From NCBI GenBank assembly GCA_016748015.1, contig JAAOMT010000672.1:257094-321093 (forward strand): a DNA stretch of 64,000 nt, given 5' to 3'. Position numbers and translations under genes: made by a program. The notes below the pieces were generated by a model. The model did not search any database and was not told the origin of the DNA. It worked only from the letters and a program-made list of their open reading frames with translations. This DNA comes from Geosiphon pyriformis uo1. Its lineage: Eukaryota > Fungi > Glomeromycota. Within the stretch, counting starts at the first letter, position 1; each line of letters begins with the position of its first letter. Positions 1 through 64,000 of this stretch are shown here, in pieces.

Positions 1-1449
1 TTACAAAAAAAAAAAAAAAATTGTTAAAAAATAATAACAATAATAATTTTTGTTTCATCAAAAAATATTTCCTATAAACATAAACAATAATTTAATATTC
101 TCTCATATTCACAAGATTCAAATTTTAAATTATTGAGAATTTCTATTTGAAATAATCAATGACTTAATTTTTTTTAAAATTTATACATTATTAAAAATAT
201 ATATTTCAATTTAAGAGAGAGAGAGAAAGAAAGAAAGAAAGAAAGAAAGAGTAATATATATAAAATCATAACTTTTTTCAGCTCAAAATTTTTTATATTT
301 AAAAGAATAATAATTAAAAGGAATAAACTTTACAAATAAATTTTTTTTTTAAAAATTATTCATTACTACTCTTATCCTTTTTCTGCAAAAAAAAAAATCA
401 GAGTTATACACTTCTTAATAAATCTATTTAATATTCATTATATACTCATATTATGATTCAAAAACACTGTTTTGTATTCGACACCTTTTCGATGAAATAT
501 CATCATCATCATTGTTTGCTTTAACTGAAATCTATTTTTTTCAAGAAAGATTCGAAAAAATTTATTTCTTATTCTTTCAAAATTTCTTTATTAAATTCTT
601 TAATCTTTTCAAGGGTCTTGTGACAAGAAATTTGCAATTTTGTCTCATATAACAAATTAATAATTAAAAAATCTTATTGAAATTTTTGTTTGTTAAAAAA
701 CAAAAAAAATTCATTTAAATTAAATGAAACGATAAAATGAGATAACTTTTTTAATCTACAAATTTTCATTTAAAATTACTCTATTTTTTAATAATTTATA
801 TATATATTAACATTGTATTTAATCTTTTATATTTCATATTTTCATTTTTTTATATGGCAAAATCAAAACTTATCTCCCAATTTATGTAATAAAAAATTAA
901 ATAGTGTATAATTTTTATTTTTAAAACAAGAAAAATTTTTATCAAGATATTTTACTTTTTGTTTTTGAAATGAAAATTTTTTATCAGACTTAAAATTAAA
1001 AAACTCAAATTTCTTTGAAATACTCATCTGTTATAAAAGAAATTTTGAAAAGAGGATCATTATTTGTAATAAAACTTTGATAATTTTTAATTTTCAAGAA
1101 ATATTATTTTGATGTTGATTATCGAAAATTTGAAAGACTTCTCATGATATTTTAGTATGTCAAAAAAATAATCTTCATGCGAATAATGTCCGTTCAAATG
1201 AAAAGCCTCCAATAATGTTGTGCCCATTTTTCAAAAATGGTGCGAGAACTTGAAATTTGATAAATAGTCCTTTTAGTAAGTTAAAAAAAATATAATGGAT
1301 AAAAAATATTTTACAAAAAAATTTTATGTCTTCTATTCTATCCTCTATATATATATAAGAAACCTACTAGCCATTTTAGCGGTCATCGCTGAAACTCTTG
1401 CAAAATAATGTCTTTTTTGACAATTTAACCCCAATTTTCAACTCATACA

Positions 1450-3875
1450 CTATGAAATATACTCCCAACTGGCCCTGGGTGCATTAGAATCATCCCACAT
1501 TGAAAGAAGAACTGACGCTCGAATCACTCTTGGCAATGTATAAGGAACCTTGTTAAGCCATAAATAGGGTTCCTTCAGATGAAAATAACTCCTTTCTGTC
1601 ATTGCTTCATTAAGATTTTGTGACAAATAATTTCGACCTTTGTATATGGCAGAAATCAAAACGCCATCAGATGGCCAACTTTGTGAGGCAGCCTGTAATA
1701 ATCTAATCACATAACTCGTTTCTTCCATATTGCCACTAGCATTAACAGATGATTGTTCACCCCAGCTACCATCTGCATGCTGCAAGGACAATGCATAATC
1801 TATTGTGGCTCTACAAAAGCTCAAAAGATCACCTTTTGTTTTAAACGAGGTTTTAGAGAGCATCTTTGGGTTTTGTTGAAGGGACAGAAGCACTTGTATT
1901 GATTTCATTGTTGTGTACCACGGACTGGAATGCCAATGATCTGTCCATATGCATTGTGAACTTCTCTGAGATCGAATAAATTCCAAGGCAGGGATAATAA
2001 AACAATCAATTCTTACTCTTTTGGAACCTTCTTCTGTGTCAACATCGACATCAAGCGGAAATTCCAACCTTTTTTTCGCATTTTCACGTTCGGCCAATAA
2101 GAATTGTACAATGTGCACATTAGAACTCGTTGTGAATGCTTCCTCATCTGGAGAGTTGAGAAAGTATTCCCCATTCCAGAAATCGTTAATAAATGGTTCA
2201 AGTTGAATAGAGTAGGAAGGATCGAATTGAGTGATTAAATAATAAGCAATCGCAGTTTCATCGACGCTCGTTGGCATTTTATTGTCAAAGCTAGCTGAAC
2301 GCAAGACACCTTTTTGTTCAATAAGCAATGCTCTGAGATAGCTAATAAAACATTGTAAAGATGCAATCATTTGTCTCAAGATTCGAGATTTTGAAGCACC
2401 TCTTTTTTGTCTTGAATTCATCATTGCGATTTCACCAAGTGATTGCAATACTGCACATGCTTCAAAAATTCCAAGATCACAAATGGTAGGTACTAGCCCA
2501 AAATTGGTCGCGAAGGTAGGTCGTTTCGCGAGCAACCTCTTTAAAAATTTGAACGCCTCATTATCCCAATCGTCTGATCCAATCAATACAGCGGCTGTGG
2601 CAGCTGGTGAAGATCCATAACTGCCATTATTTGCCCGGAAGTCAGAAGTTTGAAAATAGGATAGATTCATAGCCCCAATAAATGCTTCCAGCCAATGCAG
2701 AATTGTCGTACGCTGATGTTCCTCTGCCAAAAAGAAAATGTCTTTGAGTATATTCACATTATTATCCTGAAAAAGTTCGGCCTGATTTGGGAATTCCAAA
2801 GTTATTGGAGGCTCAAATTTTTCCAATTCTGTCAAGTGATAAGGAATAATTAATTCAGCACCGCTTGCAGAGCTGGTTTCGTGAATGTCCCATTGATTCA
2901 AACTAAAAGCAAAAACAGAAATTAGAGGGTCAAATTCCTGAGAAGAAAACTCGTTCTTAATGGCGATACTCAAGTTCAGGATTTATCTCTTTTCTTCTTT
3001 TTGAAAACTCACGCCAATCGTAAAAAAGCCTCGTTCCTTAAAAAAGCATGATCATATTGTTCCTAAAGGTTTAAAGAAATATTAAAAAGACAAATGCGAG
3101 AAAAGTGGAAAAACAATGGATTTCAAAAATGTCAACTGTTTACTCGAGAAATGCCCAATTCAGTCAACTTTTCTTCAAAAAAAGATTCAGTATTGATACG
3201 AAATTTTCCAAGAGCCAAAAGTGTTGCCATAGCACTTGAAACACTTTGATAACCGAAACCATTTGAACCTCCTTCAACATGTTGCACATCGATTAACCAG
3301 GTGAAGCATTCTGGAAATGCCAGTTTAAACTTGCTCGGCATTTGTATCCTTTTATATTGAGCTTCAGGCACCATCGAGAGCCAAGCAGTATCATACCCAG
3401 ACATTGAAATATCTCCAAAACCGATCCAATGTCTTTTCTCATCCTCTGCTGGCCGTTTTGCAGTTTGTTGTGGATTTCGGAAAAAATTGGGAGAAATATC
3501 CCTGGCCATTTCTTCTAATAAATGATTCGTATGGCTCACCAACTCTTCATTCAATATTTCTTGTGCATTAGTCAAATCTGGCGGTTGATTAGGAGGAGGA
3601 GGAGGAGGAGGAGGAGGAGAAAAAGGTGATGATGAAGGTGGCATGACCCTATTTCGGCCACGAGAATTGTAATTTGCAGATGAAATATCCCTCGCATTTT
3701 GACTATTGATCAATGAACTATCTGGTGTTGTTTCTTTAACGTGAAACTTTCGTTTAACGTTTTTATAAAAATTTTTTGTTTTCATGAAAAATTTCCCAGA
3801 TTTTTTTTGTGCTTTTTGAAGAATGTTTAGTTTTTTTGTTGGTATTGCACTGCCGTTTTGGTTGACTGATGACAT
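1450..3875 (-). CDS. Class II terpene cyclase (CPS-like, beta-gamma didomain), paralog 1; variant SVDE motif; ~744 aa
   Basis: Exons 3875-3144, 3062-3013 (50 nt) and 2902-1450, with GT-AG introns in phases 0 and 2. Motifs: SGYDTAW, LHWLEA, NGSYGSSPAATAA, VPTI, SVDETA (2257-2268), SNVH, WTDHWHSSPWYTT, QHADGSWG, NMEETSY, LWLNKVPY. The start Met at 3875 was chosen by comparison with the paralogs; the open frame extends to 4031. Confidence 0.88.
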
Positions 3876-6036
3876 TTTTGAGCGAAAGCGAAAACAGCAA
3901 TCCAGCCAATTGCAAACCAAATCAAGCATAAATGGGTGTATTGTGCGAACATGCACTTGGCCTAATAACCTGGAAACAAACATTGAGCGACTAAGCTGTG
4001 CGTGATCTGCATCAAATTCTAGCTGCATCATTGGTTAATTTTAAAAATTCTTGTTACCTTGTGCACAAACTCGAAAATAAAAATAACACAAAGGCGTCAT
4101 TTATCACAAGTTTTCTAACCATTTTCATTTTTCTCATTATATAGTATATCACACAAAAATGATTAATCCGTAGAGATCTCGATTGCTATCTCATGTGTGT
4201 ATTTAATGCATCAACATGAATTAGTTTCTAATGCATGGATTGAAATCCTGAAAGAAGCTATTTTTGCCAGCTGAAAAGCATTAATTATTCCTCAAATCTC
4301 GCAATATACCAAATTGAATATTTAAAAGTTTTCGAATAGCCAATTATTATTTTAATAATTGAAATCCCTTATTTCCATCACTTGGTGTGGAACATTATCT
4401 ACTGTTTCAGCGAAATGCGGTCACTGATTAATAAAAGCTGGTGTAACGTGTTCTGTAGCAAGTTCAAAGCCACTTTCGACTCTCCACCATTGAATAACAA
4501 CTAAAAACTAAATTGTTTATTGTTACTCGATTCGAAATCTGGTCACCTTGACCTTCACTTTGTTGAATAATTTCATTTTAACCATCATTATTATGAATAC
4601 TCAATTTATTAAACCAACACAAAAGGTAAATCTGAAGTTTTTTAATCTACGAAAAATTGGTGGATATCCTAAATCACATTCGTATTTGCATTTGTATTTT
4701 AAGCAATTATATACAGTGGATTTTGAAGTCAAGGATTTTCAATAGTCTATTTGTAAATAAAACGTAAACATACGTGTTTTTTCCTGCTTGGAGCTATTTT
4801 TAACATTTGTTTCAAAATTTTAGGTTTTTCCATTGGAGAATCCCAATAAAAAATAGCTTTGGTGACGAAATAATTATTATATCCTAAACCTATTGAGAAT
4901 TTAAAAATTTAAATGAATCTTTCAGTTTGGAATGGGATACTTTAGATCAAAATGTAGGTGAAATCAAAATTTCATTTTTAAATTTTTCATTCAGAAATAT
5001 TCATTCTTGTTCTTTAGGAAATAAATTATTTTTTGAATATAAATGTTAAATATGAGAATTTTACTTGTAAATGTACTTTGATTTTATAATTAAAAATTTT
5101 ATCTAATACATTCTATCAATGTATTGTTTTTATCAAAAGAATTTTGAATCAGAGATTGCATCATAATGAAAAGTTCTTTTTTGTTATTGTCAAAAGTACT
5201 GCTAATTCACTTTGAAGTTGACTAATATGTCTTGTGTAATCTCTCTATAGTTACTTGAAACGGTGGGGATAATGAAAAAAGTCACAATATTTGAAACATC
5301 ATGTCAATATTGAAACAAGGAAAAAAAAAGTGCATATTATAATTTTTTAAAGAATAAAACAAATACGGAAAGATTTAAAGAAAAAGATTGTGAACATGAT
5401 GATTACCTAAAATAAGACTAAGTATGACGACCAGAGGTTTTGGCCATTTCATAAATTAAAATTTTAAATTGACAGATATTCAAAATAATTTTATAGCGTT
5501 AGCTTGCAGCAAAATATTTCACTTCAATATTTTGTTGCGAATCTTAAAATTATTTTCTACAACATTTTTTCATTTCTCGTTCAAGGGGTCAACAGTTCAG
5601 TTCCTTTTGAAATCATCATCATGCTATCGTATGCCAAAATAGCTTTGAAAAATTAGTTACCTGAGCATTGGAAATAAAACTTTAGTGAAAAGTGTGATAT
5701 AATAGTCCATTTTTTATTCAAATATTCTATTGAGAACTGAATTTTTGCTAATTTCTTTGAATTTAAATAATATTATGATAATTTTGTAATTTTCCCAACA
5801 CTTTAATTTCTATCTTTTTGAATAAGATATTAGAAAGAATTATAATGATTACTACACGTTAAAACGAGTGAAAGTTGATCTCAATAAAAAAAAATTGAAT
5901 CTCTTTTTGAAAAAAATTTCACTTATTGAGTCTATGTTACTAAATCTACAATTTTTTCTCAATGCTGATGATAGTGTAAATGGCATCAGAAAAGTTAATT
6001 AAAACCTTTTTTTATAATGAAGAAGAGGCTACTAAT

Positions 6037-8503
6037 TTAAAGTGAATTATCCCAAAGCGAGAGTAAAACAGATGCCCGAATAACTCGGGGAACGGTATAA
6101 GATACTTCACTTTGCCACAAAAATGGTTGCTTATCGTAAAAATAATTTTTTTCTGTCATAGATTTAATAAAGAGTTCTGCGATTAATTTTTCTCCTTTTG
6201 CAATTGCAATGTCTATTTCCCAATCATTTATCCAATATTCTTTTGCCGCTTTTAATAATCGAACAACGTAAGTAGTTTCTTCCAAGTTTCCAATAGATCC
6301 CTCCCCAAATCGTTCACCCCAGCTGCCATCATTGTGCTGTGTAAAGAGAGCTTGTTCAACTGATTCCCTACAATATCGTAAAAGTGCAGGCTTATTGCGA
6401 AATGGTGATGTAGAGAGAATTTTCGGATATTGGGGAAGTTTAAAGAGAAACCGAAGGGTCCTTAATGTAGGATACCAAGGACTAGCATGGCATTTATCAA
6501 ACCAGCAGCCATTTTCGTCACGCTGCGATATGACGAAATCGATGGTTGTATGAATAATATGATCGGCATTTATTTTTCGACTATTTTTTGTTAGGATTTC
6601 AATTTTCAGGGGAAATTCCTGCCGTTTCTTAGCTTTTTCACGTTCAGTTACCAAAAGCTCTAAAGCGTGAATATTTGAAGAGATTGAGAAATCCTTTCCT
6701 TGCTTAAAGGATAAAAAGCACTCGTCGTTCCAGAAGTAATTGATCATTGGCTGAACAACATCTCGATGTTCTTTATCAAATGAGGAAACCAAGTAGTTTC
6801 CAACAGCTATTTCGTCAATATTTGCTGAGCGACTCTTCGAATCGAACCAACTCGATCTTGAACCTTTCGTAGCAACCCGGGTTTTGATATATTTTATAAA
6901 ACTTTGAAATGAAACTTTAGTTTGATTCAGATTTGATAATAATAGGGTATTTTCTTCAGTTTCGATTAAAGGTTCTGAAATTTTTTCAGCGATGCAATAT
7001 ATCATCCAATACGTTTCAAGAGTACCAATATCAAGCTTTTGGGAAATACTCTTGTTTTTCAATACTGAAGTTTCCAGGCGTTCGTATAAATTTTTATTCC
7101 ATTCCTGTGATAAAGTAAGATGGGCTGCTATAGCCGCTGCTGATAAGGTACCATAATGATTGTTGTCCTGGAAGTTTTGAGTTTGGTGTTTAGAATAATC
7201 TTTAAAATGAAGCGGTGGCATTAAAGAAGACAAATTTGTTGTTGCTTGTATTTTTGCTGCCTCGTGAAAGATTTCTTCGAGTGACAGTCCAAAAAGATTT
7301 TGATATCTATCCCCGAGGATGCCTCGTTTAGCAGGAAAGACAAAAAAAACCGGAGGATTAAGCTTTTCCAAGGCAGCCAAGTGATATGTGGTCATTAATT
7401 CAAATCCTGCTAAATGTTCACCATCATCCACAGTTAGACGACCAAGCCTTTAAAGCATTATAAAAACATTTAGCAAGTATATCTTATTCCCAAATGCAAG
7501 AAACCTTCAAAAAACTCACATGTCTTGTAAAAAGAGCTCACCTCTGGAAAAAACCTGATTAAATTTTGCCTGTAGTCTCGAAATGATGGGTTATTTTTAA
7601 AATTGGAGTCATGATTGAGAAATTTTAAATATATCATATTAATAACTTTGGTAGAGCATAGTATTGATGACTTACCATGGTTAAACCCAACTCTTGTATC
7701 CTACTTTGAAAGTAAGGACCAGATCTTTCCCGAAACATTCCAAGGGCAAAAAGACAGGCGAGAGCTGTTGGAATATTTCCAAACTCGGTACTATGCTGAC
7801 TTGCTTCATTTACTTGAGAATTTATCAGCCAAACCAAGCTTTCTGGGAAAGCAAGTCTGAAATGGCTTTGGTCTTCTACCATTATGTAATCTGACACAGG
7901 AACCAAAGATATCCAGGCGGCATCATAAAGTGAAATTGTTAAATCCTCGGAATCATTCTCATTTGAACTTTTTTCTTGTATTGCGGAAAATTCTGGTTCT
8001 TGGTAAAATTTTGGTGAAATATTCATAGCAACCTCATCCATTAAAATATTCATTTGTCCAAGTAAATCATTATTGCAAATTGGTTTTATTTCTTGTGTTT
8101 GGGTTTCGAGCACAATTGAAGAGCCTTGATTAGTCTCAGGAACTATAGTATTGGTTTTGAAAGAAGCTGGATCGAATTCTCTACATGTAACTGATAAATT
8201 ATGGGAATCATTTATAGCAGTAAAAGGGATAGCTGTTGAATACGGAATTGGTTGGTTGCTACTTCGTTTTCCAAAAACTTGACATTTGATATATTTATAG
8301 AAATTTTTACTTTTGCCCCCAATTTTTGAAGTGGGCTTTAGAAATTTTCGAAAAAGACTTTTTTTTCCTGTTTGGGTAGTTTCTCTCTTTTTAGAAAACA
8401 TTTTTATAAAGCCTTTAATGTGTTGCTGCTTTTCATAATCACTTTGAAAAGCGTTTTCTCGGAATTCTCGCATCTTAAACCTATTTATGTATTGCCTGAC
8501 CAT
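6037..8503 (-). CDS. Class II terpene cyclase-like protein, paralog 2; most divergent copy, NIDE motif; ~762 aa
   Basis: Exons 8503-7676, 7569-7520 (50 nt) and 7447-6037, with the same intron positions and phases as paralogs 1 and 3. Motifs: SLYDAAW, AGFE, NIDEIA (6811-6822), SNIH, WFDKCHASPWYPT, QHNDGSWG, NLEETTY, PRVIRASVLLSLW. The exact start Met is uncertain. Confidence 0.85.
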
Positions 8504-9739
8504 TCAATCTCAACTAAATAGGCAAAGTACAGAAAAATTATTTCAATTGATCTATTAAGGGATAAAAATAGTAAAACATTTTTCCTGCATAATAAAAGTG
8601 TAATACAGTTATGTACATTTGAAAACTATTTCTTTAAAATTTTGATTGAGTTGAGAGCTTTAAATCAGAACTAATAAAAAAATATGTAAATTTTACTCTA
8701 GTTCATTTCACAAAGAGTTACTATTCATAGAAGTGTAAGAAAATTGTTTATTTTAAAAATAGTTTAGCTTTAAAAACTATGAATGCTGACGCCAAACTTA
8801 AAAAGTATTAATTACAGAATATCAAATATTTAAAGGTTATTTTTTGATTCCATAGAATTTTTCTTTTCATGTGATATAGTTTGCCAAAGTTTACTTTTAG
8901 ATATTTCTAAAATCAAATGACAATTTCTTCGTCAAAAGCTAAATAATTGATTTATGAAAGACTAAAAATTTATTCATATTCGCTTCATATATATAGCAGG
9001 TAATCGTCTTGTATTTTAAAATGTATGCATCATATTTAGAAGGAAATTTATCATTACTTTGAAGACAATTCTACATAAATTGTTCATCATGTTATTTCCC
9101 GGATCAATCAACTTTCCTTTTTCTTCATGTAAGACCAATTTCCTTATGCGGGGGTCTCAAAATCGTTCCATGCTACTTTTATATTCGCTTATATTATCAA
9201 AATTTTCAGCCATTCATATTGGTTTAGAACATTCTGGTCTATTTTTAACTACACTCAAAAATAGGCTTAAAAATACATTTGGTTATTTTTAAATTGAGGT
9301 TAGGTGAGGATTATTTACCAAACAAAATTGGCCAGCCTAACTTTTATCAAAAATGGTTAACAATAAGGATCCGAATTTTTTACTGCTTTTAGAATGGGTA
9401 TTATATAGAAATCAGGTGTATTATCTATTCTATTAGAAGAATGATCAACATTTAATAATAGAGGTTTTGTTGCGAAAGAAAAAACCCCCTATAAAGTGAA
9501 AAAGTTTAATCCTGCTAAATTGTTTTGTTTAATTTTGTTTTAAAAAATAATATTGATCCTAATTGTTAAATTTGATCCCTTTTTATAAGCAAATTGTGTT
9601 GAATTTTCAACATGTCAAATTTTAAATTGAATCTGGCTCCCGAACAAATGTGTTTGTTTGATAAAAGGTAGTCTCAAAAGTATGAACTCATCACAGTTTA
9701 ATTACTAAGATGATATAAAATTTTTATAATGCTATAAAC

Positions 9740-12700
9740 CGTTAGCTTTGCCAGATGATAATCAAAAATTACTCTTGTCTCATAATATGCAGCCATACTC
9801 CTGTTGGTTGTTTGCCGACTTTTTTCAATTGTTCTATCTTTGGTTAATTAATATTACTTTTTTCTCTCTGATTATTTTTGTATGTTGGGGTGGTTGTAAT
9901 TTGGTAATGCTGCATGTTGTTTTTTGTGTAATTTTTTTATTATCTGTGTAAATTTTATTGATCAAACAGATTACAATATGTTGTTTTAAAGTTTTAAAAA
10001 AGCTATATCCATTGTAAATAAAATTCTTTGTAAACTTTTTATAATATTATTAACTTTATTTGCTAACTATTTATTGCTGTGTTATACTACCAAATTCTTA
10101 TTTTAGTATTAGGATGACTTTTGGCTTCTGTTTTAAACCACCATTTGGGAAAATTATAACCAGTTCAAACTATCAAGAATAATTTTTAAAATTATCAAAA
10201 TTTTAAATCTAATAATAGTTTTTAAACAGAAAGGAAAATAATTATTTTAATATTAATAATTTTTATTAAAATTTTTAAGTATTAAAAAAAATTTAATTAT
10301 TTAATTATTTAAATTGTTGAAAAATATTTGTTATGATACATTTTTAATAGAAATAAGTTATTTTTATGTAATATTAAATAATTTCTAACACTTTCGATTT
10401 AGATAAAATTTATGTACAGTATTTAATCAAGTGTTTTATAAATTAATATTAATTCTGTTTAATTTATTAAGATATAGTAATTAATTAATTCATTAATAGT
10501 AATAAATAATTTAAAAATAAATAAATAAGTAATTACTAACTAAATTGAATAATTGAATTACAAATAATTGAATAAATAAATTGATTAATAAATAGTAAAT
10601 AATAAATTATAAAAATTTAAACTATCTTAATTTTCTTAAAATCTAATTTTCAATTATAAATAGAATATAAAACATGTACAAATATATAATTTAGTAAAAT
10701 GATATTATTTGAAAAAATGCTTTTATTGTATTAAAGATAAATAAAAGTTTTATGTGATTTTTTGGTTATTTGTACAATAGTAAACATAACAAAGTATTAA
10801 CAAACTTTAGATTTTTTAATAACTACAGTGTTTATAAGAGTTTAAGATTTTTAACGCAAAATTTTTAATGCAATTAATAATATGATTAACAATAAAAAAA
10901 TATTAATATTTTAAATAAAAGAAATTTTAATTTCAAGGTTAAAAAATTGCATAAATACATGAGCATATTTTTGTTAATTAAAAACATAAATGTCTTAAAC
11001 ATGAAAAATTAAGTGAACTTTTAATATTATATTATGTTAAAAACCATAATAAACAGTGTAAAATACACTTAAAAACATTTAAACAAAATGTTTATAGTTA
11101 CAATCAAATTGTTATAAACCAAAAATAGTAATATCTTATTTGAAATTTTAAATATTATAAAGTATTAAAAAAATACAGAGCAAATAAATTAGCAAAAATT
11201 TTAAGTATAAAATACATAGCTAAAAAAACAGCAGTGTATTTTGAAAATATAAATAATATAAATACAAAGTATTTTTATAGCTTTGAATAAAATTTTCTAT
11301 TAAAGTTTTTTTCAAGTAACCAACTAAAATCAATTTTAATATGATTATTACTGTTACTAAAAATCAAAAAAATTTTAGCAAAAAACCAATAATTAAGTTG
11401 GTTGTTTCTATTGTCAATCTTTTATTTTGATTTTCAAATAGCTAAGCCTTAAAATTTGGAAACAAATAATTTTTTTAAGACATTTAAAAAAAATATTATA
11501 ATAAAACAAAAAAGATTAATAAAATTATATAATAAATAAATAAATAGTTAATCAAAAAATATTGTTAATTTACTTAAAAATTAAAAACCAAGTTCATTTT
11601 TTCTTATTATCTAAATACTTTGTTTTAAATCTTATTACTAATTAAAATAATCAATTAGCCAACTAAAATATTTTAGAATATTTAATAAATTTTCTTAATA
11701 TATTACGAACTTATAACAAAAAGTGTTCTTTTTAGTGTTTTTTAGAATATTATTTTTGATTCAAAATCTGCTTTTTTAGTTTTTTAATATTTATACTATT
11801 TTTGTTATAACTATATCAATTATAATATTTAATTTTAATTTGGTTAAACACAATAACTTTCTTTTTGTTTTAAATAATAACAGCCGAAACATATTTATTA
11901 AAACTGGTTTTAATTAATACATAATTGTATTGTTTAATATATTGAATTTTGGATTATTATTTTCAGTTCTAAAAACAAAACAAGTTATATTTATATATAT
12001 AACTTTTATTAATTAAAGATTATTTAATCTTAAAGATTAAATTAATTGACTAAATATATTAAGTATTTTTTTCTTTGTTTTTTAGAAATATTATTGAGTT
12101 TAATGATATTAAATTTTTTTGCATATATGGCTTTTGTTTTAGTGGTTAATAAAATTGCAAGATTAAATTAGCTTATATTAAAATATGTTTTATTTTTTAT
12201 ATGATTTTCAAAAACAATATTAGGCTTTTTTGTATAAAGTTTGTTTTTAAATACTACTATCAAAATTAAGCTCGTTAAGTTTCTTTTTTTATTATTTTTA
12301 AGATTGCAAAATTTTCTATAATATTTGTTTTTACTTTTGTCTTTATTGTTGTAATTTTGTATTATGTTTTTATAATCATTTTTTTATTAAAATTAAGATT
12401 GTTTTGAGTGTTTTAGTAAGATTTTAAATGTTAAGTTAAAGTTTGCTGGTTTTAACAATATATTATTGTGTATTTTAAGTTTTTAGAAATTGTTAATACT
12501 GTTTTTGCTTGTTGATTGGTTTTAATAATAAAGAATAATATTAAAATTTTTCTTTTATAAATTAAAAAAGGATTATTGTTTTTTAAAATATATTTAAGAC
12601 TAAATTAATTATTTTTTTCTTTGGCTATACAGTTTTTAAAATTGGTAATTAAACTTGTTTTATATCTTAATCTTTACTAAAAATTTGTTCTAAATATTTT

Positions 12701-14420
12701 CAAGTTCAAAAATATTATAATTAATATCTTAAAAAAAATTCTATTTAATAAAAAGCTTTTGGATTTAGTACTGTTATAAATTTTAAAGTTGAAATATTTG
12801 GTTTTTAAATATAAGCTTGTTTTTTTTTACTTTTCAAAATCTTTTTTTATGTATTCTGTTAGTTTAAAGTATTAATTTTTCAATTTAATAACAAAAGAAG
12901 TTATATTAAAATTGTTGTTTTTCTGTTGTTTAATTTTTATTGGTTTTTTTTGCTGAAATATTAAATAAAAGTGTGATCATAAAAAAAATGTTTTTGGAAT
13001 TTCAAATATTTTAATTGTTTTAACTAATTAAATTTGTTGCTTAGTTTATTAGCATTTAAATAAGTTTGGTTAAATTTTTTAAAAAATAGAATTCAGTAAT
13101 TAAAAATGGAATTGAGTTTTTAAAAAACAAAGTAGTAATATTATTAACTTAATAATTAATATAAGGATTTTTTTGGTTTTATAAAGAATTATTAAGATAA
13201 TTTTAATGTTAAATAGTTTGATCAAAATATAAATAATAAAGTAACATTATTTGCAAGTAAAAGTACTTTTAATAAGTTGATAATACTTAAGTTTTTTTAA
13301 TTAAAAATAGCAAAAAGTCAATTAGGGAATAATTAAGTAAATTTATAAAAAATGTAGATTATTTGAATTAGTATATTAAAAAATAAAAAAACAGAATATG
13401 TTTATTTCTTCTAACATAATTTAATCTTAACAGGTTTAAATAACTAATTACATGTTGTTTTTAGCATAATTTAAGTCTAATATATAATAATAGTGTTGTT
13501 TATGATTAAATTATATTATAAACAAAGAAAAAAATAACAAATAAATGCTGAATTTTTTGAGAACTGCTATTTAAGGAAATTAAACATTATAAATTAGTCT
13601 ATTTACTAATTAAAAACATTAAATATTTAAAAATTTAAAAAAACATGTATAAAACAAACTTACTGCTTATTATAAAACTATAATAAATAGATTTAACATG
13701 AATTAATACTTTTTTTAAGCAACAAAAAAACTGTTTTTATAACAAATTATATTAAGAGTTATAATATATTTAAACACATTAATTATTTATACAAATTAAA
13801 TTAAATAATTAATTAGTTAATGTTATTTTTCAAAAGCTAGTAATATGAATAATCAGATTTCAATGGCTTAATTTAGAATATTAATTGTAAATTAATAATA
13901 CCAATTTTAATTATGCTATTTTTTTGTTATTATTAGTCTTTATTACTAATCTCTTATTTTCTTAATGCTAATTGAATTGTTGAATTAAATATGTTGCTTT
14001 AGATCATGCATTAGAGAAAAATATAAATGTCAATGACCAAACTAAGAACAAAATACAAAAGAAACAGATTCATTAAAAATACAAAGAAAAAACGGATTAT
14101 CTACTTAGATATTGTAAAAAAAGGTGGTTTTATTTTAATACATTTGAGCTTTATGAGTTTAAGAAAATCTGCACATATAGTTTCAGGTATTTTAATCAAT
14201 CTTTTTTGGGTGTGGTTATTAGTTATGACATGTGTATGTTTGATTATACTCATGTTACCAATAAAAAAAATTATTATTGATAAATAAATTCTGTTTTTTG
14301 AAACAAGTTTATTTTGAATCCACATTAATATTTTTAATTTTTTGACAAACTTATATTGAAAATAAAAAATAAAACTGTTTATTAAATTTTTCATTTGCTT
14401 AAAAAGAAAAATTTGGGAAT
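9740..14420 (+). mobile_element. Heavily decayed AT-rich transposon relic, probably a non-LTR (LINE-like) retrotransposon
   Basis: An abrupt block of extreme AT content with no real ORF. Faint + strand remnants resemble a LINE ORF2 endonuclease (KNNIRLFCIKFVFK near 12210; a GDFN-like site near 12420) and the linker before the RT domain (MLNFL...LRKL near 13545). Boundaries are approximate. Confidence 0.4.
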
Positions 14421-16346
14421 TGAAAAATATAAAAATAAACCTATAAATTAGTTATGATATAACTTTTAAGAATTAAATTAAATTTAAAATATGGCTAAAG
14501 TTTATTTAATTGAATTTTTAAAATTGTGTAAATTTTTATAGTTTTTTAAACCATAGAAGTATTTTGTACTTTTTTGGTTCTTTAGAAAGAAAAGTCCCCC
14601 CAAATTATTTCTAAGAATATATCTTTTCTATGATCTCAAACAAAAAAATTTAAAAATTTTACAACAAAATGCAAGCCTTTTTATAAATAAAAGGAAAATA
14701 CTTAAATTATTTATTCATTTATTTTATTTGATTAAAACATCAAAAAATTTGGGTAAACTTGGGATTCTTATAATTTTGATATTGGCATCATAAAAATAGA
14801 ATAATTTTGAAGAATTTAATATAAAACCAGTGCTTTTAACTTAGTTTAATGGCACTGTCGTTTTCGTTAGAAACGCCGCTTGTGTCTACTGACCAGCTTT
14901 GCAAGCGGGTCATAGGGAAAAATATGAGGACAATAGTGGCGGGAAATTGCTCCAACTCTTAAGATAATGAAAGACTGTAAATCTGATTTTTTGATCGAGC
15001 TTCATTCGATCTTACCAACACCACAGAGAATCATTGAGCAGAGAATGAAAGCGAAAGAAAAACCTATTGGACTTATTTTTTTCCATACGTATAAACTGTA
15101 TACTTGAAAATTCTGATTTGTTAAAGTTACTGGCTTTAGGGAAAAAGTTGAGCCAAAATGGGGAAATATTAAAATATCCAATGTGTAAAAATCTAAAATT
15201 TCCCAATGCATCTAGTATTTGAAAGTTGATTGTAGAAAATTTATATTTATTTACCAGTATGCGTGCTCATTAATTTTGAAAAATGAAAGTTCAAAGCTAA
15301 TAAAATTTACAAATTTAATATAAAGGGATTTTTTCCCTGCTATGTGGTTTCAAGGCTTCCAAGTATTAATTTCTGAAAGCATTATAAGTTATCTGAATGA
15401 AAAGCTTGACTTGTGCCTATCTTTGGAACCTTTTTTAAATCAGAAAAGATTAAGTTGGATTGGCACTAAGCTCATCCAATAAAGCTTTTTTAAGATTCAA
15501 AAAAAGGAAAATAACTCAACTACTTTAAAAAAATAAAAAATGATAATAAAAAGTTAAAAAAACTGTTGTAATGGTTTTTTATCCAATTTTAAATATACAT
15601 GAATATTTTTTAAAGTCGTTGTCTGATTTTTATAACATATTGGGGAACCCCAAAAACAAAGTATTGGTTTAAAAATTTATAAGCTTAATATTTTATATTT
15701 AAAACTGTGATTTAATTAAGATCTGTAAACAGTTCCATCTACTTGAAGCTTTTGGTTTTACGACATAAAGCTACAGTAAAAACCAGGTTTTACGATTTAC
15801 CAAACATACACTTAAATACTTCTGGGTGGCTAAAATATTCGGTAATTGTAGTATTTAAAAATTAATGCATATTCCTTATTAAAATATGGTGAAATGGGCA
15901 TCAAAAAAATTGAGGGATCTTATTTTTGATTTAACAATAAATTTTTTTAGCATTCAATATTCACAACCCGCCTTTAATGTGTATCCGCACCTCATTAAAC
16001 AAAAATTTTAAATTTTCATCCCTGCTTTCAAATTGAACCCAATCGGGCGAAATTTCCAATACTTCACATGCATGAGATATCGAAGAATCGTTAAATGATA
16101 ACCTTTATAAGCTCCACCAATTAATGTCATACTTTCCAGTTATGGACGCAATGAAGAGTTGGAAATTGTGGTTAACATTATTGTCACTCTGAAAATAAAA
16201 TTTTTACTCCAAGGTGGTACAATTGACCGAGAGAGTGGATGAGTTACAAAGTATATAAAGCTATGGAGGAAAGTTTTGAAAGGGTAACCAAACTTTCTTG
16301 CATTTAAAGAAAAAAATTCAAAATTTAAATACATTTGGATAAAAAA

Positions 16347-18401
16347 ATGTTGATTCTTACAATCATTCTTATAATATTTGGCTGGTTCATGCTGCATCAA
16401 CATAGAAGATATCGAGCACATAAAGACTTAATGTCATTACCTGAACCAGCTGGGAAATGGCCATACTTGGGTAAATTCAGAGTTGACTTTTATTGCATTT
16501 GGTTGATAGTTTTCATTGATTTCTATCAACCCTTAGGTCACTTACCATTAATTTGGGGAAAACAATTACCTAAAAAGTATGTGTCAAGTTGATCTACATT
16601 TTTTGATAAACCGTTTGCCTTAGAGCTGATTGAGACATCGCACTTATAGGTTTGCAGAATGGGGTAAAGAATTCAGTGGTATTTATATGATTTGGTTAGG
16701 TCAACAGCCTTGGATTATCTTAACGAGTGACACCACAATTCATGATCTTTTGCATATTCGTAAGTTTTAATTAGAAACCTTTGCTATCTATCAATTGAAT
16801 ATTCTTAATAAATAATTTTCTTCTTACCCGCCAACCAGGAGGTGTAAAATATTCCTCACGAAGTTACGCTTATTTCACATGGGAATTGGTTGGAAGAAAA
16901 AGATCATATCTTACATCCCCCTATAATGATTGGTATAAAAAGGCCATGGGGCCAGGTAAGTTTAATCAAGATATTTTGCCTTAGTAACTTTGAACTCAGT
17001 TAACTGAACATCTTTTTAATTCAGCTCATAGTATATTAGGGCAACGCCAGATTGCATCTTATGTCAGCCTCGTAGACGAATGTACAACCCAGCTACTAAA
17101 ATTATTAAAAAAAGATGGAAATTTATCAGAAGGAATTTTCCCACGAAAATATTTTCACCACACTTTCTTAAACGTGATTTTAAACATCAACTTCGCATTC
17201 CATACCGAAGGGCTTCACGATCCTCTATACCAAACCCTGTTTCGATTGACAGAAGAATGGTTCAAGATGGCAGGTGCCACAAAAATATACGATTTCTTGC
17301 CCATCCTGAGATACTTCTCAAATCGAAGGAATACAAAGAAAAAGGCTTTATTACTTCGGGATGAGTGGGAAACAACTGTAAGAGGCCTCTATAACAGAGT
17401 AAAGAATGATCCAAACAAGACTCCTTGCTTCGCTCGAGATTTTATAAAACAAACGGAAGAAGGAACATTAGATGAGTTTGATATTATTCATTTAGCTCAT
17501 GACATGCTAATGGCTGGCACAGTAAGTGAAAGATTTGAATTGTTATTTTAATGAATGTATGAATCTTTCTAATCGAAAATTTTTTAATTTGTAAAACGAT
17601 TTTTTATAGGACACGCTCGCTTCTGCTATGACTTGGTTAGCAGCAATTCTGGCAACTCATCCGGAAATTCAGGCTAAAGCACATGAGGAACTTGATCGTG
17701 TGGTAGGAAAGTCTCGTCTTCCCGATCTAAACGATGAACCATCTCTCCCATACATTCGAGCTCTTATCAAGGAAAATCTTCGTTGGGCACCACCAGTCTG
17801 TATTTAGTTTCTTGTACTGAGGATATTTTTCTTATATCTAATATGTTTGAACTGTTTAAATTATAGGCTCCATTAGGTGCACCCCATTTCATTGAAGAGG
17901 AGGATCAATATATGAAATATCATATCCCAAAAAATAGTGTTGTCGTGATGAATATTTACTCAGTGCATTCAGACGACAAACGGTACAAGCACCCTCATAA
18001 ATTTGATCCCACACGATTTTTAGGCAATAATGAATCCGCCGCTTCCTCGGCTCAAGGGGATCCAAAGAAAAGGGATCATTTTACTTTTGGTGCCGGGCGA
18101 AGACTTTGCATTGGAGTTCATTTGGTAATTCTCATATTATTTTTAGGTCTATGTTTGAAAATGATAATTCGTTTTAACTTCATTGAACAATTACCCTATT
18201 TATCTTTATTTTGACTCAATATAGGCCGAGGTTGAGCTTCAATTAGCAGTCTCACGAATTCTTTGGGCGTTTCGAATTGAGCCTGTAGAAAAAGTAAATT
18301 TGAATGATTATGATTCTTCGTATACACAATGGATAAAACCTTATCATGTTCGCTTTGTACCTCGACATGAAGAGGTTGATAAAGTTTTTGAAGCAATTTA
18401 A
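16347..18401 (+). CDS. Cytochrome P450 monooxygenase, ER-anchored, ~502 aa
   Basis: Eight exons: 16347-16470, 16537-16576, 16650-16759, 16839-16955, 17025-17521, 17610-17795, 17867-18124, 18225-18401 (1509 nt, in frame). Has an N-terminal TM anchor, a Pro-rich hinge ([14 protein letters not shown]), I-helix AGTDT, K-helix ENLR (ExxR), PTRF and heme motif [10 protein letters not shown]. Confidence 0.95.
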
Positions 18402-18666
18402 ATATTTAATCATAGAGCTTAAAGGACGTTTTTATTGTTAATAGATAAGAGGTTAATTCATATTCGATGCAAAAAGGCTTTTCATTAAATGAAGATGTTT
18501 CAAGTCACCCCATAAGGGTCTATAAATAATTTTTAGACATCAAAGAAAATTTTCAAATACATAAACGAATGACGTACAAATATGGTCTCGTATTTAGCTG
18601 TTATATATATTACGAGATTCTTCGCACACATTAAATCGTTAAAAAAATAATGAATCCAAAATTTCT

Positions 18667-20163
18667 TTAATGTTCCTGAACTTGAACATTAATACCAACA
18701 AATAAGTTTGGTTTCTTCACCTCACAATACTTGTCACTTAATGCTTGTATTCTTTCATCAGGATCCATCCAAATTGGATAAAAAAGTATCTTATTAAACT
18801 TCGTCTCAATCCTATGTACAAAATTTTCAAGGGCATCCCAAGAAACTCGATACAATCTCAAATCCAAGTCGTGAAGCGATTTAGGCAAGGCTTCAGCAAA
18901 CATCGGTAAAAACTCTTCGAAATTAGGATCATGAAAGGCGAAGGCTGTTAATTCTTCAAGATATCGTAGATTTGATAAGCATTCCAAGAATTCGATGAGG
19001 GTATCCTCATAAATTGGGATTGAGAGGGAGACAAGGCTTCGACAATATAACCCGATGGCCTGAAAAATACTTCGACTAATATTGTTGCTTGGATGAATTT
19101 TTAATTCTGTCAAGTCTTCCATAAGATCATTTATAACTGGCAACAGAAAGTCTTTATCGAGTCTCGGCCAGGAAACCTCAAACTTGTTTAAGCGAATCAT
19201 GGAAGTCGCCAGAGGTTCCCAGAATTTCGAAACTGGTTCATCACTCGGAAGTAAGCTATTATGTATCTGAATTGTTTTTAATGCAGTCCAGCCGGCAATC
19301 AATGATAGGTCTGGTGCTTTCTTGGTCTCAATAAATCGCAGCGTTTTTAGGTTTTTTGCTTGAGGACTAAGGGCTGATAAGAATTTGTTACATCCCGAGT
19401 CAAAAAGGTAAAAAAATATCTCTTGTAAATGATCCTGATTCTTAATCAAATCTAGAAAATGGTCCCCTAACGAGGGCACAGCTTCTATAAATCGAAAATC
19501 GATTCCAAGACAAGCAAGAAACTTTGTGACGTTTTTAATCTCAATGACAAGATTAATAATATTTGGCATATCTTCACTTTCGAATCGTTGGATATCTCCC
19601 CAATTATAAAAACTTTTCAATTGTGAAAGAACTGGGCCTGCTTGTGGATATTGTTGAAAATTCGGAACACGGGTAATTTCTTCAGCAACGCTATACAGAC
19701 GCGGTGCTCTGATTCCAATATACTCTAGTCCGGTGGAGTTTTCTAATATTATTTTACAAACTGCTGTAACGATCTCAAAAAATGCTTGGCCATCTGTACT
19801 TTCTCCTTTGGGATAATTATCTGAAAAATATCCGAAATCTAATTCTTTGATGAACGAAGGGTAATTGAATGTTGGTTGATTTATTTCTTGAATTTCGAAG
19901 TAATAATTTCGTAAATTTATTCTGTCATCTTCTGAAAGATACCAGAATAGAGTTTGGAAAAAACTAGAAGGAAGTCGTTTATCTTTTTCGGTAGGTTGGA
20001 ATGGGTTTGACCAAATTAGTTTTACAACTTGTCGACACCATGATCGATTTACTAATGCGCAGCGTAAAAGAAAGGATTTTTGGTTTTTAAATTCAGAAAA
20101 AATTTTTTCAAGGGATTCCGCAGGTAGCTGTACTGAGGCTTTGCTGGTATTTTGGGCATCCAT
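18667..20163 (-). CDS. F-box / RNI-like (LRR) protein, 498 aa
   Basis: Intronless ORF with an N-terminal F-box (LPAESLEKIF...LLRCALVNRSWCRQVVKLIWSNPF), a PTFNYPSFIKEL motif and Leu-rich repeats. This type is expanded in Glomeromycotina. Confidence 0.88.
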   Translation of the reverse strand: MDAQNTSKASVQLPAESLEKIFSEFKNQKSFLLRCALVNRSWCRQVVKLIWSNPFQPTEKDKRLPSSFFQTLFWYLSEDDRINLRNYYFEIQEINQPTFNYPSFIKELDFGYFSDNYPKGESTDGQAFFEIVTAVCKIILENSTGLEYIGIRAPRLYSVAEEITRVPNFQQYPQAGPVLSQLKSFYNWGDIQRFESEDMPNIINLVIEIKNVTKFLACLGIDFRFIEAVPSLGDHFLDLIKNQDHLQEIFFYLFDSGCNKFLSALSPQAKNLKTLRFIETKKAPDLSLIAGWTALKTIQIHNSLLPSDEPVSKFWEPLATSMIRLNKFEVSWPRLDKDFLLPVINDLMEDLTELKIHPSNNISRSIFQAIGLYCRSLVSLSIPIYEDTLIEFLECLSNLRYLEELTAFAFHDPNFEEFLPMFAEALPKSLHDLDLRLYRVSWDALENFVHRIETKFNKILFYPIWMDPDERIQALSDKYCEVKKPNLFVGINVQVQEH

Positions 20164-21734
20164 ACCTTAATTTTAAAGTGAAAAATTCAACAAATGTAAG
20201 AGTGAGCTAAAGGCTGTTTTGTAATTCGAAAAACCGGAACTCGAGATCTTTCCCTTTTCATTCAGAGCAATCTTCATTTTGCCGATTTCCCCTTTATTAG
20301 ATTACAAAACCCAGCCCAAAATTGAAAAAATGATCTGTTATGCTAATTGATGTTACAAGGATGTGCCGAAATTGACGAACAGCCTTGGATTCGTCTCGAT
20401 TCCAGTTCCACTGCATAGCCTTTTATCATGAATGCTTATCGATTATCAATAATCTTGGACGCATGAAAGGATAACTATTAACAAGTTTAAAATAAATGTC
20501 ATATTCAGAGAAAAATTCTCTTTTCAATTTAGTAAATATTTTATCCAAAAGTTATTTATCGAAATTTATTAAACAACAAATAGGTCCTAACAGATGTTGC
20601 GTACCGAAAGTGCATTGATAATGGAAAGAACAAAAAAAACAAAGCGTAAATCTAACAGGTATTATTTGTTAATTCATTTTGATAACTGAAAGTTTTGAAA
20701 ATCCTGTTTTTGATAAAAATTAACAAAGCAAATTGTGATTTGAGATCAAAATTTAATATATAGAGATTGTGTTTTTTAATTCAAATCAAATACGAAAACC
20801 AATATTGCAAAAATAGAAAAACATCCAGTTTTTTTTATAATATTTGAGTAACCCAAGAAGCAATCAGATTTATAATAATCCAATAAAGAAATATTTAATT
20901 TGATGTTTAAATGCAATTTTTCCAAAAGATTTTATTTACCCAGAGTGACAAAATAATATTGAGTATAATTATTTTTTCCAATATAATTTACATAAAAAGA
21001 ATGACTTAATTGTAATTTCAATAAATAAAAGAATTTAAAAGAGAAAATGAAAAGAACAGGGAATTATTTATATATATTTTATTATTTATTATACCTTCAA
21101 ATCAACTTTTTATATATATAAAACATTCAAACTCAAAGTTACGTCTTCAGGTTTTTTCTCCAAGGTTAACTTTTTTAATTTAAGACTTAAATAACACATA
21201 AATTGTGTTAATTATTAGGATTTCTTGGAAAAAAAAGATATTTAGTTTTAAAATTCTATTTTGGTGCAAAATATATTGAATGAAAATTATATATTAAAAA
21301 AATAATTTATATTATTAATAAACATGTAACTTGAATACTCAAGTTTTATCAATTTTAAAAAAATAATAAGTTAAACTTTATGTTTAAATTATATCTAATA
21401 TAGTTTTTTACAATTTTAATAAAAACAATACCCAATATTGAATTAATGTTTTTTTGTAGCTTTGAGTAATATTACTTTTATACATATTAAAGGTAATCAA
21501 TAAATAACTTGATGTCTTGGTCAATAATTAAGTTAATAATTTTTTTTTGATATTAAAAATAGAAAATCTAATTGATTAATATTATATGAATAATATGCAA
21601 AAGAAATATAGCCTTAACAACATATTATATATAAATTGGTTAAATTGATAATTAATTAAACAAAATTCCAAAAATTGGTTTTATAAATTTTATACTTTAT
21701 AAATTAATAAATTTAATTAAAAATAAATTAAACA

Positions 21735-21768
<34 letters not shown>

Positions 21769-23695
21769 GTCGTATAATTATTTTTATTATTATAATTTTG
21801 TAACTTAAATTGCCTTTTATAAATAAAAATCTATTATAATACATATTTTTGTGTGCAAAGAGTTAATTTTATTTATGAACAGAAAAATGGATAAAAACTC
21901 CATAAGCTCATTTTAACATATTACTGAAGGCATTAAAAGACTTGAAGTCAGATGAAAGTTGAAAAGCAGTTTATCTCTCCTTTTTTTGCTTGCATACTTG
22001 TTTCTTTCCTTTCAATTGAAATATGCTATTAAGAATTTCACAGTTTTTTTTATAAAATTACAGAGAAATTAATGCAAAGTCTCAGTATCAATCGATTAGG
22101 TTTAACCCCTTGAATAAGCCAATTTTAACAATCTTAACTCGGGATTTAACTGAGGAAGCAAAAAATTTGATTGGCTACAATTTTATTGACATTCGGCCTA
22201 GAATGGTTTGAGGTTGATTGATCGAGTTTTACTCATAAATTATCGTAATTTCCTTTGAGACAGGAAAAAGTTTGATTATTTTGAAGCTAATTATGGGAAA
22301 GATTTCAGAAAAGTGATTATTTTGAGCTAATTATGGCAACGATTTTAGGAAAGAGAAGAATTCAACAAAAACCCTTTGTTTCAATTTTTTTACAAAAGTT
22401 CTAAACTTTAAATCAGAACAATAGAAAAATATCGACTAATTGTAAGATAAAATTTTTTTACTTTAACGACTAAAAAAAATACATTAATCCTTGTCTTTTT
22501 TTGTCATTGAAATGATAAACTTTCCATTAAGATAATCTCTTCAGATCTGCTTCAATGGGATTTTCCCAAGACTTATTTGTATGCAAAATTTACATTCTGG
22601 TATATACCGTATTAAAAATTGGATGGAAAACTCTTTAGTTTAAGAAATTAACGTTTGAATATGGTTGAGCAAGGATCTAATATTTTTTGAGAAAATGAAA
22701 GCCAATAATGTAATCCATTATGTAAATATGTATGATTCATGATGAAAAAAATCTTTGGCACAAAAATTTCGGTCATGAAACAATGGGTATGATTTCTTTT
22801 AAAGGAAATAAAGTTATCACTTGCATAGATATACGTCATGAATTTTAATATTAATCTAATAGAACCCAAAAATATGGGGTTTTGGTTGGTTGGTTGGTTG
22901 GAAACCAAGATAAGGTTTTTCAAAAAAAAGTGGTTCTCCTTTTTGGGTAAGAAATACAGACGATCTTAAGCAAACATTATTCAATTGACATTCTCAAAAA
23001 CTATGTAGCTTAAAATTACAATTTTTTGTGAAATGAACTTCATTATTGACGATTATACAGCCTCGATTGATTTTATGCATTTGCCAATTCTTCCTTTGTG
23101 TACCTTTTTAGGTAAGGAAACAAAGAATCTGAAAAAGGGCAAATTCTAAAAATATTTTTTATTTCCTCAGCTATACAAAAACAAACTCTTTACAAATTAA
23201 CTCATATTCGGTGTGCTTTTAAAAAAAAGAATGAATCTTCAAATTAATTAGATTTAAGAATTTTATCCATCATAGTATAAATGATGACATCTAAAACTTG
23301 ATTATTCAATGGAACGTTCGCATTTTTGATCCTAGCAAACAAACAGCTGAACTAGTTTAATAGGAACAAAGTTTTTCCGATTTTTTAATATGGAATTTAT
23401 ATTTTGATTCAATTTAAGAAAAATACTAAATTTTTAAGGTTGTTGACGCATAATGGATAAGGTTGTCAATTTTTTTTGTTCTTACATTAAGAAAATTAAA
23501 AGAGATCCTTTGTATTTGACCAAACTATTCATACGATGGATTAATAAAAAAATTCATTCAATTAAATTTGACAGAATATTCGTTTTAAAAAGAGTTTAAA
23601 CCATTATTGGGTTTTAAATAATAAAATCTCGATGATGCTAATATAAATATCCATTGGCAACTAGAAATTGTGAACACTATTTACATCTATAATGG

Positions 23696-23733
23696 ATATT
23701 TGCGTCCATTTGCTTGCAAATGGACGCAAATAT
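23696..23733. repeat. Perfect 18-bp inverted repeat with a 2-nt loop
   Basis: atatttgcgtccatttgc-tt-gcaaatggacgcaaatat. Confidence 0.9.
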
Positions 23734-25404
23734 AAAATTACACCTAATCAAATAATCTTTGTGTTATAGAAAAAAGGATTTGAATGTGGCTTAACTTTAA
23801 GTAAAATATATTTTTAGGATTACATATGATCAGCAGGCAAAAATTCAGGAGTTAGATTTTATTTGCTGGAAATATTTTTAAAGTTCAACCATTGATTTGA
23901 AACTACTGGTTGTTAGTTAAGCATTAGGTTTGGATTTAAACCTAATATATCTTTGAAGGAACCAATTATTTCTTTTAGGTCATCCAATTTCATCAATGTT
24001 TTTCAAAATTGGTAACCCAGGAATCTGTTCTACATAAAATTCTGGGTGTTAACTGCCAAAACACGAATGAATAAAAGTCCTCGCCGTACATAATTCTTGT
24101 GTTCGATTTAACAAATTGAATCATGAAACATTAAAGTTTAAATCATTATGTAGATAGTGAAAAAGAGTGTTACTAAAGTAAAAGAAACTTCTGGGAACTT
24201 TTAAAAATAGTCATAAAGTTATAATTAAAAAATTATAGCTTAATGAAGTTGTTCAGTTGTTTAGGTGCTAACCTGGTTTCTGAGATAAAATTTATCCCTA
24301 AAGTTACATTTTTTAGTTGAACCCAAAAAGCCAAGTGGGACCAATTCATAATGTGTATTTTGATTTAATTATTAAAAACAAAGTTTTCTTTAAAAAAACG
24401 CTTTTAAGAAAAAATAACCATGTGTAAATTTTTTTTTATTGCCAAAATAATATTATTCACGTATCACAATTCCAAAAAAAATGGACACATACTTATAGCC
24501 TGGGAATTTTTCCTGTGTATGCAAATTTATTTGGCAGACCTCCTTGAAACAGAAGATGGGACGAGAAACCTTTTTTTTGCTAATTAATTCGAAATTTAAT
24601 ATAATAATCAACCAGAAAATTTATTATCGGAATATCAATGCAGAACATTGAGCCAAAGGTATCGTATCTGGGTAACTTTAAAATTTTTATCGATTTCGAT
24701 TACTACTTCCAGGGTTGATTTCCTTTTAGGATAAACATGCGTTCGATCCCAGCGACTGAGATTGTCAAGTTCTGCAGAAAATTTAATTAAAAATTTAGCC
24801 CCAGGTCTTATCTTTTAACCCAGTTTTTGGTTTTTATGGTAGTACAGATTGAATATCCCGGAAATTCCTACATTTTTTTACTATTTGTAATTGAAAGATT
24901 AACGTTTCATTGGCCTTTTCAAATTATTTTTTTCTGTGTGTATGAACAATCCCAAATTGCTAGATTTTGGGCCCCAAAAAATTATGAACAATACAAAGAT
25001 TTTTAATAAAAACTTGATTAACCCCTAAAAATTCCAATTGACCAGAAACTCGCTACTAACGCCCAAATTTTAAGTTTTTCGAGTAAAGGACTATGAAAAT
25101 GGCTATTTAAAATAATAGTAAGAATATAAGAAAATTTTTAAAGACCCTACAATTTGTACGGTTTCTCTAATTCTAATTGATAGTCCTATTATGCAACGAT
25201 ATCCTTGCACAATCACCAGATTATTTACCTATCTTTGTTCGAATATAATATGTGCAAGATACCAAAAGAAGCGAGCCTTTTTAATACACAGTCATAACCA
25301 TGTATAACTCATTGCAATTATCAAAATGGAATAGGTTAAACATATAACCTATCGCTTTTCCTCCCAAGCGATGAATAAATATTATAACTGAATCTAAAAT
25401 CAAG

Positions 25405-25536
25405 AATTTGTTTTCGTGTGACAGCTCTGTGAATATTAAAAATTATATTTCCAGGAATCAAATAATCTTAAATTTGTTTTCGTGTGACAGCTCTGTGAAT
25501 ATTAAAAATTATATTTCCAGGAATCAAATAATCTTA
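25405..25536. repeat. Exact 66-bp tandem duplication (2 copies)
   Basis: Unit aatttgttttcgtgtgacagctctgtg...caaataatctta occurs at 25405-25470 and 25471-25536. Confidence 0.9.
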
Positions 25537-27032
25537 AAGTTGTCTCATTCGAAGTTCAATTTCCCAAACCAAGATTCTGGGATCCAATAATTGCTCCTTT
25601 TTTTTTAAAGTTAAATCGTAATAAAGAAGAGGAAACACCCTCGTTTTAAAGTTTTAGATAAGCAAGTTTTTAAAAAAGCGTTATCCATGTGTCAGGGAAA
25701 AGAACAAATTTTTTCTTTAATTTACAGATCTTTTGGTTAATGAAAATCCAAATATTACTTTTCTGGAGCCTTTAAACTTAAAAGAATTTATATTCATGCT
25801 CATTTGGAGAAATCTAAAAGTTACACCCTTATTATTTTTTATTACCAAATGATATCTTTAAAGTTAAATAAGAAATTCCTCGTGTGACTAGTTTACCCCT
25901 CTTCTGACCCAGTGAACTTTAACGGGAAAAACCTCGAAGTGGTAGATCCCAAGATTTTCAAGCAGAAGAAATGAGGTCTATCAGTGCTTTAAATATATCT
26001 TTAGAAAATTTTATTAGTTCACCCCCTCCCCCTAATAGTAACTCATACATCATCAGAACGGTGATAGTAGAAAACTGTTTGAAACTTTCTCATATTTAGT
26101 GATCTCAGTTGAAATGAAATTTTCCAAGACTATAAATCAGCAGTTCAATTCGAAAATTTTCCTTATCATGTTCCTTTTGCTCATTATCAGCAATTAAATT
26201 ATTGTTTTTTTCAGTTTTATTAATTATAGACATGAATGAAAAAGCATGGAATTTTGGTACATGTAAGTACTGAAATCATATTTAAAGTTAGGACACAATG
26301 TTTTACTCCGACGGCGACGTTAAGCATACATAATGCATTAGACTAATCGTAATGAGAAACTTTAACGATTTAAAAAGGGTTTGGAACGCCACAGAATTCG
26401 AACCTACAATAATGATATTTAATATCCGAACCAGATCTTGAAATATTGCCCACTTTTCATCCCTTTATAGATGTGTTTGATCAAAAAATGGCAAACCCTT
26501 TTATGCACTGTTTAATTAACCAACAGGGAAAAAAAAAATTTTCCTCATTTAAATGTAATAGATAAAGCATTAATTAACATGGTTTATGAATAAAGTTTTC
26601 TTGGATAAAAAAGTTAGGGGTTCATGCCGAAAAAGGATATTCTTCTAGCATATAGTCCGACATTAAAAACATCAAATCATAGAACCTTCCTGCCAATTGA
26701 ATTAAGGTTGCTTGGAGTGTAATTCCAACGAAGATTCTTTTTATGTGCAAATTAACGGTCCTTCATTTTAGCTTGGTCTGACATTTAGAAGTAAATGAGG
26801 TTTCAATGTACACCGATCTTGGTGAATTTTAGGGGTATCTGATCCCAAAAACACTCGCGCCAAATATAAATACACCCGGGTTTCGGAACTTTTGAGATTC
26901 ATGTCTTGAAAGAAATAAAAAATCTTTGAGACACTTGAACTTTCTATAAATCGGGCTCTTTTTATCTCTATCTAAACTTCAATTCTTCAATTTTAAAAAT
27001 ATCAAAAACTTCCTTTAACAATTTGATAATCA

Positions 27033-29441
27033 ATGCATTCTGTTCGTGAGACGAATAGTGACGCAGGAATTCAAACATTTTTTAAAAAGGCACAAAATGG
27101 TTCAGTAAGAATAGCATCAAAAAGTAAACAATTTTATAAAAGTTTAAAAAAAAATATTCAAAACAAAGTCAAATATGGTCCTGAAGATCAAGATGCAACT
27201 TTCCATAGCTCCCCTCAAAAAAGTTCCTTCTACAGTACCTCATTGTCAAGCCCCAAAAATTCTTCATTTGTATCATCCCAAATACATCCGGCTTCATTGA
27301 AACATAATGATCCGTGTCCAAAAAGCGAGTCAATTTCATCGCCTAAAAATGTTCAACATATCGAAGAGGTGTCCAAATTACAGCTAGTTCAATACACAAA
27401 CGAATTACTATACGAAATAGCAATGGGTATATCTCCAAATTTTTTCCAAGATCCGACTGAATCGGCCATACTGACCACAGACAAACAAGAAAACACCGAA
27501 TGGGTTGGTTTTGGGGAGATCTCAATGTCTCCGTATGATACGGCTTGGGTTGCCATGATACCAGTTCCAAAATATAAAGAGACCCTCGATCCTCAAGATT
27601 TCCAGTTAGCTTTTCCAGAATGCTTCATATGGTTATTATTTTCGCAAAAGCTTCACGGTAGATTGCCTCACGTTGGTCCAGGATGTATCAGTCCTTTCTT
27701 TGCAATTCTTTTGGCACTTGGGATGTTTCGCAAAAGAAGCGGTCCCTACTTTGAACAAAAGCTTCGGGAAATGAATATTACACCGGTAAACTTTTTACAA
27801 TTGATGGTTTTTAAAATTGAGAAATTCAATCCTTTGATCATTATTTAACAATTCATTTTGATAATTAAAAAAGTATCACTTTGAACGATTTTTTGAAAAA
27901 ACGCGAGCCCAACTTAGAAAAGCGTAAGTAATTAATCTGCAAAGCTTTTTTTTGATCTATTAATTTTATCACTTATTAATCTTTCTTCCTTATTTGAATT
28001 TAGATTAAATGAATGGGATATTGATGAAATTGATTTTTCTGGATTTGAAATTATTATTCCTTATCATATGAACGAATTAGAAAAATTGGATCCACCCGTT
28101 ATCTTTGACTTTCCAGACAAACAACGACTTTTAAAGGAAAATCAAAGAAAAATGAGCATACTGCCAGTAGATGCTATCTTTGCCATGGCAGCTAATCGTA
28201 AACCTGTGTCAATAATTTATTCCTTAGAGGCTTTAAGTGGAATAATCGACCTTTCGCGCTGTCAAAACCCAGGATTTCAGGCATTGAATGGTAGTTACGG
28301 GGGATCACCTGCGGCTACAGCCGCAATTCTAATTTCGGCGCCAAAATGGGACCACAAAGCATACGAGTTCTTAAAAAAAGCTATAGAAAAAAGACCACAA
28401 TACGCTGGAGGTTGTGGTTACGTGCCCACGGTCTACGATGTTGGTACATTTGAGATATGTTGGGTGATGCATTGCCTTGGTGAAATTGTCTTGAAATCAT
28501 CTCAGCAAAATACCTTAAACATTCCGTCTACGCTTTTGGAAAAAACCAGAGCTAATTACGGTTCTTACATTACTTATTTGAAAACCATCCTTGAACATCA
28601 AAAAGGAACTTTACGGTGGACCAGTTATGACAATAGAATTCCAGCGGACGTAGACGATACAGCAGTAGCTTATTTCTTGATCACACAATTTTGCCCAAAC
28701 TATAAATTTGATCTGGAGAAATTGATGAAATCTTTTTGGAATGGCACATATTTTATTACATTTCCAAAAGAACGTACATTTTCAGTGAGTTGCAATTCCC
28801 ATGTTCTATCACTTTTAATATCACAGTACGAGATTGTCAAAAAGCAACAACTGAATGGTGATTTGGAGACAACAACTCAGCTACCGGCTGAATCATCAGC
28901 AATCGACTTACATCATGTAATTGTTGCAACCACCAATTTTATTAAATCACAACGTAAGGAAAATTTTACATGGTCAGACAAATGGCACAGTAGCCCTTGG
29001 TACACAACGATGAAATCGATTTCGACTCTTCTAAACCTACAACATTATCCTGAATTGCTTTCTGCAACTTCGTTTAAAACTAAAGAAGCTCTCTTTGAAT
29101 TCTGTGGTGAATCAATTGGTCGTGCTCTATCACTTCAATATCCTGATGGCAGCTGGGGTCAACGGTACATTGATAATTCATCTGGAAACATGGAAGAAAC
29201 TAGCTACATCGTAAGACTACTGCAGGCTGCAAAAAAAACCTGGATAAAAGATAATGCTATTTTAGAAGCAATTACAAAAGGACGTCAATTTTTGCTTGTC
29301 CAATTCGAAGATGCGGTCACAGATCCGAACTTTTTCCATAATCAAGAACCCCATTTGTGGATTGCTAAACAACTTTTTACCGCACCACGAATCATTCGTT
29401 CATCGATACTTCTTGCACTCTGGGATGAATCGAATGAATAA
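27033..29441 (+). CDS. Class II terpene cyclase (copalyl-diphosphate-synthase-like, beta-gamma didomain), paralog 3; intact DxDD; ~746 aa
   Basis: Exons 27033-27785, 27874-27923 (50 nt) and 28004-29441 (2241 nt, in frame). Motifs: SPYDTAWVAM, DFSGFE, IYSLEAL, NGSYGGSPAATAA, VPTVY, DVDDTA (28647-28658), FPKER...CNSH, WSDKWHSSPWYTT, QYPDGSWG, NMEETSY, LWIAKQLF. The stop follows directly, so there is no alpha domain. Confidence 0.93.
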
Positions 29442-29576
29442 ATTAATTGATTAATTAATACTTGGATGGTTCTCATCCTAAAAATTAGTAGAAAATCAGA
29501 AAGACAAAATAATCATTTTACCCAATAGCATTTTGAAAAAGCAAACCTAATACAAAACCTTTTTAAAATTACATTA

Positions 29577-29607
<31 letters not shown>

Positions 29608-32600
29608 ATACGGAAACTTTTTGTTTTAATGGATTGGTCAAAGTTGGTTTGGCGTTGAGAAGTGCATGCATACATGCAATAAAAATTATTGTGATAATTT
29701 AATTTGAACATAAGATCTGGTACAATGTGACATTGTTTATGCAAAGATCCGCCATTGCAAAAAAACTAAAAAAAACTAACTTCTGGTCTCTTTCTTACAG
29801 GATGGAATTGTAAGTTTTAGGATAAAAGTCTTTAAACTAAAAGCGGTTGCAATCATTCATACAAAACACACCATTTAGTAATGGTTTTTCAGGGGGAAAA
29901 GATCATTTAAAAAATTAGGTATTCAATATGTTTTCTTTGCAACCTAATCTTATATAAAATGAAAATCTTGGGCCAAATAACACTCAATATTAGCAGTCAA
30001 TTGAAAAAAAAAGGGTTAAACTATTGGTCTCCATAACAGGCATCCCAGATAAATGTTCAAACAGCAGAATCAGGACAAAAACGATTAATTTTTTAGCGTC
30101 ATAGACATTATTGTTAATATATTTTTTTCAAAAAATCAACCAAAGCGTGGGTGAAAATAAGTCATAAATATATAAAAATCATTTTTAAGATAGCTCTAAT
30201 CTAAAAATGGTTGAACAAAACAAATTAAATAAAATAAAATAAAGAACAAGTTCAATTCTTTGATACTGAGATGTATCTTTAACAACGGTAGGGAATACGT
30301 TGAGAAAGGATATCTTATGCTTTCAGAAATTCCAATTTCATTTTAGGGATTCTTTAGTATAATGTGGAGCCTTTTGGTCATATATGGAACATTTACCAAT
30401 TATTTTGAGAATCCTAAAATTTCATATTGATGGCTCAATGTAAGTATGTGGCTTTTAAAGAAATTTCTCGATAGGTTCTGCAATAGAAAGAAAGAAACAA
30501 AGAGCGGGCCCCCGTAAACGAAATTGAAGAGTTGACTTCTTTTTTTTGATAATAAATTTACACTAGTTTTTATTTAGTCCATTTTAATGCCGCTATAAGA
30601 TTGAAATCTGACGTTCAAGGTATCGAAAATACTTTACGTTATCGCTATCTTCATGGATCCGTAATTTTCAATTTTAGTCCACTGCCTAGCAAGCTGATTG
30701 AGATCGCAGGTTGGATTTCTTGAAGGCATTACGCACTCTAAGGCTTCGTATTCTGGTCATTCTTTGGGCATATAAGATGGATGATTTGTTAAATTGATCG
30801 TGTCTTTTTACTAAGCTTAATTTAAAGGATTTGTTACACGATTCACAGGAAACATGAAACACGAATAAGCTTTACCTAAAAACCCACTCTCCTTGAATAC
30901 CACCAAGATTATTAATGAACAAATTGTCGTTCAACAAGTTTAGCTTTTGATTTATCAATAAGAAGTAGAAGGCGTTTGATCCCTTGATCATTGGATCACA
31001 CAAAAAATATAGTATTACTAGTAACTGTCTGTGAGTTATTTTTTCAAACGGCCCGTAATTAATTTGTCCATAAAAACAAGGTTTAACTTTGGAAAAGCAT
31101 CCCTGCATTTCTTGCTGTCGACCTCATATGAAATTTTGGGAATCCTGCCGACCCTGCATAATAATAATTTTGGTCTAAAGTAATTTTAAATTTTAAATTT
31201 TCCACATGAAGTTTTTCCCATTCGTTTACTAAGAATTTTTTAACTATGTAATAACAAAAATAAATATTTTCTTTGAAGTTTATTATAATTGTGACAGAAA
31301 TGAAAATTTTACTTACAATTTTGCGTTATTCTTTAAAATAAAAAACAATTATTTATAAGAATACTAGATTTGTGTAATTAAGTCTGTCGATGCAGTCATT
31401 TTCTATTATTATTAAATACCCATTTTAGTAATGAGGGCAGCAATAATGTTATCTTAAAATCTAATTAAGTCATAAGAGTGTTGCAATTTTCAAAGTGGAT
31501 TTTTCTAAACCTGTTTTTCTTATATAAACAATAAGCAATTAACATAAGCAAACAATTGTGTATATTAAATTATTTCAAGTTTTGGTTTTAGGACGAAAAT
31601 CTGGGTAATCACTCAAACATATTTACGTAATCCAATGATTAAAAACCTGTCATTGAATTAAAAGAGTAAAGTTGTCAGAATGGAAACTTCTATTTTGCAG
31701 TAAAAAACAAAGCTGCACATTTCAGTGTACCGATCAGAGAGTACCCAATCTTGACAAATTGGAAAAATAATATTATGATAAATCATCTTTTTTGAACTTT
31801 TTATCTACTCGACGATCGTTTTTTTCTAAAAAAACGAACCGAAAGACTCAATAGTTGCAATCTATGGAATTTATTATAAGAATAGTTCCCTTTCACAACT
31901 AATTCGCTTGAATTAATCTCATAAGAAATGTGGACATTACATTTTCAAATAATCTTTCGCCGAGATTTTGGAAGATTTCCCGCCAAGTATGAATCTGTTG
32001 CCTGATAATTAATGGATCTCTAAAATCCTCAATTTTTGTCAATGCGCCTGCTGAAAACTGTATCTGTTATAGAATTCCTTGCATCTTGAAAAATCATCCA
32101 TCAGTGTTACCGAAATAGAATGTTTCTCATATTGTTTTTCACATTTAGGATTTAAAAGATTTGCAAGTTAGGGGCCTCATTTCTGATTACAGAAAATTAA
32201 TGTTTAAAGTTTTGATAATCCCGTGTGAATTTCACCTAACAAACCTTTCTTGTCTTCGATAAAAAAGTTTCCCATGTCACTTGTAAAATTTTTATTCTTT
32301 CTTTGCATGTCAATTGATCAGCCTATTGTAATCTCCTATTAATTAAAGTTTTTTGATAAAAATGAAAATCTTAATGATTTTTTAAATTTAACTGAAATAA
32401 TGAATAGGGTTTAATTAGATGATAAGTAAGTCCTGGTGTTCTTTCCATACAACTTTTCAAGCACCTCATGAAGTATGGGCTTTTTCCGTAATTTCTTTGT
32501 AAGCTTTTTGGAATCTTCTTTTTAAATAGGATTAAATCTTTTTTGGTTTCAATTCTTTCATATATTAGCTAATAATTTGAAACACGATATTTAATCTCGT

Positions 32601-32739
32601 AAATAATGCTTTCTATTTTATTTAAGGGTAGATATAAAGTTACTAATAACTTTTTGTAGATCAAATCTGGAATCTTAAGATTTCTGACATAAATGTTGAT
32701 TTATTGGTCAAAAGATTTTTTACATCAAATTATTAAGTT

Positions 32740-35500
32740 TCATGTCACAATACACAAGTAATACAAGAGTGTTTTTATTTAAATAAATTTCAAAAACCCC
32801 AAATTGTATTTGTAGTTACAACACTTTATTAAATTAAAAATAATATTTTAATTGTCACATGGTTGAAACTTCAAATTATATAGATACAATTAATTGTAGC
32901 CGATGTAATACTTGATCTTTATATTTAAAATTCTATTTTTAAATTAAATTGAAAAGTAAAATAAAACAAAAATTAAGCAAAATTGATTAGCCATTACTAA
33001 TATATAAGGAAAGCATAATAAAATGAAATATTAATATTAAAAATTTTCACAGTTTTTTACAAGAAGCTTTCATTTGCTAATATGTTCCTTAGAAAAAATT
33101 TCATAAAGTAAAAAAAATGATAATTTAAACATTGTTTAAAAAGTAGTTTATTGAAAAGAAATATATTTTTATAATATATTTTATATTAAAATTATATTAA
33201 TATAATTATAAAAATAATTATTTTTATTCATTTTTTTAAAAAATAATTATTTAATAATTTTTGTTTATACATGTAAATATTTTTAATAATTTATTAAATA
33301 TTATAATTAATAATTAGTGATCATAAGATTTTTTTTTGAATTAATAATTATTGTTTATTAACAATATCTAATTTCTTTAAAATTTCATAAAAACAATCTG
33401 GTTGAATGTAAAAAATTAATTATATTTATGTTTTAACATATTTTATACAAAACGAGTATATTCAAAATTTTTTAAGATTAAATTTATTCTTTAAAAATAC
33501 ATATTAATAAAAATATTTATTATACATTTAATATAATATTTTGAGCCAAATTAAAATAAAACAAAATTTCATAAAATACATTTGTGTATTTATATTTTAA
33601 TTTGAAATTTCGAATAATTTTAAAATTTATCAATTGTAAATATACAATAATTTTAAAAAATATAAATTTAATGTTGATTAATAAAATTGATAGTTTATTT
33701 TCGCCAAATTATATGTATATGATAACTTTTGTTAGTTATATAGTATAAACAAATAAATTTATTTTTGGTTGGTTGTTATAATCGTAATTTTAATTTTCAA
33801 TATTTTATTTATTTAAATAATTGCGAAAATTTTTATTTTTATTTTTTTTAACAAAAATTATAAAAAATAATTTTTACAATTACTGTAATTATTATATTTT
33901 GCTAAAATTTTTATAATTTTTAATAATAATAAAACTCGACAAAAGACAATAACTCTAAAAAATTATGAAATTGGTCATAATATTTATTTTGCAGTAACAT
34001 TCAAAAATTTTTAATTGTTTTTTTTTGTTTATAAATAATTTAATTTTTAATAATTTACAATTGTAATTTAATACCATAATTAATTTATAAAATATTTTGA
34101 ACTATTTAATAATTGAATTTTTGCAAAATTTAAAATATTAAAATCAAAAATATAATTATTTAAAATTGTGTAAAAAAAAAGCTTACTTTATTAAAACAAG
34201 TATTAATTAATAGTTTAAAATTTTTAACGCTTAAAAATAAATACAATTTAATAAAAATAATTTTTTGTTTAAATTAAAATTAATAAAAACAGAAAATCAT
34301 TTTTTTTCAAAATTGACTAATTATTAATTACATTAAAATTAATACATAAAAATAATTTGAAAATTTGAAAAAAAATATTAGAAGTCTTAATGGCAACTTA
34401 AAAAGCAAATTAAAGTTTTATAATTAATAATAAAAAATAGATTTTGTCAGTATTTTCAAAGACAGTTCTTCAAATAAATTTGAAATATATTTAAAAAATA
34501 AAAGGTTTAAAATAATTGAATTTTTTTTATTTTTTAGATTTAATAATAACAAATTTTGTGATATTATAAAAAATAAGTTATAAATTTTTTTTATATTGGT
34601 CAAGTTATAACTTTAATTATAATTGTTGTCTTTATAATTTTTAATATTTATATTTATATTATTATTATTATTATTGTTGTTGTTGTTGTTGTTATGGTTA
34701 TAATTTTAATTAAAATTACAATAATTTTTTTACTATTATTACTCTAAATCTTATTATATAAGTTATAATTTACAAACTACTTTTTTTTTTAATTTGGAGT
34801 TATTTGAAAAAAATAACTCAGTTTTATTTATATTAATTATATTATTTTATGATATTTTTTTTAAAAAAAATTGTAATTGTCGTTTTTTATATACAAATAT
34901 TTTTAAATAAGTATTAAATCATTTGTTTTGAAAAAATTTTCACATCTTGACATTTTAACAAAAATTCAGTCAATTATTGAAATTTTAAATCAAGTTTTAT
35001 TTTATTATAATTAGTAATATATATTTTTAGTTGATTACCTTATTAATTAATTAATTAATTAATTAATTTAACATTATTTTTCAGTTAATTATTTTTTTTA
35101 GTTAATTACTTTTCATTTATTTAATCGTTTTACTGTTAATTATTTTTTAATTAATTTCTTTTTTTAGTTAATTATCTTTAATAATTCTTTAATCACATTA
35201 TTAATATATATTCTTATTTACATATTTACAACACTTTAAATGTTACATTATAATACATTAATAAACTATTTATATAATTCTTTATTATTACTAATATTCT
35301 TCTTAATCAAAATTTTGTCAGTTTATTTTAATAAAATTCTTATATTCATCCTTTTTTGAATTATTGCATCAAAAACTATTATGTTTGTTAAAAAAGTTTG
35401 TGTAATTCAAATTGTCAAGGTTTTTTAAAGCTTTAGATAATAAAAAAAAAACATTAATTTTTTGCTGAAATAATAATAATGTAATTATATAATGTAAATA
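32740..35500. mobile_element. Very AT-rich decayed repeat/transposon relic, family not identifiable
   Basis: Composition matches the 9.7-14.4 kb block. No ORFs. Contains simple repeats (TTA/TTG, TAAT). Confidence 0.3.
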
Positions 35501-36166
35501 TCTACTACTATCACATAGTAGAACTAACCAGCCACCCTTATAATCGATCCTGAAGCAAAGCCACCGAACATCAGAGGCGACATGAGCCACATCTCTCAAC
35601 CTCTAAAACACAATTGGCGACATCAAAACCCATCCAACACCGTAGCCGAGGTTGGCGCAACCGTGTCGTCACCCGCTATCGCATCAATCTTCTCTAAACT
35701 TGGCCCTAGGAATCCAAACCCTATCACGATGTCCAATGACGAAACCCCTAACTATACGATTTTCAACCTTGTCAACGTATCGTCCTTCAAAACATTCAAA
35801 CCATTCCTTTGAGCACGAAGCCCTTCGCCTGCGCAACACTCAATTGAGAATACTTTAATTAGTTAAAGAATCAGCCATTGGTTATTAATTTCTTTTTATT
35901 GTGATTGTTTAACTATTTTGTGATTATAAACAAGTATTTTTTATTAGTTTACATGTGTATTAATAATAGGAACTTAAAATGATTGTAATATTGATTGTAC
36001 TTTATAAAAATTTGAGACAAATTTTTTTATGAATATAGAAAGGGTGTGACTATATTTTTAGCTTCACCTCAATTTTAAAAAACAAGCCTTTGGTTTGTGA
36101 CTAAATTGAAAATTTTGAAGGCTTTCTCGAAAAATCTCGGACCATATTTATTCGAAGATGTGATTT

Positions 36167-37330
36167 TTACATTGAAGTCAAGGCAACCGACACCCCAAAA
36201 TATGGACCACCATGAGCGGGGTCAATTTTACACAGGATATCTGGAATGGAATTGGCACATTTCTAAACAAAAGATGTTATTAAAACTAGAATGTTATTAA
36301 CACGCACATGAAGAATTTGAAACATTCTCTAGCATATTTTAGAATTAGCATACATCATTTTCCCGGCCATCACACTCTCTGACTGGAGGTGACGTAGAGT
36401 TATCATTACTCATTATCCACATTTCTTTCCCGGCATGTTCATACCCAAGGAAGTGAAAAGGTACATGTGGGATGAGATCGTTGGTATGAGTAGTGCGAAT
36501 CAAAGAAATCTGTTTGTCAATATAGTCTGCAAATATCTTGTTTCCAACACGAGGTTGGCCAAATGTATATACAAAGAGATTTTTCCCTGGGATGAAAGAA
36601 GACATTTTTTCTTTGATATCGAGACCCTTTAATACTGCCAGGGCTAAATTTCCAACAGTCATTGTTAAATTAGGTTTAGCATATATTTAATCAAATAATC
36701 TTACAAAAAATGATTCAAAGCTTACCACCACCCAAGCTATGCCCAGTTACATAAACATTAAACGTGGGATTTTCTTTGATAAGTGGGTCTAAAAATTCCA
36801 TAAGGTAACCTTGCGTAGAATGAAACGCGTGTAAAAACCCAGCATGTACTTGAGCTCCAGGTACCAAAGGATAATCATCCAAGATTAGAGTTTTGTCAAT
36901 AAGAAGGTTTATTAAACTTCTCATTGATGTCCCACGGAAGGCAACAACAATTTCTTTTCGCAATGTGTTTATCGCGACGTAAGCTTAATATAAATTTTTT
37001 TAGCGAAAATTTTATTAGACAAATGTTAAGAAAGAGGAGAGCCCGAAGATTTTGCATGAGCCTACCTTGAGCATTAGTAATATTTGCCTGAATTACAGCA
37101 ATAACTCGTGTTCCTTGAATCAAAGAACAATGACGACAATTCCAGTTTTGAATTTGAGCTGCATCATAATAGGCAATTGTAGAATATATTGCAAAAGTTG
37201 CGAGAGTTCTCTCAGTTTCTTGTGAAACTAAAGGTGGAGCTCTTTTTATATTTCTCTTGCTGACTACATATTGAATATTTATGGAAAGAAACAAAAGAAA
37301 AATTATAAGGAAACTTTTTGTATGTCCCAT
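36167..37330 (-). CDS. Secreted class 3 lipase (Rhizomucor-lipase-like alpha/beta hydrolase), ~302 aa
   Basis: Exons 37330-37066, 36983-36726, 36643-36354 and 36262-36167. Has a signal-peptide-like N-terminus, IVVAFRGT, VHAGF, nucleophile GHSLGG, YTFGQPRVGN, NDLIPHVP (Asp), and C-terminal CANSI...H..PYFG (His). Confidence 0.93.
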
Positions 37331-40250
37331 TTTGGAATTTCAGTAAAGGATTCTTGAAAAGGAATTCAAGTTTTTATCCTACTTTTTGAATTAATATAAT
37401 TAGATACTCTGTGTTTCAATGGGAAGACAGGTATAGTTAAAAAATATTTTTCACAAATAAAGAATAATTTTAGTACGCAGCCACATTTCGCCTATTTGAT
37501 ATTCGTTATAGAACTTGCATTATTACCAAAAAAGGCCAATGCATGCAGAAGATTGTAAACTTTTTAGGTAGAAATTTGGTATTAAAAATTAAAGCGGCTT
37601 TGAGTGAGGCATTTGGCGTTTTTTTTTAAGCTTTCATAGCCTTTACATCTATCATTTTTTGATATGATTATTCATAATTAAAAATTCTTAAATATGCAAA
37701 AACAATTAAATGTACAAAGTATTTATTTCATTGATAAAATTGAGATTAATTACTATTAATTATTGGTAATAAATGATTGATAAATGATAAAAAATCAAAA
37801 TCACCTATTTTTTAATGTTAACTTTAAAAAAATTTTAACCTCCAATATATAAAACACTTTTTAACTTTATTATGTATTTATTAGAAAATTTTTAGATGCT
37901 ATTATTTAAAATTTTCTTGAAATCTAGAATAATAAAATATGGCTATTGAAAATTTTCACATTGATAAATCTAGTTTTCATTTTTAATGACTTGAGAAAAT
38001 AATTATAACAGTCACTGCAAAAATTTAATTTGATTGTTTGCTATACAATCGTCAAGAAAAAATGTTAAATATCTTTGTAGATTATCAGGGCTCGTTTTAT
38101 CCTTTGAATCGAGTTTATTGGCACTCAAAGATTCAAGTTTTCTCATAAGCCACCTAATTGACAATAGATCTTTCCAAAAATGCAGGGTACAAGATTTACC
38201 ATGCAGTTTCCAAGACTTTCTTGTAATACAAACAATTTCTTAAAAGTTCTCAGCCTTTCATTGATAATTTTTTAGAAATTTCGTTTTTCCAAAAACTTGG
38301 GCAAGCTAACAAATATCAACTCTAAGGCAATCTTTATTCGGAAAATTTCTCACCTAGTTCAAGTTTGATACCAAAAGATTTATAAATTGAAAAAAAAATT
38401 GCTTGTATAATTTCATAAGGTATGAGCATATTTAAATTAATTTTTTTCTTCAAAGGTTGGACAAATTTTAATACACACATACAAGCTCTGATTCTTTCTA
38501 CCTTTCTTTTAGGGGACTGATATGAGACTTTTGGCAAATAGTCATCCAATTTTTGACTGTTCATTTTGCAAATTTGAAAAAGAGTCGCGAAAATAAACAG
38601 GTATAGACTGATCAGTTGACCTGGTAATAGATAAAAGACTTGAAAATTTTGCAGAGATAAAGCATGGAAATTTCGACTTGTACTAAAACAACAAATACAA
38701 TAATTTTTATCAAGTTTTACGAATCAAAACGACCTCATTATTGTCGGAAAGTCAAGGTTCGATTGGTTTTATATTGTATTTCATTAAAACAGTTTTAAGT
38801 TTTCAATGTTTTATCGCTACATATGATAAGCCACCTATAAATAAGTGTATCAATTTCAAAGATTTGGATTTCCTAGAAGAACCCTTTAACCTTGCATGTT
38901 GAATGTTTTAACTACACTAAGATTTAAAAAAAAGTTATGGTTAGAAATTGAATTTATCTAAATACAATAATAATATTGTGTCTTAAATTTAGATTTTTAT
39001 TTTATAGAATGATATTCTCGTCCGAATTGTTGAAAACAAGAATTAAGTTAAAACTTGACTTGAATCAAAAAAAAATCTATCAATGAAATTTCAAATGATG
39101 CAAATTATTCAAGAATCCAACTAATGGCTTTACATTAAATTTTGTTTGTTTGTTTGTTTGTTCTCATCATACATATTGTCTGTGACATATATGTTATTAT
39201 TAGACCATTAAAATCTACACTCTACCACTCGGCTGATAGAATATTAACATATTTCACTTTTACAAATCTCTTTACTCTTTTCATCAAAAATGGAAATTTT
39301 TTCCCAATGATCAAATTGCAAAACTATAAAACTTAATATGATGTTTCACAACCAGATAAAAGTAGCGTTTCTCGATTTCATTGGTTGGCATTAGAGTCAA
39401 ATGTGAGATTTTACTTAAAACACTTACGTAGTACTTTATCATAATTATAAACTACGTCAAATGGATATCTTTCACCTTTTTCAATTATATAATATTCATA
39501 AAAATTTTTAATTCATCCTGGCGATGAAGATACAATATAAGAACTGTTTCAATATACAGAATGAATGCCCTCAGCCATTGCAGCAGATTTTGAATATTTA
39601 CAAGGTATCCGAGGTTAATGTATTCATTCATTGTTACCTTCCACCAGATTTGAGTATCAAAGCTGTGGTATGAGATTTAGTTTTTCAAGTTCATTCAAAA
39701 CGTATTCCTTTGTTTTTCAAGTTCATTCAAGATGAACAAAATTAATCACATGATTTTTATTTGGTGAATTCTGCAAGTTCCATCAATTAGGTTATATATT
39801 TTTTTGAAGACTCGAATAAGCATTTAATAATCATACTTTTTTTGGTATTTTTCATAATTTGCTTTGAGATTCAATTCCACTATCATTTATGCCTAAAATG
39901 TTTTTATATTTCAATCTTATTCAAATTAAATCCACATTATCAGATCAAATGCACATTATCAGAAAGGTACCTTGGGTGGTAGAAACTTTCTTAGATGTTG
40001 GTATTTTGAGTTACTACAACTTATCAAGTTGTTATTTAAGATATTCCGTTATTTAATGGTCGGTGGTGTTATAATTTAGAAGTATCTCAGGGGTCTGATT
40101 TTACTGTAAATGAGCCCCAAACAAATTTACAAAAATTAAAGGTTTTTTGATAAAGTAAAAAAAAAAGAACTAATAAAATTAGATAAGAAAATTATCGTTA
40201 ACCCTTTAAAAATATTGCGGCGGCTTTTCTTTTTCAATCATTTTCTTAGG

Positions 40251-41029
40251 TTAGTTGGTTGGAGTGAAATTCATTGCCAAGTGGACTTCACCATGGCTGC
40301 TCAGGCCAAACATACCCGGTAATTTGACCCATCGGTCAACTTGCCCTCTTTGAAACACGTCTTGTAAGTCGACTTTCGCCGTACCAATCTATAATTAAAA
40401 AAAATTAGCCAAATATTTTTGTGAAAAAGGAGGATCATATTTGAGAATATAGGATGATACCGTGTCATCCGATGTAGCAACGTCTGAATCTAGAACTCGA
40501 ATGTGAAGGATATGTTTTTTATGGTTTGGTATGTTACTATTCCAAAGAAACGTTAGATGTTGGCAATGTGACCACAAATTGCATTCAAATATAGAAATTC
40601 AGAAGAAATATATTCACAAATGGAAAGTCTCATTCCATATGGGATTAAGTGTATTATCCTTAGTAGTAGTCCGTTGTTTATATTTTTCGTCAATCCAGAG
40701 TTCTACGTATGGGTCACTTTTACCTTAGGTTTTAGTTGGATCAAGAATTATTAAATAAGAAATAAGGAATTAAAATTTCTTTAGAAATCAAGAATTTAAT
40801 CAAACTAACTTACCAACAATATCCTTATCAGTTAATTCTCTTGCCTCGACTGTGCAATGACAAAAAACCATAATTAATTAATATGACATAGCCAGAATTC
40901 AATTTTTCAAAGAACCAATCTCTCTCAACTTGACACCATCTTAAAAGTTTTGAACATACCAACACACACCCTCAGTTCCCCTTTTCCACCTTTAGGGCCA
41001 CCCATTAAATTGGAGACTTTAGAAAACAT
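40251..41029 (-). CDS. Single C2-domain (Ca2+/phospholipid-binding) protein, ~141 aa
   Basis: Exons 41029-40960, 40849-40814, 40723-40618, 40536-40461 and 40388-40251. Translation includes LRVCVVEARELTDKDIVGKSDPYVEL...TLNPIWNETFHF...IRVLDSDVATSDDTIGTAKVDL, with Ca-ligand Asp residues present. Mostly absent from the ORF track. Confidence 0.9.
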
Positions 41030-41639
41030 TTTTGCCCAAAGAATTTGATATATATTTTTTTCAATATTTTTACTTTCTTCTATATTTGAATAGTACAATA
41101 TTTCTATCGAATTTTAAGCCAAAAACAAATACATTTTATAATTTTTATGGTGAGAATAAGAGTTGTAATCATTAGATCATTAATTAATTGAAATTAATCA
41201 TCATATCATTGATTGTTTGAAATTAATCATCATGATGTCATAACATGAAATTATTTAAATCGATTAAAAAAATGACAATAAAGACACGCAACAAAATCTT
41301 GGCATTATTTATTTAAAAGAATATTACAAAGGTAAAGTGTCATTGTAAACATTTTGAAAAAATACATATGATAAATACTTGTATATTATAATGAATTAAA
41401 AACTTTATGGTTACATATGTATAAACATAAAAATTTTATAATTTGAAAACGAAAATCTTGGTTTTTATTAATAATAAAAATTTTTTTTTCGAATTTTTCA
41501 AAAAGAATAAAACTAAAAATATAAATTTTTGTTGATATAATATAATATAATATAATTATTTTATTTATTAATGATATAAAAATAGTTTAGTTAATTATTT
41601 TATTTATTAAATAACAAATAGTAAAATTTTACTTGGAAT

Positions 41640-41640
<1 letters not shown>

Positions 41641-41700
<60 letters not shown>
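41641..41700. repeat. (ATA)20 microsatellite
   Basis: Read directly from the sequence. Confidence 0.9.
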
Positions 41701-41704
<4 letters not shown>

Positions 41705-42530
41705 TACGAGTACCAATTTTCAAATTAAAATATTTTAAAAATAGTTTCATCTTTTTTTAAATATAATGAATAAAACTAATCTATTTTTATTGTTAATTAT
41801 ATACATATTTTTATTTGAAAATTGTTCAAAATTTATACTAATATATAACCTGTTTTCGATTTTTTTTTTTTTGCAGAATAGAAAGGGAGAAAAAGAATTT
41901 TCTGATAACATAAGGAAAAGATTCTTATTATGACCAGGAAAAAGAAATATAAGAATCAATTTTTAATAGTTTGAAATGTATATATATATATTGTATTTTG
42001 AACAAATAGAAATCTTTTGTTAGAAATGATTAAACATTGATTTTAAATACGTTGTTTGTGCATTTAACAGTTATAAAAAAAAACCCCTTGAATTCTTTAA
42101 GGACAAAAAGGTCGTCATATATCAAAATAATTTTCAAAAATTTTTATTCTCAAAGGAAACTCTAAATTGAAATATTAAAAAAATTTACGAAAAATATGTA
42201 AATTCTCGTAATATTTTCTGCATTTTTTAAAAGTCTTTCAATAAAAGTGATAAAAAAACTATATTTTTCACTTTTAAAATTGAAAAAAAAAAAGATAATA
42301 TTCTTCAATTATAAAGATATTTATCATATTACTTGAATTTCAAATCATAGACTTACTTAATAAAAACTCCATATATATATAGAGTAACTAAAAATTCTTC
42401 ACTTCAAACTTTTTCTCATACCTTTAAATGTCAAACTTTTATTTCTACCATTAACTACACTCTTGAATATAATCTTATTTTCATTTTAATAAAATTAATT
42501 GGCAATTTAACTAATTCGAATCTTTGATAT

Positions 42531-42917
42531 ATGGCCCAAGTTTCAATTAGAAATCGTAAAAATAGTAATATTAATTATTATTATTATGATTTTGAAATTT
42601 TAACGGCTCGTCGGGAATCTTTAAAAAATTTTGCCTCACCACAATTCATATCTTTAAGAAAAGGTATAGAATTTCAATGAACGTATAGTTTGAGGATAAA
42701 CTATGATTTAAATTTTCAAACACTAATCCATCAAAAATTTATTTTATTCAAACAGAAAATAACAAGAATCTTCAAATATATCAAAATGCTCGATTAAGTT
42801 CTTCAATAAATTCTATCTTTTCCATAGCCGAATCGGTAATTGATAAATTCCCATACCCACCTTCAATTCCAATTTCCAGTCCAATTATTTCAGATTTTGG
42901 ATTCAAAGCCGATTTAG
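42531..42917 (+). CDS. Possible small spliced hypothetical gene or gene relic
   Basis: ATG at 42531 (MAQVSIRNRKN...SLRK), donor after 42663 and acceptor at 42755 in a compatible phase. The 3' structure is ambiguous and no motif was recognised. Confidence 0.25.
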
Positions 42918-44722
42918 CCCCTAAAAATTTTATGAAAATCAAACAGCTGAAAGCTACAAAAAATGACTCTATTTCATTTTTACGGGGTCTAATGTCTAAA
43001 GCCCCGAAATCTCATTCTCTAGGCTCCAAAGAGTTTTCTTCGAGTATGCTTTTTACCAGCAACTCTAATACAATCTCTGCACAATCCTCAAGTACGTATT
43101 AATGATTGATTTTTCATATAAAAGAACTAAAAGTGTATAAATATTAACCCAATCAGTAACTTATTTTTTTTTGTTTTTGTTTTCTCAAAATATTTTTATG
43201 ATTTTTGAAATAAGATCAATCAACCAAAGTTCAAGATGACAACAAAAATAAGAAAGTCAAAAAAAAGTGCGGTCTTAAGATTCTAATCGGAAGACAACTT
43301 AATCGAGTATGGTTTAATAATTTTTGCAAACCCAGATTGTAAGAATTATTCGTAATTTTGAAGGAAAAAGAGGAATATAGTGGTAAGAGTTAAAAAATGA
43401 AATTTGAGTAAATAATTACCCATAAAAAATGATATAGTTATTATGACTATTTGATTAATTAGCTTTTCAAAAATTCAATACTATCGAAAATTCTAAATAT
43501 AATTTTTTTATGTGTTTTTCTGTAATAAGATTAAATTATTTTGGGACGTATTTTTCTAAAAAATAGGTTTTATTTCGAAATCCTAAAAATATAATTATCT
43601 TTACAATGAGAAAATATTTCATTTTCTGCTTTTTTATTAAATTTAAGTAATCGAAAAAAGAAAGTAGGCTCGAATACAACAAAAAAAGAAATTTCATCAT
43701 GCACAACAATATTTGAAAGAGAACTGGGTTAAATTTTTAACTGTTTTTCAACCATCAAAATTAAATAAAGTGTCGATAATTTTTTGGATATTTTGAATGG
43801 GGGGGGGGGGAGGGAGGGGAACTAAATTAATATTCTTTTCAAGTTTTCATCTACACTATTGAATAAGGTGATCTTGAATGTCTTTTAATGCCAACTATTC
43901 AAGTATCCCACTACTTGATAAATTAGAACTTTTTAAGACCTTTTCCACAGTTAAAAAAATAGATTACTATATCTTGATTCTATAACAGGGGGGGTCGACA
44001 TTCTATTCTGATCAGACATGGGGGGTTATTTGTCAAATTTTACCTGCTTTGCGATTGTGTTTATGACCATTTGCTTATCTTGTGCCTATGAAAATATGCC
44101 GAGCAATGGCTAGATCTAGATATGAAAATGAAGCAAACGTACACGTATATGCATATTATAACAATGAAATTCTTCCTTTTTGTTTCCTTTAATGAGTTCC
44201 CAAGTGTTTCTACTACTATAATTTTTAATTTTCTTCTGATTTTCGATTAAAATAATTTGTGGTATGGGATTTTTTTTAAAAAAAGCTTTTGCTTTTGACA
44301 AATTTGGTTAGAACTTTTCTTGTGTAAAAAAACGATTATTGAAGGTTTGCTGACATGTTAATAATTTGCTATTCGCTTCCCTTTTTTATTTGCTTATACT
44401 CAAGGCTTAACCTGCTACATAATTTTTTATGATTTGTTTGTTAATTCGCTCAGATCTCAATTTTGTATGATACGAATTCAATAACTTATATAAATCATAA
44501 ATCTTAATATGCTAACATAAATTTACTTTTTTCAATTTTTAATCAATTTCCAATATTACAATTAAAAGTTTTTGGTAATAGAGAAATAATTTGTGAATAT
44601 TTAATAAAAATAGTACAATTGAAATAACTTTATATTTCAGCCACGGGGAAAATAGGATTTAATCGGATCCTTTTATATATGCCCTTTCAAGATCAAAGAA
44701 AAAAGTTGATGGTAGAGAGTAA

Positions 44723-45966
44723 CTAGCCTTGTAGGTGGTTAAGGAGGTTTAGAAGGTATAGAAGAATTCTTTCTGACATTTTCCAGGTTTCCAATAAGTT
44801 GTACCGCGCTATTCTTATGAGATTCTTGATGATTTGAATTACTTGGATAACAACTGATTTCAGAGTAGATGTTTTAGGCTGGGAGATAACTTGCGCTTCG
44901 TAAACTTTGTCCACTTTTTCTTCATGACTATGTTGTTTAATTAAAGTTAAACTTTCAGTCTATAAATGATATCAAACAATATTCAGTTAAGATAATTATA
45001 GATAAACAAATTTTGTCATAAAAACTTATAACCAGATCTCACTCGCTCCATAATTAGTTTCTGTTTAATTCTCTGGCTATTATCATAACGTGATACAGCT
45101 TCCATCCATCCCTCGTATGGTTCATGATCAGAACCTCGGAGTCTTTTTATCTTTTTTAATTCATCCCATGGATCGCACCCAACTGAAGAGAGGTATACAA
45201 GACACATAGCAACAGAGCGTGAGTGTCCTGCTGTGCAGTGTACGAGGACTCGACCACCATCAGATTTGACTCGATTTATGTAATTAATGAAAGGCTAGTG
45301 TGATGAAAAGAGAAAAAATCAGTAATCTTCCTTATTTTTGTCAATGATTTAAAGAAAACTAATTTTTACCTCAAAGTAATTGGAAATGTCCACATCACTC
45401 TCATCAGGAAAATACAAACGTAGATAGCGTGGTTGCCAGTCAGTGATACCTTCTTCTTCAATATCCTCTCTTCGCAACCAGAAGGGTTTGCATTCAGCCA
45501 TGTGAACAATATTTGTTATGCTAGCATCTCGGAGTATGTAGGGATTAGCGGCGGGGATAACATTTGAGAGGTAAAGCAAATCTTTAACCAACTCAATAGG
45601 GCCAAATCCGGATCTTTTTTTTCCCCACTTATGGAGTCCTAGCAATGGGTTATTATCTGGCCAGTCAATCGGCTCTTCCTAAATTTCAAAGAATTATTCA
45701 AAAGTAGAAAGCAAATTGTTGCTAAAATATTTCTTTTAGGATTAGAAATTTTCAATTTTAATGAATTTTAATCTTTGGATTTATCTAATCTTTCATAGTC
45801 TTTAACTATTTTGAGAAAACAGAAAGGCAAATTTTCATTGCAAATAAAACCTTATCATTGTAAATAAAACCTTATCATTGTCACATACCCAGTCTTCATC
45901 GAGTTCGACAAAGTAAGGAGCAAATTTGTCGACTGTGCTCCATGGAATATTTTGGAAAAGAGCCAT
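44723..45966 (-). CDS. Dual-specificity protein phosphatase (DSPc), ~291 aa
   Basis: Exons 45966-45889, 45678-45370, 45294-45043 and 44959-44723. Has LYLSN...ITNIVHMA, an acid loop PDESDVDISNYF and catalytic loop VLVHCTAGHSRS (HCxxGxxRS). Confidence 0.9.
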
Positions 45967-46769
45967 TTTAAAAACCAGGTAGAGGTAGACCTCTAAAAAT
46001 TAAGTTGACGATTTTATGCTCAGAAGAACAATCACAAGGCTCTAGTGATGGGCTGATTAATTTTAGTCGGTCTAGATGATAAAATTTGTGTTCTCTTTAT
46101 CTTTGCAACAATATCCTTCTTCCCGCAAATCATAAACTCAACTGATTCATTTTGACTAATCAATATGAGGGATTTTTTAAAAAGATTTTAGCTCATTAAT
46201 TTTTAGAGGTTATTGCATTAATGAACCGTGAATATTGTTACACATAAAAAGCCTCAAAGGAATGATGTTCATATTCATTTTTATTTTTTTCGCGAGCCTT
46301 TTAAAAAGATTAAAAAATAAACTTAAAGTTTTAACTTTGACAAATTTAATTTATTCATCGATATTGCAACTGGGCTTTTTAGAAGATTGATAATTATTTT
46401 AAAGGATTTCAGCTCTACAAGGTGAAAGGGTCGTCTAAAGTGCGAGATTAAGATACTAACAAAGTATATACAGAAAAGGATTTGTGAACTAAAGTAGCTA
46501 TTGATGAAATCTAAAATGCATGAGGAATGGTGTAATTTTTAGGTCTTTTCAATCAAGAAAAAGTGACAAAGGATTTTATTCCTCTTGAAATAATTAAAGT
46601 AATATAGGCAATATATAAGACTTGCGCCGACTAAATGTTTTTTTCCAAGACATTGAAATCGAAAAGATTTGGCCAAATGAGAATAATGAAGCTTTGTCAT
46701 AAATGCAATCAAATACGTGATAACCTCTGAAATCCTCAAGAAAATTCACCGTCAAGGATTCTTTATATC

Positions 46770-48105
46770 CTATGCCGCTTCATCAGTTTTAACAATTGTA
46801 GGGCTATCATTGCCCGGCTCCAAAAATGAAACACGTTGACTTGGAACTAACGTTGCACTGCCAGCATGAATACTCGTCGATTCTTCCGAAGACAGTGAGC
46901 TTCGAGCCTCGGTAAAGGTGTGAATATTCATGTTAAGGCTCATTTGCCTATGATTTTTACCGCTGATTGAAGATCGTCGTTCTGACATGGAAATTATAGT
47001 TCGATGGTGTTTGATTTTTGGGACAAAGCCAAGGATTGGCCTTACTGATACTATATTTCTTGTTATCCCGTATATTATGCTGTTTAATATTCCAGCTGAA
47101 GTAAATATACAACCTGCAAATATTAAGCTAGAACAAAATTGGTAAAAGTTTAAAATAGAAACTCCAACCTTAAAAGCAATAAGTATGAAATGACAGTGAC
47201 TTACTATGAAAAGGGCAATTGCTGATTTCTAAGAGCAAGGAAACGTTCTTGAAAAGGCAAAGATTTTCTTCAATGTAAATATTTCATTTGTAACAAATTT
47301 CTAAAAATTCGAATTCTTTGAGAAAAGTTGATCATAAACTTACGCAAAGCCAACGGAAGCACAAGAATTACATAGCCAACGGGATAATAAATCATTTTCC
47401 TTCCAGTCTTTTGCAATATTCGTTTTGTCGTTTCCATTCTTATTGTTCCTTGACGTTTATAAATGATCATAAACATCATAGCGTATAGCAATATCATTAC
47501 GGTTGCCAAGATAAGAATTATCCCGTAATGTAAGACGATTCGATGGTCAGGATAATTAGGGGATATCCAGCACCAAGCACCATCGGCTGAAGCATAAAAT
47601 GGTTTCTTTGGTTTTTGAAACAGGTAGCCGCTCAAAGCGAGTAAGATATTGCAAGGCCAAATAAAAGCCATAGATAGTTCTAGATACCATTTTGGTTCAT
47701 GGCTATGGACCACCATTGTATACGTGTGAAGACAAATACAAGTTGCCCAAAAACCTAATGTCGAAGATTAATTGGATCAGCGAAAAGAAAAAAGGAGGAT
47801 AATTTCCCAATTGAAAATGAAAAATCATTTTACAAACCAGAAGCTACGTCACCAATCTGGATGAGAATCCCTTGAATTTCACAATATTTGTTTTGTTGAA
47901 TTCCACCTTTAATAAGCCAAGTGTAACTCATCATGAAACCAAGACTTTGGAGCCAATCCGAAGCTAATAAATTTAGGACTAGACGACCAACAGTCTTGTT
48001 TGAGCTAGAATGTGTGGCAATCCAAATCAACATAATGGTCACTGCTATATTACTTATAGTACTAAAAGTAAGGATGGCTATTATCCCTTTGGTATTCTCG
48101 TTCAT
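46770..48105 (-). CDS. 7-TM GPCR, Git3/cAMP-receptor-like, ~359 aa
   Basis: Exons 48105-47838, 47754-47344, 47247-47205 and 47127-46770. Seven hydrophobic segments; motifs LNLLASDWLQSLGF, CEIQG...GDVAS, GAWCWI, KMIYYPVGY, GILNSIIYG; Ser-rich C-tail. Confidence 0.87.
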
Positions 48106-49401
48106 GATTGGAAATTTTTAATGTTTTGTTTAGTTCAACAGAAATTGAACTTTGGAGCAAGAGCGAACAAAGTGAAATCAGAATAATCCCCTTTTTGTTT
48201 AAATCTGTAGGCCTTTTCTAAAAGATTTGAAAATCAGGCATTATATTTTATTATTCTAGAAATTCAATGCATCAATTAGCAAGCTAAAAATTACCCAATA
48301 ATCTCAAAGCAAATAAAGCTCGGTGGTCAATTTCGGCACAAATTCCAACCTTTCTTTGAACTCAATAGAGCGGAATAAAAACTTTTGGAGGTTCAATAGT
48401 AGACGCTTATGAAGTTTACTTGGCAGCAATAGTAAAATAACAAATTCAGTTGTCTGGAAATTTTGGCGTATATGGCTATGAGAAGTGGTTTTAAGCGTCT
48501 ATAATGGTGAGGAAATTGTCAAATTTGTGGTGAGAAAGGAAAATATAAAGAAGAATAAAGATTTTTTCCTTATTCCAATTACATGCTTTACTTTACCTGC
48601 ACCGAGTAAAAAAGGTGTTTATTCTGATAGTGAGAGTGGTGGTGTGCGATAATCAAATTTTTTTGATAAATTCTAAAAATATCAACAATTTAATATTTTC
48701 AAAAACCCTTTGAAGAAATTGGTGTGCAAAGCTTTTCTCATAAAAAAACTTTGATTTTTTTTTTCCACTAATTCTATATCATATCTTTTATAAACCTTTC
48801 ATCAAACTATTAATTTTATGTGATACCGAAAAATAAGACTGTATCTTCATAACTATTTAGAAAGCTTTAAGTTGATTAAAGTTTTTCTTCTGGAAGTTTT
48901 TTTTTTTGGAATATTAGGGATTCTACAATATCAAAAAATTTTTAAGAATTTCCGATATTTTTAATTTTGAAAGTCCGTTTTCCCTACTACTAAAACCTTT
49001 GAAGGTGGATAGGAAAAAGGTGAATAAATTATCCTGTAATTTTGAAATTTCCTTAATTCGGATATGATAATTGATTCTACAATACAAACGTGATAATGGG
49101 AAACCACTATGTTTATCATACAACCAAGGGGTCATATACCCTTATTTAATTTTCAAAGATGTTAGTTTCTTTTTTAATTTAAAATTATTTTGAACACCTA
49201 ATATTTATTTTCATCAAATAAATATTTCATTATATATCCGTTTCAAATGTACAAAGAAAAGATTCGCAAAGGATTTACCTATCGCTAAAAGATTTGCCTC
49301 GTTAGTTGATTAGAATTGGCATTACCGAAAAATCAACCACAAATTCCGAAAGTGGTAGTACTGCATGAAATTTGTAGCAGAGAAAAATTTAAACTTCCTA
49401 C

Positions 49402-49449
<48 letters not shown>
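49402..49449. repeat. (CAT)16 microsatellite
   Basis: Read directly from the sequence. Confidence 0.9.
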
Positions 49450-49592
49450 TAAATGTCTAGTTCACGTAACGATAGGATTTTTATGTATAACTCAATAGTA
49501 AAAAGCCAAATTTTTTTCTAGTATAATGTATTTGGAAAATTCGAATAATTTATATAGATAGTAAATTTTTTCAGATATTTTATTTCATTGAG

Positions 49593-49632
49593 AATTGTAT
49601 GGCTTAAAATAATTATTTTAAGCCATACAATT
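49593..49632. repeat. Perfect 40-bp palindrome with no spacer
   Basis: aattgtatggcttaaaataa|ttattttaagccatacaatt. Confidence 0.9.
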
Positions 49633-50293
49633 ATGAATACAATCATATGGACAAATATTTTTTAAGAGTTTAATATTAAAAAAAATATAAAAAAACATGT
49701 ATAAAGTTGTCGTTATTTTTTTCACTTTCAAATATTTTTAAGCATTTTAGTAATTGGTTTAGATATTTTAATAGATTATAATAACATTTAAAATTTTTTA
49801 GCATACTTTTTGAGCATTTAAGATTTCAAATTAGCAGAGAATTTCGTTTATAAATTAATTTATTTAAGGATTAAACTTGCTTTTCTAATGATTAAATAAT
49901 TTTTGAATAAGTTCAAAAAGTCAAAATATGATTAAAAACGTTAAAGCTGACTAACTGACTTATTCTTGTTTAAAAATTGATACACTGAAAAGAATGAGGA
50001 AATTATTAATTAAATTTAGTTAAAGAGTTTTTTGTGACTCAATTTTTTTTTTTTTTAAGAAAATTATAAATAAATATAAAGTGTTGAATTTAACTCCCAA
50101 GAAAAAAAGTTATATCAAAAATTTAAAAAAAATTTCGCTCAAGAGGTTTAAGGAACTTCTTTTTTTTCTGATTTTAAACCAAAGCTTTTAGCTTTTTAGT
50201 CACAAAACCCATTTTTTTTATTTATATTTACCCTAAAATCAATATCATGCTTTGATTTGTTAGAGTGCAGCTTCAGTTCTGTCTTTTAAATAT

Positions 50294-50335
50294 AAAGATA
50301 AAGATAAAGATAAAGATAAAGATAAAGATAAAGAT
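50294..50335. repeat. (AAAGAT)7 microsatellite
   Basis: Read directly from the sequence. Confidence 0.9.
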
Positions 50336-52567
50336 ATGGCCTTGAATCAAGAATCTATCAAATAAATTGATTTGCATTAAACTCTTGTTCCAGGTAGTAA
50401 ACCTCAGCGTAAATTTTATTTGAAGTTTGCTGCTCGAGATTCCTTTTCAAAAATGATTTCCATAAATGGTTTTTTCAAACATGAAACAAACAATTTAACT
50501 TTAATAATATACCCAACCACATTTTTGGGTACAATGTTTCAAGAACGGAACAATCTTACCATCAAAATATAGACGGAGATATTTTATTGAATACCAAAAT
50601 ATTCCGATATTCAATATATTTTGCAGTTTTATTAGATCAGTTAAAATCTTTTACCTCAAACCTCAACTGTAAAAATCCATATCAAATTATTAATCGTGCA
50701 AAAGTTATTGTTGCTATTGATGTAAATATTATATTCTTAAACTTCAAATTATAATTAAATTAATTAGATTTGAGAAAAGTTTCCAATGTTTCCTGATTTG
50801 ACTGAAATCTTTTTATTATTAAGCAACTGATAATATTTTTTCTCAAAAATCTCAAGAATTAAGTGAAGCAACGGCAGCAAGAAGGAATGGTACAATTTGG
50901 ATGGTATAAAAACAGTCTTTTCTTTGTAGTTCAATAACATTGTCCCCAATTATGACCATAAAAATCATCAAAATATCTGACTGGCTGTTTCATTCATTGT
51001 GATTTAAAGGGTGAGCGATCTCAATGGTATTTGAAGTAAATCAATTTTCGCTAAAACTCGTCTTATTATTGAATTAAATTTTTTTATATATTGGGTTTTT
51101 ATTTTATAGAAAGTATTTTAGTTTAGAATATTATATGGGCATGCAGAGTATTACGAAACATCCCAGAAAATCATGGAATACCCTAACTCTTTCATAGGTG
51201 CAGGAACATCTCAGAAGATTCCAGTTCCTTCATAGGGGCAGTCACATTTTAGTAGGAAATTTGTGAGTGTCCAAATATAAATGGAGGGACTGGTCGGGTC
51301 TGTCTTCAGCTCCTCAAGCAGATTAACACCAATTAACCGAATAAAAATTTCCTGTTCCATCCAGCCTCGCCTCGTTATAACAGAATAAGTGACTTTGAAA
51401 AGTAAAGCTTAATTTCTTTAAAAATTGATTTTCTTGCTTTCCTTGTGAATGTTTCTGTAAAATAATATTAAACTTTTTTTGGTCAATTAAATGTTCAGAA
51501 AAAAATTCTTTTGAATAAATAACTATTTATATATCTTTTTGTTTTGACATTTCAATTAAATATATTCATGTCTCCTTGAAATTTTTAGTCAATCTAGAAA
51601 TCGAGCGTAAATTGCGTAATACTTAAGTTCAATAAGCAAAATCCCAAATGTAGATATAAAATACCAAGAGTCAGAAAATCATGTTTATTATTAGAATTAG
51701 AACTTTGACCATCTTCTATTCAATTGGCTCCGAGTTCAATTTAAATTTGAAAATGTGTGATTTGTGCACAAACAAAAAAGTTGTGTTGAATAGTGTTTGG
51801 CTGAAGAAAAAAAAACCTCTATTTTAAGTAGTAAGATCGTTTGGATACATAATATTTCAAGGTTGTATAACACTAAAGCAAATAAGATCTTCTATCATTT
51901 GCCTATTGAATTGAATTCAAAAAATTCAGTTATTTTGAATGTCTCATATTTATACAATATTTTATTGACAACTAGCTTCGAAACAGCGACTTCTTTTCTT
52001 TTGAAATACAAGCTATAGGACATTCAGAATATACGACAACAGAAAAAATAATGTCAGTAGACAATTAAACGCTCTAGAGCTATTCATGGTAAACCAACCG
52101 CTGCAACTCCCACTACATGTACTTGCAGGAGTGTCAAGTCATCTATTTTTAAAAAAAACCTCCGTCAAATACACTAGCCCTTTTATGGAAATTATCATTC
52201 AGCCCTTATACAATTGCCACCACAGTCTTCTTTATCACTCTACGAAAAATAGGTTGCAACGGCCAGTATAGCTTCTAGAATTCAAAAAATTAGTCTGCAA
52301 TTGGCAATTTCTTCTTTTCCCAATACCATCGCTTTAGGAACTCAAGAAGCTTCGTCTTAATTAATTTCACTAGGATTAGTCATTTTGGATTCCTAATAAT
52401 GCTAAAACCTCATTAAAAACCTTGGAAATAAACATTAGACTCATAAATTATTTCTTTATTCTATCATTATTATATTTTTTTTGATTTTGTATTTCGAGTC
52501 AAATACTTTTTAAAATCTTATCGAGATCGAAAAATTCAAATTCAAATTTAAAATATTTAAAACCATC

Positions 52568-54397
52568 ATGCCCATACAAAAATTATTAAATTTGGCAATT
52601 CCCTGGCGTCAAACCGAACCAAATTCCCTATATACATTTAGAGCATGTTTCAGACTGTTTATCTTCTTTGGAATTATAGGTTATTTTGTGACTCTGCTAA
52701 TGAACGTGGCTAGTCAACCGAATCTTATTCAACAAGCACGCGAATATCCGGCAACTATCGTATCCCCTTGTAACCTATTTTAAGTTTTATTCCGAAGTTG
52801 ATTTAGTAATCTTCCTAAAAAAACTTTTTTCTCAAAATTAAATGTTAAAAATATCTTGAATATAGACGTACGCTTCGATTTTGCTCATGACTTTTCTCTT
52901 GACTGTGTATTCATATATACCAACCCATCAAGTATAATTCAACTTTTCTCAATCTATTTTGCTTTGATATTTCTTAATAATTTACTTATTTTCAATGGTA
53001 CCTTACTTAACCTTCATTTCACTATTCACCTCCCACTCCCTTTCAACATGTAGGATATCCAAATGACAAAGGGGGAAAATCGTGCAATCAATACCTTAGT
53101 CAGCCAAAGATAATTGACTCACCCAACGTGCATACTGGCTTTTACACTGGAAATGTGCCTTTCAGTGGACAAGGAACTCTTGGTTTACATCTGATTGATA
53201 TCCGAATCTTAGTCAATGAGCAAATAACATATGATGATCCGAAAAGTGGATATTTGAATTTAAATTTATATGATCCAGGTTTTTAGGGATTTTCCTTAAT
53301 TTTTGAAATGAAAAGTTGATGTAATAGTTTTAAATACCTTATTTTTCCCTCATGAATAGATCCAGAATATTCAAAAGTTGAATTAAAAGACACGAATACT
53401 TTGAATTCCCGTTTCATTGGGCCTCAACATGTAATGTCTCTATTTATCTGAATATTCAAGAAAATTTTCTTGCGTCAATTTTGAATTTTTAAATTCTCCA
53501 GATACAATTCATAAGATTCATGCGCTTTCGAAATGAGACAATTTTGCGAAATGATTGGCATAATGTCCTTGGGGTCCCACCAGCTCGTACGGACAAGAAT
53601 CATTATATGATTGCAAATTTTGGTAAATCAAAGAGACCAAAATATTCTACCTTCTTGCTATCTCATATATCTTTCATTGATTTGTGAAAATTTTATTCAC
53701 TTCCAAAACAGAAACTCTCCCTTTTGTAGCGGTCAATAATTCTGCAAAAAATTTATATGCCCGTATGGAAATTGGCCTGATGTCGACAGAGCTGAGTGTG
53801 ATTAAAGAAAGATCCAATAGCACGGTTAGTATTACATGAAAATCGTGTACAGATACTTCGTTTTATCTCTATCCGACTCGTTCTATTGGATGTAGATCTT
53901 GGGAATGCTAAGTGCACTTGGTGGTGCATTCACAATTGGAGCAGGAATTTATACTCTTTGTTTCGGTAAGGTTTAATTACCCAAACTTCTTAAGAAGTTT
54001 TCTAAAGCTTTTCTCAATCCAACAACATGATCACATATTATTGAAAAACCATTATCATAAATCCTCACTTCCCAATCAATCATAAGGAATCGAACTGAAA
54101 ACACCATGGGGTATTGCGCAGCGCATTCCAGGAATTAAAGGCACAGTCAGGAAAACATTAAACCAAGAGTTTGGACTTCACATACCTTTTGCAAAGCGAT
54201 CACCAATTGGAAAAACAATAAAAATGATGGGATCTACTGAAGAACGTATAGCGTTTCTGGAACACTATAATAACACTCTTGAAGAGCGACAGAATAATTT
54301 GGAATTGTTTTTGAAGGACTACATTGTTGATGTGAGATATTTGGAGAATATTAAGGAGCCTGAGGAGGAAAAAGAAGAGAAGCTGGGTACACTTTAA
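52568..54397 (+). CDS. Two-TM membrane protein with a large extracellular loop, uncharacterised fungal family; ~392 aa
   Basis: Eight exons: 52568-52769, 52866-52931, 53054-53278, 53360-53430, 53502-53622, 53712-53824, 53896-53965, 54087-54397 (1179 nt, in frame). TM1 is LFIFFGIIGYFVTLLM and TM2 is ILGMLSALGGAFTIGAGIYTLCFG, followed by PWGIAQ and a coiled-coil-like LEERQNNLELFLKDYIVD. Confidence 0.82.
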
Positions 54398-57300
54398 TAA
54401 ACTTGAGTCGAAGCTATTTTAATGATAACTAATAAAGGATTTTAATGAATATTAATTTTATAGAAAAATGCATTTTTTAGAATTTTTTTATGGAAAATTT
54501 GTTATACAAGCTCATGTAGAATATTTAATTTGAATTTCATAAATACAGTCTCAAAAAACACATTTTAGAGCCTCTAAAAATTTAAATCTTTTTATCAAAG
54601 TAATTAAGAGTTTTGGAAATATTACGAAACCAAAATTTCTTTCTTTAATTAATTAAAAAGGTTTATCAAAGAAGTTAGTTAATTTTAAAAATTATTGGTC
54701 ACCAACTTCATCACTTTTAAATAATGTTACTATTTTGATATTTCTCTTTTAAATTTAATTTTTCAATATTTTACTCAAAATGTATTCAATTTAACCAGCC
54801 TATTATATTTTTACTTCTCTTTGAAAGCACACAGTAAGAAAAATACAGACCACATTAAAAAATTGAAACTTTCAATTAATAAGATATTGATTCGCTTCTT
54901 GCTTTCTGACTTGAAACCCTCTCAATTTAAATTTCATTTATTAAGAGTCAAATTCTATATGAAACACTTGAAATTCTTTTTGTTAAACAATCAATTTGTC
55001 CAAACCAAAGACTAATAAATATTTTTTAAGATATAAAAGCAATTCGCGAGCTAAAATTTCGAAAAGGTTCCGGCTTTGATATTCAAATAGCAAAATTGAG
55101 TAGAAGCCTCGAAAACCAAATTTTCTAAGTAATTTATGCTAATCTTAATAATCACTAAAACTGTATCTAATACCGATGGATTGATAGTAGGTAGTACTAA
55201 TATCCTCCAAGCCCCCACTTTAATCTCTGTCCATCAGAGCCCCGCAATTCTGGCATTGGTACGATAACATTGACTCACCCTTGGTGATCAGACAGTAATG
55301 TGCTCAGCAGAGATTTTGTCGATTGTCTTTTGCGTATTTTTTCTCGCCATACGAATTTTCATTTCTGAAACCTAAATGTCAGAATAACGATTGCATCAAA
55401 CTCGCAAGCAAAAGACACAATCGCCCTTCTGTCATATATGCGAGAATGCATTTTCGAGTTGCCGAGCGCTGTATTTCTTATACTTTGAAGTAGAGATGGC
55501 TGGTTTCCCTTTTTTTCAAATGAAATTATTCGGGTGAAAAATTCGTCCGATGTGGCCGAAGCCTATTTTATCCACACTTTTTTAAAGAGGAAATGCCAAA
55601 TAAAAAATATACAAAATCCAGAATCAATAAAGACTGCATGAATAGAGTTGTCTGGTTGGATTTCGCAGACTTTTCATTGCTAAGAAAACGTTTATTTATT
55701 GGTTTTTTGAGAATATTCAAGTTCCCCTCAGATGTAATTTTGTGCGGATAAGGCCATTTTATTGTTTCTGCACTGAGTTTCGAAGTATAAGGTCACAGTA
55801 TGGATTTATTTTTATTATAAAAAAAAATTAAATCTTTATGTTAGCATAAATTGAAAAAGTGCAAAAACATGAGATATAAAAATATGGCAAAAAATTCTGA
55901 TAATAGTTTGATCCAATGACTTACACAAATGGGAAGAAAGATAATTTTATTTCGTGCTCTGAGGATCTGATCAAGTGATTAAAAAATTATCAAAAACATG
56001 TTTTTGTTGAAACGCCATAGGCATCAACCATTTTTTCTGTGATGGTATTATCGTTCAACGCAATAAAATGTCCTTTTTTTCACTACTACGGCATTAAAGG
56101 TATATCTCTCCAACCCCATCATAACTTTAAAAGCTGTTTTTGAGCAATACACATTGACAATTGAGAGTTTCTGCCGAGTGTTGTTACTTGTTATGCTTTT
56201 ATCTTGCGCTTCTTGCTTGTTGTGGCGTTCTCTTCTGCTCGCCATCCTTGCATTCTGCAGATGAAGGCAAGTTTGTTGGTAAAAGTATCTTGGGAAATTT
56301 TATTCTTGTCAGAGATTTTATCGTCAAAAGGATTCATTAGTTTTGCAGACCACTCCACGACTTGCTCATTCTAATAGAGTGTTAAGTCTTGGTCGTTTGA
56401 AGTTGACACCTGAGTTAATATCGTGGAGCTTTTTTTGTTGCTCGAGATTCTTGTTTTGCTTGGGAGAGCCACAAAGGGTAGAAGTAAACTTTTTTTGGTA
56501 GTGTAGGTCGTGAGGGTGGGGGTGGCGTGATAATGGCTGCATACATGAAATTTGAACCCTTATGTGCGTTGCTAAGTAGTTTGATTGATAAGCAAAAAAA
56601 TTAACTTCACCGAGCGTCATCCACTGACACCTTTTACTGTAATATTTTGATTGATTTTAAACTTGTAGGAATAAAGAAAAGAATCTTATGATGTCATAAC
56701 GCATCAGCATTTTTAATGATCTTGAATTTTTGTGAAATATTTTGGCTAGTAAATTATAATGATTGGGTTTTTATTTATTATTAATTAGCGGTCTTTAGAC
56801 TAATTATGAAGGCACCAATTATTGTTGATGCAAAAAAATGTGCCCGAATTTATTTACATAATTTTTGAGTGCAACTCTAAATTAGTTAGATAATATAGTT
56901 GAATTTTCTCACTCTAAAATTTCAAATCTGTAACTTCAAACTGAAGATTATAGTGACTTCTAGGGTATTTCAATTTTAAAAGCTTGAAATGTGACATATT
57001 AATGTAATAGATAATATTATCTTGGAATGTGTACAATATATATTCATGGCTGCGATATGAATCTTGGATATTAAAAGAGGTTTTTCAAATCCTACTAATA
57101 TAAAGAATGGAGAATTCTATGATTTCTAACTGCATCATAGATTAAATTTTGAAGCCATCATATTATTTATTTCCAAAATAAATAAATGTTTAAGTTTGTT
57201 AATGTTAATGATCTATTTTTTAAAAGTGGCTTCTCTTGGACTTTCCCTATAATTTAACCTCATTACAAAGTGCTTTCGATATAATGAATATTCGGGATTT

Positions 57301-58072
57301 AAATTCATAAATTATTCTTCAGTGAATGGCAATTCTTAATGATCAATCAATCAATCAATCTATCTATCTATCTCAAACAAATAACACATGTCTATTTCTC
57401 TTATTTAATAAATCTTTTCAAAATTTCAAACGAAGAAATTACTTTTTCTCTAGATAAAATATTACGCGGATAAATAAACATTTGTTCTATGCAATGTGTT
57501 TTTCAAAGGATCATACAAAAGTACTTCACTGACAATAAAGTAAGCCTGGTTTATAAAGTTTATTGTGTAAAACTGTGTCTTAGATTATTGTATTGATGAA
57601 ACCCAATTTTCGATTTACCCAATTACCCTTGAAAGATTACCATGTGCGACTCATTCCCAACGCGGAAATTCCATGGATGTGTTACACGACGGGGAATTAT
57701 TATACAACGTAAATTTCAAATTATGTCAATCAAGAATCTACTTTCCATGTAAATACGCATTATGGCCTCTAATTTGGGTATATATCCCAGCACATGCTGA
57801 GGATCACGATTCCAGTGAATAAAGCTCTCTATTAAAAACGCCCAATAATATTTGCAGAAAACCATTCTTGAATCTTTGATTGGACAAAAATTTGGTTTTG
57901 GTGGTCAACGTGTTGTTCAACATCCAATGATTGGATCTCTTAATGCATGATTGGGGGATCTTGCAGTTTAACCAATAAAATGTGAGTCCAATGAATTTGT
58001 GTCACTAATAGAGATATTTAGTCTTGAACTCGACTTTTTTGAAAGGCCAAGTTGTTTTTCAAAAAAAAAAAG

Positions 58073-58984
58073 ATGTCTAAATTTCCATTTCCCGTTGAAA
58101 TCTTATCACAAATTTTAGAAAATCTACAAGATAACTCACAAAGTTTGTTTAACTGCCTTTTAACAAATCAAACATTTTGTCATTTTGCTTTGGGAATTTT
58201 ATGGCGAAATCCAATTGACTCGGCTTCGGCTAATTTTCACGCCCCTATTCAATTAAGTCCTAAATCAGCAAGACTTATTGATGCCTATCTTCTGTGTTTG
58301 GAGAGTGAAGATAAAGCAAAAATAAATTCATTACATTCGAGAATAAAGGTCCCTTCAGCGAAACCATTGTTTAATTATCCTCAATATCTAAGGACTTTGA
58401 ATATCCAAAAACTCTACGATCTGCTTTGCGCTGGGCTAGGTCACAAGATATCATTAGGAGGATTTAGAGAATGTACCATGGTGCGTTCTATGCTAGTCAA
58501 ATTGTTTATGAAAAATTCAGTACGTTTAAACCATTTGAGTATTAGATCCAATGCAAATGAAACTGGAAAATCATCTTTTTCTGAAGTTTTTGCCTTCTCA
58601 GCTGGTTGTTCAATTAGAAATCTTCAAACAATTCAATATCGACAATTAGTTTCTCCTAATGAGGAAGAAAAGAATGAACAGGCACATCATGTTTCTAGTT
58701 TAATCTCTTTACAAAAAGGTCTTTTAAAATTTCATGGGATCAAATTATCAACTACACAGTTAGAAATTCTTTTTGAAGGATTAGTTTTCCAGTCTGAGAC
58801 AATGCGGGAATTAGTTTTTGAAAGGTGTAACTTTGATGGTTTTATGTGGTTAAAGTATGAGTACGTTTTTGAGAATGTCGATAGAATTAGATTTACTGAT
58901 TGCTCTTCAGTAATTGAAGGAAGTGTTCCGTTAAAAAAGGAAATCAAAAATTTTTTTGAGCATAGAAGCATTATTGTTTCATAA
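58073..58984 (+). CDS. F-box protein, ~303 aa
   Basis: FPVEILSQILENL...SLFNCLLTNQTFCHFALGILWRNP and PLFNYPQYLRTL; same family as 18667-20163. ATG at 58073 (the track starts at an upstream TTG). Confidence 0.85.
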   Translation: MSKFPFPVEILSQILENLQDNSQSLFNCLLTNQTFCHFALGILWRNPIDSASANFHAPIQLSPKSARLIDAYLLCLESEDKAKINSLHSRIKVPSAKPLFNYPQYLRTLNIQKLYDLLCAGLGHKISLGGFRECTMVRSMLVKLFMKNSVRLNHLSIRSNANETGKSSFSEVFAFSAGCSIRNLQTIQYRQLVSPNEEEKNEQAHHVSSLISLQKGLLKFHGIKLSTTQLEILFEGLVFQSETMRELVFERCNFDGFMWLKYEYVFENVDRIRFTDCSSVIEGSVPLKKEIKNFFEHRSIIVS

Positions 58985-59243
58985 AAAATATTAAATTTTT
59001 ATTGTAGAAAACCAAATAAAAAGTATAAACTTATCGTGTGTGAATTTGTGAGAGCATTATTGGAGAGCATTATTAAGGAGAGTATTAGCCAAATAGTTTT
59101 ACAATACTGTTAGTGTGATTATACTTTTCAAAGTCTTTGAAAGTAAAGATAATTTTTGAGCACAAAAATCTTGCTGAATAAAGTCAACGAAAATCCTCAG
59201 AATGATGAATTGTTTAAAGTCGGAAACACAAGCTTCAAACTTA

Positions 59244-59694
59244 NNNNNNNNNNNNNNNNNNNNNNNNNNNNNNNNNNNNNNNNNNNNNNNNNNNNNNNNN
59301 NNNNNNNNNNNNNNNNNNNNNNNNNNNNNNNNNNNNNNNNNNNNNNNNNNNNNNNNNNNNNNNNNNNNNNNNNNNNNNNNNNNNNNNNNNNNNNNNNNNN
59401 NNNNNNNNNNNNNNNNNNNNNNNNNNNNNNNNNNNNNNNNNNNNNNNNNNNNNNNNNNNNNNNNNNNNNNNNNNNNNNNNNNNNNNNNNNNNNNNNNNNN
59501 NNNNNNNNNNNNNNNNNNNNNNNNNNNNNNNNNNNNNNNNNNNNNNNNNNNNNNNNNNNNNNNNNNNNNNNNNNNNNNNNNNNNNNNNNNNNNNNNNNNN
59601 NNNNNNNNNNNNNNNNNNNNNNNNNNNNNNNNNNNNNNNNNNNNNNNNNNNNNNNNNNNNNNNNNNNNNNNNNNNNNNNNNNNNNNNNNNNNNN
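59244..59694. other. Assembly gap (451 N)
   Basis: Run of N. Confidence 1.
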
Positions 59695-60716
59695 TTTCAA
59701 AAACTCGGTTCACCGCCCTTTTTTTTTGAATACAAAATCACAGATAATAACCTACTTTGACAACGACGCTGAAAATAGTTTTTTTTTTTTCAAAAAATTA
59801 GCCAGTTTTCTCACGAGTTATTAAATCATAGGATTCATAATAAGCCTTTCCAAATGTATATGTATTCTTGCGGTAAGATGGGGCAAAGGTAAATTTCTCC
59901 ATATGGCTTATCTATAGAAGCGAAAATGTGGAATCAACGATTTTATTGAGGATGAAATAATTGACAAGAAAATTTTATCATTTGAAAAAAAAAGAGGGAC
60001 CACTAGTTTAGTTTCTTAAATTCCTAAACTGGGTATTTTAATTTACAAAAATTATGTCATAATATATATCATCCGATCGTAAGAGTGATGCAAAAGTGAG
60101 CTCACGCGCGTTTTTCACCCGATAAATTAAAAAGTCCATAATATTAGGCTCGCGTGAACCGATTTTGTTTTATATTATTTTTGTTTCTGAACAAAATAAT
60201 GCAAAGCACAACAGCAAATTCCTCCGGGTTTCGCTTTACTGGATCAAGGAGTTTTTGTTTGGCGGGAATTTTCTTGCCTTAGAATATGCTTTTTTGTAAT
60301 GACAAAACTGATCATCACCTCGGTATTGATCAGTTGATGATGATGATGCATGAAGTCCGATTTACTTATTGCATGAGTTTCTTGTTCTCCTTTGTTCCGA
60401 GCTTAACTTTTCAAGCTCATACATGGCACATAAAACCGTTTCGTCCCACAAGGACTCAGCCAAATTCTTTTTTCATTTGCCGAAGGCATTTATTCAATTC
60501 TTTGACCACTTTTTCATAAAATCGCAAATTTTTATTGTTAATCCTAATTTTTGTCCTGTAAGTTTTTTGTATTTATTCCCTTTGAAACTCCTTTTTCACA
60601 AGCCGGGTTAAAGAAAATCCTTATCATTAAATCGCCACAACCTTATTATCTTGAAGTAATTATTTAATAATATTTAACCTAATAAATAAATTACTAAGAA
60701 ACGTATCATAAAAATC

Positions 60717-61559
60717 ATGAGCGGAATTGGAAAAAATATTGCGAAAAAAGTGTTAAAACATGCTATCAAAAGTACATTATCTAGCAGTAACGAACCACAG
60801 GGACAGCAAAAACAAAGTGGTGAGCCAAACCCTCAACCACAATCACCTGTCGGTGCAGGAACATCACAACCGAATAAACCACAACAAAATAATCCACGAC
60901 CAAACAAGCAAAATACTATTAAGAAAAAGACGAACAAGTTTAACCTTCCACCTGGTTTAACTAAGCAAGAGGCCAAAATTTTAAAAACTGTAAAGAGACG
61001 TGCTGCAAGATATGATGAAGGTTTTTGTTCATGTTGTGGTATTAAACTGGGACTTGAACCACTGTTAGGTATGTCAAGAATGATTTATTTTTAATGGCAG
61101 AAGATTCTTGGACTTACTAAATTTCCTTACTTTCATTTTAGGTTTAATTCCGGTTATTGGAGATTTTATGGGTAGTTTTCTTGCACTTTTGCTCATAAGA
61201 ACGGCTAAGCAAGTTGGAGATTTACCCACAAGTTTAATCTATCAAATGATGATGAATGTTCTCATCGATTTAGTGGTAACTATTTGACTTCCCAGTTTTC
61301 TCTGTTTATTCTTTTTTATTCACTCAATTAACACTATTTTGGAATCTAGTTAGGACTAGTACCCATTGTAGGTGATCTCGCTGACTTTGTATTCAAATGT
61401 AACTCACGTAATGCAGCACTATTGCATGAGTTTCTTGAAGATCGTGCCAAGAACCGATCCCTAGTACTAGAGCAAGGATCCGTGGAAATTCTCGAAAGAT
61501 ATCAGCAACCTGCTAATGAAGAAGCTCATATATTAGATGGTAACATAGCAAGTTCATGA
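60717..61559 (+). CDS. DUF4112-family membrane protein, ~231 aa
   Basis: Exons 60717-61068, 61142-61275 and 61350-61559. Motifs: KRRAARYDEGF..CGIKLGLEPLLGLIPVIGD and GLVPIVGDLADFVFKCNSRNAALL. Gln/Pro/Asn-rich N-terminus. Confidence 0.88.
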
Positions 61560-62041
61560 TTTGGGTCAATCATAGTGGTTAATTTTATGAGGATTTTTCT
61601 TTAGATTAATGAACAATCAAAATTTCTAAAAACTTGCAATTGGCTCAAAAGAATTGTACTCGAAAAAGAAAATTAATTTTTGAAAAGGAGAATTGAATGT
61701 ATTTAAAATAAGAACTAATCCAAGATATTGAAAAGAAATAAAAGAAGAATGATTTCAACGATTCTATGAATTTCCAATACCAATATTTTGAAGAAAAATT
61801 CGACAGAAAATAAATTTCTTTTTCATGCAATACTATTTTATAATTAAATTTTTATTGAATTGCCTATCTAGTTTTATAGCTTTCAAAAATACTGAACCGA
61901 TATTTTCTAATCTTATTTTGTGGTAATATTGTAAAAGCTTTTTAAAATCACTTTTCAAAACTTCTAAAATATACGTTAATTAAACTTTTAGAACTATTCA
62001 GATGGATTGTAACACATAAATAATAGACAATCCTATTATTT

Positions 62042-62240
62042 CCTGCTGCATCAAGCAATTCCCGGAGGAAGATCCCCCGACCGCCGTTTTCATCTCTATC
62101 ATTATCGCACAATTTCGGCAGTTGTACACTTTGGCGATTCTTTGAAAAATTCTCAGATGCTGATACCGCCATCACTACTAGTGAAAAGTGAAAAGAGAAT
62201 TTTGAGTGAGAAAAGCAACTCCTCTCGATTTCCAACCTAT
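62042..62240 (+). pseudogene. Possible HMG-box (MATA_HMG-like) pseudogene fragment
   Basis: The frame reads RRKIPRPP...KFSDADTAITTSEK*KENFE*EKQ. The first stop (TGA, 62189-62191) sits at about the spacing of the conserved HMG Trp. Confidence 0.3.
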
Positions 62241-63619
62241 GAACTCCTCTGCGATATTAGTATCAATTTCAAACGATCGGGACTTAAGACCCTATTGCAA
62301 TGAACAAGGAAAAAGCGCAAGGGATAAAGCGACAGCAGCTTGTTGCAAACATTAGAAGATGGAAGACACTCCCAACGATACACTATTAGTCAAGGTGTAT
62401 CTGACCCATCCTCAAAAATAGGTCTTGAAGCAGTGGATGGGCTTTTATAACAAAATTCCCATATTGGTTAGTCACAACAGGCTTGGGTAAAGCCTCAATC
62501 CATCAAAAATAAATAAAAGTTTTACACAGACCCTTGTTGATTCTTGTTTAGCTCAGAAAAGAGGGAGGTGGTAAGAGAAGAAGATGATATCTATTTTCGC
62601 GATTTTGGACCTGATAACCATTACTAAATAGGAATACTCAAAGTTTAGATAATGACAATATAGAGGCTATCGATTCTAGTAAGATTTTTTTGATTTAGAG
62701 AAGTGTATAATAACCAATGGAGATTATTTACCTAATAAAAAAAAATATATTCTATATTGGTAAAATTTGTCTGAATAGTAAATTTTAGATCCTAAATTCT
62801 AGATTCATAAAATTTTCAATTTTCCATGAAAACTTAATTTGAATATTGATGTATTTATATTTATTTTATTCCAACATCATTTGTTCTATTTCACCTATAA
62901 AAACAACAACAAAAGAAAATCTCTTACTATTTCCCTTTAATTTCTATAAATAACTATATGTTTTTCTCCTGTTCCTTCCAGCCTTTTTTAGTGATTTCCA
63001 AAGATACGAAAGTTTATCACTGGAATAAAACGTCTGTAACTAAAATTTTGCCAAATAATCTTTTCAATAGGCCTTGGCATTGGATAGAATGTTCCCTTTG
63101 AGTTCTTTATTATTTCTAAGAATAAATGAAAGAATATTGAATTTCAATAAAAATTAATAGTTAAATATCAATGGCATTTTTTCAATTGTTAGTCTTAAGA
63201 TTTGAGTTCAATTTCTTAACCAATAATTCTATGACCGATTGCAAAAGGGTTTTTGAATTCACTAATATTAATTTAATTACCTTACAAAATTTATATTTTA
63301 TAATGATATTTAATACTTGAAAAAAAAAATATATATATAAAAATCTTTCATTGTAAATTTCTAAATTCATTTCTGAGAAAAATTTATAAATGTATTCAAA
63401 TGAAATATACAAAATAAATCAATTAGTTTAAAAGTTAAGTCTTTTATAGAAAAAAACTCAAAGGTCCAATTTTGCTTACTAAGTTGCTTGAAAAATTATT
63501 TTTTTTAAAAATTATTTGATAATATAGTTTAAATTAATTGTATTGAAAATATTGTAATCTTTATTATAAGTCATAAAGCTGAATATATTAATTTGAGATT
63601 TTTTCAATTATGCCAAGAA

Positions 63620-63655
<36 letters not shown>

Positions 63656-64000
63656 TTCAAAAGTATAATATTCATTGCCCTCACAGCAAGATTTATTATT
63701 AATATAAATAAAAATATTATTAATAAAAAGACTAATTTTATTTTTTGAAAAATCCATAATTCAAAGAAACTTGATAGAAAATTGTTCATTCTTCTAAAAT
63801 TAGTATACTTGACATTAAATCTTTTTTTATTTAAAATTCTTGTTTGCAAATTTTCTATGGTGTTTACAATATCGAAAAGGATTGTAAAGTTTTTGATTGT
63901 AACCATCTTTTAAAAACTATCTCAAGCGATAAAAAGTTCAGTATCTTTTGATGTCACAATATAAAATTTTCACTCCAAAGACTTCACGTGAAATTCCGCG

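Follow-up and report, generated by a model that had tools for sequence, protein, structure and literature searches.

In our reading, a 28-kb locus of Geosiphon pyriformis (Glomeromycotina, Archaeosporales) shows a genuine local expansion within a new subfamily of fungal class II terpene cyclases. The cyclase family is widespread in other Glomeromycotina and stands alone there, so the chief finding is this family, together with its expansion at the locus, and a gene cluster is not demonstrated. The locus lies in the window, the whole 64,000-nucleotide stretch of DNA that was analyzed, and comprises three cyclase genes (paralogues 1 to 3: par1, par2 and par3), one P450 gene and one F-box-like gene. 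A first-pass annotation had described five genes in 28 kb, four of them being three CPS-like cyclases and a complete P450, and all were recovered where it had placed them. It had also assigned the DNA to a Glomeromycotina-like taxon, which the match of par1 to a Geosiphon pyriformis protein bears out. This fungus hosts a cyanobacterium, its Nostoc partner. The features of the locus are as follows.

1450-4031, minus strand: cyclase par1, 796 aa; exons 3144-4031, 3013-3062 and 1450-2902; 99-100% identical to GenBank G9A89_019631 (P0011)
2257-2268, minus strand: par1 motif SVDE, by motif reading
6037-8503, minus strand: cyclase par2, 762 aa; exons 7676-8503, 7520-7569 and 6037-7447; splice and frame check
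6811-6822, minus strand: par2 motif NIDE, by motif reading
16347-18401, plus strand: microsomal P450, 502 aa; eight exons, Pfam p450, spliced cDNA contig and frame check
16347-16470, 16537-16576, 16650-16759, 16839-16955, 17025-17521, 17610-17795, 17867-18124 and 18225-18401, plus strand: P450 exons
17772-17783, plus strand: P450 ExxR
18086-18115, plus strand: P450 haem loop
18667-20163, minus strand: F-box-like gene, 498-aa ORF; Pfam F-box-like, 27.6 bits
27033-29441, plus strand: cyclase par3, 746 aa; exons 27033-27785, 27874-27923 and 28004-29441; splice and frame check
28647-28658, plus strand: par3 DVDD, by motif reading
29136-29159, plus strand: par3 QW motif, by motif reading

All cyclase introns are GT..AG, there are no internal stops, and the three copies are intact. 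Each has the same three-exon structure with a 50-nt micro-exon, which indicates duplication at the DNA level. A retrocopy origin of the paralogues is ruled out by the shared introns. The Geosiphon genome contains these three cyclase copies only.

Fold, motifs and expression of the cyclases

The cyclases and the P450 were searched exon by exon. Pfam gave no hit above the cut-off for either the cyclase pieces or full-length orthologues, with SQHop_cyclase appearing sub-threshold only, and PDB and fold searches were therefore used. A phmmer search of the PDB with the large exon of par3 matched the fungal copalyl diphosphate synthase 8v0f (E 2e-22, residues 178-504) and also the bacterial ent-CPS 5bp8 and Rv3377c (6vpt). 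By sequence, the fungal protein scores highest of the solved structures, at 83 bits compared to 58.6 bits for 5bp8. The AlphaFold (AF2) model, which covers exon 3 of par3 only, has a pLDDT of 88, and its top Foldseek matches are the class II diterpene cyclases 6vpt, 5bp8, 7xkx and 9q3i. Together, phmmer, AF2 and Foldseek identify in par3 the beta-gamma double alpha-barrel fold homologous to CPS and SHC. By sequence and by fold alike, the closest proteins are all class II diterpene or drimenyl diphosphate synthases, which come before squalene and oxidosqualene cyclases. The PDB sequence matches and Foldseek thus agree with the earlier description of these genes as class II (CPS-like) cyclase homologues.

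The annotation had cited the DxDD general-acid motif for class II cyclases in general. It is present in par3 (DVDD), but par1 (SVDE) and par2 (NIDE) keep the central Asp alone. The large exon retains 44 of the 45 superfamily-conserved columns in par3, 41 in par1 and 31 in par2, which is the most divergent copy (38% identity to par3, end branch 0.97 in the tree). A C-terminal QW-type motif, Q..DGSWG, is invariant or nearly so and occurs in all three Geosiphon copies. The N-terminal QDxxGSW, which the orthologues keep, has degenerated in each of the three Geosiphon paralogues, an observation that counts against the explanation we favor. The Geosiphon cyclases have a variable Lys-rich N-terminal extension and no alpha domain after beta-gamma. 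Oxidosqualene cyclases protonate an epoxide with a single-Asp motif, and SVDE and NIDE were considered as possible mimics of it. From these residues, par3 appears to be the conserved, catalytically canonical copy and the only one of the three that looks fully catalytic, and par1 and par2 are, by a modest balance of probability, altered-function or decaying copies.

Expression was read from a public cDNA-like run, X1, in which 41% of the sampled words of par3 are present. The same run contains a spliced P450 contig; par3 and the P450 are both transcribed, and a single run records presence, not co-regulation. The annotation had singled out par3 as the copy to express, and it is the sole Geosiphon paralogue that carries DxDD, and it is transcribed.

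Nearest characterized enzymes and proposed chemistry

PDB entries 8v0f and 9q3i represent PvCPS, a bifunctional copalyl diphosphate synthase known from Penicillium species. The PvCPS class II domain resembles the Geosiphon proteins in its beta-gamma fold, DxDD and QW motif and in being fungal. However, PvCPS is ~960-990 aa long with its cyclase fused to a prenyltransferase alpha domain, whereas the Geosiphon proteins have no domain beyond beta-gamma and carry an N-terminal extension of their own; identity is ~21-28%. Foldseek ranked Rv3377c (6vpt), PtmT2 ent-CPS (5bp8) and Tpn2 (7xkx) highest (E 3e-16 to 6e-13, TM ~0.6), and these proteins share the beta-gamma-only architecture, the length of the catalytic core and DxDD. 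They differ in being bacterial, intron-less and without the N-terminal extension, in their low identity (~22%), and in usually having a class I synthase or prenyltransferase gene as a neighbor. The product of Rv3377c of M. tuberculosis is halimadienyl/tuberculosinyl diphosphate. SsDMS, the drimenyl diphosphate synthase of Streptomyces showdoensis (7xq4 and related), is also a beta-gamma class II enzyme (Foldseek E ~1e-6) and acts on FPP. We did not detect a significant sequence match between SsDMS and par3 by phmmer against the PDB, and par3 carries DxDD, the usual form in diterpene cyclases, unlike SsDMS, whose motif is DxDTT. The Entrophospora cyclases read DVDTT here.

By analogy with the family, the central Asp of DVDD in par3 would protonate the terminal double bond of GGPP, or possibly FPP, and yield a bicyclic prenyl diphosphate of the labdane, halimane, clerodane or drimane type. 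We found no class I alpha domain in the Geosiphon genome in searches with PF03936, PF19086 (no positive control) and the alpha domain of ascomycete P0068, which suggests that the product would be released by a phosphatase instead of passing to a second cyclization. What par3 acts on, what it makes and what the P450 might do are predictions from sequence.

Distribution and origin of the cyclase family

Orthologues were identified in Paraglomus, Ambispora, Funneliformis, Diversispora, Gigaspora, Cetraspora, Dentiscutata and Entrophospora. The family is present in each glomeromycotan genus recovered except Rhizophagus, where it was not found, and it is intact in most. Predictions for five Rhizophagus irregularis genomes included no terpene cyclase (PMC7466969). 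The Glomeromycotina cyclases form one clade with a support of 100, and the family was seen here in Glomeromycotina only. The intron positions are conserved from Paraglomus to Geosiphon, and par3 is 51-53% identical to its Paraglomus and Ambispora orthologues. DxDD is kept by most orthologues, and across the family the fourth residue of the motif is highly variable (D, N, T, I or E). Some Ambispora paralogues lack the central Asp (DINH, EINC and KINY). Identity to any characterized enzyme is no more than 26-30%, and a long stem (branch 1.0) leads to the family. The annotation knew of no described pathway that matches the locus, and the literature searched likewise yielded no published description of the glomeromycotan family. 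The explanation to which we give somewhat better than an even chance is that the locus is a Geosiphon- or Archaeosporales-specific local expansion of this stand-alone beta-gamma class II cyclase family.

Two other explanations bear on the family itself. The proteins might not be prenyl-diphosphate cyclases at all, and might instead take another substrate, for instance an epoxide or an unphosphorylated polyprene, or be binding proteins without catalysis, with the P450 irrelevant. The distance from characterized enzymes and the long stem, the variable fourth motif position with loss of the central Asp in some Ambispora paralogues, the Pfam scores below cut-offs, and the failure of the genome searches to find a class I partner are all compatible with this idea. 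It is nevertheless improbable, given that par3 and most orthologues keep DxDD, the QW motif and almost every position conserved in the superfamily, and that every nearest sequence or fold is a class II diterpene or drimenyl diphosphate synthase. The second explanation concerns origin and does not depend on function: we place a bacterial origin somewhat below an even chance. The family would have entered the Glomeromycotina ancestor by horizontal transfer, gained its introns later, and share no ancestry with the class II domain of the bifunctional synthases of Dikarya. The stand-alone beta-gamma architecture is that of bacteria, and the best matches outside Glomeromycotina are metagenomic proteins of 514-552 aa of the 'halimadienyl-diphosphate synthase' type, at 138-151 bits compared to 94-116 for Ascomycota. 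A tree that holds the Glomeromycotina with the metagenomic clade was not rejected and was 2.2 log-likelihood units better (p-AU 0.567). The free tree, in contrast, has Ascomycota as the sister group, with a weak support of 88 on a branch of 0.033 that was flagged as long branches meeting. The best match among solved structures is fungal, and only one cluster of the metagenomic sister proteins could be given a source, inferred as Thermoflexales. The intron positions common to Paraglomus through Geosiphon also weigh against transfer, and they mean that any transfer would be ancient.

To our knowledge, AM-type fungi have been regarded as having almost no terpene cyclases or secondary-metabolite clusters. 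The present family is one that Pfam-based miners miss, and par3 is an expressed, canonical and directly testable member of it. If an assay of par3 were positive, its product would be the first terpenoid scaffold from this ancient symbiotic lineage, and one could then ask whether that product affects plant or cyanobacterial partners.

The P450 and its relation to the cyclases

The P450 was annotated as complete, and its gene model is consistent with this. The reading frame is intact across eight exons (502 codons), and three of the exons score 41-73 bits with Pfam p450 (PF00067, cut-off 22.8). The protein has ExxR and a haem motif of the FxxGxRxCxG type ([10 protein letters not shown]; also given as [14 protein letters not shown]), and the I-helix AGTDT spans an intron. 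The spliced X1 contig (16752-18353) has four GT..AG introns removed and confirms four of the seven P450 introns. A tblastn comparison with Ambispora and Geosiphon P450s covered residues 40-480. The P450 belongs to a lineage-restricted subfamily. A housekeeping function (CYP51 or CYP61) is unlikely because the nearest solved structures are CYP1/2/17-type and not sterol enzymes such as CYP51.

The annotation proposed synteny in related genomes as a check on the pairing of cyclase and P450. We compared ten cyclase loci from eight other Glomeromycotina species over a distance of 10 kb, most of the contigs being 13-57 kb long. A P450 related to that of Geosiphon was not detected within 10 kb of the cyclase at any of the ten loci, and no cyclase was found near the two closest P450 homologues, both from Ambispora. 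Within the Geosiphon locus we found no GGPP/prenyl synthase, class I synthase, phosphatase, transporter or regulator; the polyprenyl synthases of Geosiphon are on other contigs. Gibberellin-type CPS/KS clusters of Ascomycota combine a bifunctional alpha-beta-gamma diterpene synthase with a GGPP synthase and several P450s. Such clusters share with the proposed pathway a class II cyclization followed by P450 oxidation, and homology of the Geosiphon cyclases to the Ascomycota CPS/KS proteins P0067-P0071 can be detected. Unlike them, the Geosiphon proteins have no C-terminal class I alpha domain (DDxxD), and the locus has one P450, no linked GGPP synthase that we could find, and no conserved synteny. 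The proposal of a terpenoid cluster is therefore supported in its gene types and in the transcription of par3 and the P450, and is not supported in its synteny or in a linked GGPP synthase, class I synthase or transporter; the lack of DxDD in two of the three cyclases weakens it further.

A true biosynthetic cluster would have par3 make a bicyclic scaffold that the P450 oxidizes to a secreted signal or defense compound, with par1 and par2 perhaps acting on modified substrates. The P450 is placed between the cyclases, and we estimate post hoc that a P450 would fall within a 28-kb span by chance in ~1-4% of cases (at least ~61 P450 loci in 128.3 Mb). Its lineage-restricted, non-sterol type and the presence of both transcripts in one run point the same way. 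Entrophospora sp. SA101 independently has a different P450 4 kb from its cyclase, and this second adjacency means that coupling may be commoner than estimated. However, that P450 is of a different CYP family (24-30% identity), and its nearest Geosiphon relatives are on other contigs. An ABC transporter adjoins the Funneliformis cyclase, and this too can be read in favor of a cluster. Against these points are the absence of conserved synteny, the lack of pathway genes within the locus, the limits of one run as expression evidence, and the spacing of the genes, which are 8-9 kb apart with AT-rich tracts and the F-box gene in between. We regard both the cluster and a functional coupling of the P450 with the cyclases as doubtful. 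We consider it likelier that the P450 is a bystander, or at most was recruited recently in this lineage alone, than that it is a conserved partner. The claim for a cluster is weak, and the value of the locus lies mainly in the cyclase family.

A broader scenario, which we consider rather unlikely, is that an ancestral Glomeromycotina class II cyclase made a bicyclic terpenoid without a class I synthase for symbiosis or defense and was lost in Rhizophagus. Geosiphon would then have triplicated the gene and recruited the P450, giving the first AM-type terpenoid pathway and possibly a Nostoc signal.

No extension of the cluster was found in the 10 kb to the left of the window, which consists of repeats and gaps. 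Another 9-20 kb outward there are an MFS transporter and an HMG-box gene, which were not counted as cluster members. The F-box-like gene is transcribed, with X1 contigs that span 18556-19847, and is probably unrelated to terpenoid chemistry.

Cyclase family and gene models

The strongest finding concerns a class II terpene cyclase family that, in these searches, is confined to Glomeromycotina, is expressed, and is invisible to Pfam. The Geosiphon pyriformis (Glomeromycotina, Archaeosporales) genome searched is 128.3 Mb in 792 contigs and contains exactly three copies, par1, par2, and par3. G. pyriformis hosts Nostoc, not plants. The window is AT-rich (15-38% GC), and the G. pyriformis GenBank protein G9A89_019631 is 99-100% identical to par1. 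The gene models bear out the first-pass annotation that four of five genes within 28 kb are three CPS-like cyclases and a complete P450.

Gene models of the locus
3144-4031 / 3013-3062 / 1450-2902, minus: par1, 796 aa
7676-8503 / 7520-7569 / 6037-7447, minus: par2, 762 aa
16347-18401, plus: P450, eight exons, 502 aa
18667-20163, minus: F-box-like ORF
27033-27785 / 27874-27923 / 28004-29441, plus: par3, 746 aa

Every search used single exons that were never joined, and reading frames were checked arithmetically by script. The three cyclase genes have an identical architecture of a long exon 1, a 50-nt micro-exon, and a long final exon; every intron has GT..AG ends, and no frame is broken by an internal stop. 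This three-part layout is also found in the Paraglomus orthologue. The copies therefore derive from an ancient gene that already carried introns and was duplicated at the DNA level.

Pfam gave no cyclase match above cut-off, even with full-length orthologues (15-19 bits versus 26). Phmmer matched the PDB entries for a fungal copalyl diphosphate synthase (8v0f, E 2e-22), 9q3i, the bacterial ent-CPS 5bp8, and Rv3377c (6vpt). For par3 exon 3, an AlphaFold model based on a 52-row alignment reached a pLDDT of 88 and a pTM of 0.90. Its top Foldseek matches are 6vpt, 5bp8, 7xkx, and 9q3i, with drimenyl diphosphate synthase, plant CPS, and squalene-hopene cyclase at lower ranks. The proteins stop after the beta-gamma domains, and genome-wide searches with an ascomycete class I alpha domain, PF03936, and PF19086 each gave no match.

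Database searches returned 25-30 proteins (588-841 aa, E 1e-74 to 1e-208) exclusively from Glomeromycotina, in Paraglomus, Ambispora, Funneliformis, Cetraspora, Gigaspora, Dentiscutata, Diversispora, and Entrophospora. No Rhizophagus protein was among these matches, and one survey predicted no terpene cyclase in Rhizophagus (PMC7466969). A literature search found no paper describing the family. The next-best scores were metagenomic proteins of the 'halimadienyl-diphosphate synthase' type (138-151 bits) and Ascomycota CPS/KS (94-116 bits). A single long-stemmed clade, with a support of 100, unites the glomeromycotan cyclases. Ascomycota are the weakly favoured sister of this clade in the unconstrained tree, and constraining it to a bacterial-like sister clade improves the log-likelihood by 2.2 units, an arrangement that the AU test does not reject (p-AU 0.567).

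Catalytic residues and duplication of the cyclases

The general acid in AtCPS and squalene-hopene cyclase is the central Asp of the DxDD motif. This motif is DVDD in par3, as in most orthologues, SVDE in par1, and NIDE in par2; par1 and par2 retain only the central Asp. Conserved columns, defined as at least 85% conservation across a superfamily sample, number 45, and par3 retains 44, par1 41, and par2 31. The N-terminal QDxxGSW is degenerate in all three Geosiphon copies and intact in orthologues. A Lys-rich N-terminal extension (SKSKxFYK) is common to Geosiphon, Ambispora, and Paraglomus and absent in Diversisporales. Geosiphon has a tripled family with one canonical copy.

Within the clade, the closest match to par3 is Ambispora P0005 (56% identity), and par3 stands closest to the canonical Ambispora and Paraglomus genes. 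In the tree par3 occupies the basal position of a grade, with par1 and par2 leading on to Ambispora paralogues that evolve fast (support 80-91), a topology indicating that the duplications probably predate the Geosiphon/Ambispora split. Four fast-evolving Ambispora paralogues (P0022, P0062, P0024, and P0025) lack the central Asp (DINH, EINC, KINY), with frames still open. Variant motifs in other family members are DVDN, DADN, DVDTT, and DVDI. Entrophospora P0017 and P0023 have DVDTT, the form found in drimenyl diphosphate synthases, and P0021 and P0061 have DVDIT.

The P450 and the cluster question

The window P450 carries a membrane helix at its N terminus, an I-helix AGTDT interrupted by an intron, ENLR as its ExxR motif, and a haem loop that reads [10 protein letters not shown]. 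It is unlikely to be a sterol enzyme. Its nearest relatives, judged by variable exon 5 (17024-17521), are Ambispora and Geosiphon paralogues and Acaulospora (40-45% identity). A hand count gave at least about 61 P450 loci in 128.3 Mb. The chance of a P450 falling within a 28-kb span is roughly 1-2%, or perhaps 4% with uncounted loci and uneven gene density.

The first-pass annotation had proposed a terpenoid cluster at 1450-29441, with cyclase-P450 synteny in related genomes as a check. Synteny was not found at the relatives' loci. Called genes and tblastn gave no P450 within 10 kb of the cyclase in Paraglomus occultum, Diversispora epigaea, Gigaspora margarita, Ambispora leptoticha (two loci), or A. 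gerdemannii (two loci), nor did called genes in Funneliformis mosseae. The closest Ambispora P450s, on short contigs, have no cyclase nearby. At the Funneliformis locus (L020), the cyclase P0006 has a full-size ABC transporter (1456 aa; L020:2733-8849, minus) in divergent orientation 1.1 kb upstream. At the Entrophospora sp. SA101 locus (L019), the cyclase is P0017 (L019:7348-9595, plus), and a 539-aa P450 (L019:1608-3330, minus) points away from it 4 kb upstream. This P450 falls in another CYP family (24-30% identity), does not match the window's exons, and has its nearest Geosiphon counterparts on contigs C704 and C513. The Entrophospora adjacency is therefore, judged by sequence, independent of that in Geosiphon. 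All three polyprenyl synthase loci are on contigs other than the window's. The proposed genes are present, with the P450 amid the cyclases. In favour of a cluster are the low odds of a chance placement, the probable non-sterol type of the P450 and its nearest relatives, and the P450 and ABC transporter beside the Entrophospora and Funneliformis cyclases. Against it stand the lack of conserved synteny, the different CYP family in Entrophospora, the absence of a cyclase near the closest Ambispora P450s, the unlinked polyprenyl synthases, and a left flank made of repeats and gaps. The cluster stays a candidate, and we consider it doubtful that the cyclases and P450 form a biosynthetic unit.

Transcripts and flanking genes

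The one public run found (X1, dated 2019) was sampled for par3 words, and its contigs were mapped to 15000-20999. An automatic label called X1 'probably DNA', but its spliced contigs mark it as cDNA. Forty-one percent of sampled par3 words are present in X1. A 1,285-nt P450 contig spans 16752-18353 with four GT..AG introns removed, the F-box gene is likewise covered, and no contig fell on intergenic DNA within 15000-20999. The P450 contig begins at 16752 after 11 unmatched G/C-rich letters and retains predicted intron 3 (16760-16838) at its 5' end, which could reflect incomplete splicing of this end or a start inside the gene. It falls short of exons 1-3, which have no RNA support in X1. X1 differs from the assembly at four sites in the F-box gene (18556-19847), whereas 1.3 kb of the P450 matches without a difference. 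This pattern points to variation between alleles or nuclei, or to an isolate other than the one assembled.

Features left of the window on its contig (C717)
C717:247094-257093 (L016): 10 kb directly left of the window, low-complexity repeats and gaps
L015:6777-7925 (L015 = C717:237094-247093): HMG-box gene, further left than L016
L015:1304-2777: MFS transporter, further left than L016

Within the window, the tract between par2 and the P450 (10001-14000) has a GC content of 15%, is strongly GC-skewed at 12-14 kb, and is probably decayed repeats. A class 3 lipase gene (36345-37330, minus) has at least two exons, a Pfam Lipase_3 score of 52.6 bits, and a signal-peptide-like N terminus. A seven-transmembrane receptor-like gene (47270-48105, minus) weakly matches Dicty_CAR and Git3 (fungal GPCR type). 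An assembly gap of N at 59200-59700 comes after a second F-box-like ORF (58052-58984, plus).
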